NCBI RefSeq assembly: GCF_963506605.1
Contig: NC_083277.1
Location: forward strand, 58,652,001 to 58,716,000
Origin: Zootoca vivipara
Taxonomy: Eukaryota
Direction of reading: 5' to 3'
DNA: 64,000 bases
Shown here: piece after piece, positions 1 through 64,000 of the stretch
How the letters are laid out: each line of letters begins with the position of its first letter
Position numbering within the stretch: the first letter of the stretch is position 1
Translations under genes and position numbers: made by a program
The notes under the pieces: model-generated
Seen by the model: the letters and a program-made list of their open reading frames with translations, nothing else
Told to the model about the DNA's origin: nothing
The model's database searches: none

Positions 1-210
1 AGACCCTCTGATATACATGAGCCTGGTATTGAAAGAGAGAACAACCAAAATAGCAATGCGTTCCATGACGTAAAGTGAGACATTATAGAAGAGATCAAAA
101 CAATACATGGTTGCAGGTTAGACATCTTTATTGGCAAATCAGACCTTCTTTTTGGAACATTTGCTATTAGAGTATAAGGCAAAGAGGTCTCTTGGAAATC
201 TGTCAAGTTC

Positions 211-3200
211 TCAGCACATTCCAAAATGCTGCAGCAACAGAGCCCCTTTGCTCTTCCTGGAAAGAAAAGGGTAACATATATTTAAAGTATTATTGTGGGT
301 AACTGGAATCATAAAACAAAGTTATATACGGTTGTTGTCTTTTAAAGCAGCTCTTAGTTTGAGAAATGCAATGACTTGCATTCCATCTTGTCCTCTAGAA
401 CTGCATCCCAATATGCAAAAAACATTTTGGTTCCTAATGTAAGCCACATTCACCACAGAAAATCAATCAAAATTCTGACTAGTAAAATCTTCCCATTTAA
501 ATACAGTGGCACCTCTGGTTACATCCATTCTTAATCTGAAACTCCATTCTTAATCTGAAACCGTTCTTAACCTGAGGTACCACTTTAGCTAAGGGGGCCT
601 CCCGCTGCCGCCATGCCACCACCGCAGCACAATTTCTCTTCTCATCCTGAGGTAAAGTTCTTAATCCGAAATACTACTTCCGGGTTAGCAGAGTCTATAA
701 CCCGAAGAGTTTGTAATCCGAACCATCTGTAACCTGAGGTACCACTGTAAACACAACAGACACTGTAAATGGAACTGTCAATATGAGCAGCGATGTTTAG
801 GGATACTGTACCTTGCTTCAGCAACATCTGTGCTATGCATAAGTGTACTTTGTTAAAGGTCCTGAGAAGACCCCTATTCCCCTCAGAGAGCTACAATTCC
901 CAGGGAATTCCTTCTTTCCAGGGAACTCTGGGAATTGTAGTTCTGTAAGGGGAATAGGGTCTCCTAACAACTCTCAGCTGCAAACAACAACTTATACTTC
1001 CCAGGATTCCTTAGGAGAAACCATAGTTTAAAGTGGGATGTATAGTCTGGGTGATGCCAGAGTAGCTTGACAGATCATGGATCAATAGTTAACAAAGAGA
1101 CCATGTTTTTGTGAGACTTTACAAATTAGGGAAAAACTTCAAAGTATAGTCTGGATGGAAGCATGACTATGAGACTATATTTTTAACCCTTTCAACTGAC
1201 AAAAGTGAATCCAGGAATTTGGATATGTGACTATATCCCAGCTCTGGAGAATCCTTGACATTGTGGTTGTTGTTGTTACTTCCTTGCACATCTGAGTTGG
1301 TTACCCCTGCCACTCTGGGCAGCTTCCAACAAAATATAAAAATGCAGTAAGGATATATGTAGGGTGGCTTAATTCTCATCCTACAAAAACTATCCCAGTG
1401 TCATCGTAAGTAGATATGGAGCAGCTTGGAGGTTTTGAATATATCTTTCTCTTCTATCATGTTATCATCACTTTAGTTTTTTAAAAAAAGAAATAATTAT
1501 TTCTATACGTACAGGGCATTAATGCAGAAATCACACTGGTTGCTATAGTTGTTCCCATCGGAACCGCAGTGAGGCATAAAATTGAAGGGGCACACTTGAT
1601 CATCTGGGCCAAATCCCTTGCAATAGTCCTGCAAAAAGAATGTTATTCTAAATCTGTCATCCTGTTAAATAAAACTAAGTTCCACATTACAAAATAAGTA
1701 GTGATGTAGCCATCAAACTTTGAGATTTGCTCACCAGTTCAACATACCGTAACTTCTTTTTTTTAAGTGCAATTTGTATTCAATTTTGTAAAGTCATACA
1801 TATTTGCAACAAAAAAAACAAAACCCCAAAAATGAAGAAATAGGAAATACAACAGTCATAATTTGATATGCATTATATTATCTCAAATAAATATTTTGGT
1901 TCATGTGAAGCATGTGCTGTGTTATGTCAGTATTTGTCAGAGGTTTTTGTGGCTACTCTTGAGTAATGACGCTCCACACCTCCTTTTCTTTAAGGTGTTT
2001 TTATTGTGCATATTATTTGCAGTGCAAAGAGTCTGGAAAACACGTCTGCTTAGTCCGAGTCAGAACCTCGGAATGTCTTCTTCCTGTTTTGTGCCCAACA
2101 TAACAGTTTGGGAACCCCAAAGTGCCTCGCTCTCGCCCTACGGGGTGCGTGCGCGGGGGGGGGAGGGCTCTCGCATGCTGTCAGAGGCTCTCGCATGCTG
2201 TCAGAGCCTCTCGCATCCCTCCCTACTTCTTGATTCCTGTAATCCCATCCTCAACTGGACTTGCTGCTCTGCGAAGAGCTCGACCTGATGAGGGGAGGGG
2301 GCTGTTCTCTATAAGCCCTCCCCCTTACAGTATTCAATAAACTTTACCCAATTCTGTCTAAACATACTAAGTTTATGCCTTCTTTCACTCTTGATACCTT
2401 ATAAAAATTCAACAACTGCAAAAATTTAGGTTGTTTTTTTTGTGCTTCCAATTCTGTTACGAGAGAAATTCATACTTGCCACTTCCAATATCTAGAATAA
2501 CACAATCATGCTGCTTACCTGAATCTGAATACATTGACCTTCATACTTCACACCCACATTTTTGTTGGATTCCCTGGGTAAGAGAGAGAGAAAAGTTGAC
2601 AAATTCTTTGCTGTAGTTCACATTATGAAAATAAACTATGTGAGAATACAATAGGATTGGTCTCATGTAAGCCACTGTAAGCTTGGAAAGAAGGTGGGGT
2701 GGGAAAGCGCCAAATACAATATCAAATACAATATCTCAATAATGAGATATCATTATAAAGAATGATCCATTGCCTGGGGGGGGGAAATGTTCAGTATCCA
2801 CATTACTTACAGGTTTTGACGACAAAGATCACATTTACTGATATATGTGGTATCATCTGTTCCGCAGACTGGTTTAGCGATTTTTGTGCAGAGCATGAGT
2901 CCTTTCGCTTGTCTGAATTCACTGCAATCCATCTATAAAAGAAATATGTAGCATTTTATTCTACCCAGCTATCCTCTCTACAGTTACCTCTGCACATTCA
3001 TGTTTCCAGTTGTTGTTTTTAATTCTAAACATGGGGGGGGGAGAGAGAGAGAATCTACCCTTTCCTTTTACATGCCTTTTTATTTCATACAAGGAGGAAG
3101 GAACATATAGATCACTAGACCAAATAACATTGATTGAATGTGGCTCTTTAGCTGACTGCCAAGGCATTGTTTTGAAGAAACAGCCTACCATCCTTCTCAG

Positions 3201-3346
3201 TAATTCATTCATTGTTGCACTGCTATTACCATCAAGTAGTTTCTTCCAATTTCCCAATAAAACCTAGCTTCCTATAGCTTGAGCACATTCAATCTAGTTT
3301 TGCCCTAGTTCTCTGGGGCAGCAAAGAACAAACTTGCCCTCTTCTA

Positions 3347-3404
<58 letters not shown>

Positions 3405-5362
3405 CCGCCCTATACCTGGGGGTCTCAGGACTGTTCACAAAATTCTTCTATTCCACAATCCTTCAAGGATCATATCATATCCCTCCTCAGCTCCAAGCTA
3501 AACCTATCCAGTATTCTTTCCATTTGTCCTTGTAGGACCTGTTTTCCATCGTGTTGATGTTCTTAATTGCCGCCCTCTGAACCTGTACCAATTGGGCTAA
3601 ATTATTCTTAAAATGTGGAAACAGTATTCCAGATGAGGTCTATGCAGAACTGGCAAAGCTAACAGTGAAAATGACAGATCAATATGATGGACAATTTATG
3701 GAATGGTGGAAGCCTTTTGGGGATTATTTGGAAGAAAAAACATAACCAAATGAAATCAGTGGCAGGATTTGAAATTTGAGCAAGAGGAAGAAAATGATAA
3801 TACATGAAATAGAGGAATGTGAGATATAATAGAGCAATATGCATTACGTGGAACATGTGATATTATGCAGTATGTGGGAGGGAAGATGGGAAGTCAAATT
3901 ATAAGAGAAATTTGGAAGTAATTGGTTAAAGTTATGAAAATTTAATAAAAATCTTTAGGAAAGTAAAAGTATTCCAGATGAGGTCTGACTAGTGTTGAAT
4001 TACTGTGAATCTATTACTTCCAGCTGGTCAGAAATTGGTTCTATTAAGATATCCTTTAAAAAAAAATTAGTTTTGGGGGGCAGTACATCACGTGGGTTTG
4101 CTCAGGATAACTTGCCTATACAAAACTGGCATCCCTACTCAGCAATCAAGGCAAATGGACTTGCATGTATTTTATGGGAAACCAAACACCTCTTAGGAAA
4201 TTGTAAATGAGGTTTGATCCCATTATTTACAGAAGCTAACAGCCATTTTTTCGCAGGCCGTGCTATGAAGGCTTATATAGCTCAGGGCCCTAATATGGTA
4301 CACGTTATGGAACGCCTTTTCCCATATTGGCCTGCCCATGCCCTGAGGTCATCATCAAAACTCTTCTCTACGTGCCCCTCTGGCAGTTTTCAGGAAGATG
4401 GTGGCAACAGGGGTAAAACTAGGCTTCATTTCTCCCAGGTCTAAGACCCAGTTTGGTCAAAAACAAAACAAAACAAAACAACAACAACAACAACAACATA
4501 TGGTCATATCTCTGCTAATAACTGTGCTCTTCCACAGCTCTCCTTCACTATAATTGCACAGGAGAACTGCTGTGTGTGGGTTTATGTGTCTGCAGTGAGA
4601 ACACCAGCATTTCCCCCTTACACTTGAGGAACACAATTCTAATTCTTCTCCACCTGCCAACTTGCAATTACAGCTTTAGCTGTATTGCCAACCAACTGCA
4701 GAAGGCTGTAAGAGCAATATGGCATTACTCACTGTGTTCGCCTGAACATTTTCGTACCCGAAGATGCCTGAAAAAAGACCAAAAACATATAGATGCCATT
4801 TCTGAGCTCTCAAAAATTCAGAAGGAAAGCTCTAAAGACATTAAGAGTTGCACAACAGCTTCTCCTTCTTTAAAACTAAGAATGTGTTGTAGAAGAACAA
4901 AATAATTATAAGACTTAGTAGACCTATTTCAGATTACTCAGTTACTCAGTTGTATTAACTCTTTGCTGTATGAGACATTTTTACCGCTACCATGAATATC
5001 CAATTAATGCTTTAATAAGCCTAATAGCAACTTTTTCAAAAGATTATAGAGATTGGAGAATGATCAGCAGTTGGTATGCTGAGCACCAGTCATTTCATAT
5101 AATTATAAATGTGTGCCTCTAATCAGGTCTATAATATTTTTCCTGTTCTAGGGATGCGTGGATTTGTCCATGTTGCTTTCTCAGTGTGCCATTTCCCCAA
5201 TCTTACTCTGTCTCTCTGTCTCTCTCTCTCTCCCTCTCCCTTTCCCTCTCCCTCTCCCTCTCCCTCTCCCTCTCTTCCTCTCTTCCTCTCTTCCTCTCTC
5301 TCTCTGAGTGACTCACCTGTGAAGCACCAAAGTGCCAGAGCAACAACCACAAATGCACCCAT
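211..5362 (-). CDS. Two-domain Kazal-type serine protease inhibitor (ovomucoid-like, copy 1), 6 coding exons, 139 aa
   Basis: Minus-strand exons with GT-AG sites and matching phases: 5362-5317 (MGAFVVVALALWCFT, signal peptide), 4767-4733 (GIFGYENVQANT), 2932-2811 (MDCSEFRQAKGLMLCTKIAKPVCGTDDTTYISKCDLCRQN), 2573-2519 (LESNKNVGVKYEGQCIQIQ), 1628-1513 ([38 protein letters not shown]), 256-211 (LKSKGALLLQHFGMC*). Total 420 nt. Both domains have all six Kazal cysteines. AATAAA at 132-127. Confidence 0.9.
504..747. mobile_element. Non-autonomous Tc1/mariner-pogo type MITE (paralog at 13028-13272; related copy at about 16710-16953)
   Basis: TIRs CAGTGGCACCTC...GAGGTACCACTG flanked by TA. Confidence 0.8.
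1935..2329 (-). mobile_element. Solo LTR in an intron of copy 1
   Basis: TG...CA termini, 5-bp TSD GTATT (1930-1934 and 2330-2334), AATAAA on the minus strand. The empty site is visible in copy 2 at about 14740. Confidence 0.8.
3660..3960 (+). mobile_element. L1-like 3' end fragment
   Basis: Degenerate W..F..Y-type ORF2 end followed by an A-rich 3'UTR and aataaaaa; it interrupts an older CR1-like fragment. Confidence 0.45.
5205..5306. repeat. CT-rich microsatellite beside the exon 1 donor (pure (CT)n at 20057-20115 in copy 2)
   Basis: Direct reading. Other SSRs: (TAT)n 3347-3403, (CA)n 7300-7341, (GACA)n 7700-7739, (CA)n 24418-24467, (TA)n 29723-29785 and 30180-30226. Confidence 0.9.
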
Positions 5363-5461
5363 TCTTCACTGAGCACTGAATGCACCAATGTTCAGCTGAG
5401 AAGATTGTCTCGTAGAACAACTTTACCAGCAGGATATCAGATGCACACATGCAAGGACCTC

Positions 5462-5470
5462 TATATATAT
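5462..5470 (-). promoter_or_regulatory. TATA box of ovomucoid-like copy 1
   Basis: TATATATA about 100 bp upstream of the ATG; conserved in copy 2 at 20275-20283. Confidence 0.6.
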
Positions 5471-5522
5471 GCACAGGAGTTTACTTTACATTTCTTCATT
5501 GTGAAAGACTTGGCACTCTAAG

Positions 5523-6464
5523 TGTAGGAACGTTACTATAAAATATAGCAGGGTTAAACGTTTCCTTATTGAATTTACACAGCAGCAAGTGGATTGCTGA
5601 CTCCTATGAGTCCTTTCTGCCTTCTTGGTTGTTAATCACTTTTGTCCCTCTTGAAAGAATAAATACACATGAATCTGAATGATAACAATATAAACTTGTT
5701 TACTGTCAGATTAATTGAGTACATACTTAGGTCACAATAAATATAAACTATATTTTATATTTAGTCACTACATGTAGACCTGATATTGCTAATGCAGTGG
5801 GGATACTTAGTAGGAAAGTAAATTCTCCCACTGAGTATGATTGGGCAAGTGTAAAAAGAGTGGTGAGGTATCTAAAGGGTACTATGTATTATAAATTAAG
5901 ATTACCATCTGTCAGTAATCCTAGTTTGATTGGGTATACTGATTCAGATTGGGCTGGTGACAATGTTGATTATAAATCTACATCTGGGTGTGTATTTATG
6001 TTTGGAGATGGACCTATTTCATGGGAAAGTTATAAGCAGAACTGTATAGCGTTATCTTCCACAGAAGCAGAATATACTGCAGCTACAGAAGCATGCAGAG
6101 AGGTTGCCTGGCTGGATCAACTCATTAAAGATTTTGGGTTGGTGAGCAAAGTACCTGTCAAACTGTTGGAAGATAATCAAAGTTGTATAAAGTTATCTCA
6201 GAATGAGAAGTTTCACGCAAGATCAAAACACATTGGTGTGAAGTACCACTATATACATGACATGATTCAAAATGGTCTTGTGGAGCTATGTTACTGCAGC
6301 ACCAAAGAGATGACGGTAGATATCCTAACAAACCTCTGACAAACGAAAGTTTCCAGAGCTTACGAGGAAAACTGGGACTTTGTGTAGAAGAGTAAAGTTC
6401 TTCAGTTTATTAATGTTGTATTGCCTGAGAAGGGGTTTGTGGGATGTGTCAGTCAAATCCAACA
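5523..6464 (+). mobile_element. Ty1/Copia-derived 942-bp internally deleted element
   Basis: Ends TGTAGGA...TCCAACA with 5-bp TSD CTAAG (5518-5522, 6465-6469); copy 2 has the empty site. Contains the Copia RT end and RNase H (5797-6339: RYLKGT, YTDSDWAGD, LSSTEAEY, RSKHI) and a PPT-like GAGAAGGGG near 6427. Confidence 0.85.
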
Positions 6465-6814
6465 CTAAGGACAGTTTCACAACATAAAGATTTGACCTTC
6501 TGGGGGGATTCTTTCCACACCCATAGGATCAGGACAGAATGAAGGTAGAATGGTGTCTTCTCACCTGCTTCTCCTGCCACCAAGATGTACAGTTCCTTTA
6601 TTTACTATATCTTTTAAGAGAAAACCAATTGGAGAGGGACATTTGAAGCCATTCAGAAGTCTTTTCCCAATGAAATGAAATCTTCTGGGGGTAGGGAGAA
6701 TCCACAGTAAGAAGAATGGTTTCTGAGGTAAACTTTTCTCTTTATCAGTGCAATGAGCACAATAGTGATAAGAATATATTGTCCAATCTAGTGCTGGATT
6801 TACGTATAATCTAA

Positions 6815-7040
6815 ACAAGCTATAACATCTATGGAGGGAAATGTCCCTTTCTCTTCAGGCCTCACCCATACCATCACCACAAAGAAATATATTCTTCCTT
6901 CTGCTTATAGTCTGCTTTGCCAGCTAGTGAATATCTTGCAAGATCTTAATTTGATTAATCAATAAATAAGCTAAGCAGCATTATCAGCCTTGTATTGTTC
7001 CCTTGGGACAAACATCTCTCCATATATTTATGTTCTGTTT
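6815..7040 (+). pseudogene. Orphan 3'UTR/polyA relic of a single-domain Kazal gene
   Basis: Aligns by eye to the 3'UTRs of genes A/B/C (aacatct..gtccc.tt.ctcttca.gc.tcac.cat..catcacc...gtgaatatctt gcaa.atctt aatt..tt.atcaataaataagct). No coding exons are found upstream. Confidence 0.7.
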
Positions 7041-7296
7041 GTTTAGCCTATTATCTGATTTTTTAAAAAATAACACCCCCCCCACTTTTCAGCACCACAC
7101 AGAAAGGTAATATATTTATGGAATTTGGGGGACAATATACAGTAATATTTGGAAGTTTGTTAATAATTACACGCACACACAAAGAGTAAAGCTTAAATGC
7201 TCAGCTGAATTTACTCAATATGAACTATAACACTTCACACTGTTAGATTGCCTGTCAATATGATTTGTGCCCACACATGCATGCACACATGTGCGT

Positions 7297-7344
<48 letters not shown>

Positions 7345-7694
7345 CCTCCCTGCTTGTAGAAAACCAGCTCATTAGGGAGACATCTAAGGTAGACCCCCTT
7401 CTCCCTAGTGTGGATTGACCACTGATTCATTAGGGCAAATGGAGTCAACTTCAGCCTCCTTCCCCCTGTCTGGCTTCTTACTTACAACCACCCAGCAGAT
7501 GGCTCTTCTTGTGATTGGCTCCAGATCCTGTTTTCTGCCCTACCAGTCCCAATGGGCACCAGGTCCACTGGTGTGTCAGCCTTTCCCCTTTGAATGGGGA
7601 TTGGACCCAATCACATATAAAGTTGGGGTAGGTGTGTGTGTGTGTGTAATTTTAAGAATGAGAGACCACACAGATAGAACCCATTGACACACAC

Positions 7695-7739
<45 letters not shown>

Positions 7740-8309
7740 TGTTTGTTTAGCACACCAAATCTTCTCCCTCACGTTACTGTTGGCTTAGGAAACAGACTTG
7801 GGGGAAAGAGCTGGCTTATATAGCCAATCTCCGACCCTCTTCTGATTGGTGGATAACCCGCCAGGTAGACCTCACCCCTCACTTTCCCTTCGGGAGCTGC
7901 AGACGCTCCTGAGTCATCTTGGAATTGGGAGAGGTGAGAGTAAATGTGTCCCCCTGCGCTACTTGCAGGAACAACAATTTTAGAACAGTCTTTCCATGTG
8001 CACTAGGGGGACTATCCATCTTTTATTGCTAATGTTGCTGCCTATCATTGTGTAGCCAAAATGGCAACACACATACGCAACCAGCAGATTTGGGGGCATC
8101 CTGAGGTTTTCAGAAGTACAGAACATCTGAGGTGGAGGGGAGCCCCTAAGGTGAAGGCAAATGGCCCAAGCATCCCAGTGAGCAATGGAGGTTGGTCTAT
8201 TCGGGAAAGCAGGGCACCGCCTCACCAACCTCAGTCTGCACTCACAGCCCCCATCTTCCCACCTTCTTAGTTACAGTCGGCCCAGGGTGGTAGTGGTGGT
8301 GGTGGTGGT

Positions 8310-8402
8310 TTATTCAACTTATACACCTCCCTATACCCAGAAGTCTCAGGGTGGTTCACAACAAGACCATAACATATTAGATCAAACTAAAAGCAATAAC
8401 CC

Positions 8403-8434
<32 letters not shown>

Positions 8435-8690
8435 CGAAAAGAACCTCATTCTAAAAGGGTGTTGGATGTCAATAAGATCAACCAAAGGCCTGGTTAGAAG
8501 GGAACGTTTTTGCCTGGTGCCTAAAGGTGTCTAATGAAGGCACCAGGCGAACTTCCCTGGGAAGAGCATTCCACAGACGAGGAGCCACTGCAGAGAAGAC
8601 CCCTTCTCGTGTTGTCACCCTCCGGACCTTTTGAAGAGGCGACATATGAAGGAGGGCCTCGGAAAATGACCTCAGGGTCTGAGTACGTTC
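8310..8690 (-). mobile_element. Old L2 LINE 3' fragment
   Basis: Resembles the 3' end of the adjacent L2 (gcattccacagacgaggagccactgcagagaaga). Confidence 0.55.
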
Positions 8691-8799
8691 AGTATAATCT
8701 CAGGATTACAGTATAATAGCATACAGAGACAGAGTATTATTGTGCAGATGATAATATCATTTTGAATTCTGGACTATGCCGTATTTTATATTCCTTATA

Positions 8800-8811
8800 G
8801 TAGTAGTAGTA

Positions 8812-8850
<39 letters not shown>

Positions 8851-10833
8851 TTTTATTATTTATACCCCGCCCATCTGGCTGGGTTTCCCTAGCCACTCTG
8901 GGCGGCTTCCAACCGAATATTAAAACACTACAGCATTAAACATTAAAAACTTCCCTAAACAGGGCCGCCTTCAGTTGTCTTCTAAAAGTAAAATAGTTAC
9001 TTATTGCCTTGACATCTGCTGGGAGGGCGTTCCACAGGACGGGTGCCGCTACCGAGAAGGCCCTCTGTCTGGTTCCCTGTAACCTCACTTCTCGCAATGA
9101 GGGAACCGCCAGAAGGTCCTCAGTGCTGGATCTCAGTGTCCGGGCTGAATGGTGGGGGTGAGACACTCCTTCAGGTATACAGGACCAAGGCCGTTGAGGG
9201 CTTTAAAGGTCAGTACCAACACTTTGAATTGTGCTCGGAAACGTACTGGGAGCCAGTGTAGATCTCTCAGGACCGGTGTTACGTGGTCCCGGCGGCCACT
9301 CCCAGTCACTAGTCTAGTTGCCGCATTCTGGATTAATTGCAGTTTCCGGGTCACCTTCAAAGGTAGCCCAACGTAGAGCGCATTGCAGTAGTCCAAGCAG
9401 GAGATAACCAGAGCATGCACCACTCCGGCGAGGCAGTCCGCGGGCAGGTAGGGTCTCAGCCTGAGTACCAGATGGAGCTGATAGACAGCCGCCCTGGACA
9501 CAGAACTAACCTGTGCCTCCATGGACAGCTGTGAGTCCAAAATGACTCCTAGGCTGCACACCTGGTCCTTCAGGGGCACAGTTACCCCATTCAAGACCAG
9601 GGAGTCCTCCACACCTGCCCGCCTCCTGTCCCCCCAAAATAGTACTTCTGTCTTGTCAGGATTCAACTTCAATCCGTTAGCCACCATCCATCCTCCAACC
9701 GCCTCCAGGCACTCACACAGGACCTTCACTGCCTTCACTGGTTCTGATTTAAAAGAGAGGTAGAGCTGGGTGTCATCTGCATACTGATGAACACCCAGCC
9801 CAAACCCCCTGATGATCTCTCCCAGCGGCTTCATATAGATATTAAAAAGCATGGGGGAGAGGACAGAACCCTGAGGCACCCCACAAGTGAGTGCCCAGGG
9901 GTCCGAACTCTCATCCCCCCCACCCCTTTCTGAACATGGCCCAGGAGGAAGGAGCGGAACCACTGTATGACAGTGCCCCCAGCTCCCAGCCCCTCTAGAC
10001 GGTCCAGAAGGATGTTATGGTCGATGGTGTCAAAGGCCGCTGAGAGATCCAGCAGAACTAGGAAACAGCTCTCACCTTTGTCCCTAGCTCGCCGGAGATC
10101 ATCGACCAGCGCGACCAAGGCAGTTTCAGTCCCATGGTGAGGCCTGAATCCCGATTGGAAGGGATCCAAATGGTCCGCTTCTTCCAGGCGTGCTTGGAGT
10201 TTTTCAGCGACCACCCGCTCAATCACCTTGCCCAAGAATGGTAGATTTGAGACTGGGCGTATTGGCCATATTGGCCGGGTCTCAAGATTTTTTTTAAAAG
10301 AAGCGGTTTAATGACCGCCTCTTTCAGTAGGTCTGGGAAGGCTCCCTCATAGAGGGAAGCATTCGCCACCATGCGGAGCCCATCGCCCAGCCCTTCCCGG
10401 CTCGCTTTTATTAGCCAGGATGGGCAAGGATCAAGGAGACAGGTGGTTGGTTTCACTCGTCCAAGCAGCCTGTCCACATCCTCGGAGGTAACAGATTGGA
10501 ATTGATCCCATATAACATGACTAGACAGGGCTCTAGCACTCTCCCGCCCTGGCCCTGCTCCCACGGTGGAGTCTACCTCCTTCCGAATCTCAGCGACTTT
10601 ATCTGTAAAAAAAAACTTTGCAAAAGTATTGCAGGAGATCTTGGGGTCCCTACCAGGCCCCGATGATGAAGGTGGTTCCGATAGATTGCGAACCACCTGA
10701 AAAAGTCTCCTGCTGCTGTTTTCTGCAGATGCAATAGAAACGGTGAAGAAGGTCCTCTTCGCCATTGCCATTGCCACTTGGTAGGCTCGATGTTGAGCTC
10801 TAACCCATGTCCGGTCTGATTCAGAATGAGTTT
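8800..10833 (-). mobile_element. 5'-truncated L2-clade LINE with frameshifted ORF2 (RT)
   Basis: ORF pieces 10777-10223, 10235-9831, 9963-9133 and 9166-8936 carry [35 protein letters not shown] and LHWLP motifs; (TAT)n 3' tail. Confidence 0.92.
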
Positions 10834-11362
10834 AAGTATACATGAGCCTGGTATTGAAAGAGAGAGTTTAAGTATAAACTCATTCTGTGTGCATTAAGTA
10901 TTCCTATACTTATTCCTCTAATAAGTATAGGAATAACTTATTACAAAAGGATTTCCTCCATACCATGCCTTTATTATTTTTCTGGTTTGGACTGATCTAA
11001 CCCTTTTCAGGTATTCCACTCACATGCAAACGCAACATGCAAGCAAGAAGAAGCATACTAAGCTTTACCCCACTGCTTTCCCCATCATCCTCTGTGAGTT
11101 GGAGGGTGAACTTCTGCATTGGGGAGGCTCTTATATGCAGAGATCTTCTAACTGATCTTCCAGTTTGGGAAGTTTGATGTAGACACCAATGGAAGCACCT
11201 CAAGCATTGCTTTTATATGGGACTGGAATGCCCAGAGAGAACTTTGAGCTTATTGGAAAGAGAAGAAGAAAGAGATAAAGGCTGTTCATCTTCTCATATG
11301 GGGGGACGGGGACGGGGGATGGCAACTATGCGTTTTATAACATTTAGGCTAGTTATTCATTA

Positions 11363-11716
11363 AGGTAAAGGTAAAGGGACCCCTGACCATTAGGTCCAGT
11401 CGTGTCCGACTCTGGGGTTGCGCGCTCATCTCGCATTATTGGCCGAGGGAGCCGGCGTATAGCTTCCAGGTCATGTGGCCAGCCTGACAAAGCCGCTTCT
11501 GGCAAACCAGAGCAGCACATGGAAACGCCGTTTACCTTCCCGCTGTAGCGGTTCCTATTTATCTACTTGCATTTTGAGGTGCTTTCGAACTGCTAGGTTG
11601 GCAGGAGCTGGGACCAAGCAACGGGAGCTCACCCCGTCACAGGGATTCGAACCGCCGACCTTCTGATCAGCAAGCCCTAGGCTCAGTGGTTTAACCACAG
11701 CGCCACCTGGGTCCCG
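11363..11716 (-). mobile_element. Sauria SINE, full length
   Basis: tRNA-like head (GGTGGCGCTGTGG...GGTTCGAATCCC), (ACCTTT)n tail, 13-bp TSD TAGTTATTCATTA (11350-11362, 11717-11729). Confidence 0.9.
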
Positions 11717-12730
11717 TAGTTATTCATTAGTGGCTTGCAAATTATGCAGTGAAGTCGTTTCCTCCTGCTGCATTTCAAGTCACAATATTATGTTGCTGTA
11801 CACACCAGAGAGGGGGAGGGGATGCACATTAGTTGTTTGGTTTCCTCACAACAGAAATTCTCCCCCAGACTCCTATTCAATGAAGCTGTCGCCTGGGCAT
11901 GCAGTGTATGTCTGAAAGGCACACACTTCAGCTTAACCACAGCCTACTTTTCAAATCAGGTGGAAGCCTATTTCAAGGGAAAGAGCTGTATGTCTCAAGA
12001 TATTACAGGATACATATGTATTGGACTAATGTCATGCATACTCAGCTTCACACACCAGGCATGGAGCATACTGGAGCCAGAGTAAAGAGTAATGTGTACA
12101 CAGCCTGAATTGATGGACAGAGAGAGACTTTCTGAAATCTCTCTAAGAGCTGTATGGAATTGGAAATACAGTATAGAACTTCCTGTTACGTTGGTCTCAA
12201 AGCTAGGCCTCATCCTACTATCTCAAATACATCATCTTCTTGTTTCCCTGAAGAAACAGTCTCCAAAAAAAGTATTTGTTCTATGTCTATTGTCCAACAT
12301 GCCTTCACATTTGCCTGGCAGTAATGCCTGAATTATTTTTCTCAACATCCATTGCTGTGTGTTATCTCTCTCTCTCCCTCTCTGCTTTTCCCCACTTGCT
12401 GAAATAAAGTGACCTGTGTGCTACTATGAGTGACATATTCTAGGAAAGGATAGACTATTTGTTCAGGTACACTGGACAAATATGCTTTCCTTCCTGGGGT
12501 TAAAACCCTAAACCCTACACAGACCCTCAGATATACATGAGCCTGGTATTGAAAGAGAGAACAACCAAAATAGCAATGCATTCCATGACGTAAAGTGAGA
12601 CATTATAGAAGAGATCAAAACAATACATGGTTGCAGGTTAGACATCTTTATTGGCAAATCAGACCTTCTTTTTGGAACATTTGCTATTAGAGTATAAGGC
12701 AAAGAGGTCTCTTGGAAATCTGTCAAGTTC

Positions 12731-15700
12731 TCAGCACATTCCAAAATGCTGGAGCAACAGAGCCCCTTTGCTCTTTCTGGAAAGAAAAGGGTAACATATA
12801 TTGAAATTATTATTGTGGGTAACTGGAATCATAAAACAAAGTTATATACGGTTGTTGTTTTTTAAAGCAGCTCTTAGTTTGAGAAATGCAATGACTTGCA
12901 TTCCATCTTGTCCCCTACAACTGCTTCCCACTATGCAAAAAAGGAACATTTTGGTTCCTAATGCAAGCCACTTTCACCACAGAAAATCAATCAAAATTCT
13001 GACCAGTAAAATCTTCCCATTTAAATACAGTGGCACCTCTGGTTACATCCTTAATTCGTTCCGGAGCTCCATTCTTAACCTGAAACCATTCTTAACCTGA
13101 GGTACCACTTTAGCTAATGGGGCCTCCCACTGCCGCTGTGCCGCCACCGCAGCAAATTTTTTCGTCTCATCCTCAGGTAAAGTTCTTAACCCAAAATACT
13201 ACTTCTTAGTTAGCAGAGTCTGTAACCCGAAGAGTTTGTAATCCGAACCATCTGTAACCTGAGGTACCACTGTAAACACAACAGACACTGCAATGGAACT
13301 GTCAATATGAGCAGCGATGTTTAGGGATACCTTGCTTCAGCAACATCTGTGCTATGCATAAGTGTACTTTGTTAAAGGTCCTGAGAAGACCCCTATTCCC
13401 CTCAGAGAGCCACAATTCCCAGGGAATTCCTTCTTTCCAGGGAACTCTGGGAATTGTAGTTCTCTAAGGGGAATAGGGTCTCCTAACAACTCTCAGCTGC
13501 AAACAGCAACTTATACTTCCCAGGATTCCTTAGGAGAAACCATAGTTTAAAGTGGGATGTATAGTCTGGGTGATGCCAGAGTAGCTTGACAGATCATGGA
13601 TCAATAGTTAACAAAGAGACCATGTTTTTGTGAGACTTTACAAATTAGGGAAAAACTTCAAAGTATAGTCTGGATGGAAGCATGATTATGAGACCATATT
13701 TTTAACCCTTTCAACTGACAAAAGTGAATCCAGGAATTTGGTTATGTGACTATATCCCAGCTCTGGAGAATCCTTGACATTGTGGTCAGCTTCCAACAAA
13801 ATATAAAAATGCAGTAAGGATATATGTAGGGTGGCTTAATTCTCATCCTACCAAAACTATCACAGTGTCATCGTAAGTATACGAAACAGCTTGGAAGTTT
13901 TGAATATATCTTTCTCTTCTATCATGTTATCATCACTTTAGCTTTTTTTTAAAAAAAGAAATAATTATTTCTATACGTACAGGGCATTAATGCAGAAATC
14001 ACACTGGTTGCTATAGTTGTTCCCATCGGAACCGCAGTGAGGCATATAATTCAAGGGGCACATTTGATCATCTGGGCCAAAATTCTTGCAATAGTCCTGC
14101 AAAAAGAATGATATTCTAAATTTGTCTTCCTGTTAAATAAGACTAAGTTCCACATTACAAAATAAGTAGTGATGTAGCCATCAAACTTTTAGATTTGCTC
14201 ACCAGTTCAACATACCGTAACTTCTTTTTTTAAAGTGCAATTTGTATTCAATTTTGTAAAGTCATACATATTTGCAACAAAGAAACAAAACCCCAAAAAT
14301 GAAGAAATAGGAAATACAACAGTCATAATTTGATATGCATTATATTATCTCAAATAAATATTTTGGTTCATGTGAAGCATGTGCTGTGTTATGTCAGTAT
14401 TTGTCAGAGGTTTTTGTGGCTACTCTTGAGTAATGACGCTCCACACCTCCTTGTCTTTAAGGTGTTTTTATTGTGCATATTATTTGCAGTGCAAAGAGTC
14501 TGGAAAACACGTCTGCTTATTTTACAAAATAAGCAGTGATGTAGCCATCAAATTTGCTCACCAGTTCAACATAACTTCTTTTTTAAAGTGCAATCTGTAT
14601 TCAATTTTGTAAAGTCAAGCATATTTGCAACAACAAAAAAATATGAAGGAATAGGAAATACAACAGTCATAATTTGATATGCATTATATTATCTCAAATA
14701 AATATTTTGGTTCATGTGAAGCATGTGCTTTGTTATGTCAGTATTCAATAAACTTTACCTAATTCTGTCTAAACATACTAAGTTTATGCCTTCTTTCACG
14801 CTTGATACCTTATAAAAATTCCACAACTGCAAAAATGTAGGTTTTCTGCTTCCGATTCTGTTATGAGAGGAATTGATATTTGCCACTCCCAATATCTAGA
14901 ATAACACAATCATGCTGCTTACCTGAATCTGAAGACATTGGCCTTCATACTTCACACCCACATTTTTGTTGGATTCCCTGGGTAAGAGAGATATAAAAGT
15001 TGACAAATTCTTTCCTGTAGTTCACTTTATGAAAACAAACCTCTGTATGTTCAGCTCTTCAGAACAGCTTGACTGAGCTGGTTTTATAATTTATATCCTT
15101 GAGCTCCTTCATCTATTGCAGATCTTTTGTCCTCTTGCTACTTGAAATAAAAATAGACTCTGTAGATACTTAAGAATCCGGTTTCACTTTATTTACAGCA
15201 TGTGGGACTGGTTTCACATCCTTGATCAGCGTTGATGCTTATTGGATTGCATTGGGCCAATCATCATTTATCATTCTCTTAATAACCAATCATTAGACTG
15301 TGAGAATACAATAGGATTGGTCTCATGTAAGCCAGTGTGTAAGCTTGGAAAGAAGGTGGGGTGGAAAAGGACCAAATACAATAAATACAATGAGATATCA
15401 TTATAAAGAATGATCCATTGCCTGGGGGAAAATGTTCAGTATCCACATTACTTACAGGTTTTGACGACAAAGATCACATTTGCTGATATATGTGGTATCA
15501 TCTGTTCCGCAGACTGGTTTAGCGATTTTTGTGCAGAGCATGAGTCCTTTCGCTTGTCTGAATTCACTGCAATCCATCTATAAAAGAAACATGTAGCATT
15601 TTATTCTACCCAGCAATCCTCTCTGTTTTCCATTGTGTTGATGTTCTTAATTGCCACCCTCTGAACCTGTACCAATTGGGCTAAATTATTCTTAAAATGT

Positions 15701-18700
15701 GGAAACAGTATTCCAGATGAGGTCTATGCAGAACTGGCAAAGCTAACAGTGAAAATGACAGATCAATATGATGGACAGTTTATGGAAGAGTAGAAGCCTT
15801 TTGGGGATTATTTGAAAGAAAAAAACCATAACCAAATGAAATCAGGGGCAGGATTTGAAATTTGATAAAAATAAAATAATAAAATAATAAAAATCTTTAG
15901 GAAAGTAAAAGTATTCCAGATGAGGTCTGACTAGTGTTGAATAACTGTGAATCTATTACTTCCAACTGGTCAGAAATTATGGTTCTATTAAGATATCCTT
16001 TTAAAAAAATGTTTTGTAGGGGCACTACATCACATGGGTTTGCTCAGGATCATGTAACTTGCCTATACAAAACTGGCATCCCCACTCAGCAATCAAGGCA
16101 AATGGACTTGCATGTATTTTATGGGAAACCAAACGCCTCTTAGGAAATTGTAAATGAGGTTCGATCCCATTATTTACAGAAGCTAACAGCCATTTTTTCT
16201 CAGGCAGTGCTATGAAGGCTTATAAAGTTCAGGGCCCTAATATGGTACACGTTATGGAACGCCTTTCCCCATATTAGCCTGCCCATGCCCTGAGGTCATC
16301 ATCAAAACTCTTCTCTACGTGCCCCTCTGGCAGTTTTCAGGAAGATGGTGGCAACAGGGGTAAATCTAGGCTTTATTTCTCCCAGGTCAAAGATCCAGTT
16401 TGGCCAAAAACAACAGTAGCAGCAGCAGCAGCAGCCATGCACATTTTGCACACACAGAGGCTGGAAGCCTCAGTGGTCCACCTCTGGAGGCTTCACCTGA
16501 GGGCAAAAAAAATGGCTCCCCCACATGCCGTAGCTATGGCTCTGGGTGGCAACAAGGGAGGCTAAGGTTGCACAAGCACATTTCCTTTCCTCCAGGTGTT
16601 TGGAATGTTGTTGTTTTTGTTTTGCAGGTGTGTTTGTATGTGTGTGTCTATTTCTGTCTTTGGTGGTTAGGGAATGGAGGGGTTGTCCTTATAGTCTGAT
16701 TACCTTGTCCACTGGCACCTCAGTTTTTGAACATCTCTGGTGAGAAACGTTTTGGTTTTCAAAAGCTGAAAATCTGGAAGTAAATGCTTCTGTTTTCGAA
16801 CGCGCCTCGGAAGTCGAGCGGCTTCCGCTGAGGTATCACTGTATTTTTCTTAATTTTCTCTATTAAATTTGCAGACCGCCCTCGGTTTTTGAATGTTTCG
16901 GAACTCGAACGATCTTCAGGAACGGATAACATTCGAAAACCGAGGTACCACTGTACCAGGAGTTGCTTTTAATTATTTTGTTTTGAGATTATATTGATTC
17001 ATAAGTTTAAGACATTTCAATTCCCTCCAAATCACACAACAATTTTGCCAGTTTGGTTCGGCAGGTTCAATTTCTCACCACAAAACTCTTTATACCTACC
17101 TTTGCACATTCTCCAACATTCTTCTTACCAACTAGTTTGTTTTCCTCCCTGTGTAAGAGAAGAATTTAGGGAACTTTAGCAAACAATTTCCTGTATTCTA
17201 GGTTAACGACACTCATAATAAACATTGGTCAGCGCACTAGTAGACCTTGCAAGTCACAGGCAACTAGCTGCATACCTTTGAGTACCCCCAGAAACAAACA
17301 TTGGATAAATCTGTCTGTTTCAGTCCCTCATATTTCCAGTCTTATGCTTAATTCACCCCATTTCCACATCTGTTTGAGTTTTTTAAAAACTAACTAAATA
17401 AAAAATCTTATGAAATTCCTTTTTGCGTGCATTGTATCCTAATACATTTTTGTATGCCATGTTGCGTAATGTGCATTTGTATATTTTTTTAAGCACTATA
17501 CTTATTTTTATGTACATTACTTTTAATATACAGATTTTTGCACTTATATTTTGAACGATATCTGTGTTTTGGATCATATATTGTTTTGGGCTATACAAAT
17601 TAGCTGGATGTATATTAAAATATGAACTGAATAGCAGAGAGCAGAGAGTAAGTTTAACGTCATGTTGTAAGCACACTGGATTTACACAGAGATCACTGAG
17701 CACTGAACCTCAGCTGGTTACCTTGGCCCAGAAATAATCTCTCAGTCTCCGGCTAACCACAGGGGAATAGTGGTAAAATGGGAATGTTCCCATGTAAGTC
17801 ATATCTCCATCTTGGAAGTGGGGTGGGGTGGAAAAGGGACTGATAAAACAAATTTGATGAGACATCATTATAACTAATTGTAGCAATGATCTGTTGCCCA
17901 GCAAGAATCTTCTGCATCTGCGCTACTTACTGGTTATGGCGACACAGTTCACATTCATTAGGATAAGTGTTGCCATCTGTACCACAGATTGGAAAATACA
18001 TCCTCGTGCAGCTTATTAGTCCATTACCAGTTGCCTTGAGGTGCTGGCTGCAATCCAACTATAAAAAGAAAACAAACAGCATTATATGTCTACACAACAG
18101 TTATCCTTTATATAACCTCTCAAGGCTTTCATCCTTTAACGTTTATAACTGATACACAGGAGAAAAGAGGGTACCTTATGAATCTACCTTTCCTTTTTAC
18201 ATTTCCCATTATTCACAAGGAAGAAGCATGCAGAAGACTGAACCCAGGAAAAATGGTTGAATGAATTTCTCAAGTGTGGAATTGCCTAGGGCATCATTGT
18301 ACAAAAGGCAGCATATAAAAACTGCAACATGGAATATATAGAATAGCCAGACAATTCTGTAGTGGAATCTAAATGCATAATAAAAAAACCTTGTGAAAAT
18401 GCTTTTTAAAAAACGTTTTGAGAAATATATTGAATTTGCCATAGCTCACCATCGCCATCTAGCATCACATTTGCACAATGCACTTTACAACACACTTAAA
18501 ACGTTTTGTTTGTACAGTAGCTGTATAGCTGAGTCCTGTGTGTAAATAAAAGCACAGGCTTCCCAATTGCCTGGTGCTATGTTTTGTAGATTTAATGCTA
18601 TTTGCTAGGTGTGGGGTTATCTGTGGTGGTCAGCCACAAGGCATGGTCAGCTGCACAACACTTTCATCAGCTTTTCTGCAATTGGGCGTGGCCACCCAGA

Positions 18701-20053
18701 TGACCAGTTCCACTCTTGAATGTCTTTCCTGTTCCAGTGAGCAGCAGCAGCATGAATGGTGAGCCACAGCTGCAGAATTGTCCTCCTGACACCCCTGTCA
18801 CTGTACCTAGATGCGGAGGGGGATGGGGATGGGTCTGGGGCCTCCCTCCTGCCCTTTCCCAACCCCAGCAATCTCAAAAACGAAGCAACATTCAAAGAGA
18901 AGGTCTCATGTCCCACTGAAATGAATGGTCATATCTCTGCTAATAACTGTGCTCTTCCACAGCTCTCCTTCACTATAATTGCACAGGAGAACTGCTGTGT
19001 GTGGGTTTATGTGTCTGCAGTGAGAACACCAGCATTTCCCCCTTACACTTGAGGAACACAATTCAAATTCTTCTCCACCTGCCAACTTGCAATTACAGCT
19101 TTAGCTGTATTGCCAACCAACTGCAGAAGGCTGTAAGAGCAATATGGCATTACTCACTCTGTTCACCTGAACGTCTTCGTCCCCGAAGATGCCTGAAAGG
19201 AGACCAAAAACAAATGGATGACGTTTCTAAGCTCTCAAAAATTCAGAAGGAAATCTCTGCACAACGGCTTCTCCTTCTTTAAAACTAAGAATGTGTTGTG
19301 GAACAAAATGATTATATAAGACTTACTAGACCTATTTCAGATTACTCAGTTACTCAGTTGTATTAACTCTTTGCTGTATGAGACATTTTTACTGCTGCTA
19401 TGAATATCCAATTAATGCTTTAATAAGCCTAATAACAACTTTTTCAAAAGATTATAGAGACGGGAGAATGATCAGCAGTTGGTATGCTGAGCGCCAGTCA
19501 TTTCATATAATTATAAATGTGTGCCTCTAATCAGGTCTATAATATTTTTCCTGTTCTGGGGGTGGGTGGATTTGTCCATGTTGCTTTCTCAGTGTGCCAT
19601 TTCCCCAATCTTACGTTCGGTTTGTGTTTCAGCTTGCATTTTAAAAGGCCACCTCATTTTAGTGTGTGTCTGTCATAAAATACACACTTTTGCAGGAATT
19701 TTCCCCAGAATGATGCATTTTTGTAAGTTATTTTCACTAATATTTGTATTATAATGCACTCAACTATTAAGAAGTGTGAATTGAGTAGGTGCACATCAAA
19801 ATGCGAACCAAACCAAACCTCTCTTCCATCCTTACTTATGGCCATACCTAGGGGATCGCAGAACAGGGTCCCAGTACTTTTTATGGGTTTGTAGAAAACG
19901 GAATTTCAGTGAGACAGCTTAACTTTCTTCTACCCTTGCATGGCAAGCTGCACCTGCCAAAACTCCCTCTTAAACTAAATATTTTCTTCCATATCAGGTC
20001 AGTCGTCTGAGCAATATAGCAGACTTTTTCAGGATGTTAGCAGTAATACTCTG

Positions 20054-20118
<65 letters not shown>

Positions 20119-20175
20119 GAGTGACTCACCTGTGAAGCACCAAAGTGCCAGAACAACAACCACAAATGCACCCAT
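12731..20175 (-). CDS. Three-domain Kazal-type inhibitor (ovomucoid-like, copy 2), 8 coding exons, 198 aa
   Basis: Exons 20175-20130 (MGAFVVVVLALWCFT), 19192-19158 (GIFGDEDVQVNR), 18058-17931 (LDCSQHLKATGNGLISCTRMYFPICGTDGNTYPNECELCRHN), 17148-17100 (QEENKLVGKKNVGECAK), 15577-15456 (MDCSEFRQAKGLMLCTKIAKPVCGTDDTTYISKCDLCRQN), 14977-14923 (LESNKNVGVKYEGQCLQIQ), 14096-13981 ([38 protein letters not shown]), 12776-12731 (LKSKGALLLQHFGMC*). Total 597 nt. Two exons per domain and 8 exons overall match avian ovomucoid, and the C-terminus resembles ovomucoid domain III (..HFGKC). AATAAA at 12652-12647. Orthology not tested. Confidence 0.9.
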
Positions 20176-20274
20176 TCTTCACTGAGCACTGAATGCACCA
20201 ATGTTCAGCTGAGAAGATTGTCTTCTAGAACAACTTAACCAGCAGGATATCAGATGCACACATGCAAGGACCTC

Positions 20275-20283
20275 TATATATAT
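20275..20283 (-). promoter_or_regulatory. TATA box of ovomucoid-like copy 2
   Basis: Same position relative to the ATG as in copy 1. Confidence 0.6.
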
Positions 20284-20497
20284 GCACAGGAGTTTACTTT
20301 AGATTTCTTCCTTGTGAAAGACTTGGCACTCTAAGGACAGTTTCATAACATAAAGAGTTGACCTTCTTGAGGGGGGGATTCTTTCCACACCCAAAGGATC
20401 AGGACAGGATGAAGGTAGAATGTGTCTTCTCACTTGATTTAGTTCAAACTTGCTTTTCCTGCCACCAAGATAAGATATACAGTTCCTTTATTTACTA

Positions 20498-20725
20498 CCG
20501 TGTTTCTCCAAAAACAAGACACCGTCTTATATTTATTTTTCCACAAAAAACTATGGCTTATTTTCAGGGGGTGTCTTTTTTTTTTCCTCCTTCTCCTGCT
20601 GCGGCCGGCATTGCTGTTGCGCCTATCACTATGTCTTATTTTGGGGGTATGGTTTATATTCCTTGAATGCTTAAAAATCCTGCTATGGCTTATTTTATGA
20701 CTACATGTTTAAATAGGGGAAACGG
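20498..20725. mobile_element. Tc1/mariner-type MITE upstream of copy 2
   Basis: Termini CCGTGTTTC...GAAACGG with TA TSD; absent from copy 1 (empty site tttactatatc at about 6601). Confidence 0.75.
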
Positions 20726-23712
20726 TATATCTTTTAAGAGAAAAGCAACTGGAGAGGGGCATTTGATCTGAAGCCAATCAGAAATCTTTTCCCAATGAAA
20801 TGAAATCTTCTGGGGGCAGGGAGAATTCACTGTAAGAATAATGGTTTCTGAGGTAAGCTTTTCTCTTTATCAGTGCAATCAGCACAACAGTGATAATAAC
20901 ATATTGTCTATCCTACAACAATCTTGGTTGCCAGGGCTGCTGATGTCTCCTCTCTTGCCCAAAGTTTAGAAAAGTTTTAGAGCTGACTAAAGGCTTTTAT
21001 AAGGAGAAAGAAAAAGAAGCAAATGGCTAAGAATGGATAAGAGAACCAGGCTTTTGGTAAGAACTCATTGCTCAGTTGCTGAAGGAATCCAGATACAGTA
21101 TAAATTTGTATCCAATGGTTGTATTCACACAAGGATTTCCATCTGATCTATGGAACTTTCTCTCACCTTCCTCTTCCTCTGTGCCCCTCCAAAATCATCA
21201 CTGGAAGGTGGGTTGACACACAGAAAAGATTTTAGGCTTTGGCGGGGACTGGGAAAGGAGAGGAAATTGAGCTAATGGGACCACTTTGTTGGATACAAGT
21301 CAGTCTCAATGTTAGGCCATAGCTCCCTTGTAGCAGAGCACTTCTTTTGAATGCCAGAGGTCCCCAGTTCAATTCATGGCATCTCCAGGTAGGAAAAGAC
21401 TCTAGATTTAAACACACAAGAGTCATTGCCACACAAAGAGCACAATACTGAACTAGATTCTGGACCAGCACTCCAACTGGATAAGGGAGCTTCCTAGCAA
21501 ACGCAAATAAGCGCTGCTTTTGAGAGGGAAATAAATTTTTCAAGCACTCAAAATGCATAGTAACACAGGAAGCTGCCTTATACTCAGGGCTGGCCCACCC
21601 ATGAGGTGAGCTGAGATGCAGGAAGCCTAAGCGGTAGTGCTGCTAGTGGTGAAATGGCGGCAATATCTCAGAAGATATCTCATGAGATCTCATGATGGAG
21701 CACATTGTGAGATTTCAGCAGCAGTTTTGGGGCCACAGTTTCACTACCCACATAAGGGAGGCATTGGTGGGGATGGCACTGGGGTGGCAGGGCAGGGCGA
21801 CACCTTCCCACTTAGCCTCAGGTAGCAAAACCAGTCCACAGAGGGTCCACAGCCTGTCAACTTTCTCCTCCTTAGCTCAGTGTCGCCCTTTTAGAACTCA
21901 GCAGACTTAGTTGGCTTTGCCTGTCATTGGCTCTTCCTCTGCCTACTGCTGGTCTTCCTGTCTTCCACCAAACACCTTTGCCCCTTCTCCTCTGCAAGGC
22001 AACACCACTGCAGCAAAACTAACCCTTGCTCTTTCACACGTGACTATCCTGAAAAAGCAAACATGCGGTTCATTTCATCAATAGGACTTCAATGATTATA
22101 AGCACCTGCCAGAGGCCTGATTTTAAAAAAATACACTGAACCAACAATACTGACAAAAGCTGGTTTTCTCATGTGAAGGAGCAGGAGAAAGAATAAGGAA
22201 ATGTTGAAACTACGGAAGTGAGTGGAGGCTGGAAAGAAGGTGTCTGACAATAGTGGTTTGTTTGAGAATGTGTGAGAGAAAGGATTTGATATTTACGCTG
22301 ATTGATTCTGGAAGCTGTTATATTTTCTTTCAACAAAAAAAAGTACAGTAGCTCTAAGGATACAGAGGCAGCCCAACCTGAAATACAAGGGAATTACACA
22401 GCATATACAACGATGGAAAAATGGAGAGGAAACATATCTGAACTAACCTGTCAGAGCGCCAATTTTCCAGTGCCAAACAAAACAGTTCATTTCTGAACCA
22501 TATAAATAAAATAAGATTATTTACTTGTCAAATCATAGTTAAACCTTTGTTCTTCCAAGAATCACATTGGAATGAAGGTACTTTGCACAAAGCTGTATTT
22601 ACAGGTAAAAGGAAGAGTATAGATCACTTGTTTCTTTTCTTTTTTGGTGAGGAGAAATGAATGAAGAAATTATTCCTACCTGCTTATTACATAGGAAGAT
22701 ATTTAATTTCTCATTGCCTGAATCAGAAGGCACAGGGATCAGAAGATATGGAACTGGATGTGAATTATTGAATATACAAAAAGTAAATAACGATGGACTA
22801 TTGTTTTAACATATGACCACATTGGAGAGGCTCTTGTGTGAACAAAGGCAAAAGGGTTTATTCAACCCCTTTCTTTTACAAAGTATTAAAAATTGAATTT
22901 TATTCCTTAAATCGTGTCATTCTTTGGAACTGAATTTTTAGAAGGCGCTGTTTTTCAGCATACAACTGTCATTTGCCAATATATTGTAAAAGGCTGAAAA
23001 GTCACATGGATGGATTGATAGGAAATGATATTTTCAAAATACCAAGCTACTGTACATTCTGAGGAACTTGAAGTGATTATTAATCTGTGTATGGATTAAC
23101 ACATATACTGCATAGGTATTTGGGGGGTAAGTTGGTGCTGCTGTGTATATTCCTGATGTTTGTCTCCTTTAATACTATAATGAAGTGGGAGAAGAGTTAG
23201 TCTTAATGATCTTTCCAAGATTCCCACATCTCAACCCTGTGAATGCATAGTTTGGTTCACACAAGCATGGCCCAGTGTGAAATTATGGTTCTCAGCTCAG
23301 CTGCTGCCTTTGTGAATAGGTCTGCAAGACAGAAAGATTGTACAGTATCCTTTTGTCCTCCCCTTGGCCAGGTGGGAGCAGGGCAAGCTATGCCTGAGCT
23401 TTTTTGGAGTCAAGCTGAAAGGAAGGGGAGGCTGAGGGCATCTTCTGGTGCTGGGGGTTCTCCTAAAAAATTCCCTACAAGTGGAGAGCATTGAATTTGG
23501 GAAACCCTTAGAGTTAGCCTGTATCTTCCTTACCTATGCTCACTTTGCCAACGCAATCTGCCAGCCCTGCATGGAAGCCCACCAGTGGCTCATTAAAACC
23601 CCTAGTTTAGCTGCTTGGCTGGGACTTCAGAAACAAGCAGCTTGTGAAGCCCAAGCCCACACAGCTAACAGGTAGTGTTCAGCTTGGTCAGGGTCCTGTG
23701 TATAAGCCTGTG

Positions 23713-23993
23713 CCCATTGCTCCGTCCCAGCTTCTGCCAACCTAGCAGTTTGAAAGCACGCCAGGTCAAGTAGATAAATAGATACTGTTGCAGCGGGAAA
23801 ATAAACAGCGTTTCTGTGTGCTCTGGAATCCGTCATGGTATTCAGTTGCGCCATGGTATTTAGTCGTGCTGGCCACATGACCTGGAAAGCTGTCTGTGGA
23901 CAAACGCCAGCTCCCTCAGCCTGAAGCAAAATGAGCTCCGCACACCATAGTCACCTTTGACTGGACTTAACTGCCTAGGAGTCCTTTACCTTT
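23713..23993 (+). mobile_element. Sauria SINE, 5'-truncated
   Basis: ctgccaacctagcagtttgaaagc...ggccacatgacctggaaagctg...cctttacctt. Confidence 0.8.
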
Positions 23994-24422
23994 TTGTAAG
24001 TCTGTGCCACACTCACTAAGGCCTAAAATGTTTCATATTGCCTGCGTGTCTTGAAAAGGCTAGGATTGGGAGGTCCAGTATGTAACAGAAAAGATGAATC
24101 GTATGATGGGGTCACTGGGATCACCATGGGGAAAATTGGATTATATGGTAAGTTTGGGGGTGAGAAGAGTCTGAGCCTGTAGCCTATCCAATGATTCCCT
24201 CCCCTCATTTTCAGTGGCTTTCAGGTGTCCTATCTGAATAAATTCCACAAGTCCTTTCCTTAATTCATGTTGTTGACTTGATGGGTTTGCAAATCACCTT
24301 TCTTCATGAAGCTCAATATAATCAATTGCTATTAATCATAAGAACTGGATCATCTTGGGTCATCACTTCTGAACTCAGTGGTGGACTTTGGTCTTTAAAA
24401 TTTCAGGCCAAAATTTGACACA

Positions 24423-24468
<46 letters not shown>

Positions 24469-24630
24469 ACCTCTCACCTTCCATTCTGCTCAATTCAGTA
24501 CAATATAGTTGTGAAACCCTGCAGCGCCCTCTAGTATCAGCATCTAGTGCAGTGGAACCACCTACACTGTCAAAAATCTGCCTCTAAATTAGGATGAAAA
24601 ATCATGGACAATGGGAAATGGGTTCAGAAG

Positions 24631-24633
<3 letters not shown>

Positions 24634-24676
<43 letters not shown>

Positions 24677-24755
24677 TTATTTGTATCCCGCCCATCTGGC
24701 TGGGTTTCCCCAGCCACTCTAGGCGGCTTCCAACAAAGATTTAAAATACATTAAA
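24634..24755 (-). mobile_element. L2 3'-end stub with (AAT)n
   Basis: cccgcccatctggctgggtttccccagccactct, same as the 3' end of the L2 at about 8866. Confidence 0.75.
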
Positions 24756-26127
24756 ATATGGAACTGGATGTGGATTAATGAATATACAATACGTAAATAA
24801 CTATGGAATATTGTTTTAACATATGACGACAGTGGAGAGGCTCTTTGTGTGAACAAAGAGGAAAGGATTTATTATTTTTCAACATGGAGGAATCATCGTT
24901 GACATTTATTGAAATTAATAATTGGAGAACCCCTTTTGAACTCTGTGTGTGGAAGGGAAAATGAATGAATTTGAGATCTGGGTCTGAAGAATGGGAAAAT
25001 ATCACTTGGCAGAAGGAGGAAGAGCTGGATGTCACACTGGAGTAAATACTTTGAATTTTCTTTTTAAATGTAATTAACAGAGAAACGGATGTCATTTTTT
25101 TTACATCTCTTTCTTTCTTTTTTCCTTCCTTCTTTCACTCTTTTATTTTGAACTTCATTTCTTCTCTTTCTTCTCCCACCCCCACCCCCATTTCCCCTTT
25201 ATTCTTTTTAGTTGATGTTCTCTACTCTAAGTCACTATTGGAATTATACACACATGAAGGTGATGGATAGTTGGTGAGGGCAGGGTAGATTTTTACTGTT
25301 CAGTCTACCAATGCTTGCAATCCCATTGAAATAATCAATATTTCAAATATTGTATTAACAGTGTGAAATCCCATTGATTTCTCTCTCTCTTTTTTAGTTG
25401 ATTAATGAGAGGTGGTGGTGGTGTTTTGCACCATTGAGAGAGTTAGAAATAAAACTTCTGATATACTGAAAGATGCTTATCTGAGAAGAAACAAAGAACC
25501 AGAGAGAACACCACAAATACACCTACATATTGTCTTCGTAGCAGAGGCAGTTATTCAACTGTAAATCCAGCTCCAGACAGGGAGGCAGTTCTGGTAGGGC
25601 TGTTGGGTATTTATATGTGTATGTGCAGATCAATATCACAGGTCCTAATCTAAACATTCCTGTTGTTGCAAAGTAACCCACAGGTTGAAATTCGCTGTCA
25701 GCAAGAATGAAAAGGCATGGGGGGGGGAGAGAAAAACACTTCCGCTGCTCCAATGGTTTTGCTGACCAAACTGCAGCTTCTGGTGTCAGTCTTTCTTGTA
25801 GAAGGTCTTGGAAGCAACAACTCCCCAAGCAAAACCCCCAAGTTGGGATGAGAGAGACGTTCCATTCAGTTTGTATGTAATGGCAAGCGGACTTGTTTCA
25901 CACTTTCCAAAGCAAAATGTGACAACAGCCATCTTTTGAAATTCACCCTTCTCTGAAATTTTCAGCTCGGTTCTCCAGCCAAGTAACGTGTATAAAAATC
26001 CATATTTTAGAGTAAAGTACACATATAAATTCACATATTTGTGAAAGTAACAGTAAAAAATGCATTATAGCTGGAGCAACTGCATGCAAAACATGGGCCT
26101 TTGGGGAGAAATTCACACTAAAATGCT

Positions 26128-26421
26128 GGTGAGATCAGCCCTGAGTGCTCACTGGAAGGACAGATCCTGAAGCTGAGGCTCCAATACTTTGGCCACCTCA
26201 TAAGAAGAGAAGACTCCCTGGAAAAGACCCTGATGTTGGGAAAGATTGAGGGCACTAGGAGAAGGGGACGACAGAGGATGAGATGGTTGGACAGTGTTCT
26301 CGAAGCTACAGACATGAGTTTGACCAAACTGCAGGAGGCAGTGCAAGACAGGAGTGCCTGGCGTGCTATGGTCCATGGGGTCACGAAGAGTCGGACACGA
26401 CTAAACGACTAAACAACAACA
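26128..26421 (+). mobile_element. RTE-BovB 3' fragment
   Basis: ctgaagctgaggctccaatactttggccacctc...gaaaagaccctgatgttgggaaagattgagggc...gagtcggacacgactaaacgactaaacaacaac. Confidence 0.88.
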
Positions 26422-26722
26422 ATTTATTTCTTTATTTGCAAACGTATGTGAAATAAGGGAAACTGATCTTAAGAGTGGGAAAATGAAGATGAGGGCGCTA
26501 ATGCCCCCTGCCAAATCCCTCTGCCTGCTGGATGAAGTGACCTTCCCTGCACACCACTCATCCTGCACATATTGGTACATATGCACACCTTCTGCAAAAT
26601 AACCATGCCAAGTACTAAGGGGATATTGAAAAAAATTGCTCTTGCTTTTTAAATGCATTTATTTTTGAGTTAAAATAAGTAACTTCAATGGAGCTCCAGT
26701 GCAAATCAGAAAAGGGAAGTGT

Positions 26723-27382
26723 CAGGGCCGGCTCTAGGCCCAGGCTGGGTGGCGCAATGCGCCAGGGTGCCTGGCCACCAGAGACGCCGAAGGGGCGCCG
26801 AACGGCTGGTGTACGGCTGAGTGTGGCAGCCAGGAGCTCCATGCAAGGTGGCAAAAGCTTCCTCTCCTCCTCTTCTTGCAGAACCAGTAAGACTACTGCC
26901 TAGAGTGGCAGCTGGAGCGTGGTGCCACTCTAGGCAGGAGTTTCGCTGGTTCTGCAAGAAGAGGAGGAGAGCTCCATGTGAGGCGGCAAAAGCTTCCTCT
27001 CTTTCTCTTCTTGCAGAACCAGCGAGACTCCTGCCTAGAGTGGCACCACGCGCCTGCTGCCACTCTAGGCAGGAGTCTCGCTGGTTCTGCAAGAAGAGGA
27101 GGAGAGCTCCATGTGAGGCGGCAAAAGCTTCCTCTCTTTCTCTTCTTGCAGAACCAGCGAGACTCCTGCCTAGAGTGGCACCACGTGCCTGCTGCCACTC
27201 TAGGCAGTAGTCTCGCTGGTTCTGCAAGAAGAGGAGGAGAGGAAGCTTTTGCCGTCTTGCATGGCCGCGCATAGTTAGGCAGCCCCAACAGCGCCCTCTG
27301 CCCCAGGCTAAATTTTGGGAAAGGGAGGGGGCGCTGGAGGGACCTTTGCACCACAGTGCTGGATGTACTTAAGACGGCCCTG
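26723..27382. mobile_element. Non-autonomous TIR element (hAT-like) with three 135-bp palindromic tandem units
   Basis: Termini CAGGGCCG...CGGCCCTG. Units start at 26850, 26985 and 27120, each with inverted arms of about 40 bp. Absent from the paralogous sequence at about 35600. No clean TSD. Confidence 0.65.
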
Positions 27383-27639
27383 GGTATTAGGTGCAGATTG
27401 CCCAATGTAGCAGCAGCAACACTGACATAATTTTGATGCCATTTATTCTGACACCATCAACCATGGTATCCTCCTGGACCAGCTCCAGGCAGTGCCTTGG
27501 GGTCCCAAAATTTGAGGGCTCTTCCATTCTATATCATAGTTGCAGCGACTCTTGAGGCACACCCAGTGTGACCAAACTGGTCATGCACATCTAAGTCCGC
27601 CTCTGTTCCAGGCAATGGTAATTGGGGGAACTGTATTAC

Positions 27640-28090
27640 AGTGGTCCTGATCCTATCTTCAGGACCAAGTCCCGAGAATAGCTTTGGGACACTGTTTGGG
27701 GGGCCATCTTGTGGCTACATTATGGAGTGCTTATTTCCAACACTGTTTAATATCTACATGAATCCATTCAGAGAGGTCATTAGGAGTTTCAGAGTGAAGT
27801 GCCATCAGAATGCTGATGACACTCAGCTCTACTTTGCCGTAACATCTGAATCCGGAGAGGCTGTACAGTACCTGGGCCACTGCCTGGAAGCAGTGGTGAA
27901 ATGGATGAATGAAATCAAGCTGAGCTTCAAACCTGGCAAGGTGGATGCACTGTGGGTAAGTAGTCCCCGTGTCCAAGAAATTGGTCAATTGCCTATCCTG
28001 GATGGGGTACCAGGCAGAGTTCAAGGTGTTCCTATTAGCGTACAAAGCCCTTAACAACTTGGGACCAGTTTACCTACCAGATCGCCTAAC
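27640..28090 (+). mobile_element. Decayed L2 RT fragment
   Basis: LFNIYMNPFREVIRSFRVKCHQNADDTQLYF. Confidence 0.75.
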
Positions 28091-29415
28091 CCCCAGAGTC
28101 AACCCACCCAGATAGGAGAAATGAAACAGACAGCACCACCTACTGGCACCTCACTTGCCCCACCACTGGCAGAGAAGCAAAGCCAGGCAATTTCATAATT
28201 GTAATGCTGGACTTGTCAGCCTCTTAGAGCTCTTCCGAGCAGTTAGATCTAACCTCTCTCCCATGCATATAAGGAAGTCTGTGTGGCCTTCATGATGAAG
28301 AAATGTTTACACGTGGAAATGAAATATTGCAGAGGACTGCAGTGTCATGTACCAATGTCAACAGTTTCCTTTTAGTGCACAATACAAGAAACATCTGGCA
28401 ACCAGCCAGTTAGCAAACAGTTCATGGAACAGTTTACTGTCTCAAACATAAGTCATAGCAAAGATAGCAGATGATATTTTCAAACCAAATCAATAAAAAT
28501 GAGTTAAGTTAACATTCTCAGTTAACTTTATTGCAATGTATCACATGGGTTTCTAGAGAAGAGTGATATCATTTCATTGCTGCTGAAGCAAATATAGCTC
28601 CATATCTGCTGGACCCACTGCCAGCCAACATGTACTTCTGACCATGGACTCAAACACACCATAACACATAAATGCTCTGGACATGCCACTTGTATTTTTC
28701 AAAACTGGAGAAGGTTTTGAGAAGAAAAGTCCTGTTGGATCTGGCTGAGGGTCCAAGTCAAAGTTCAGCATCCAGAAGGGGCACATCGGGTGGGCCAGAG
28801 CTATGGGGCTGTCCTCCTGCCACTGCTGCCACTGGAGCTTACCTGAAGTAAACATTATTATGTTCTGATGCCAAGATCGTACAAAATACTTGACACTTTA
28901 AAAAAGAAGGGCAATGCAACCAGCACTCTCCAAAACTACCGAACCATTAGGTCTCATTTACAATTGTGAGACAGCCAAGAAATGTGACTTCTGCCCTTAA
29001 AAGTATCAAGTGTTTTCCTTAACACTGCGATCTCAGTAGAATGAATATACCACTTCAAGGAGATTCTCCAAGGAAAAATGGGGAAGATAGTGTTGGGGCA
29101 ATACTCGGAGCATCAGAAGTGTGGTTTAAAGAGAACATAAGAATAGCACTGGTGGATTGTGCCCACGTCTCATCTGTCCCAGCATCCTGTTCTCACAGCT
29201 GACAACCAGATGCCTATGGGATGCCTGCAAGTAGGACCTGAGGGAAGAAAGACTGGACCCGCCTGCTGTTTTCCCAGTAACTTGTATTCAGAAGAAAATT
29301 GCCTCAAATAATGGAAATTCAAGATGCTCAAGCCACACATTCATAGCTTGTTTTCTCCTATCACCGAATCTTGTTTTCTCTGTGCTTGTTTTCCACTTCT
29401 GTGGTTTCCAAACAA

Positions 29416-29719
29416 TCTATACAGTGGTACCTCGGTTTATGAACACAATTGGTTCTGGAAGTCTGTTCATAAACTGAAGCGTTCATAAACTGAAGCAAAC
29501 TTTCCCATTGAAAGTAATAGGAAATGGATTAATCCGTTCCAGATGGGTCCACGGAGTACTCAACCTGAAGAGTACTTAACCCGAAGTATGAGTGTAATTG
29601 GTTCTGGAAGTCCGTACTTAACCTGAAGCGTACTTAACCTGAAGCGAACTTTCCCATTGAAAGTAATGGAAAGTGAATGGGTCCGCGGCTTTCATAAACC
29701 GAAAATTCATAAACCGAGG

Positions 29720-29791
<72 letters not shown>

Positions 29792-30177
29792 AAACTGGGC
29801 ATGTGGGTTAGTCTCCACTTTTCTCCGAAGCTGCTTGACCAATTGCGTTCAAATTTGGACACAACGTACAATCTATACAGTGGTACCTCGGTTTATGAAC
29901 ACAATTGGTTCTGGAAGTCTGTTCATAAACTGAAGCGTTCATAAACTGAAGCAAACTTTCCCATCGAAAGTAATGGGAAGTGGATTAATCCGTTCCAGAT
30001 GGGTCCACGGAGTACTCAACCTGAAGAGTACTTAACCCGAAGTATGAGTGTAATTGGTTCTGGAAGTCCGTACTTAACCTGAAGCGTACTTAACCTGAAG
30101 CGAACTTTCCCATTGAAAGTAATGGAAAGTGAATGGGTCCGCGGCTTTCATAAACCGAAAATTCATAAACCGAGGTT

Positions 30178-30232
<55 letters not shown>

Positions 30233-30879
30233 TGGGCATGTGGGTTAGTCTCCACTTTTCTCCGAAGCTGCTTGACCAATTGCGTTCAAATTTGGACACA
30301 ACGTCACATGTGGATATGCACTTTGCGTAGGCAGATGACACACCTATGGCAGGTAAAGCAGGTAAAACCCACTGTTCCTGAACACAAAACTCAGACAGCT
30401 GGGGATGCTGGGAGCACAGGAGAAGTTGCAAAACAGAGCCCTCTAGTGACAGCTACACTGATACTGCACCTAGGAAAGCTTCCCTCTCCACAGCATCTCG
30501 GCTCGGCTTTGCAGACTGGGCCGAGGGGGCAGGATAGGTCATGGGTTGGGACAGGGTGTGGCCAGTCACAGGGATGAGCCGGGGGGAAGGGGGCAGAATA
30601 GGTCATGGGTCAGGACAGAGTGGGGGGAATCAAAGGGTGACCCGGGGGTGAGGGAAGGAGGGGTCAGAATAGGTCATAGGTCGGGACAGAGTTGGGGGAG
30701 ACACAGGGATGACCCCGGGGGAGGAGGGAACAGAATAGGTCATGGGTCGGGACAGGGTGGGGGGAGTCACAGGGATGAGCCGGGGAATGGGGGAGGAGGG
30801 GTCAGAATAGCTCATGGGTCGGAACAGGGTGGGGCAGTCACAGGGATGAGCCACAGCAACGTGTGGCTGGGCCAGCTAG
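29416..30879 (+). mobile_element. Non-autonomous Helitron with nested MITE, duplicated 5' end and G-rich minisatellite
   Basis: Begins TC, ends CTAG, has hairpin GCCACA-gcaacg-TGTGGC (30850-30867) 12 nt from the end, and sits between A and T with no TSD. Empty sites are present in units B (about 44672) and C. Confidence 0.85.
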
Positions 30880-31278
30880 TTAAAGATAATAAGTGTGTTT
30901 GTCGTATATAACGTGTTTGTATTACTTTCCAGGACAACAATACTTATTTTATTTTATAGTTTACATGCTGAACGAGTAAGGCTCCTTTGTTTTTCTTTGT
31001 ACTAAAACAATTGCCTATGATCAAAAGAATTCCAGCATTTCTAAAAACCGTTTTGTTTGTACCTCATTTCTTGTGACCTGCAACAGCAATGTCACAATCA
31101 CACCAGAAGCCGTATTTCTTAAGGAGCTGGTTGCCAAATGTTTATTGCATACACGTGGAATGTGCATTGAAAGGGAAACCATTAAAATTGGTACATTGCA
31201 GTCCTCTGTAAACACATTTGCACGTGTAAATATTTCTTAAAAATTGGGAGATTTCATCATCAAGGCTGCAGAAACTTC

Positions 31279-31286
31279 CATAAATA
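31279..31286 (+). promoter_or_regulatory. TATA-like CATAAATA of gene A (gene C: 52589-52596; gene B has TATATAT at 45144-45150)
   Basis: About 110 bp upstream of the ATG at an equivalent position in all three paralogs. A GTAAATA forkhead-like motif lies about 50 bp further upstream in A and B. Confidence 0.5.
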
Positions 31287-31391
31287 CATGGAAGAGATGC
31301 CAGACCTCAGCCTAACAAGTGGAATCTGAGAAGCATCTACTGCTCGGAAAAGCACTAAGAGGCAGACAGAACTAAACCCACCAGCAGCATC

Positions 31392-32453
31392 ATGAAGCCA
31401 GGCAGCTTTCTCCTCCTCACTCTGATGGTCTTCTTTTTGTACTCAGGTGAGTCATAGTTCATATTGCAAAAGTTCTCTTTCTCGGAGAGGTGTAGGGACC
31501 AAACAATCCATGGACTATTCATGTATTCAAATGAGTGTAGGAAGGCTTCACCTGTGTTGACTAAATCCAGTTAACGTTGGTGTACGCTGGCTTAAAGCTA
31601 ATGGAAGGAGGGGACATTGTTGTCAAACATAGGGACACTAGGGGCAGGGACACACATCACCCAACACACACACACACACACACAAGCCTTTCCCACATTC
31701 TTTTGAACACTGAAACATTTCTGTTCTCAAGATTCCTCCTATATGAAATTATACATGCCAGGAAGAAGCAGAATGAACGTCTTGCTATGTGAGATTTACT
31801 CTATCAAATAAAGATACTCTACACCAGGGCTCTACATTGCAGAATACGCCCACCACTTTTCACACAATAGGAGCCTTTTTGAAAGCTGAGGCTCAAAACA
31901 CTAATGCCCCCTAAAGCTACCACCACCACGCACCCTCCTTTCTTCATGGTCTCCCCGTGGCTCTTGTGATATAAGAAGTGGACCTAGCCATGATTCTAAA
32001 CACACAAAGCACCACAGCTGGGCATGCAAGGGAAATCAACAGAACTGGGTCCCAGTTAGTTATGCACTAAATCAGTATATACAGTTATTTATATTTAGTA
32101 TAGTTAACTGACTTAACCATTTCCCATTGATTTGATTGTCTTCTTATGCATGCTCAGTGACATTTAAAAGAAAGTGCCCTATTGCCAATGCACTTTTAGG
32201 ATAACATAGGATGTAAAAGATACAATGCATCTCACTTTTCAGTTCCTAGAAATAAATGTTATCAAATGGACTATTATTCAACAGATGGATTTGCGAAATA
32301 GTTTTTACATTTTCTGTGTTTTGCATCTAGATGTTGTTGTTAAAGCATCATGGGAAGCGGTAAGTGGGACGTCATTTATTCTTATGATAGAACATGGAAG
32401 TACTATGGAGTTAAGATAAGTGAATTTTTATTTCTTGTGGAATTTTTAAATAT

Positions 32454-32489
<36 letters not shown>

Positions 32490-34420
32490 CGCGCGCGTAT
32501 GTATGTATGTATGTATGTCAATATTTAAAATAGAATTTCAAACACAGGCAACAAAAACACATCTACACAAATATAACATACAAGAGCTGGGTTTTTCCCA
32601 TGATTTCAATTCTCTAGTCCCATCCCTTTTTAAAAAAAAAAAGTTGTTGGTATTATTATTAGTTCCATTTGCTACCCACAATTTCAAAGAAAGTCTCGAT
32701 TTGTGTTCTGTAGTAGCCTAGTGGGGTTATTCTGTTATTACTAGACAGCCCGCCCAACCCTGCAGGCATATTATTTAGCCACTGTCTTATGAATCCAGGC
32801 ACTCACTCTGTTTTTTCCGTAAATAATTATTTTATTTTATTTTTCAAAAACTGCTGTTAAATGTGTCCTGGAGCTGCCCACTCGCAATCTGGCAGGATCA
32901 ATCTGTAGGGACTAACATGTCTGCAATTTGTGTCTTGTGTGAAAAACTTTGTACCTGTTCTAACCCTGCAATATTTTTAACTTTAAAGGTGTCTTGCATG
33001 GAATCCCTGCCACCGACAATCTATAATTTGACAGGTTTAAGTGCCCGCAATGGGGCCTTACCATGTCACCAGATCACATTGCGCAAGTGGTAACTTGGGA
33101 TGTATAGAGAACAACTTTATCACGCAATTCACTGCTTGCCAGGACAATAAATCAGCATTTCCTGTGCTTGAATGTACACCATAATATAACACTGGGTGAA
33201 TTGTCTTTTGCATTCCTCATCTTTGCCTCATTATTAGGCATGTCATAATCAGAAAGGCCTTGCAGTCCAAAAGTTAAGTGGGGAGGACCTTTAAAAGTGT
33301 TGTGTCCTTCGTCTTCAGAAATATTGCAAAAGATATCCAAACCCAATATGCACCATGGAACTCAACAACCACTGCGGTTCTGATGGCAAGACCTATGGCA
33401 ACAAGTGTCAATTCTGCAATGCATATATGTGAGTATATATGTGAGATCATAGAGTTGGAAGGGACCCAGAGAGTGATATAGTCCAAGCTCCTGCAGTGCA
33501 GGAATCTGCCCCCCCCCCAAGATATCTTTATTGGAAGTTTAAAAGTACATGATTATATTTGCACTAAGCATGGTGAGATGTAAATAGAAGAAAGGAAAAG
33601 AAAAAGAGAATCAACACACTTGTAGAACGAAAAGTCAAGGGGGGGACCCCTTTCCTGGGCAGTGCAGGAATCATTGTGCACAATGTGGGGTGCTAACCCA
33701 TGACCCTGAGTTTTGTGTTGCTTATGAGGCCCAAATGAAGATGGTGAGCAGAGCTAATCTGTGGGTAGCCCTGAATTTTTAGATTGAGAGTGTTGGGAGG
33801 GCTATTCACAAGCACCACCCTCCTGACACTCTTGTTGCTAAGAGCGATCCAGGGGGTGGGGCAGGGGAAATATGCCCAAATGGGTTCTATCACCATCCCA
33901 CCAGTCCAGACACAAAGCAAAAGGTAGTAGGGTTGGCCCAGAAGAAAAATAACAAAAAAGCCCCATCAGGGAATTAGGGGATAGTAAGAACATTATTATG
34001 AAGGTAACAAAGGCCTACACTGGGTGTTGCCTTAATGTGGATCTTGGAATTGCTCTAGGTAGAAGTCTGAATATTTACCCCCTAGAGAAGTTTGACACAG
34101 ACGTACAATGGGGGCTGGAGAAGGGGGATCTTCCACAAAGTGGTAGACTGAAAAGGACATTGGTCCCTCTTGCTCAATATTGGCTAGGCTGACAGGAAGC
34201 AGTTTTCCAGGGTCTCAGACAGGATTCTTCCTCAGCCCTTTCCCCAAGACACAGAGCAAAGATGGTCTTAGCTTTCCCATCTATACAGTACTTCTCTTTA
34301 AGGAGTTATAATGAAAGTTGTATCTTATGAATTCTCACCTTTATTTCCTTCTTTTTTCTCATCAGTGAAAGTAAAAGAACGCTGAAACTGAAATACTATG
34401 GAAAATGCAAAAAAAATTAA
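31392..34420 (+). CDS. Single-domain Kazal inhibitor gene A (SPINK-like), 82 aa, P1 Met
   Basis: Exons 31392-31446 (55 nt), 32331-32359 (29 nt), 33319-33428 (110 nt), 34366-34420 give [82 protein letters not shown]. Kazal spacing C-X7-C-X7-C-X10-C-X2-C-X17-C, SPINK1-like 4-exon layout, AATAAA at 34567. Confidence 0.92.
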
Positions 34421-36842
34421 GATGCACAAGATTAAGAAACATCTGCCAAGGAAGTCCCATTTTGATTCAAGCTTCACTCATTGCATCACCACAAAAAAAT
34501 TGTTCTTCTCTTTGCTTATGCTCTGTGAGCCAGTGAATATCTCGCAACATCTTTAATTGATTTATCAATAAATAAGCTCAGCAACATTATCAAACTCTCC
34601 ATACATTTATTTGTGTATTATCTATTATTAAATGTTATATATGATTTGGGCAAGATATCGGTATTGAATTTTGTTACTAATAACACACAATCAGGGAACT
34701 GAGTCAAACAATCAGCGGAATCTTCTCTCTTTGGACTATGACATTACTGACTTCTGGCAATTGATTTCTGCAGATTGAAAAAAAACCCAAAAAAACCACC
34801 TATAGACTGCCAGGTAATTCGTTAGACACTGAGGCTAGAACCCATCCCCCTGCCATGATACATTTCATTTCATTTCTATTGATTTTTAATAGAAGAAAAT
34901 AAAAAACAGAGAAATAAGAGAAAAGGACACAGAAAATTCAGTTGCCATCCTATAAATTGATATGTGCCATTCAAGTGGCTACCCAGCTACATCATTGCGC
35001 CAGCGCAAGAATTAATGTTAAAGCAATGGGATTTCTCTCCTGCTTGCTTTCCCCACCTGGGTGTCCCACTGTGTGTTCCTTCAACCGTTCCTCATAAGGC
35101 TTAGTTCCCAAACTCTTGATCATCTTGGTTATCCTCCTCTGCACACATTCAAGTTCGTCAAAATCTTTTTAAAATTGTGGTGCCCAGAATCAGACACAGT
35201 TTTCCAGGTGTGGTCTCTCCAAGGCAGAAAAGAGTAGTACTATTACTATCTGTACTGGCTTAAGGTCAGTGTTTTCAGACTGGCCACAGGACTACTCCAA
35301 CCTCTAGCTCAGAACCAGTTGCTGGTCCAAGTCAACACCCAAAAAGCTTCCTCAATTGGGCTGTCCCCATCTCATCTTCAACACTTGAGCTTCAACATAG
35401 GTGATCTGCGGGCCCACTAATACCCATCCTGCTCACCAAGGGATGTGAGTTTACAATATGCTGGGACATTTCACATAGCTGAATATCTAAAGAACTTGGC
35501 AGTGGTCACCTACCACAGACTTTTTATTAAGACCAGACTGAATGTGTTGCCTTCCAAAATGCTCCAAGGCATAAGCAACTTCAGTGCAGAAATGGGCACT
35601 GTGTTATCAGGTGCAGATTGCCCAAAGTAGCAGCATCATTGATATAATTTTGATACCATTTATCTTGATACCATCAACCATGGTATCCTCCTGGACCCGC
35701 TCCAGGCAGTGGAGGACCTTGGGGTCTCAAAATTTGGTGCCCTCTGCCTGCCTCTCACCTTCCATTCTATATCATAGTTGCTGTGACACCTGTGGAACAC
35801 CTGCGACTCCCCACCCTGTGCAACTAAACCAGTCACACTCCCCTAAAATCTCCTTTGCCTACATCAGCTAAGCAGCAGTGATGCTGGTGTTGAAAGGGCA
35901 GTTCCATCTCACCACATGTGCTCTTTCTGTCAGCATCTTTTTTCCAAAATTGGCCCAAAGGTACCATGTAAAACAATTCAAAACTTAGAGGGAAATTGGC
36001 CAGAGAACTTCTAGTGGAGAGGCAGTGTTGGTGTGGATTATACATGGGTAGCTTATAAGCAAATGCATAAGGGTTGGAGAGAGATGCTGTGGTGGTTAGG
36101 AAGGAGATGAGGCACCCTTAACCCACCCTGATCCTTTGAGGGGTGGGGGGGCCTGGGCCGAGCACCCATGGGGGCTGGAACTCCTGGAGGCCACCCTATG
36201 CGAGCATGATCGCCATGATCAAGGAGAATAATTGGATTTAAAATCATGAACATGCTTCAAAAGAAGGGGGAGAAGATACTGCCAGGACTTTATCAGCTTC
36301 TGAGTGAGAAGAGAATCGAGGGAGTATTTCATCAAGAGGAAAGAATGATTGGGATGGAACGAAAAGGGAAGTAAACTTTTTATTTTCATACTTTAAGATG
36401 TACTTACAACCTTCCTGGACGGACTGTCTAATTATTTGAGAAAATGAGAAATGGAAACGAACTGTGTGGCATTGGAATTCATATAAATAGAGGATTGTCA
36501 TCTGGTATGATTTTAGAAGTTGCTTTTTAAATTGTTAGAGTAAAAAAAAAACCTCCCAGAATGTTTATTGGAATTGCCTGAAAGCCGCCGGCGAGTGGGA
36601 TTTACGAGCTGTGGCGTATTTGGAATCTGAGAGATAATAGCAGCCTAATTGGAGTCTCGGAGTGCAGAAGGCAGCTAAAAGGCGAGGAAAGCTATAAATC
36701 AGTTACAAGAGATTGTGCATAGTGTGAACTAGCTGTTCCTCGCCAAAAAGCTGTACTCTTGCAAAAGTTTAGAAGAAGTTTGGAAGAAGACGGAATATGA
36801 GCCGAGGCATTCCTATCTTACTACAGGCTCGTATACTATAAG

Positions 36843-37210
36843 GAATGCCTTATGAGGAACAGCTTAGGGAGCTGGGTATGTTTAGCCTGGAGAAGAGAAG
36901 GTTGAGGGGTGATATGATGAGAGGATGCCATATAGAGGAGGGTGAAGGGTTGCTTTCTGCTACTCCAGAGAAGTGGACACAAAGCAATGGATTCAAACTA
37001 CAAGAAAGAAGATTCCACCTAAGCATTAGGAAGAACTTCCTGACTGTGAGAACTGTTTGGCAGTGGAATTTGTCAGCAAGTAATGTGGTGGAGTCTCCTT
37101 CCTTAAAGGTCTCCAAGCAGAGGCTTGACAGCCACGTCAAGAATACTCTGATGGTGTTTCCTGCTTGGCAAGTTGGATTGGATGGCCCCCATGGTGTCCT
37201 CCAACTCCTC
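36843..37210 (+). mobile_element. CR1 3' fragment (inverted paralog at about 50630-50975)
   Basis: [23 protein letters not shown] matches the CR1 ORF2 end at 57959. Confidence 0.85.
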
Positions 37211-38095
37211 TCCTTTCATATTGCCAAAGTCTTTAATATGAGAGTATATTTTGCCTGAATTTGAACTTGATGAAGTGGGGAGAAATAAGATTCAGTTCTT
37301 GCTTAGGACAAACTTAACATACGTGTACACTTTATGAAGATTCTCTGATTCTATGTTATCAGCTCATGTCTGGTATGTCCTGACGGCTTTGTAACTGCTT
37401 ACTTTGTAAGGAATGTTGTCCCTGCAAGGATGAGTATGTAGTGTCCTTGCCCACTGTAGCTGCTCATCCTGTTTGGCAGCTGTTCTTGCGAGGGTAGATA
37501 TGTGATGATCTTATCTATAGCCGAAGGCTATCTACTTCCTTCATTCCCTGCTTTTCTTTTGGACAGCTTCCTAGCTTGTCCAGGGGTAGGGGTTGATATT
37601 CTGCAAGGCAAGGATTCGGGGCCTGTGAGGGACAGGGGATATCGCGAAGTCCCTCCCCTCCTGAGTTCAAGCCCATCCCCGAGCACAGGGGAAAGCAGAG
37701 AGAGTTCCGATTCCAGTGGGGAAGCAGGAAGTCGTGTCCGAGGCTCAGGCAAGGTAGCGGAGCCAGGGTCCCAGGTGGGACAGGAAGGGGCAAATAAGGG
37801 GGGGGAGACCCATCCCCCCAACTCCGGAATTGCGCAGAAAGCGGAGGGGAAAGAGGATGGGTCTACCCAAGCTTTTGTGTTGGAGAAAGACGCGCCAAAA
37901 GCCATTCGGAGGTTCTGAACCCGACTGAGCACATAGCTCCGTGTAAATAGCAATGACTTCAGCACTGTAAATAAGCAGCACCAATAAAAGAATAAAATGC
38001 AGAGCTGTGTAGAGTCGTTACTCTGAAGTAGCCCGCTCCGGCCACTGTGACAGCAACCTCCGAATCTTTTTTGGGGCTACTTTGGAGTTGCCGGG

Positions 38096-39379
38096 ATGAG
38101 TGCGTCAGAGGCGGAGAAATGGCGGCAGATCGCAGAGAAAGCCCAACAGGACCTGCAGCAACTGGCGCTGCAGGCACAGGGGGAATTAAAGGCAGCTAAA
38201 GAAGAAACCAAGAAGGTCCAGGAGGACAGGCTACAACTTGCGGAACAGGTGAGAGCGCTTCAGGAAAAAGAGCAGCAATTAAGGGCGGTGGCGGTAGAGC
38301 TCCAAAACAAGTTGGATGCCGAGAAAAACAAGGCGGGAGGGGCCCCCCAACTCCAAGTGCTGCCAGGAAGGAGAGCGGGGACCCTAGTAAGCAAGTTCAA
38401 TGGAGACCCGAGGGAATATCATGGCTTTGAGACTGAGATCGTGTATGCTCTTGAGCTGCACCATGATGAGTTCCCTGATGATGAGCACAGGGTAGCGTTT
38501 ATTGTGGAACACCTTACAGGGGCAGCCAGGGAGTGGCTAAGACCGTTAATCGCGACAAAAAATCCTTGCATGAAGAATGTCAAACTATTTCTAGAGGCTT
38601 TAAAAACTATGTATGCGTCCGATAGCCATATGGACCAGACCAAGGAGGAACTGCATAATTTAAGGCAAAGAACAATGACAGTTCGCGAATATTGGGCGAG
38701 ATTCACCATGCTAGTGCACAGACTGGGGTGGGAACTGCACTCGCCTCCAATGGAAGCGGCGTTCTACCTGGGGTTGAATGAGGATGTGAAAGATGAGCTC
38801 TCGAGAGGTCCAAAGCCCAGTAATATGGATCAGCTGAGCAAAGCGGCTCTGGCGGTGGGGGTGAGACAGGAATCCCGGTGGAACGACAAGCAAGCAACGT
38901 GCGCAAAGCGGGCTTGGTTCCCACGGTCGCAGGAGAAGCCACTCCCCCAACAACCCTTCCAAGCCACGCCTGGGGCCAGCCAGGACCAGGAACCCATGCA
39001 AATTGATAGCGCGCGCGGGGGGGGGCTTTTCAAACCCCAGCGGCGACAAGACGCAAGGAGGGAAGGGGCGGGAATCGCTTTCTCTGCAACTCCCCCCAGC
39101 ATCTCGTCAGAGACTGCCCACATCGCAGAGAGTGGCAAGGAAAGGCGGGAACAGTTGTGCCCTCCCCCACTGACGCAGCACCACAGCAGGGAAACGGGAA
39201 AGCCTGGTTGCAGGAGACAAGGGGCAGCAGCCAGGCGCAGTCAGCAGACAACAGCCCCAGCCCGCCCACCCGCACAGCGCGGAGCAGAGCCAGCCCACCC
39301 CTCCCAGAGCAGGAGTGGTTCTAGAAGTGACGCTAACGCTCCCAAATGGCTATCCCCTGACGGTCCTCGCCTTAATTGA
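38096..39379 (+). CDS. gag: Gypsy Gag (retrotransposon capsid-like); frameshift at the G9 run 39017-39025 displaces a degenerate zinc knuckle
   Basis: FNGDPREY, LTGAAREW, LRQRTMTVREY, EPMQID. The knuckle (R)FLCNSPQHLVRDC lies in a different frame from 39076. Confidence 0.85.
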   Translation: MSASEAEKWRQIAEKAQQDLQQLALQAQGELKAAKEETKKVQEDRLQLAEQVRALQEKEQQLRAVAVELQNKLDAEKNKAGGAPQLQVLPGRRAGTLVSKFNGDPREYHGFETEIVYALELHHDEFPDDEHRVAFIVEHLTGAAREWLRPLIATKNPCMKNVKLFLEALKTMYASDSHMDQTKEELHNLRQRTMTVREYWARFTMLVHRLGWELHSPPMEAAFYLGLNEDVKDELSRGPKPSNMDQLSKAALAVGVRQESRWNDKQATCAKRAWFPRSQEKPLPQQPFQATPGASQDQEPMQIDSARGGGLFKPQRRQDARREGAGIAFSATPPSISSETAHIAESGKERREQLCPPPLTQHHSRETGKPGCRRQGAAARRSQQTTAPARPPAQRGAEPAHPSQSRSGSRSDANAPKWLSPDGPRLN

Positions 39380-42300
39380 CAGTGGTGCATCAGCCAACTT
39401 CTTCTCGAGAAACTTTGCAGAGGAGCACCAGATCCAGCTTCTGCAGCTGGACTTTCCCCTGCACGTAGCCACCATTGACGGCAGGGAGTTGCTGGGAGGG
39501 GCCATCACTCATCAACCCCCCCCCATGAGAATGACGGTGGGAAGGCACTCAGAGACACTGGCATTCAACGTCACCACCATCTCAGACCCCCCCATCGTCT
39601 TGGGCATGAGCTGGCTGGCGCGCCACGACCCCTCCATCAGTTGGCACCAGAGATGCATCACATTTGGGTCGGACTTTTGTCTGGAACATTGCATGCAGCA
39701 CCAACCAGGGGAGGGGCCTCCAATAGCCACGGTGGCCACCATGCACGTCAAGGGGGGTGAGGCGATACCCAAACCATACTGGGACCTGCAGGAGGTCTTC
39801 AGCGAAGCGGAGTCCGACCACCTACCCCCACACAGGTCTTTTGACTGCCAGATCAACCTGGTGCCAGGGGCAATGATACCCCCAGCCAAGCTGTACGCCA
39901 TGTCAGATCAGGAACTGGAGGATCTGCGTGCGTTTATAGACAAGAACCTCAAACGGGGGTTCATCAGAGAAAGCAAGGCAGCAGGGGGCAGCCCGGTCTT
40001 CTGGGTGGACAAGAAAGACACGCAACAGCGCCGTCTTGTGGTGGATTTTAGACGGCTCAATTCAGTGACAGAGCCAGTGGCTTTCCCCATGCCCAGAGTG
40101 GACGATCTCCTGACAGCGGCACGCAGGGGCAAGATTTTCACCAAGCTAGACCTGAGGGGGGTGTACAACTTGATCAGAATCCGGGAAGGCGATGAGTGGA
40201 AGACCACGATGTTCACGCCTCTGGGCTCTTTTGAATATCTGGTGATGCCCTTCGGGTTGCAAGGGGGCTCAGCATGCTTCCAGGCCTTCATGCACCACGT
40301 CCTGGGGTCCCTCCTCTTCAAGAACTGCTTGGTCTTCCTGGATGACATCCTTATCTATTCCAATGACCCAGTGCAACATGTGAAGGATGTCAGGGAGGTG
40401 TTGCAGCGCCTGAAGGAGAACCACCTGTATGTGAAGCTGGAGAAGTGCAAGTTTCACACCAGGGAAGTAGACTTCCTGGGCTACAAACTGTCAGACAAGG
40501 GGCTGGCGATGGACAAGGACAAGGTGCAGGCCATCCTGGACTGGCACAGCCCCAGGACGCGCAAAGATGCCCAACGCCTCCTAGGCTTCGCCAACTTCTA
40601 CAGGAAATTCATCAAGAACTTCTCACGTGTTACGGCTCCCATCACGGACTGCCTGAGAGGCAAGCAGAAGTTCAGGTGGACCCCAGAGGCGCAAGCAGCG
40701 TTCGAAAGCCTCAAGAGGGTGTTCGCTTCAGACCAAAACCTGTTCCACGTGGTGCAAGATGCGCCCCTACGCGTGGAAACAGACGCTTCAGACAGGGCTT
40801 TGGGAGCGATCCTGTTGCAACTGGACGCCAACAGAGAGTGGAGACCTTGTGCCTTCTTCTCCAGGAAGCTGACCCAGCCGGAGCGCAACTACACGGTGTT
40901 TGATAGGGAACTGCTTGCGATCCACGCTGCTTTCCAGCACTGGCGACACTTCCTGGTGGGCGCCAAGCACCCCATCCAGGTGTGCACAGACCACAAGAAC
41001 CTGGAGTTCTGGAGAACAGCCAGGGTGCTCAACCAGCGGCAGATACGGTGGGCAGAGTTCTTCTCGAACTTCAACTTCTCCATCCACTACATCCCGGGGG
41101 AGCAGAATGTCAGGGCGGATGCCCTCTCCCGCAAACCAGAGTACATGGAGCAGGAGTTGCCACCAGCACCCAGGCACATTTTCCCCCCATCAGCATGGTC
41201 CTGCGGAGCAGCAGTGGTGAGCGAGGCAGAACTCACAGCACTGACAGCAGCTGATGAGTTTGCCACCCGCATCTTCAGAGAACTGAGAGGGGGGAGGGAG
41301 CAGGCAAAAGACTTTGCAGAACGCAGGGGGCTGCTTTTCTACAAGGGGGCACTGTACCTGCCCACCACCCAGCTTAGACGTAAGGTCCTCAAGCAGATGC
41401 ACGACAACCCGACGGCGGGTCATTTTGGAAGGGACAAAACCGCTCACCTAGTCATGAGACACTTCTGGTGGCCAGGGGTGCGGGAAGATGTTAGAGACTA
41501 TGTACGGGGCTGTGACACCTGCCAGCGAGCAAAGGTGGTCAGAGCGCCACCAGCAGGTTTGCTGGAGCCATTAGCCACACCGCACAGGCCGTGGGAAGTA
41601 GTGTCCATGGACTTCATCACAGACCTGCCGTCGTCCAGGGGCAAGACCGCAGTGTTGGTGGTGGTGGACCTTATGTCCAAAATGTGCCACTTTATACCGT
41701 GTGCCAGGGCGGTCTCTGCAGAAGAGACAGCCAAACTGTTTGTTGACCACGTATTCAGACTGCATGGATTACCTTTAAGGGTTATTTCGGATCGTGGCCG
41801 CCAATTTGTTTCCAGGTTCTGGAGGCGGCTCATGAACCTCCTGCAGGTGGAGGTCAGCTTATCGACGGCGAGACACCCGCAGACCAACGGACAGGCGGAG
41901 AGGGTCAACGCCATTCTGCAGCGGTACCTAAGATGCTACGTCAGCCAGAGACAAACGGACTGGGTGGATCGCCTGCCACTGGCGGAATTTGCCTACAATA
42001 ATGCAGTGCACGTCTCCACAGGGGTGTCGCCCTTTAAGGCCAATTATGGGCGCGACCTCAGATCTTTCCCGGAGAGGGAGGGGGAGGAGGAGGAGGAGGG
42101 CCCACTGGCAGAGGATTGGGCAGAGGAACTGGAGACGGTGCACCAGCAGCTCCGAGAACACTTGGAGAGGGCCAAGGAAGCGTACAAGAAGGGGGCAGAT
42201 CACCACAGGCGACAAGGGGAGGTCATCAGGGTGGGGGACAAGGTTTGGTTGTCCTCGGAGGGCCTTCCCATTAGAGGGAGGTGCAAAAAGCTGGCGCCCA

Positions 42301-42740
42301 GACGGCTGGGCCCCTTCAAGGTCACGCAACAGGTCAATCCGGTGGCCTTCAGATTGGCACTACCAGAGGACATGAGGGTGCATCCAGTGTTTCATAGATC
42401 ACTGCTGTCGCCGTACAGGGAAAGCAGCAGGCTCCGAGACAGCGAACAAACCCCCGAGGGAGGGGGGGAGAGGGAAGGCAGGGAGCAACTCAATGAGGCC
42501 ACGGCCATTCTTGATTCACGGAGAGGGGTGGGGGGCCTGGAGTACCTCATGGCATGGGAGGATGCTCCACCGTCACAGAATCAATGGGTCCCAGCCACTC
42601 AGATACGGGAGGAATTCTTGGTGGAAGAATTTCACGCCCTCTTTCCCCACAAACCCAAGCCCTGGCACATGGAAAGGGAGGGGGGAGGGGGAGGAAGTAC
42701 TGGAGAGCAGTTCACCATGGGGATGGGAAGCGGAGTTTGA
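39189..42740 (+). CDS. pol: Gypsy Pol: protease, RT, RNase H, integrase, chromodomain
   Basis: LIDSGA, FLDDILIY, ETDAS, TDHKNL, HHCC finger (HDNPTAGH...CDTC), SMDF/SDRG/QAER DDE triad, HPVFH and chromodomain ILDSR...EYLMAW...NQWVP. The frame is open from the slippery site at 39189. Confidence 0.95.
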   Translation, partial: GKRESLVAGDKGQQPGAVSRQQPQPAHPHSAEQSQPTPPRAGVVLEVTLTLPNGYPLTVLALIDSGASANFFSRNFAEEHQIQLLQLDFPLHVATIDGRELLGGAITHQPPPMRMTVGRHSETLAFNVTTISDPPIVLGMSWLARHDPSISWHQRCITFGSDFCLEHCMQHQPGEGPPIATVATMHVKGGEAIPKPYWDLQEVFSEAESDHLPPHRSFDCQINLVPGAMIPPAKLYAMSDQELEDLRAFIDKNLKRGFIRESKAAGGSPVFWVDKKDTQQRRLVVDFRRLNSVTEPVAFPMPRVDDLLTAARRGKIFTKLDLRGVYNLIRIREGDEWKTTMFTPLGSFEYLVMPFGLQGGSACFQAFMHHVLGSLLFKNCLVFLDDILIYSNDPVQHVKDVREVLQRLKENHLYVKLEKCKFHTREVDFLGYKLSDKGLAMDKDKVQAILDWHSPRTRKDAQRLLGFANFYRKFIKNFSRVTAPITDCLRGKQKFRWTPEAQAAFESLKRVFASDQNLFHVVQDAPLRVETDASDRALGAILLQLDANREWRPCAFFSRKLTQPERNYTVFDRELLAIHAAFQHWRHFLVGAKHPIQVCTDHKNLEFWRTARVLNQRQIRWAEFFSNFNFSIHYIPGEQNVRADALSRKPEYMEQELPPAPRHIFPPSAWSCGAAVVSEAELTALTAADEFATRIFRELRGGREQAKDFAERRGLLFYKGALYLPTTQLRRKVLKQMHDNPTAGHFGRDKTAHLVMRHFWWPGVREDVRDYVRGCDTCQRAKVVRAPPAGLLEPLATPHRPWEVVSMDFITDLPSSRGKTAVLVVVDLMSKMCHFIPCARAVSAEETAKLFVDHVFRLHGLPLRVISDRGRQFVSRFWRRLMNLLQVEVSLSTARHPQTNGQAERVNAILQRYLRCYVSQRQTDWVDRLPLAEFAYNNAVHVSTGVSPFKANYGRDLRSFPEREGEEEEEGPLAEDWAEELETVHQQLREHLERAKEAYKKGADHHRRQGEVIRVGDKVWLSSEGLPIRGRCKKLAPRRLGPFKVTQQVNPVAFRLALPEDMRVHPVFHRSLLSPYRESSRLRDSEQTPEGGGEREGREQLNEATAILDSRRGVGGLEYLMAWEDAPPSQNQWVPATQIREEFLVEEFHALFPHKPKPWHMEREGGGGGSTGEQFTMGMGSGV

Positions 42741-43734
42741 GGAACCAGAGGAAGAAGTATGGGCGTCGCCGAGATCCACCCAGTCAGAGGAAGAAGCAGA
42801 CTGGCAGCACATTTTTACCCCCACCAGCTCTGACGCCACGGACTTTTTGGGATTCCAGTCCTCCCAGGCGGAAGGGGGGGGCTCGCAGGACTGGGGGGAG
42901 GTGTTCACACCAACGGGCTCGGAAAGTACTGAGTTCTTAGGCTTCCAGTCGTCACCGACACCTGGGGGGGGACCTGGGGAGGGGAGAAGGGGAGCTTGGG
43001 AGGGGGGTGGATGTGAGGGACAGGGGATATCGCGAAGTCCCTCCCCTCCTGAGTTCAAGCCCATCCCCGAGCACAGGGGAAAGCAGAGAGAGTTCCGATT
43101 CCAGTGGGGAAGCAGGAAGTCGTGTCCGAGGCTCAGGCAAGGTAGCGGAGCCAGGGTCCCAGGTGGGACAGGAAGGGGCAAATAAGGGGGGAGACCCATC
43201 CCCCCAACTCCGGAATTGCGCAGAAAGCGGAGGGGAAAGAGGATGGGTCTACCCAAGCTTTTGTGTTGGAGAAAGACGCGCCAAAAGCCATTCGGAGGTT
43301 CTGAACCCGACTGAGCACATAGCTCCGTGTAAGTAGCAATGACTTCAGCACTGTAAATAAGCAGCACCAATAAAAGAATAAAATGCAGAGCTGTGTAGAG
43401 TCGTTACTCTGAAGTAGCCCACTCCGGCCACTGTGACAGGGCCTTATGGATTCATTAGCAATACGCTGCATCATATTTTGGCACATTTGCAAGAAGCAGG
43501 GAATACATAAGCAAAGAAGCAATAAGATAATAATAGGTCCTAAGAACATCATTAACAAACCCTTGAGCCATGCCGACCCGGGGAATATGCCATTTAGCCA
43601 TGACATGTCCCATCTGTAGGTGTGACTCCTCAGTTCTGAAGCTTTGCACTATGATGGTTGCATTGTCCTTCTTTTTAAAAGGATCAAGATCTTTCCAAAC
43701 CACTGTGATCTCAATAGAATGAATATTGCTACAA

Positions 43735-44300
43735 AAGTCGAGTGCCTGACCCTCTCTCTGCGGAGTGGGGGCAAAAGCCCATGGGGTCACAGGTACCCAC
43801 ACAGGGTCTATGATTCTTTGGAGAATTGAGGTTGCGGTGGAGACTGTCGTGGCTTTAAGAAATATGGTTTATTAAGCTATGTGCACCTTCAATCTGCATG
43901 GAGGGAGTCCAGATCTTACAGTTAGGGTCCTTCCAAAAGGGGCTTGTACCACACACAGCAGCGAAGGCAGCCATCTGCCAACCTTCCCAAGATGGATCCC
44001 AGCTCTTTTTCCTGCTTCTTATTCCCAGCAACCTTTGCTCCCAGACTCCCTCTTCCTGTCACCTCAAACACACACTCCACCTCCTTGGTAACATCCACAT
44101 CGTGGATTCCTCCACAATGACCCATCAACGCCTTTTGTCATGTTAACAAGTTTGCTCTCTACTAAGCCAACCAGGCTGGTTTGGATAAGCCAGTCCAGGA
44201 ATTCTCTGCCCGGCAGCTTGTATTTTAATCCATATCCCAATTAATCAAAATCCTAACATATATTCTTTTCTAGGGTTTAGGGGGGTCCCCCCTTAAATCT
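43735..44300 (-). mobile_element. Probable degenerate LTR-like repeat (paralog at about 51245-51810)
   Basis: LTR-like composition with AATAAACCATAT on the minus strand; ends not defined. Confidence 0.35.
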
Positions 44301-45254
44301 ATGGCAATATGCTGCTTCAAAGAGAATCAGAAAAATGGGGAAGATAGTGTTGGGGCAATACTCTGAGCATTGGAAGTGTGGTTTAAAGAGAACATAAGAA
44401 TACCCCTGCTGGATCGTGCCCATGTCTCATCTGTCCCAGCATCATGTTCTCACAGCTGACAACCAGATGCCTATGGGATGCCTGCAAGCAGCACCTGAGG
44501 GCAAAAACACTGGACCCGTCTGCTGTTTTCCCAGTATCTTGTATTCAGAAGAAAATTGCCTCAAACAATGGAAATCCAAGATGCTCAAGCCACACATTCA
44601 TGGCTTGTTTTCTCTTATCACTAAACCTTGTTTTCTCTGTGCTTGTTTTCCACTTCTGTGGTTTTCAAATAATTAAAGATAATAGTGCGTTTGACGTATA
44701 TAACGTGTTTGTATTGCTTTCCAGGACAACCTTTACAATACCTTTTTTTTGTTTTATAGCTTACATGTTGAACAAGTAAGGCTCGTTCCATAGGTTTTCA
44801 TGATAGCCACATCTAAACTCCCCACCCCCGGAATATATTTATATCTGAAATCAGTGTTGGCTAGGAGTCCATGTAATGAATTGTTATTTCTTGGCGAATA
44901 AAATATGGCATGCAATTTATCACTGGAGTCTTTTTTCAGCCTTGTTTTGCCTTATGATCAAGACAAGCTACTTTGCATGCAACTTCCTAAGCTACTGGTT
45001 ACCACATATCTCTCGCATGACCCTTTTTCTGCACAGGAAGGGAACTGTTATGCATCACATTGCTGCCCTCTGTAATGTCCTATTTCCACATGTAAATATT
45101 TCTTGAGACTGGGAGATTTCATCATTGGGGCCACAGAGACTTCTATATATTCAGGGGAGGAGTCCAGACCTCACTGCAGGCAGTGAAATCTGAGAAGCAT
45201 CTACTGCTTGGAGAGCACTAAGAGGCAGACAGAACTAAACCCATCAGCAGCATC

Positions 45255-46328
45255 ATGAAGCCAGGCAGCTTTCTCCTCCTCACTCTGATGGTCTTCTTTT
45301 TGTACTCAGGTGAGTCATATTTCATATTGCAAAAGTTCTCTTTCTCGGAGAGGTGTAGGGACCAAACAATCCATGGACTAGCCATGTCTTCAAATGAGTG
45401 TAGGAAGGCTCCGCCTGTATTGACTAAATCCAGTTAAAATCTCTCTGCAGACCTTGGTGTTTGATGTCTGAAAGTTAAAGGAAGGAGGGGACATTGTTAT
45501 TAAGCATAGGGACACTGGCGGCAGGGACACACATCTCCCCAAAACACACAAACAAACAAACAAACACACACTTGAGCCTTTCCCACATTCTTTTGAACAC
45601 TGAAACATTTCTGTTCTCAAGATTCCTCCTATATGAAATTATACATGCCAGGAAGAAGCAGAATGAATGTCCTGCTATGTGAGATTTACTCTATCAAATA
45701 AAGATACTCTACACCAGGGCTCTACATTGCAGAATACGCCCACCACTTTTCACACAATAGGAGCCTTTTTGAAAGCTGAGGCTCAAAACACTAATGCCCC
45801 CTAAAGCTACCACCACCACGCACCCTCCTTTCTTCATGGTCTCCCCGTGGCTCTTGTGACATAAAAAGTTGACTTAGCCATGATTCTAAACACACAAAGC
45901 ACCACAGTCGGGCATTCAAGGGAAATCAATAGACCTGAGTCCCAGTTAGTTATGGACCAAACCAGTTTATACAGTTATTTATATTTAGTATAGTTAATTG
46001 ACTTAACCATTTTCCATTGATTTGATTGTCTTCCTATGCATGCTCAGTGACATTTAAAGGAAAGTGTCATGTTGCTAAGGCACTTTTAGGATAACATAGG
46101 ATGTAAAAGATACAATGCATCTCACTTTTCAGTTCCTAGAAAGAAATGTTATCAAATGGACTATTGTTCAACATATGAATTTGCGGAATAATTTTTACAT
46201 TTTCTGCGTTTTGCATCTAGATGTTGTTGTTAAAGCAACATGGGAAGCGGTAAGTGGGACATCATTTATTGTTATGATAGAACATGGAAGTAGCATAAGT
46301 GAATTTATATTTCTTATGAAATGTTTAA

Positions 46329-46390
<62 letters not shown>

Positions 46391-48537
46391 TAATATGGAA
46401 TTTAAAACACAGGCAACAAAAACACATCTACACAAATATAACATAAAAAGCTGGATTTTTCCCATGATTTCACATGTCTAGTCCCATTCCTTTTTTAAAA
46501 AGTCAGTGGTATTATTATTAGTTCCAGCTGCTACTCACAATTTGTAAGAAAGTCTCAGCTTTTGGTCTGTAGTAGCCTAATGGGGCTATTCTATTATTAC
46601 TAGACAGATTGCCCAACCTTCCAGGCATATTATTTAGTCACTGTTTTATGAATCCAGGCACTCACTGTGTTTTTTTCATAAATAAAATTTTGTTTCACAG
46701 TGTGAAAAACTTTGTACCTGTTCTAACCCTGCAATATTTTTAACTTTAAAGGTGTCTTGTATGAAATCCCTGCCACCAACCATCTATAATTTGACAGGTT
46801 TAAGACCCCGAAATGGGGCCTTAACCATGTCACCAAATCACATGCCCCAAGTGGGAACTTGGGATGAATAGAGACCAACATTATCACGCAATTCACTGCT
46901 TGCCAGGACAATAAATCAGCATTTCCTGTGCTTGGATGCACGCCTTAATATAACACTTGGTGTATTCCTCATCTGTCCCTCATTATTAGGCATGTCATAA
47001 TCAGAAAGGCCTTGCAGTCCAAAGGTTAAGTGGGGAGGACCTTTAAAAGTGTTGTGTTCTTCGTCTTCAGGAATATTGCAAACATCATCCAAACCCAGCA
47101 TGCATCTTCGAGAAACGTCCCCACTGCGGTTCTGATGGCAATACCTATGGCAACCAGTGTGACTTCTGCAATGCATATTTGTGAGTACATCATAGAATCA
47201 CAGAGTTGGAAGGGACCCCGAGAGTCATGTAGTCCAACCTCGTGCAGTGCAGGAATCTTTTTTCCACCTCAGACATCTTTATTGGAAGTTTAAAAGTACA
47301 TGATTATATTTGCACTAAGCATGGTGAGATGTAAATAGAAGAAAGGAAAAGAAAAAGAGAATCAACCCCCATGTAGATGGAAAAGTCAAGGGTGGGGAAC
47401 CCCTTTCCTGGGCAGTGCAGGAATCATTGTGCACAATGTGGGGTGCTAACCCATGACCCTGAGTTTTGTGTTGCTAATGAGGCCCGAATGAAGATGATGA
47501 ATAGAGCTAATCTGTGGGTAGCCCTGAATTTTAAGATGAAGTGGGTTGGGAGGGCTATTCACATGCACCACCCTCCTGACACTCTTGTTGCTGCTTCTAA
47601 GAGCGATCCAGGGGGGCAGGCAGGGAAAGTATGCCCAAATGGGCTCTATCACCATCCCACCAGGCCAGACTCAAAGCAAAAGGTAGTAGGGTTGGCTCAG
47701 AAGAATAATAATAAAAAGCCCCATCAGGGAATTAGGGGATAGTAAGCACCATGGTCTAAACCACAGAGCCTAAGACTTGCTAATCAGAAGGTTGGCGGTT
47801 TGAATCCCTGCGACAGAGTGAGCTCCCATTGCTCGGTCCCTGCTCCTGCCAACCTAGCAGTTCGAAAGCACGTCAAAGTGCAAGTAGATAAATAGGTACT
47901 GCTGCGGCTGGAAGGTAAACGGCGTTTCCATGCACTGCTCTGGTTCACCAGAAGCAGCTTAGTCATGCTGGCCACATGACCCGGAAGCTGTCTGCGGATA
48001 AACGCCGGCTCCCTCAGCCAGTAAAGAGAGATGAGCACCGCAACCCCAGAGTCCTCCACGACTGGACCTGACGGTCAGGGGTCCCTTTGCCTTTACATTT
48101 AAGAACATTATTATGAAGGTAACAAAGGCCTACACTAGGTGTTGCCTTAATGTGGACCTTGGAATTGCTCTAGGTAGAAGTCTGAATATTTACTCCTAGA
48201 GAAGTTTGACACAGACATACAATGAGGGCTAGAGAAGAGGGATCTTCCACAAAGTGGTAGACTGAAAAGGACATTGGTCCCTCTTGCTCAATATTGGCTA
48301 GGCTGACAGGAAGCAGTTTTCCAGGGTCTCAGACAGGATTCTTCCTCAGCCCTTTCCCCAAGACACAGAGCAAAGATGGTCTTAGCTTTCCCATCTATAC
48401 AGTACTTCTCTTTAAGGAGTTATAATGAAAGTTGTATCTTATGAATTCTCACCTTTATTTCCTTCTTTTTTCTCATCAGTGAAAGTAAAAGAACGCTGAA
48501 ACTGAATTACTATGGAAAATGCATAATGAAAGTTTAA
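45255..48537 (+). CDS. Single-domain Kazal inhibitor gene B (SPINK-like), 83 aa, P1 Phe
   Basis: Exons 45255-45309, 46221-46249, 47071-47180, 48480-48537 give [83 protein letters not shown]. Canonical splice sites; AATAAA at 48687. Confidence 0.92.
47750..48100 (+). mobile_element. Sauria SINE in intron 3 of gene B
   Basis: B-box-like GGTTTGAATCCC, Sauria SINE body and cctttgcctttac tail; absent from gene A at about 33985. Confidence 0.88.
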
Positions 48538-48941
48538 GATGCACAAGACTAAGAAACATCTGCCAAGGAAGTCCCATTTCTAGTCAAGCTTCGCTCATTG
48601 CATCACTACCCAAAAAATTTCATTCTTCTCTTTGCTTATGCTTTGTGAGCCAGTGAATATCTCGCAACATCTTAATTTGGTTTATCAATAAATAAGCTCA
48701 GCAACAGTATCAAACTCTCCATACATTTATTTGTGTAATATCTATTCTTAAAAATATTATACGATTTGGACAATAGATTGGTGTTGAAGTTTGTTACTAA
48801 TAATGCACAATCAGGAAACTGAGTCAAACAATCAGCAGAATCTAATCCCTTTTGACTATGACATTACTGACTTCTGGCCATTGATTTCTGCAGATTAAAA
48901 AAACAAAGAAAATCTGTAGACAGTCAGGTGATTAGTTAGAG

Positions 48942-49077
48942 CAGGCATAGGCAACCATTGGCCCTCCAGATGTTTTGGCCTACAACTCCCATGATCCCTA
49001 GCTAACAGGACTAGTGGTCAGGGATGATTGGAAGTGTAGTCCAAAACATCTGGAGGGCCGAAGGTTGCCTATGCCTG
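48942..49077. mobile_element. hAT-type MITE
   Basis: TIRs CAGGCATAGGCAACC...GGTTGCCTATGCCTG, 8-bp TSD AGTTAGAG/AGTTAGAC; absent from units A and C. Confidence 0.85.
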
Positions 49078-49479
49078 AGTTAGACACTGAGGCTAGAACC
49101 CCATCCCCCTAACATACATTTCTTTTCTTTTCTTTTCTATTAATTTTCTAATAGAAGAAAATAAAAAACAGACAGAGAAATAAGAGAAAAGTACACATTG
49201 AAAATTCAGTTGCCATCATATGAATTGATACATGCCATTCAAGTGGGTACCCAGCTACATCATTGCGCCAGCGCAAGAGTTAATGTTAAAGCAATGGGAT
49301 TTCTCTCCTGCTTGCTTTCCCCACCTGGGTGTCCCACTGTGTTTCCTATGTTGCTCTGCTGGATTTGGGGGATCCCAAGGGCAAATTAGGCCATGCAGAG
49401 TAGGAGAAAGAGAGGAGACTTCAGCTGCACAAGGAGAAAGTAAGAAGCAGCTGCTGGATCAGGCCCACCAGGTCCACCA

Positions 49480-49780
49480 TCCTGTTCTTCAACACTTTCT
49501 TGAGTTCATTATAAATCTTATTCCAGAAGTCATTCACTAGTGGACACGTCCACCACATGTGGTAGAAAGAGCCTACTTCTTTATTACATCTCCAACATTT
49601 GCTATCATGGTTATAATAGATCTTTGCTAATTTTACTGGTGTAAGATACCATCTATACATCATTTTCATTAAGTTTTCTCTTAATAAGTTACACGCAGTA
49701 AACTTAATATTCTCTTTCCATAATTTTTCCCAATCTTCCATCATTATATTATGTCCAACATCTTTTGCCCACAAAATCAT
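49480..49780 (-). mobile_element. L1/Tx1 ORF2 C-terminal zinc-finger fragment
   Basis: YRWYLTPVKL...CWRC...HMWWTCP. Confidence 0.85.
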
Positions 49781-52701
49781 AGCATTTTCATCCTGTTCTT
49801 CATATGTCCAATTGCCCAGTTCATTCAGGACATTTCTGAGAGGCAGCAGCCATATTGTTTTAGTAAGAGAGAAATGCAGAAGAGCTCCTCAATTTCACAG
49901 GTATTGTTCCACAAGGAAATCTCAACAGAGCAGAGAAAATAGTGTCCGTCCACCAGCCTTTTCCACTGAAAGGAAACTCAACTGGTCATCAGAATATCCG
50001 CTTATGGCAGGGAAAGGCAGAAAGTACCTCCATGTTGTGAAACATCAAATAAATGGTCAGGCTTCAATCCTATTCACTCTTTCTTGAAAGAGAACCTTTA
50101 CTTCATCAGGCTTACTGCTGAGTAAAAATGCACAGGATCGGGGGAAGCTCCTCTGAGGGACAAAATGGGTCATGGCTCTGCCAAGATTTGGAAACCTCCA
50201 AACTCTCCAAGCCAAAGGTGCAGACTTTCTCCTGCCAGCTTCTTGTTTCCAACATTGTATCATGTAAAACACAACCAAATATAGAGGGAACTTGGCCAGA
50301 GAACTGCTAGTGTGGTGAATGGAGAGGTGATGTTGGTGTGGACTTGAAGGAAGTAGATAGCCTTCGGCTATAGATAAGATCATCACATACCTACCCCTGC
50401 AAGAACAGCTGCCAAACAGGTCTCACAGGTCTGGCAGCGACAGTGGGCAAGGCATATTCATCCTTGCAGGGACAGCATTCCTTTTACAAAGAGCCCCAGA
50501 CATGAGCTGATAACATAGAATCAGAGAATCTTCATAAAGTATGAGCAAGAACTGAATCTTATTTCTCCCCACTTCATCAAGTTCAAATTATTGGCAAAAT
50601 ATTCTCTCATATTAAAGAAAGGAGTTGAGTTGGAGGAGGCCATGGGGAGGGGGCCATCCAATTAAACCTGCCAAGCAGGAAACACCATCAGAGCATTCTT
50701 GACGTGGCTGTTAAGCCTCTGCTTGGAGACCATTAAGGAAAGCCTCCACATTACTTGCTGGCAAATTCCACTGCCAAACAGCTCTCATTGTAAGGGGGTT
50801 CTTCCTGATGCATGGGTGAAATATTCTTTTAGTTTGAATCCATTGATTTGTGTCTACTTCTTTGGAGTAGCAGAAAGCAACCCTTCACCCTCCTCTATAT
50901 GGTATCCCCTCAACCTTCTCTTTTCCAGGCTGAGCATGCCCGGCCCCCTGAGCTGTTCCTCAAAAGGCATTCCTTAAAGATAGGAAAGGAATGCTTGTCA
51001 GGCTACATTTCTGGGGGCTCGCAGGCCACGTCTCTCAGACTATTCATTGTTGGCTAATAAGCAAAGGCATAAGGGTTGGAGAGAGATGCGGTGGTGGTTA
51101 GGAAGGAGATGAGGCAGAATTCCCGCTTCACAATTGTAGGTGTGACTCCCCAGTCTGAAGTTTTGCACTATGAAGGTTGCATTGTCCTTCTTTTTAAAAG
51201 GATCAAGATCTTTCCAAATCACTGTGATCTCAATAGAATATTGCTACAAAAGTCGAGTGCCTGACCCTCTCTCTGCCAAGTGGGGGGGGAACCCCATGGG
51301 GTCCCAGGCACCCACACAGGGTCTATGATTCTTTGGAGAATTGAGGTTGCGGTGGAGACTGTTGTGGCTTTAAGAAATATTGTGTATTAAGCTATGTGCA
51401 CCTTCAATCTGCATGGAGGGAGTCCAGATCTTACAATTAGGGTCCTTCCAAAAGGGGCTTGTACCACACACAGCAGCAAAGGCAGCCATCAGCCAGCCTT
51501 CCCAAGATGGATCCCAGCTCTTCTTCCTGCTTATTCTTCCCAGCAACCTTTGCTCTCAGACTCCCTTGTCCTGTCACCTCAAACATACACTCCATCACTT
51601 TGGTAACATCCACATTGTGGATTCCTCCACAATGGTCCATCAACACCTTTTGTCATGTTAACAGGTTTGCTCTCTCCTAAGCCAACCAGGCTGGTTTGGA
51701 TAAGCCAGTTCAGGAATTCTCTGCCCGGCAGCTTGTATTTTAATCCATATTCCAATTAATCAATATCCTGGCATATATTCATTTCTAAGGTTTAGGGGGG
51801 TTCCCCCTTAAATCTATGGAAAGATGCTGCTTCAAAGAGAATTGGAAAAATGGAGAAGATAGTGTTGGGGCAATGCTCTGAGCATTGGAAGTGTGGTTTA
51901 AACAGAACATAAGAATACCCCTGCTGGATCGTGCCCATGTCTCTTCTGTCCCAGCATCCTGTTCTCACAGCTGACAACCAGATGCCTATGGGATGCCTGC
52001 AAGCAGGACCTGAGGGCAAAAACACTGGACCCGCCTGCTGTTTTCCCAGTAACTTGTATTCAGAAGAAAATTGCCTCAAACAATGGAAATCCAAGATGCT
52101 CACACCATACATTCATGGCTTGTTTTCTCCTATCAAGCAAATCTTGTTTCCTCTGTGTTTGTTTTCCAGTTCTATGGTTTTAAGCAATTAAAAATAATAA
52201 GTGTGTTTGACGTATATAACGTGTTTGTATTGCTTTCTAGGACAACAATACCTCTTTTATTTTATGGCTTACATGCTAAACAAGTAAGGCTCTATTGTTT
52301 TTCTTTGTACTAAAATGATCGCCTTTGGTCAAAAGAATCCCAGCAATTCTAAAACTGTTTTGATGGTACCTCATTTCTTGTGACCTGCAACAGCAATGTC
52401 ACAATCACACCAGAAGCCTTATTTCCTGAGGAGCTGGTTGCCAAATATTTCGTGCACACACGTGGAATGTGCACTTAAAGGGAACCATTAAAATTGGTAG
52501 AAAACATTGCAGTCATCTATAATCACATTTGCACATTTAAATATTTCTCAAAACAGGTAGATTTCATCATCAAGGCTGCAGAAACTTCCATAAATACATG
52601 GAAGAGACGTCATACCTCACTGTAGCCAGTGGAATCTGAAAAGCATCTACTGCTTGGAAAAGCACTAAGAGGCCAACAGATCGAAACCCACCAGCAAAAT
52701 C

Positions 52702-55700
52702 ATGAAGCCAGGCAGCTTTCTCCTCCTCACTCTGATGGTCTTCTTTTTGTACTCAGGTGAGTCATATTTCATATTGAAAAAAGTTCTCTTTCTCGGAGAG
52801 GTGTAGGGACCAAACAATCCATGGACTAGTCATGTCTTCAAATGAATGTAGGAAGGCTCCACCTGTATTGACTAAATCCAGTGAGTCCTGCATACCTTGG
52901 TGTTCACTATCTGAAAGCTAAAGGAAGGAGGGGACATTGCGGTCAAACATAGGGACACTGGGGGCAGGGACACACATCCCCCCAAAACACACACACCCCT
53001 GAGCCTTTCCCACATTCTTTTCAATACTGAAACACGTCTGTTCTCAAGGTTCCTCCTATCTGAAATGATACATGTCAGGAAGAACCAGAATGAATGTCTT
53101 GCCTTGTGAGATTCACGATACACCAGGGCTCTTCATTCCAGACAGTGCCCAACACTTTCCACCCAATAGGAGCCTCTTTGTGAGTTGAGGCTTCAAACAT
53201 GAATGCCCCCTAAAGCTACTACCACCACACACCGTGCTTCCTTCACAATCTCCACATGGCTCCTGTAAGATAAATAGTGGACTTGGGAACAATTCTAAAC
53301 ACACACGGCACCACAGCTGGGTATTCCACTGAAATCAAAAGAACTGGTACCCAGTTAGCTAGGAAATGAATCGTTATATTCAGTTATTCCCATTTAACGG
53401 ATTAGACCATTTCTCATTGATTTGATTATCTTCCAATCCATGCCCCATGACATTTAAAGTAAATTGCATATTGCCAAGCCACATTATGGGTGCACTTTCA
53501 GGATAACAAAGGATGTGAATGATACAATGCACCTCACTTTTCAGTTCCTAGAAATAACTGTTCTAATATGAACTGTTATTCAATATATGGATTTTCTTTA
53601 TAACTTTACATTTTCTGTGCTTTGCTTCTAGGTGTTGCTGTTAAAGCATCATGGGAAGCGGTGAGTGCGAAATATTATGATAGTGTTAGGAAAACATTCT
53701 TTAAGAAACAGAGAAAAGTTCCTGGAAGCTTTAAAGAGGGTTCCAGAATTTTGTTTAGTGTGTAGGAGTGGCACTCTAGGCTTGATTGGTGTCAGCTGGA
53801 GGTGCAAATAAAGGGAGGAAGTTGCAGGCTGCAATTTCCGCAGGAGGAAAGCACACACATTGTCAACACGCATGCTGACAACAAGGTTGGAAGTAAGATC
53901 ATGTGTGCTGCTGATACTCTGAGTTTTGCTGTGTCAGGATTGTTAATTACTGGACTGAGATTATACCGTGCTGGAGAGATAAAGAAGGAATGTAAATAGC
54001 TTGTATATAATAGTAGCAGAAATGCTTGTGCGACCAGTCAAGCAATAAAGGAGCTCTTGACTGTGGATTTGAGTATGACTCCTATTCTTGTCCTCTGCCT
54101 CCGGGAAAAACTCTGCTACAAAAAGTGGTTTACTGAAAAACATATATGCATATATATAACAGAAAAGAGCTCCCCCCCCCACACACACTTTCACATTAGT
54201 TCTAGTTCCTTAGTCCTAGCTTGTGTTCTGTAGTAGCCTATTGGGGTTATTTTATTATTATTAGACAGACCACCCTAACCTGGCAGGCATATTATTTAGC
54301 CACAGTCTTATGAAATCAGGAATAATAATATTCTTGAGAACTGGCAGGATTGGACACTCCAGTGGATTTTAAAAGATGTATTTTAAAGCATCTGTTAAAT
54401 GTATTGAGTATGAAACCCCTGGAACTACCCACCTGTAATCTGCAAATTTCGTGTCACAATGTAAAAAAACACTTTGTACCTGCTTTAACCCTGCAGCATT
54501 TTAAAGTTTTAAAACGTCTTGCATGAAACCCCGGCATTGACCATCTGTAAATCAATAGGTTTAATCCTACATATAGGGGTTACAATGTAACCAAATCTCA
54601 TGCCTTGAAGATGAAAATTTTGGCATTTTTATTTGGCAATGCAAGTCTGTGATATTCTGGAGATTCATAAAAATCAGCTCTGGATCAGGTTGTTTGGGGT
54701 CCAAGTCAGCCTGGAACAGAGTGGGCCTGATTTGGATAAATCAGAGCCACAAATTGGATGGGGTAGGGTCCATGCACTACCCCAGTAGAAAGCTGTGGGT
54801 GGCCACAGGGTGCCAGAGTGTTTGGTTCTTCTGGATACAAGGTCCTGCAAATCCCCAAGGCTCCTAAACACTGGACTTTTCTGCTGTGCCTGTGTGGAGC
54901 TGGCACAGTCCAAATGGCAAAAAATAATCCACGTTCCCAACTTTCACCCTGACTGCCAAGATGTAACAGAACGGCTGCAAGGAATCATAAAACCCACTGA
55001 CAAATACCCCTTCCTTTTGGTGCATGTGGGAACCAATGACACTGCAAGCCATAGCTTACAGAAGATCAAAAATGATTATGAGGCTCTGGGCAGGAAGTTG
55101 AAGCAATTAGATGCACAAATTGTCATCTCTTCTGTCCTCCCAGTTGAACGACATGGCCCAGGGAGAGAGGGAAAAATAGGGGAAGTGAACAACTGGCTTC
55201 GCAAATGGTGCAAACAGGAACGGTTTGGATTCCTAGATCACGGTCTGCAGTTTCTTGAAGATGGACTTCTGGCAAGTGATGGACTGCACCTCACAAAAGT
55301 TGGGAGGAATGTTTTTGCCACGAAACTCAAAAACCTCATCAGGAGGGCTTTAAACTGACTTATGTGGGGGAGGGAGACAGTGGTCCTGAAGGTAGGAGTC
55401 TATCAAATGCTGAAGATGATCATCCAAATGTCAAGGACCAAATGGAGCAAGCAGCATGCAGACCTAGTGGTGGGACGAAAATATCCTTAAATAAGAGACA
55501 TGGGGGAATGATCAACGGTCTTCAATGTCTGTATACTAATGCACAGAGCATGGGAAATAAACAAGATGAACTTGAGCTCTTGGTACAGCAAACTAAATAT
55601 GACATAATAGGCATCACTGAAACCTGGTGGGATGAGTCTCATGACTGGAATGTAGTAATAGAGGGATACAATCTATTTAAGAGAAATAGACCAAACAGGA

Positions 55701-58700
55701 AAGGAGGAGGAGTAGCTTTATATGTTAGGGATATGTATACCTGTGAAGAGATCCAGGATTTAAAACTTCAAAGCCAAATTGAGAGTATCTGGGTCAAAAT
55801 TAAGGGAGAGAAAAACAACAGTGATCTCATTGTGGGAGTTTACTATAGATCCCCAAGCCAAACTGAGGACACAGATGATGCCTTCCTGGAACAGATGGCC
55901 AAGCATTCCAAAGGAAGTGAGATAGTAGTAATGGGGGATTTCAACTATCCTGATATTTGTTGGATGTCAAACTCAGCCAAGAGCATAAGGTCGAACAGAT
56001 TCCTCACTGGCCTTGCAGACAACTTTATTGTCCAGAAAGTGGGAGAAGCAACAAGAGGATCAGCCATTTTAGATCTGGTCCTAACCAATAGTGATGACTT
56101 GGTTAGTGGGGTAGAAGTGGCAGGATCATTAGGTGGGAGTGACCATGCTCTTCTGGAGTTTATTATCCAGCGGAAAGGAGCAACCAAGCATACTAAGGTC
56201 CAAATTCTAGACTTTAAGAAAGCCGACTTCGGAAAACTTAGGGAAACGCTGGGTGAAATCCCATGGACAGTAATACTAAAAGGGAAGGGAGTTCATGATG
56301 GTTGGGAGTTTGTTAAAAGGGAGATATTAAAAGCACAACTTCAGGCAATACCAATGAGACGGAAACATGGAAGGTGCCTAAAGAAGCCAGGCTGGCTATC
56401 TAAAGAACTTTTGACTGAGTTAAGATTTAAAAGGGATATGTACAAAAAATGGAAAAGGGGGGAAATCTCCAGAGAGGAATTCAAACATATAGCCAGCACG
56501 TGTAGAGGCAAAGTCAGAAAAGCTAAAGCACAGAATGAACTCAGGCTCGCCAGAGAGGTTAAAAGCAACAAAAAGGGCTTTTATGGGTATGTCCGTAGCA
56601 AAAGGAAAAACAAGGAAACAGTGGGGTCACTCAGAGGAGAAGATGGTGAAACGCAAACAGGGGACAGAGAAAGGGCAGAATTCCTCAATGCCTTCTTTGC
56701 CTCAGTCTTCTCCAAGAAAGAAAACAACGCCCGACCTGAAGAATATGGAGCAGTTGATTCAGCAGGGGAAACACAGCCCAGAATAAGTAAGGAGGTAGTA
56801 CAAGAATACTTGGCTAGTTTAGATGTATTCAAGTCTCCAGGGCCAGATGAACTACATCCAAGAGTATTAAAAGAACTGGCAGAGGTGATTTCAGAACCAC
56901 TGGCAATAATCTTTGAAAATTCCTGGAGAACAGGTGAAGTTCCAGCAGACTGGAGGAGGGCAAATGTTGTCCCTATTTTCAAAAAGGGGGAAAGAGAGGA
57001 CCCAAACAATTACCGCCCAGTCAGCCTGACATCAATACCAGGAAAGATTCTAGAGCAGATCATTAAGCAAACAGTCTGTGAGCACCTAGAAAGAAACTCT
57101 GTGATCACTAAAAGTCAGCATGGGTTCCTGAAAAATAAGTCATGTCAGACTAATCTGATCTCATTTTTTGACAGAATTACAAGCCTGGTAGATGAAGGGA
57201 ACGCTGTGGATGTAGCCTATCTTGATTTCAGCAAGGCCTTTGACAAGGTGCCCCATGATATTCTTGTAAAGAAGCTGGTAAAATGTGGGCTAGACAATGC
57301 TACCATTCAGTGGATTTGTAACTGGCTTACTCACCGAACCCAAAGGGTGCTCATCAATGGCTCCTCCTCATCCTGGAGAGTAGTGACTAGTGGGGTGCCA
57401 CAGGGTTCTGTCTTGGGCCCAGTCTTGTTCAACATCTTTATCAATGACTTGGATGATGGGCTTGAGGGCATCCTGAGCAAGTTTGCAGATGACACCAAAT
57501 TGGGAGGGGTGGCTAACACCCCAGAGGACAGGATCACACTTCAGAATGACCTTAACAGATTAGACAACTGGGCCAAAGCAAACAAGATGAATTTTAACAA
57601 GGAGAAATGTAAAGTACTACACTTGGGCAAAAAAAATGAAAGGCACAAATACAGGATGGGAGACACCTGGCTTGAGAGCAGTACATGTGAAAAGGATCTA
57701 GGAGTCTTGGTAGACCACAAACTTGACATGAGTCAGCAGTGTGATGCAGCAGCTAAAAAAGCCAATGCAATTCTGGGCTGCATCAATAGGAGTATAGCAT
57801 CTAGATCAAGGGAAGTAATAGTACCACTGTATTCTGCTCTGATCAGACCTCACCTGGAGTACTGTGTCCAGTTCTGGGCACCACAGTTCAAGAAGGATAC
57901 TGACAAGCTGGAACGTGTCCAGAAGAGGGCAACCAAAATGGTCAAAGGCCTGGAAACGATGCCTTATGAGGAACGGCTTAGGGAGCTGGGTATGTTTAGC
58001 CTGGAGAAGAGAAGGTTAAGGGGTGATATGATAACCATGTTCAAATATATAAAAGGATGTCATATAGAGGAGGGAGAAAGGTTGTTTTCTGCTGCTCCAG
58101 AGAAGCGGACACGGAGCAATGGATTCAAACTACAAGAAAGAAAATTCCACCTAAACATTAGGAAGAACTTCCTGACAGTAAGAGCTGTTCGGCAGTGGAA
58201 TTTGCTGCCAAGGAGTGTGGTGGAGTCTCCTTCTTTGGAGGTCTTTAAGCAGAGGCTTGACAGCCATCTGTCAGGAATGCTTTGATGGTGTTTCCTGCTT
58301 GGCAGGGGGTTGGACTGGATGGCCCTTGTGGTCTCTTCCAACTCTATGATTCTATGATTCTATGATTCTAACTCAGTTTGAATATGGAACACTGCTTGGC
58401 AGGATGATAAACCAGCTTTTCCTGTGCTTGAATGCACATCTTAAATTAACACTTGATGTATTCGTCATCTGTGCCTCATTATTAGGCAAGTCATAAACAG
58501 GAAGGCCTTGCAGTCCAGAGGTTAAGGGGGGAAGAGCCCTTAATAAGTGCTGTGTCCTTTTTCTTCAGAAATATTGCCAAGGGTATCCAAAAGTCCAATG
58601 CACTGAGGAGTACCGTGCACACTGTGGTTCTGATGGCAAGACCTATAGCAACCGGTGTCACTTCTGCAATGAATATATGTGAGTATATCATAGAACCATA

Positions 58701-59299
58701 GAATTGTAGAGTCGGAAGGGACCACAAGGATCATCTAGTTCAAACCCCTGCAATGCAAGATATATATTTTTTGCACAATGTGGGTTATGTGTTGCCTATG
58801 AGGCCCAAATCAACATGGTGAGCAGACCTAATCTGCAGACCGTCTTAAATTTTAAACTCAACTGGGTTCACAAGCACCACCCTCCTGACAGTATTGTTGT
58901 TGCTGCTGCTGCTAAGTGGAATCCTGTGAGAGGAGAGGGCAGGGGAAAGATGCCCAAATCGGTTCTATGTTCTATGACACAGATCAACAATGAAGGGTGC
59001 AGAAGACGGATCTTCCACCAAGTGGTGGAGCTGAAAAGAACACTGGTCCATCTTGTTCAATATTGTCTAGGCAGATGGCAGAAGCTCTCCAGGGACTCAG
59101 ACATTATTCTTCCATAACCCTTTCCCTCCCCAAGACTTGGGGCAATGATGAACTTAGTGTTCCCACCTATTTATCTTTAAGAGTTATAATGAAACTTGCG
59201 TGTTATGAATTCTCATATTTATTTACTTCTTTTTTTCTCATCAGAAAAAATAAAAGAAAGCTGATACTAATGTACTATGGAAAATGCAGAAACGTTTAA
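52702..59299 (+). CDS. Single-domain Kazal inhibitor gene C (SPINK-like), 82 aa, P1 Glu; intron 2 holds a CR1 LINE
   Basis: Exons 52702-52756, 53632-53660, 58569-58678, 59245-59299 give [88 protein letters not shown] at 59453. Confidence 0.9.
54956..58370 (+). mobile_element. CR1 LINE, 5'-truncated within ORF1, in intron 2 of gene C
   Basis: ORF1 esterase (SGNH-like VHVGTND, DGLH) ending at 55358, intact ORF2 and (ATTCTATG)n tail. Confidence 0.95.
55364..58285 (+). CDS. CR1 ORF2: APE endonuclease plus reverse transcriptase (uninterrupted)
   Basis: YTNAQS, ITETWW, GDFN, LDLV and SDH endonuclease motifs; [10 protein letters not shown] and FADD RT motifs. The true start may be the ATG near 55508. 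Confidence 0.95.
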
Positions 59300-62014
59300 G
59301 ATGCACAAGACTACGGAACATCTGTGGAAGAAGTCCCATTTCTCTTCAAGCTTCACTCATTGCATCACCCCCCCCCAAAAAAAGTCCATTATTCTCTTTG
59401 CTTATGCTCTGTGAGCCAGTGAATACTTTGCAACATCTTAATTCAGTTCATCAATAAATAAGCTCAGCAACGTTATCAAACTCCCCATACATTTACTTGT
59501 GTATTATCTAGTCTTAAAATTATTAAGAATAGAATTTATTTCTGCCATCCAAGTTAGTATTCAGCTACATCCTTGCACTAGTGCAAGAATTAGTACATTA
59601 CACACAACACAAACAATGAACTGAGTTTTAAACAATCAGCCTAATCTACTCACTCTGGACTATAACACTTCTGACTGCAGGCAATGGATTTCTACAGATT
59701 TAAAAAACCCAAAAGGTTGACAGGCAGGTGATTAGTTAGACATTGATGTTAGAACCCATTACCCTGCCATGATTATATTCTTTTCTTTTCTTTTCTATTG
59801 ATTTTTAATGGAAGAAAATGAGAAAGAGAAGCAGAGAAATAAAAGTACACGAAGAAAATTCAATTACCACCATATGAATTCATATATGCCACCCAAGTTG
59901 GTATTCAGCTACATCCTTGCACCAGCTCAAGAATTAATGTCATTGCAATGGGATTTATCTCCTCCTTGTTTTTCCCACTTGGGCGTCCCACTGTGTATCC
60001 TTGATTTCTCTGGTGTATTTGTGGGGTCCCCAGGGCAGGTTAGGCTGTGCAGAAGAAGACTGGGCCATTTTTTTCTAGAAGCGTCTGTTTTTATCCATTC
60101 TGTTGCTTCCGTAAGCACAATATTAATAGCCTCAATAGCCCCTCCCTAATACGATTTGAGACCAGTGACTTGTATTGTATCACAGATTGGCCTGTATATG
60201 ATTCTCGTTTTGAGAATTTTTGAATTGGGAGTCTGAAATCTGGAGACAGCTGCTTCCATAGGTTTTTCATGATAGCCACATCTAAACTCCCCACCCCCGC
60301 AGTATATATGAAATCAGTGTTGGCTAGAAGTCCATGCAATAAATTGTTATTTTTTGACAAATACTATCTAACATGCAATTTATCACTGGAGTCTTTCTTC
60401 AGCCTTGCTTTGGCTTATGGTCAAGACAGGCTACATTGCATACAACTTTCTAAGCTACATGTTACCACATATCTCTTGCATGTCCCTAGTTTCTGCACAG
60501 GAAGGGAACTGTTTTGCTTGGTACATCACACCATCAAGCAAGACACAAACATAAACTGGAAGATAAGCTGCCCAGGGGGTGGGGGGGGGGAAAGAGAGAT
60601 TTGGTCACAAGCCTCTCTCTCCCACCATGTGGCTGTTTGCTCCTACAGGAGGCAGTGATGGTTCCACCCTTGATGGCTTTAAAAGGAGGTTAGACAAAAT
60701 AATGGAGGGGGCTATCAATGTGATGGCTATGCTCTACCTCCAAAGTCAGAGGCAGGTTCAGTGCTTTCACCTCCAGTTTCCACATGGGACACCCCTATCA
60801 CTCAAGCTGAAATGTGATATAGGCATGAGACAACATTCTTCCCATTGACGTCTGCCCCTCCTTCACCCTTGCCCCAAGACTGCCCAGTCAGACTGAGGGA
60901 GGGAACTTCTATTGTTACAGCTGCAATAAATCATGAATTCACCTACTGTTTTGCGGTGTCCCTTCCAACCAGCCATGGCCTGGCTTTATCTCCTCCCCCC
61001 ACAGGTATCCCTTTCCTTCAGGCGACCTCAAAAATGGGACTTTCTGCAATAAGGAAAATGAGAGGGAAATGCACTGGGAAGAGTGGGATAACAACTGAGC
61101 AACACAATGCTATATAATCTCACCTCAGCAAATAGGGACAACTGCTTAGAAGCCAGGCTCTGTTATGGGAAGGGGACCTGAATTTGCTAGTAGGCCACCG
61201 AGTCCTACACCAAAATAGGGACACTCTGAAAGCATAAATGGGGAATGCAATTGCTCAGCTGGTCCCTGCAGAAAGCAGGTATGAACTCTTCCTCCATGAT
61301 CTGATAATCATGATGTCAGGTGATTGCCAGGTGGGTTGTCCCATCTATCTGTCAAAGAGGACCCATGGAAATGGAGACAGATAACCATCGAGCCTACTAG
61401 GCCAGACACAGACATTGTAAAACTTTGTGTTAAAGGTTTAGTTGCAAAGCCATGAGGTCCTTCAAAGGAGATGTTAAGAACAAGCTATGTGGCCAGCAGA
61501 ATGAAATGGTGTGGCTCTTGCTAGACTGCACCACCTCAAGTTGCTGGTGCATAAATCACATCACTGAATGCTTCCCCGCGGGGTGGAGAAATTAGAAATG
61601 TAGAACATCAGTCAGAAGGATTCAAATTTAGAATTGCCCCTGCCTGATATGCTGGTTTCCTATGTATAGGCAGGTGTATTTTGTAGCAACCCACCATCCA
61701 CAGGGTCAAGCATAAACTGTAACTCATGATATTACTGTTTGTGTAGCTCCACTCTTAGTGGGTATGACAACATCTACTTTTTCTCTCTTCACAGATCCTA
61801 AATGTATACGAGGTGTAAGAATGGGAAAGAAGACTCTGAGAAAGACAACGCTGCTTAGCTTATTTATTGATAAATCCAATCAAGATGATGCAATGTTTTC
61901 TTCAGTTACTAAAGCAGAAAATGCAAGGAGGAAACAATGGGTGGCTTTGTTTGTGGTGATGCTAAAAGGTGAGCAAGGCATGAACTGAGGGTGACATTCT
62001 TTAGTAGATGTTCT

Positions 62015-62880
62015 TTAGACATTCACTGCTCCATAGCATGGTCCATATCTAATCAGGGAGAGCCGTCCACGACTTTTGCTGGTGAGAGAAAGACAAAGCA
62101 GAGTGTGAGGGTCCACAAGATGCAAAATTATTAAACAGACGAAATGTACCAGTGAGTAGGATCGACTGAAAAAGAGAGGTCACTTGAAATTGGCAACCAT
62201 AGGGTGGCACCCAACTAGATAGCTCTGCTAGTATAGGCACTTTGGAACTGTGCAATGAAACTTCACCTTATCCTCTCCCGCTACACCATGCACAACTCCT
62301 AAATATGTTCTGGTGAGAGAAGAGAATGAGAAGTTCCATTGTGGCAGCCCCAAGTGTTGGTGCTAACCCAACTGTTTAGTTGGATACTGCCCTAAGTTAC
62401 ATTTCCTGTTGGCAACAACACTGGATGAAATTGCTTCATTCTCCAAGTTTTACGTTACAAAATTATTTGTATTGCATCTGGCAGTTGTTTTGTTCAGGCA
62501 AGGACTTCCACTTGTGCCATGGAATTTCCCTTTCCTCTCCTTGTGCCCTCCCACCCGCTCCAAATTTGGTATAGAGGGTTGGAGGAACCCCTACAACAGA
62601 TGTGGGGTTCCTCATGCCAGAGTGGGGGAGAGAGGGGAAGATCCATTACACAAGCAGAAAACTTGCAGAAACATTGGATCCAGCCCTTTGTAAGGCAGTG
62701 TTTCTCTTAAATAGGCTACAAATCCTGCTCATCCTTTTCAGGTTGTTCATCATGGGAAATCTGTACTCACACAAATGCATTGCAGAAGAAGCACTTATTG
62801 CTGTATGTTTGGCCATCAGAACCACACATTCGTTGTAACTCCAAGGTGCAGAAGTTTCTCGGATAGCCTTGGCAATCAAC
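62015..62880 (-). CDS. Last two exons of Kazal inhibitor gene D (5' exons not identified, probably beyond the window), P1 Leu
   Basis: Exon 62880-62771 ([36 protein letters not shown]) and exon 62078-62015 ([21 protein letters not shown]). The 3'UTR motif TTTATCAATAAATAAGCT at about 61875-61858 is shared with genes A and B and closely matched in C. Confidence 0.88.
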
Positions 62881-64000
62881 CTGCAGAGAGCAAGAGAGCA
62901 ATAGCACATTTTCAAGATTCCTTGCCCACTTAGCATTAAGCTACACAATGACTTCTTTGAGCATTATAAATATAAGCATAGACATAAATACACAGTGATG
63001 CCCATGATCATTCACCAAGCATTGTTATGTTGTGCCTTACCATTCTGCCCAGAGAGAAGGAGAATTTCAGGTGCAGATGTACGATAAACATATAGTAAAG
63101 TAGTCCTCCGTGTTTTCAGAAAGCGAGGGATGTTCTCAGGCTTACTTGCAAAGCCAACTCAATGTAATTTTTAATGTTGAAACTAAAGAAATAAATGTGA
63201 CCATACCTACACACCCACACAGACGCACACCCTGACCAGTTTAAAGCCATCAAGCCAAATACTTATCTTTTATTTCCAACCAGAGGATATGTATAATATA
63301 TGACTGTGCTCTGTTGCAGCTTAAGCTAGTATTTAGTTTTATTATAATTTTAAAATTGTTTCATTGTTTCATGATTTTTTGCTTGTTTTATGAGCACTGC
63401 TCAGAAATGCAAAAAATTAAGAGCTGTATAAATGCCTTAAGTAAATGAAATAAATGAATGAACTTTACATTGCTCATTTTATTTATCTGTATCTATTTTT
63501 TTGTTTATCTGTTTCCAGGGATTGAGAGGGTCTGTTAATTTCAGTTCTCTCCGTTTCTGCTTTCCAATCTTAAAATCAATTCCTGAGTTTTCTCTCTCTT
63601 TAGGTTCTCCTGGAAGTTTATTACCATTTTGAGGCAGGTTTCTTCCAATCATTTTTTTTTTTTACTATTGTACACATTTTTGCAAGCATTTTCCCTCGGT
63701 ATAATTCATTTTTTGTATCTTATTTCATTATTTATTCCTCATATTTATATCCCAACTTTTTGCACCAAAGAGCTCAAGTTCTTCTTTCCTCACAACAACC
63801 AAGGTCACCCTGTGAGCTTCACGGCTGAGCACAGATTTGAATTCTGGTCTCCCAGATAGTAGTCCAACACTCTAAGCACTACACCACACTGGCTCTAATA
63901 TATTATTGTTTATGCACACTTTCCTTCTAATATATGCATTTTTGTAAACGTCTGTTGGCTGGAGGAATGCAGTGCAAAATTTGGATATCGTATTTTCCCA

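Follow-up and report, generated by a model that had tools for sequence, protein, structure and literature searches.

How can three tandem genes share an identical first coding exon and long stretches of near-identical intron, while a single 110-nt exon at the centre of each gene remains sharply different? This question is raised by a locus of Zootoca vivipara (assembly GCF_963506605.1, NC_083277.1, positions 58,652,001–58,716,000, forward strand). Genes A, B and C occupy positions 31,392–59,299 of the window, that is, of the whole 64,000-nt stretch that was analysed and in which all coordinates below are given. A preliminary description had proposed a lizard-specific repertoire of inhibitors with hypervariable loops under positive selection, with skin, gland or egg secretions as possible sites of action; the analyses below separate what selection is needed to explain from what gene conversion explains.

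Gene structures and inhibitor family

The gene models describe A, B and C as tandem four-exon genes with a single Kazal domain each; all introns are GT–AG and the frames are open. RefSeq names the corresponding Zootoca vivipara proteins 'ovomucoid' or 'ovomucoid-like'.

31392–34420, + strand: gene A, 82 aa (model identical to P0006, XP_034961675.1)
31392–31446, + strand: first coding exon of A, for the predicted signal peptide; unchanged in B and C
32331–32359, + strand: A exon 2, 29 nt (RNA joint 32358>33318 in X15 and X19)
33319–33428, + strand: A exon 3, Kazal core and reactive loop, spliced on both sides; P1 Met at 33355–33357
34366–34420, + strand: A exon 4, coding part to the stop (poly(A) added at 34586–34589)
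45255–48537, + strand: gene B, 83 aa (model identical to P0031, XP_034961673.2)
45255–45309, + strand: B coding exon 1
46221–46249, + strand: B exon 2 (RNA joint 46248>47070, 43 reads of X21)
47071–47180, + strand: B exon 3, loop fixed across lacertids; P1 Phe at 47107–47109
48480–48537, + strand: B exon 4, coding part to the stop (RNA 3' ends at 48706–48707)
52702–59299, + strand: gene C, 82 aa (model identical to P0002, XP_060126949.1)
52702–52756, + strand: C coding exon 1
53632–53660, + strand: C exon 2
58569–58678, + strand: C exon 3, from the sequence model and equality with RefSeq; P1 Glu at 58605–58607
59245–59299, + strand: C exon 4, coding part to the stop

The RNA data confirm that A and B are spliced, exon 3 being joined in either gene to that gene's own exon 4. 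An independent DNA run (X6) across the A exon-3 region (33289–33658) matches with 0 differences, so A exon 3 is not an assembly error. Two further Zootoca RefSeq paralogues are located outside the window, and the repertoire is not limited to the three genes first described. The window also carries a three-domain gene on its minus strand, at 12.7–20.2 kb. At 43933 and 51448, six residues resembling the loop of a paralogue were dismissed as a chance match, there being no exon context at either position.

Assignment to the Kazal family is supported by Pfam Kazal_1 matches for C at full length (58 bits), C exon 3 (47 bits) and B exon 3 (35 bits), against a cut-off of 21, and by the PF00050 annotation carried by the gene A protein record. 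The six cysteines (C31, C39, C47, C58, C61 and C79) are invariant in 25 of 25 sequences, with Kazal spacing and the P3 cysteine preceding the reactive site. The AlphaFold model of B (mean pLDDT 84) has as its best match the third domain of silver pheasant ovomucoid (rmsd 2.0 Å over 49 columns; 1.7–2.0 Å for third domains), although the model draws residues 37–41 as helix and the loop geometry of B is therefore not confirmed. From sequence and model, A, B and C are classified as classical Kazal domains, with the ovomucoid third domain as their nearest counterpart, and are predicted to be secreted protease inhibitors.

Exon 3 divergence and the surrounding tracts

Recounting reproduced the differences between A and B in exon 3 exactly: 24 of 110 nt differ, in 14 codons, 13 of which replace the residue; the other two pairs differ at 27 and 28 positions. 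The reported clustering at P4–P4' also held, as these 24 nt contain 14 of the 24 differences, and the motifs ICTMELNN (A), ACIFEKRP (B) and QCTEEYRA (C) lie where they had been placed. Along the aligned genes the divergence forms a narrow peak, given here in A coordinates together with the evened-out and identical tracts.

31341–31560, + strand: tract around exon 1, evened out among A, B and C and running into intron 1
31783–31969 (B ~45673–45859), + strand: zero-difference A/B tract of 187 nt in intron 1
33319–33369, + strand: A/B divergence peak, the first 51 nt of exon 3, of which 19 differ
34125–34365 (B ~48239–48479), + strand: zero-difference A/B tract of 241 nt at the end of intron 3, continuing into exon 4

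Beside the peak, the upstream intron differs at only 4/78 and 4/100 positions (~4%), and the 3' half of exon 3 carries five A/B differences, every one replacing a residue. Exon 3 is significantly more divergent than the cleaned A/B introns (Fisher P = 3e-7), in which 154 of 2384 columns (6.5%) differ; the highest count for any 110 of these intron columns is 20 mismatches. The A/B dN/dS in exon 3 is 2.0 (0.288/0.143; P = 0.20) by pairwise counting, a method of low power here, and no pair is significantly above 1, with A/C falling below 1. Synonymous differences between A and B number 3 over 23 sites, too few to separate an old exon from a young one; once the contact codons are set aside, ~0.5 synonymous differences stand against 10.5 that replace a residue. 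The contact-position counts use a set of positions that we take to be the contact residues of Kazal inhibitors, a set for which a literature search turned up no source; of the 10 paralogue pairs within Zootoca, no more than 3 show a significant enrichment of differences at these positions, before any correction for multiple testing.

The A and B introns are 93.5% alike overall, so that the near-identity attributed to them is borne out in patches and not throughout. The identical runs of 241 and 187 columns compare with a mean longest run of 83 in permuted alignments, and none of 20,000 permutations equalled them; both tracts are likely to reflect gene conversion. In the three-way site patterns, A pairs with C in the sequence upstream of exon 1 and with B within intron 1, and Zootoca B exon 4 differs from A at 1 of 14 residues, but from the B genes of other species at 3–6. 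Approximately unbiased (AU) tests on 20 lacertid proteins, with protein-level trees built on RefSeq gene models, rejected species clades for exon 3 (p = 9e-5), where trees group by gene, and rejected the B clade for exons 1, 2 and 4 combined (p = 0.025, a marginal result from 42 columns). The statement that exon 3 evolves faster than the introns is retained for a peak of 51 coding bases, while the contrast as a whole is inflated by gene conversion, the very circumstance that the preliminary description had named as refuting its case.

The identity of exon 1 (0/55 nt in each of the three pairs, as originally reported) is unremarkable and was rejected as a mark of special constraint. The exon has only ~12.7 synonymous sites, giving a chance of zero changes of 0.43 for A/B and 0.09 for A/C, and it lies within the tract evened out among all three genes, the intron part of which shows 7, 7 and 4 differences over 114 columns, versus ~19–21% from C deeper in intron 1 (Fisher P = 4e-4 and 1e-6). 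The predicted signal peptide, a hydrophobic and conserved N-terminus, is moreover nearly unchanged in several snake homologues.

Reactive loops across species and competing explanations

With lacertid orthology assigned from sequence alone, the B loop (P6–P4') is invariant in the four species Zootoca vivipara, Lacerta agilis, Podarcis muralis and P. raffonei, with 0 differences. Its core motif also occurs in P. lilfordi, bringing the total to five lacertid species, and is found in 9 of the 134 proteins compared, all of them lacertid B-type. B-type exon 3 differs at 0–5 of 37 residues between species and at 11–16 from the A-type; its contact columns are variable at 0/10, against 12/35 of the others (P = 0.04), and five residues fixed in 4/4 B-type sequences are missing in 16/16 others. 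C exon 3 is similarly stable, with 1/37 residues, and 1/10 contact columns, differing from its Podarcis counterpart. In contrast, the A-type copies (a set that includes within-species paralogues) vary at 8/10 contact columns against 13/35 others (P = 0.03), and six exon-3 residues separate Zootoca A from its closest copy in Podarcis, three of them at contact positions plus P4'. Hypervariability is thus a property of the A-type loops and does not extend to B or C. Nor is the family lizard-specific: homologues were found in snakes, iguanians, geckos and an amphisbaenian, making it squamate-wide, with nine different P1 residues among 27 parsed loops and a P1-Glu loop also present in colubrid snakes and a python.

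We consider that gene conversion has probably evened the introns and outer exons and that selection probably keeps the exon-3 loops different, so that each would act on a different protease, a reading to which we assign a probability of about 0.7. Conversion alone is not enough, as selection is still needed to account for a divergence peak confined to 51 coding bases; the loops likely stay different because selection holds each to its own protease. On this view the reactive loops changed specificity early on, which would have established the P1 series Met/Leu, Phe and Glu. The B switch (P2 Ile, P1 Phe, P2' Lys) appears to predate the split of Lacerta, Podarcis and Zootoca and was probably driven by positive selection; conversions covering the loop would since have been purged by selection, while the contact residues of A-type copies seem to be still in flux, as they are in avian ovomucoid third domains. 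The standard lock-and-key mechanism predicts that B, with P1 Phe, prefers chymotrypsin-like enzymes, that A, with P1 Met, targets elastase-, chymotrypsin- or subtilisin-like enzymes, and that C, with P1 Glu, targets subtilisin-like or Glu-specific enzymes. Selection on the loops survives from the original proposal as the best explanation, whereas the expected dN/dS significantly above 1 was not found.

An ongoing arms race, in which changing microbial or parasite proteases would drive rapid, positively selected change in A, B and C loops alike to this day, is unlikely. The 13 replacing codons among the 14 that separate A from B, the variable contact columns of the A-type, the distance of Zootoca A from Podarcis and the range of squamate P1 residues are what it would produce, but the invariant B loop in the four species compared, the single change in C and the non-significant dN/dS oppose it. 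The variation within Zootoca B points the same way: two alleles (P0031 and P0035) differ entirely outside the loop, as do the B read variants among those listed. Somewhat less probable still is an account without positive selection, by which an old exon 3 drifted under relaxed constraint after duplication and grew too divergent to convert. Similar exon-3 differences in all pairs, clear conversion tracts and, again, the dN/dS values suit it; the ~4% divergence of the introns adjoining exon 3, beside a peak of only 51 nt, and the excess of replacement over synonymous differences outside the contact codons do not, and the strict conservation of the B loop since it changed is not relaxed constraint.

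An artefact, with collapsed reads behind the identical tracts and chimeric gene models behind the cross-species pattern, is very improbable, even though near-identical tandem copies are difficult to assemble and Podarcis RefSeq 'isoforms', which may be chimeric, pair different exons 1 and 2 with one and the same exon 3. Against such an artefact stand the X6 match, the RNA links between exons 3 and 4 in both A and B, and the conservation of B exon 3, which is independent of how exons are joined. The reading of conversion with loop-holding selection might, tentatively, be extended to a two-speed inhibitor panel within one converting lacertid cluster. In such a panel B, C, D and E (P1 Phe, Glu, Lys and Leu, respectively) would be the fixed members, each locked to a target that stays stable, and A would be the variable one, duplicating and rewriting its contacts; the P1-Glu loop could be a natural vertebrate defence against microbial subtilisin-like or Glu-specific proteases. 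This extension is rather less likely true than false.

Comparison with known systems

Both mechanisms invoked here, a specificity switch at the loop and selection shielding a site against gene conversion, are already known. Searches of the literature outside subscription journals found no published work on the lizard cluster ('ovomucoid' with 'Zootoca vivipara' returned 0). One supplement of a Lacerta agilis femoral-gland proteome paper (PMC9000839) contained none of 'ovomucoid', 'Kazal', 'SPINK' or 'ovoinhibitor', and the main text of a marine-iguana paper (PMC8143647) neither 'ovomucoid' nor 'Kazal'; the femoral-gland negatives are weak because the outcome depends on protein naming. The locus offers a compact vertebrate case in which selection probably shields ~50 bases against gene conversion. 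Few protein families have had the energetics of binding charted so thoroughly (by structures of ovomucoid P1 variants), so that specificity is predictable and testable with recombinant domains of ~50 residues. It also illustrates that an exon evolving faster than its introns is not, by itself, enough to call an arms race. That the loops of B and C are fixed suggests stable target proteases in reptiles.

The closest relatives are the avian ovomucoid third domains (OMTKY3, OMSVP3), with which the lizard domains share fold, cysteine spacing, 57–61% identity over 49 columns and a concentration of differences at enzyme-contact residues, the variation of which among avian third domains was reportedly documented by Laskowski et al. 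in 1987. C has the P3–P3' residues of the engineered Glu18 variant (1sge). Unlike ovomucoid, which has three Kazal domains per chain, the lizard array gives each domain a gene of its own, and whereas avian orthologues vary between species, the lizard variation lies mostly between paralogues, the B to E loops being conserved between species. Ovomucoid Glu18 is reported to inhibit the Glu-specific Streptomyces protease, but passages of PMC5508998 held no confirmation of this. Mammals and birds have single-domain SPINK genes, SPINK6 among them, that share the overall plan of ~80 aa, with a signal peptide (predicted on the lizard side) followed by a lone Kazal domain of the classical type. Outside the ovomucoids, SPINK6 is what the B model resembles most closely in structure (2n52), and SPINK6/ISK6, ranked after the squamate matches, are the nearest named single-domain relatives outside squamates. 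However, identity is 38–43% over near full length, the P1 of SPINK6 is Arg as against Met, Phe and Glu in the lizard, and squamates have several copies with varied P1. Domain 2 of horseshoe-crab CrSPI-1, for which PMC3082530 gives a Ki of 2.5 nM against bacterial subtilisin, has the same P3–P2' residues as C, including P1 Glu, but CrSPI-1 is a non-classical, two-domain invertebrate Kazal protein, and this loop-only match says nothing direct on the target of C.

For the pattern as a whole, the nearest parallel is exon 5 of the human red and green opsins, where, too, introns resemble one another within each species, a single exon clusters by paralogue between species and divergence peaks at functional residues, a peak that arises under gene conversion (Teshima and Innan 2008, as summarized in the review PMC3924837). 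On the lizard side, the comparison uses protein trees for the grouping and introns from within Zootoca. The lizard cluster differs in that what is protected is the ~50 nt of a protease-binding loop, that three or more genes are involved, and that one class of copies keeps changing.

Gene structure, family and expression

The genes considered here are tandem four-exon genes, each encoding a single Kazal domain.

31392-34420, plus strand: gene A (XP_034961675.1, handle P0006)
45255-48537, plus strand: gene B (XP_034961673.2, P0031)
52702-59299, plus strand: gene C (XP_060126949.1, P0002)

All three are real, intact genes. A six-frame motif search placed their loops on the plus strand at 33346, 47098 and 58596, and the four-exon models, with GT-AG introns and open frames of 82 (A), 83 (B) and 82 (C) amino acids, match the listed Zootoca vivipara RefSeq proteins exactly; these are named ovomucoid or ovomucoid-like, and the genes were already annotated. 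The Pfam Kazal_1 score exceeds the cut-off, the closest solved structures by sequence are ovomucoid third domains, and the same domains are the best matches of a fold model of B (pLDDT 84; rmsd about 2 Å, 49 columns). Alignment to turkey ovomucoid assigns P1 as Met (A), Phe (B) and Glu (C), from which target preferences may be predicted by established P1 rules. Two further Zootoca paralogues in RefSeq lie outside the window: P0024 (P1 Lys, "D") and P0040 (P1 Leu, "E"). A profile search matched 110 proteins among 2514 candidates, with lacertids ranking first, followed by snakes, iguanians, geckos, an amphisbaenian and a cordylid. Judged by these matches the family is squamate-wide; the "lizard-specific" repertoire of the preliminary description is contradicted by the snakes and the amphisbaenian.

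A and B are expressed. Four of the 23 listed runs were aligned, to 31200-48800 only (covering A and B, with C outside). In run X21, 43 raw reads skip intron 2 of B and 21 skip intron 3, and X19 and X15 contigs also have both spliced out; the same introns of A are spliced out in X19 and X15 contigs, intron 3 also in 2 X21 reads. Poly(A) is found downstream of A at 34586-34589, and read orientation is consistent with plus-strand RNA. The A:B ratio varies across the runs, which have no tissue label, as measured by contig depth, a poor measure. The DNA run X6 carries the A exon-3 region with no difference from the window. Two allelic changes were seen in B in other runs: a silent one at 47163 in exon 3 (44/44 X21 reads) and Tyr/Phe at 48512 in exon 4, which matches the older RefSeq record P0035.

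Exon 3 divergence and gene conversion

Exon 1 shows no difference in any of the pairs A/B, A/C and B/C. In exon 3, which encodes the Kazal core with its reactive loop, A and B differ at 24 of 110 nt, spread over 14 codons, 13 of which replace the residue; these counts reproduce those of the preliminary description. P4-P4' (24 nt) holds 14 of the differences, and the first 51 nt hold 19, compared with 4/78 and 4/100 in the two upstream intron bins. Across the cleaned introns, 154 of 2384 columns differ, a background that exon 3 far exceeds (P = 3e-7).

The slow remainder has its own signature. Identical A/B intron runs of 241 and 187 columns (mean longest run in shuffles, 83) were matched in none of 20,000 permutations. 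Informative sites group A with C upstream of exon 1, unite all three genes around exon 1 and group A with B in intron 1; in the intron stretch 3' of exon 1, 7 and 4 of 114 columns differ from C, and further on about 19-21%. These evened-out tracts are likely products of gene conversion, which, together with a conserved signal peptide, would explain the identity of exon 1. On alignment evidence, then, the A/B contrast reflects both a fast exon 3 and a slow remainder: the excess over introns noted in the preliminary description is present, but conversion inflates it. Divergence peaks under gene conversion have already been described (PMC3924837).

Several insertions interrupt the cluster. Between A and B, at 37624-43439, lies a Gypsy-like LTR retrotransposon with long gag- and pol-like frames, 430-bp LTRs that are 99% identical and a 5-bp target duplication; it belongs to a high-copy family and inserted recently. 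Most of the 4.9 kb of intron 2 of C is a CR1-type LINE with a 1001-codon open frame (55280-58350), which may be an obstacle to conversion between C and the other two genes. Intron 3 of B contains a high-copy short interspersed repeat (47750-48100) that A lacks. The region upstream of B (43615-45260) is a mosaic, first matching the upstream block of C at 92% and then, for 268 nt, a sequence located downstream of C at 87%. The proximal promoter of B is unlike that of A and C, and its regulation may differ.

Other Kazal sequences were found in the window.

12680-20175, minus strand: intact gene of eight exons with GT-AG introns, predicted to encode a 198-aa protein with three Kazal domains
about 200-5362, minus strand: duplicate of the three-Kazal gene (about 93% identical), first domain missing
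62770-62880, minus strand: an additional exon 3 of Kazal type, with P1 Leu and a Pfam score of 48 bits
about 62080-62040, minus strand: candidate last exon and 3' UTR for the preceding exon, similar to their counterparts in A, B and C; no 5' exons were found
6750-6990, plus strand: no intact coding exon, but a poly(A) signal and 73-80% similarity to the 3' UTR sequences of A, B and C

By its predicted organization the three-Kazal gene has true-ovomucoid architecture. Its duplicate has an intact 139-aa model (P0077, named SPINK6-like), and the last domain differs from the parent by 6 nt in 4 codons, all residue-replacing and three at P4, P1 and P2', whereas the other domain shows one silent change, a pattern that reads as a smaller echo of that in A, B and C. 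The stretch at 6750-6990 is likely a relic of a lost copy.

Selection on the loop across lacertids

In Kazal domains a rigid loop occupies the protease active site, and P1 accounts for roughly half of the hydrogen bonds (PMC3082530). For A/B exon 3, dN/dS was 0.288/0.143 (P = 0.20), and the test reached significance in no gene pair or subset. The positive selection proposed earlier is retained in part: selection on the loop is likely, and would be mostly old and conserving.

The comparison drew on 20 lacertid proteins, each gene of each species being represented by a single model. Eleven further entries (P0009, P0016, P0021, P0025, P0026, P0029, P0030, P0032, P0034, P0035 and P0037) were set aside as isoforms, duplicates, older versions or, in one case, a fragment, and P0055 and P0065 also stood outside the set. 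Among Zootoca, Lacerta agilis, Podarcis muralis and P. raffonei, B-type exon 3 differs at 0-5 of 37 residues, with zero differences in the P6-P4' loop, compared with 11-16 of 37 between B-type and A-type. Of 134 proteins compared, 9 carry the B core motif, all lacertid, with P. lilfordi as an additional species; C exon 3 and its counterpart in Podarcis are separated by 1 residue in 37. In exon 4, Zootoca B differs by 1 residue from Zootoca A and by 3-6 from other species' B copies. Constrained trees of exon 3 reject species clades (AU p = 9e-5), while those of exons 1+2+4 reject a B clade (AU p = 0.025), a marginal result from automated gene models, some perhaps chimeric.

Of 10 contact columns, which we take to be P6-P3', P14' and P18' after the ovomucoid literature, none varies in B; C has 1 variable column, D has 3, E has 2 and the A-type copies have 8. 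The A-type excess over non-contact columns (13/35; P = 0.03) comes from a group that mixes orthologues and within-species paralogues. Substituting the linear loop gave the same picture, and of the 10 Zootoca pairs, 3 showed contact enrichment at P < 0.05. A burst of change on the B stem is suggested by five residues confined to B (positions 34, 40, 41, 43 and 65), which include P2, P1 and P2'. In the history we propose, tandem duplication would have been followed by the change of the B loop to Ile-Phe-Glu-Lys before Zootoca, Lacerta and Podarcis split; conversion would have gone on homogenising introns and outer exons, with events spanning the loop removed by selection, and change may still be continuing in A-type copies.

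Comparison with known inhibitors

The literature searched yielded no study of this gene cluster, although closed journals and supplements may contain one. Hypervariability of contact residues has long been known in ovomucoid third domains. The P3-P3' residues of C are those of the engineered Glu18 ovomucoid variant, and its P3-P2' residues those of horseshoe-crab CrSPI-1 domain 2, a subtilisin inhibitor (2.5 nM; PMC3082530); three snake genera also carry the C loop motif, in four proteins. These likenesses offer a lead towards antimicrobial function, nothing beyond. Behind the squamate matches in the profile search come inhibitors from birds, mammals and others, both SPINK6-like and double-headed. 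Avian ovomucoid has three Kazal domains and A, B and C one each; by analogy, they would work like an ovomucoid third domain, yet they are not ovomucoid.

What the first reader, a model, noticed from the sequence alone, without database searches (positions are those of the whole stretch)
42680..42960. Gypsy integrase tail with two tandem helix-acidic-FLGF motifs: possible LEDGF/TFIIS-N-domain tethering module
Seen: removing one G from the G6 run at 42680-42685 extends Pol past the chromodomain into an acidic tail (EREGEGEEVLESSSPWGWEAEFEEPEEEVWASPRSTQSEEEA). This is followed by two 22-aa repeats 90 nt apart: DWQHIFTPTSSDATDFLGFQSS (42799-42864) and DWGEVFTPTGSESTEFLGFQSS (42889-42954). The repeats differ at 11 synonymous third positions while keeping the amino acid, plus conservative I/V and D/E swaps, which indicates selection on the protein in this frame. 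Established: host partners of the LEDGF/p75 integrase-binding domain and related TFIIS N-terminal domains (MLL1/KMT2A, JPO2/CDCA7L, POGZ, IWS1) use a short helix, an acidic or phosphorylatable linker and FxGF. From memory JPO2 reads ..ADIFNAPSDDEEFVGF and MLL1 ..EDEQFLGF; both need verifying. Lentiviral integrase binds the same LEDGF domain to target genes. Inference: this chromovirus may mimic host FxGF motifs to recruit LEDGF/HRP2/IWS1-type elongation factors, giving a second targeting module beside the chromodomain. I know of no description of this in Gypsy elements but cannot search the literature.
Basis: partly seen in the sequence, partly recalled or inferred. Interest (0 to 1): 0.9.

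Follow-up and report, generated by a model that had tools for sequence, protein, structure and literature searches.

The report
Retrotransposon integrase tail with host-like docking motifs
A young, very abundant lizard-type Gypsy retrotransposon carries, after its integrase, a disordered acidic tail with two conserved copies of a short motif that looks like the peptides host proteins use to dock onto LEDGF-type chromatin readers. This may be a new way for a retroelement to choose where it inserts, but binding is untested.

Summary
Window 37624-43438 is a full-length Ty3/Gypsy chromovirus with 99%-identical LTRs and a 5-bp target duplication.

Between its chromodomain and polypurine tract lies a 98-residue acidic tail (net charge -19). 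It holds two 30-codon repeats, each reading W-x-x-[IV]-F, a 9-residue S/T/D/E linker, then FLGF. Between the repeats, synonymous sites are saturated (pS 0.88) and pN is 0.20, so the peptide has been under selection.

In this copy the tail is one letter out of the Pol frame at a G run. Most laid contig depth that bridges the run, and some RNA reads, are one letter shorter there. Related elements read straight through, including plain ORFs on Logan and ENA contigs.

The motif W..[LIVM]F-x8-9-FxGF is invariant in 13 instances from four lineages of one well-supported clade. It is absent from 96 other chromovirus Pols scanned. The same clade has lost the aromatic cage of its chromodomain.

All sequence-level features of a TND-interacting / LEDGF-binding motif are present. 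I found no prior description in the paper library.

The scan noted the same feature at ten other places in this genome; none of those notes is checked.

The parts
37624..38052 (+). 5' LTR (429 nt, TG...CA); target-site duplication GGGCC at 37619-37623
38096..39379 (+). gag ORF (frame 2), with Retrotrans_gag / Ty3 capsid domains
39315..42740 (+). pol ORF (frame 0; open from about 39174): protease, RT, RNase H, integrase zinc finger, integrase core, SH3, chromodomain
42498..42635 (+). Degenerate chromodomain (Pfam 26.0 bits against a cut-off of 25.1). The cage positions read N / W / A instead of Y / W / Y
42680..42685 (+). G6 run where this copy's Pol frame (0) and tail frame (1) part. Many other copies are one letter shorter here
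42673..42798 (+). Acidic, variable first part of the tail (frame 1). Common differences between copies here are often non-synonymous
42799..42864 (+). Motif copy 1: DWQHIF, linker TPTSSDATD, FLGF, QSS
42889..42954 (+). Motif copy 2: DWGEVF, linker TPTGSESTE, FLGF, QSS
42964..42971 (+). G8 run, a second place where copy length varies. It sets the reading frame downstream of motif 2
42972..43011 (+). Purine-rich tract directly before the 3' LTR (polypurine tract region)
43012..43438 (+). 3' LTR (427 nt; 3 substitutions and one 2-nt G-run difference from the 5' LTR); target-site duplication GGGCC at 43439-43443

Best explanation
Shown. The stretch is the true C-terminal tail of the Pol/integrase protein of a young, transcribed, very high-copy chromovirus family. 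This copy carries a one-letter length difference in a G run that puts the tail out of the Pol frame. Most other copies that can be followed across the run, and all sampled relatives, read through. The tail is disordered and strongly acidic. It carries two anciently duplicated copies of a short linear motif, W-x-x-[ILVM]-F, then 8-9 residues rich in S/T/D/E/G, then F-x-G-F-x-S. The motif has been kept by purifying selection and is invariant across a monophyletic clade of lizard elements. That clade has also lost the methyl-lysine cage of its chromodomain.

Inferred. The motif is a docking peptide that imitates host TND-interacting / LEDGF-IBD-binding motifs. The hydrophobic-Phe pair would sit in the first pocket of the five-helix domain, the acidic or phosphorylated linker on the basic patch, and FxGF in the second pocket. 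Two copies would add avidity. By binding an H3K36me-reading LEDGF/HRP2-type protein, the integrase complex would be tethered to transcribed chromatin, replacing the heterochromatin reading of a canonical chromodomain.
For: Element anatomy.

Selection on the peptide: pS 0.88 against pN 0.20 between the two copies. Common variants among copies touch only the x positions of the motif cores.

Frame:
- One letter is left out at 42680 in 15 contigs of run X1, carrying 75.4k summed depth, while total depth just downstream is only 67-99k.
- In run X12 (a second organism) the shorter form carries 87.5 of the 92.7 depth that bridges the run.
- 2 of 10 RNA reads show the shorter form.
- Continuous Pol-plus-tail ORFs exist on Logan contigs (P0138, P0139) and on an ENA contig (P0021).

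Conservation: 13 instances in 4 lineages keep W, [LIVM]F and F.GF invariant. The motif is absent from 96 other anchored chromovirus Pols scanned. The motif-bearing rows form one branch with SH-aLRT 100 and internal paths of 0.9-1.25 changes per site.

Cage loss is confined to this clade.

The published TIM definition is matched feature by feature (PMC9987994). FxGF docking on LEDGF-type domains is conserved from flies (JIL-1 DFxGFDE binding JASPer) to humans (PMC6877644). CK2 phosphorylation of the linker controls binding (PMC7220354).

Precedents for tethering through an integrase C-terminal tail: MLV-BET and Ty5-Sir4 (PMC4176367).

The tail is disordered in AlphaFold2.
Against: - No binding evidence of any kind.
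- No sequence search links the tail to known TIM carriers, as expected for a short motif.
- No helix is predicted for the isolated peptide.
- The linker of one Podarcis lineage (TPTLSAST) has no acidic residue and would depend wholly on phosphorylation.
- The clade is a single origin, so the co-occurrence of motif gain and cage loss is one event, not a statistical correlation.
- The in-frame share rests on short unitig depths that break at the G run.
- Insertion-site preference was not measured.
Confidence: 0.5

Rival explanations
1. The tail motif is a real, selected docking or regulatory peptide, but for something other than a TND. Candidates are another nuclear host factor, nuclear import, integrase multimerisation or particle assembly, or phosphorylation-controlled stability. 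On this reading the FxGF resemblance is convergent or coincidental.
For: Selection and conservation show that the motif has a function, not which function. W and the FTPT/T-P sites are conserved features that are not part of the published TIM definition. No helix is predicted. No binding data exist.
Against: The invariant positions are exactly those the TIM definition names as contact residues. The other motif classes I checked by eye (LIR W-x-x-[ILV], BRCT pS-x-x-F) are not kept across lineages.
Confidence: 0.35
2. The tail is made only as a minor product by recoding (ribosomal or polymerase slippage at the G run). The main Pol ends at 42740, so both forms are functional.
For: Both run lengths occur at appreciable depth, and both appear among RNA reads. 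In this copy gag-to-pol is also a +1 offset.
Against: Relatives and most of the bridging depth have a single continuous frame. G runs are simple hot spots for length errors during reverse transcription, sequencing and assembly. This element has 20 homopolymer runs of six or more letters.
Confidence: 0.05
3. The tail is decayed or non-functional sequence next to the polypurine tract, and the likeness to FxGF motifs is chance.
For: In this window's copy the tail is out of frame. G-rich DNA gives long open frames on both strands.
Against: Synonymous sites are saturated while amino acids are conserved. The motif is invariant over four lineages. ORFs are continuous in relatives. The other frames contain stops.
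Confidence: 0.03

Closest known systems
Host TND-interacting motifs / LEDGF IBD-binding motifs (JPO2/CDCA7L, KMT2A/MLL1, IWS1, POGZ, CDC7-ASK, MED1; JIL-1 in Drosophila)
   Same: A disordered region with a hydrophobic anchor ending in Phe, an 8-9-residue S/T/D/E/G linker with CK2-type sites, and FxGF. There is more than one copy per protein, as in JPO2, SPT6 and LEO1. From my own memory, unverified here, the JPO2 motifs also read I-F, then 8-10 acidic/S/T residues, then F-x-G-F.
   Different: The carrier is a retrotransposon integrase, not a host transcription factor. An invariant Trp precedes the anchor. One lineage has a linker with no acidic residue. Binding is not shown.
Lentiviral integrase with LEDGF/p75 (and HRP2)
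   Same: The proposed partner and the proposed outcome are the same: an integrase tethered to an H3K36me reader, so that integration goes into transcribed genes.
   Different: Lentiviral integrase binds the IBD through its folded catalytic-core dimer interface and N-terminal domain, not through a linear FxGF peptide. LEDGF does not bind integrases of other retroviral genera (PMC4176367).
Gammaretroviral (MLV) integrase C-terminal tail with the BET ET domain; Ty5 integrase 6-residue targeting domain with Sir4
   Same: A short peptide in the disordered integrase C-terminal tail, dispensable for catalysis, docks on a host chromatin protein and steers integration. That review explicitly predicted further examples.
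   Different: The motif and the presumed partner differ. Here the peptide follows a degenerate chromodomain and is present twice.
Chromovirus chromodomains (group I with the YWY cage; plant group II without the first and third aromatic; CRM elements whose coding region runs into the 3' LTR)
   Same: Same position at the integrase C-terminus. The element is a chromovirus by domain order. Like group II, it lacks the first and third cage residues. Like CRM elements, relatives read into the 3' LTR (PMC3605345).
   Different: That paper (2013) says group II chromodomains were known only from plants, whereas this is a vertebrate clade. The added FxGF tail is not described for any chromovirus in the papers I could search.

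Membership tests
TND-interacting motif (TIM) / LEDGF IBD-binding motif | Lies in an intrinsically disordered region | tested here: met
   AlphaFold2 on the tail alone gives mean pLDDT 57 and no secondary structure. Composition is E 18%, S 15%, G 12%, with net charge -19 over 98 residues.
TND-interacting motif (TIM) / LEDGF IBD-binding motif | Short helix with conserved F/V/L/I side chains on the N-terminal side of the linker | tested here: inconclusive
   [LIVM]-F is invariant and is preceded by an invariant W in 13 instances. No helix is predicted for the free peptide. Known TIM helices form on binding, which could not be modelled.
TND-interacting motif (TIM) / LEDGF IBD-binding motif | Flexible acidic or phosphorylatable linker of 8-16 residues rich in D/E/G/S/T | tested here: met
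   The linker is 8-9 residues in all instances. In the window's two copies, 7 and 8 of the 9 residues are D/E/S/T/G, and a T-x-x-D/E (CK2-type) site is present in both. One Podarcis lineage has only S/T and no D/E.
TND-interacting motif (TIM) / LEDGF IBD-binding motif | F-x-G-F (required by the LEDGF and HRP2 domains) | tested here: met
   Invariant in 13 of 13 instances, with x = L, Q, H or R. Absent after the chromodomain in 96 other chromovirus Pols.
TND-interacting motif (TIM) / LEDGF IBD-binding motif | Physical binding to a TND/IBD that depends on the Phe residues and is enhanced by CK2 phosphorylation | not testable with these tools
   No TND/IBD sequence could be obtained. Binding assays are bench work.
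Chromovirus (Ty3/Gypsy, Metaviridae) | LTRs with a target-site duplication, gag, pol ordered PR-RT-RH-IN, and a chromodomain at the integrase C-terminus | tested here: met
   The Chromo hit is marginal (26.0 bits against a cut-off of 25.1).
Group I (HP1-like) chromovirus chromodomain | Aromatic cage Y/W/Y that reads H3K9me | tested here: not met
   The window reads N/W/A. The clade reads N or S at the first position (one Y), W, R or K at the second, and T, E or A at the third (one F). 86 of the 96 Pols scanned without the motif read YWY, FWY or WWY. Cage definition from PMC3605345.
Integrase C-terminal-tail tethering (MLV-BET, Ty5-Sir4 type) | A short peptide after the last folded integrase domain that binds a host chromatin protein and biases integration | not testable with these tools
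   Position and conservation fit. The partner and any integration bias are unknown.

The most novel reading that the evidence does not exclude
A clade of lizard chromoviruses gave up methyl-lysine reading by its chromodomain and instead evolved tandem mimics of host TND-interacting motifs on the integrase tail. With these it hijacks LEDGF/HRP2-type H3K36me readers. This would be the lentiviral targeting strategy reached independently by linear-motif mimicry. It would also be the first LEDGF-type tether in a retrotransposon and the first retroelement mimic of a TND-interacting motif.
Probability: 0.45. Interest if true: 0.85.

Novelty: new variant of a known kind. Interest (0 to 1): 0.75.

Why it matters
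How retroelements choose insertion sites is known in molecular detail for only a handful of cases: HIV-LEDGF, MLV-BET, Ty1, Ty3, Ty5 and Tf1.

A vertebrate retrotransposon that imitates the host's own LEDGF/TND docking peptide would add a new mechanism. It would show convergence with lentiviruses through a different interface. It would also give a natural example of a targeting module being swapped (chromodomain cage lost, motif gained) within one element lineage.

The family is young, transcribed and extremely abundant. Its insertion landscape could therefore be read directly from genomes and compared with sister families that keep a canonical chromodomain.

The peptides are short enough for immediate binding tests. 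They could also serve as compact natural ligands for LEDGF-type domains.

Tried and rejected
Searches that gave nothing usable:
- Whole-library phmmer with the tail: only four low-complexity or repeat proteins, judged spurious.
- PDB sequence searches with the tail, with each repeat and with a two-row profile: chance hits only (endothiapepsin, WD40 designs, RexA, AhR).
- ESM Atlas: no usable hit.
- Tail-focused search with P0012: only its own Podarcis kin.

Methods that failed or were unavailable:
- AlphaFold2 on the tail alone: disordered, so it says nothing about a binding helix.
- Aligning the short tail to full-length relatives with MAFFT misplaced it. I cut the segments in a script instead.
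For that reason dN/dS across families was not computed.
- Complex prediction was not used, because no TND/IBD sequence could be obtained from the window or from searches, and only bacterial, archaeal or phage references are offered.
- The papers with the original IBM/TIM alignments are not held. A text search for the remembered JPO2 and MLL1 strings found nothing relevant.

Readings considered and rejected:
- LIR (Atg8-binding) motif: copy 1 fits W-x-x-I with upstream acids, but copy 2 and the Podarcis lineages do not.
- BRCT-type pS-x-x-F: not conserved.
- The minus-strand ORF 42573-43370: an effect of G/C-rich composition, since the codon pattern supports plus-strand frame 1.
- Programmed frameshift as the main route: most bridging depth and all relatives are in a single frame.

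Full report
THE ELEMENT. Direct repeats at 37624-38052 and 43012-43438 are LTRs (TG...CA). They differ by 3 substitutions and one 2-nt G-run length difference, and are flanked by a GGGCC target-site duplication. Between them lie gag (38096-39379) and pol (39315-42740). Pfam finds protease, RT, RNase H, integrase zinc finger, integrase core, Tf2-type SH3 and a marginal chromodomain. A purine-rich tract ends at 43011. The finding's stretch therefore lies between the chromodomain and the polypurine tract of a young, full-length Ty3/Gypsy chromovirus.

THE OBSERVATION. Frame 1 from 42673 reads a 98-residue tail (E 18%, S 15%, G 12%, net charge -19). It holds two 30-codon units at 42799-42888 and 42889-42978.
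- Unit 1 starts DWQHIF-TPTSSDATD-FLGF-QSS.
- Unit 2 starts DWGEVF-TPTGSESTE-FLGF-QSS.
Over the first 22 codons, 11 differ only synonymously and 7 non-synonymously. Sixteen of 23 base differences are at third positions (p 4e-4). pS is 0.88 (saturated) against pN 0.20 (Fisher p 1e-5). The other two frames carry stops. The duplication is therefore old and the peptide has been kept by selection in this frame.

FRAME. In this copy Pol (frame 0) runs on for 58 nt after the G6 run at 42680-42685 and stops. The tail is in frame 1. I laid two DNA contig sets of the same organism (X1, X3), one of a second organism (X12) and one raw RNA run (X21) on 42000-43011.
- The family is extremely abundant.
- At 42680 one letter is left out in 15 contigs of X1 (75.4k of 369.6k summed depth), 3 contigs of X3, one contig of X12 (87.5 of 198.6) and 2 of 10 RNA reads.
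- Most contigs break at this run. Depth falls from about 656k in the bin before it to about 168k in the bin after it, so the denominators at 42680 are inflated.
- Just downstream, at 42698 and 42701, total depth in X1 is only 67-68k, and about 60k of that carries variant letters. In X12 those same variant letters sit on the same contig as the shorter run, and there the shorter form carries 87.5 of the 92.7 depth that bridges.
- Five more RNA reads leave the window's sequence at 42684 into a variant GGA-rich stretch and were not scored.
My reading is that the shorter, continuous-frame form is the commoner one among copies that can be followed across the run, and that this window's form is a minority state. 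This rests on short unitigs and needs a long-read census. RNA reads cover the tail, mostly with the first mate on the minus strand. In most stranded libraries that means sense transcripts.

RELATIVES. A search with the Pol C-terminus found Podarcis muralis Gypsy Pol proteins that carry the motif after the chromodomain, in frame with Pol. They read either DDWLF-TPTLSAST-FQGF, or RWR[EG][VM]F followed by a 9-residue S/T/D/E-rich linker (for example KTSDDDEGS) and then FRGF. A wider search with the integrase region returned 120 Pols.
- Of those with a recognisable integrase C-terminal anchor, only the closest relatives (58-64% identity) carry F-x-G-F after the chromodomain. These include an ENA-contig ORF (P0021) reading QWKTVF-ESDENEDTD-FLGF.
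- One fungal protein has an unrelated chance FRGF.
- 96 others lack the motif, and most of them end right after the chromodomain.
- Podarcis UniRef entries are gene models, which could hide frame breaks. P0021 (ENA) and P0138 and P0139 (Logan contigs of 5113 and 4419 nt) are plain ORF calls that contain Pol, tail and motif in one frame.
- Aligned, the 13 instances from four lineages keep W, [LIVM]F and F.GF invariant and S nearly so. Everything else varies.
- The second Podarcis lineage also has an upstream variant copy (REYF-GTTDEEEE-LEGF), so tandem copies are not peculiar to this window.
- In a quick maximum-likelihood tree of the integrase region (70 rows; P0021 was left out because it is too short upstream), the motif-bearing rows form one branch with SH-aLRT 100. 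Paths between lineages are 0.9-1.25 changes per site.
- Common variants among copies of the window's family hit only the x positions of the motif cores (H to N, G to A, and Q to P after FLGF, plus synonymous changes). The acidic stretch upstream takes many non-synonymous changes.

CHROMODOMAIN. In HP1-like group I chromodomains, three aromatic residues (Y, W, Y) form the cage for H3K9me. Group II lacks the first and third and was reported only from plants (PMC3605345).
- In my alignment, 86 of the 96 motif-less Pols read YWY, FWY or WWY at these columns.
- Every member of the motif clade lacks the first or the third aromatic, and nearly all lack both. The window reads N/W/A, and one Podarcis lineage has even lost the central W.
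- Motif gain and cage loss coincide on one branch. This is a single event, so it is suggestive rather than statistical.

WHAT THE MOTIF RESEMBLES. The published definition of a TND-interacting motif has three parts: an obligate short helix that anchors through F/V/L/I; a flexible linker of 8-16 residues rich in D/E/G and in S/T that CK2 phosphorylates; and an FxGF that fills a second shallow pocket. FxGF is present in, and essential for, all known partners of the LEDGF and HRP2 domains. Several proteins carry more than one such motif (PMC9987994).
- FxGF docking on a LEDGF-type domain is conserved from flies (JIL-1 DFxGFDE binding JASPer) to humans (PMC6877644).
- Phosphoserines in the MLL1 motif control its binding to LEDGF (PMC7220354).
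- The tail motif meets each sequence-level criterion: a disordered context, a hydrophobic-Phe anchor, an 8-9-residue S/T/D/E/G linker with T-x-x-D/E sites, and an invariant FxGF.
- The helix itself is not predicted in the free peptide.
- From my own memory, unverified here, the two JPO2 motifs read I-F, then 8-10 acidic/S/T residues, then F-x-G-F, which would be a very close match. I could not check this because the primary papers are not held.

MECHANISM PROPOSED. Shown: a selected, conserved, duplicated linear motif on a disordered integrase tail of an active-looking family. Inferred: it docks on a LEDGF/HRP2-type five-helix domain and tethers the integration complex to H3K36me-marked transcribed chromatin, taking over from the disabled chromodomain. 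The design has precedents in the MLV integrase tail with the BET ET domain and the Ty5 integrase hexapeptide with Sir4. Lentiviral integrase reaches the same LEDGF domain through a folded interface instead (PMC4176367). I put this at about 0.5. The main rival, at about 0.35, is that the motif serves another partner or role.

NOVELTY. Full-text searches combining FxGF, LEDGF, PSIP1, HDGFL2 or TND with retrotransposon or chromovirus found no description of such a motif in a Gypsy element. The library lacks most subscription journals, so this is not proof of absence. First-stage readers of this scan noted the same feature at ten other places in this genome. Those are other copies of the family and unchecked notes, not independent support.

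LIMITS.
- No binding or complex model: no TND sequence was obtainable.
- The organism was not identified. Its nearest relatives are lacertid-lizard elements.

Noticed in passing
window 42964-42971, 43012-43340 and 37798-37805 / 43186-43191: A second G run (G8) just after motif 2 also varies in length among copies: one letter is left out in 33% (X1), 55% (X3) and 100% (X12) of depth. Relatives (P0021, P0012, P0139) read on across the polypurine tract and LTR start (..GVDV[RT]E..) and far into the 3' LTR, ending ..LLCWKR.... The window encodes a similar ..LLCWRK.. peptide at about 43258-43275, but behind further frame breaks. Its two LTRs differ by two letters in another G run. Pol of this clade thus seems to extend into U3, as described for plant CRM elements.
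   Followed up: partly
window 38055-38065 and 37904-37914: The 11 nt just after the 5' LTR (AACCTCCGAAT) are the exact reverse complement of ATTCGGAGGTT inside the LTR. This is the signature of Tf1/sushi-type self-priming rather than a tRNA primer site. It would place the start of R near 37904.
   Followed up: partly
window 39174-39379: In this copy gag (frame 2) and pol (frame 0) overlap by about 200 nt, with pol at +1 relative to gag. Several relatives have gag and pol fused in one ORF. I did not resolve whether the offset is programmed or another homopolymer length difference of this copy.
   Followed up: no
P0025, P0026 (Anolis carolinensis Pol; cluster of 366 members): A sister squamate family with an F/W/F cage has a 100-residue tail containing ..DIVMPDEEENLGFLPS... 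That is a hydrophobic patch, an acidic run and x-L-G-F without the first Phe. It may be a distant or degenerate relative of the motif.
   Followed up: no
window 33052-33963 and 46816-47722: The element sits, in the same orientation, between two about 90%-identical copies of Kazal-domain exons (..[19 protein letters not shown] followed by GTGAGT) of the ovomucoid-like gene cluster. I did not resolve whether it is intronic or lies between paralogues. It is a single insertion and says nothing about targeting.
   Followed up: no
P0016 (Rhineura), P0047 (Podarcis), P0092 (Pelodytes): Annotated host proteins (TM9SF2 isoform, a vomeronasal type-2 receptor, a transglutaminase) carry integrase, SH3 or chromodomain segments of this kind of element. 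These are probably gene-model chimeras with intronic insertions.
   Followed up: no
window 42000-43011, runs X12 and X21: Near-identical copies (many at least 99% alike) occur in a second organism label (B). The family is transcribed in organism A: depth reaches 27 from about 6% of one RNA run, mostly in the sense orientation.
   Followed up: partly
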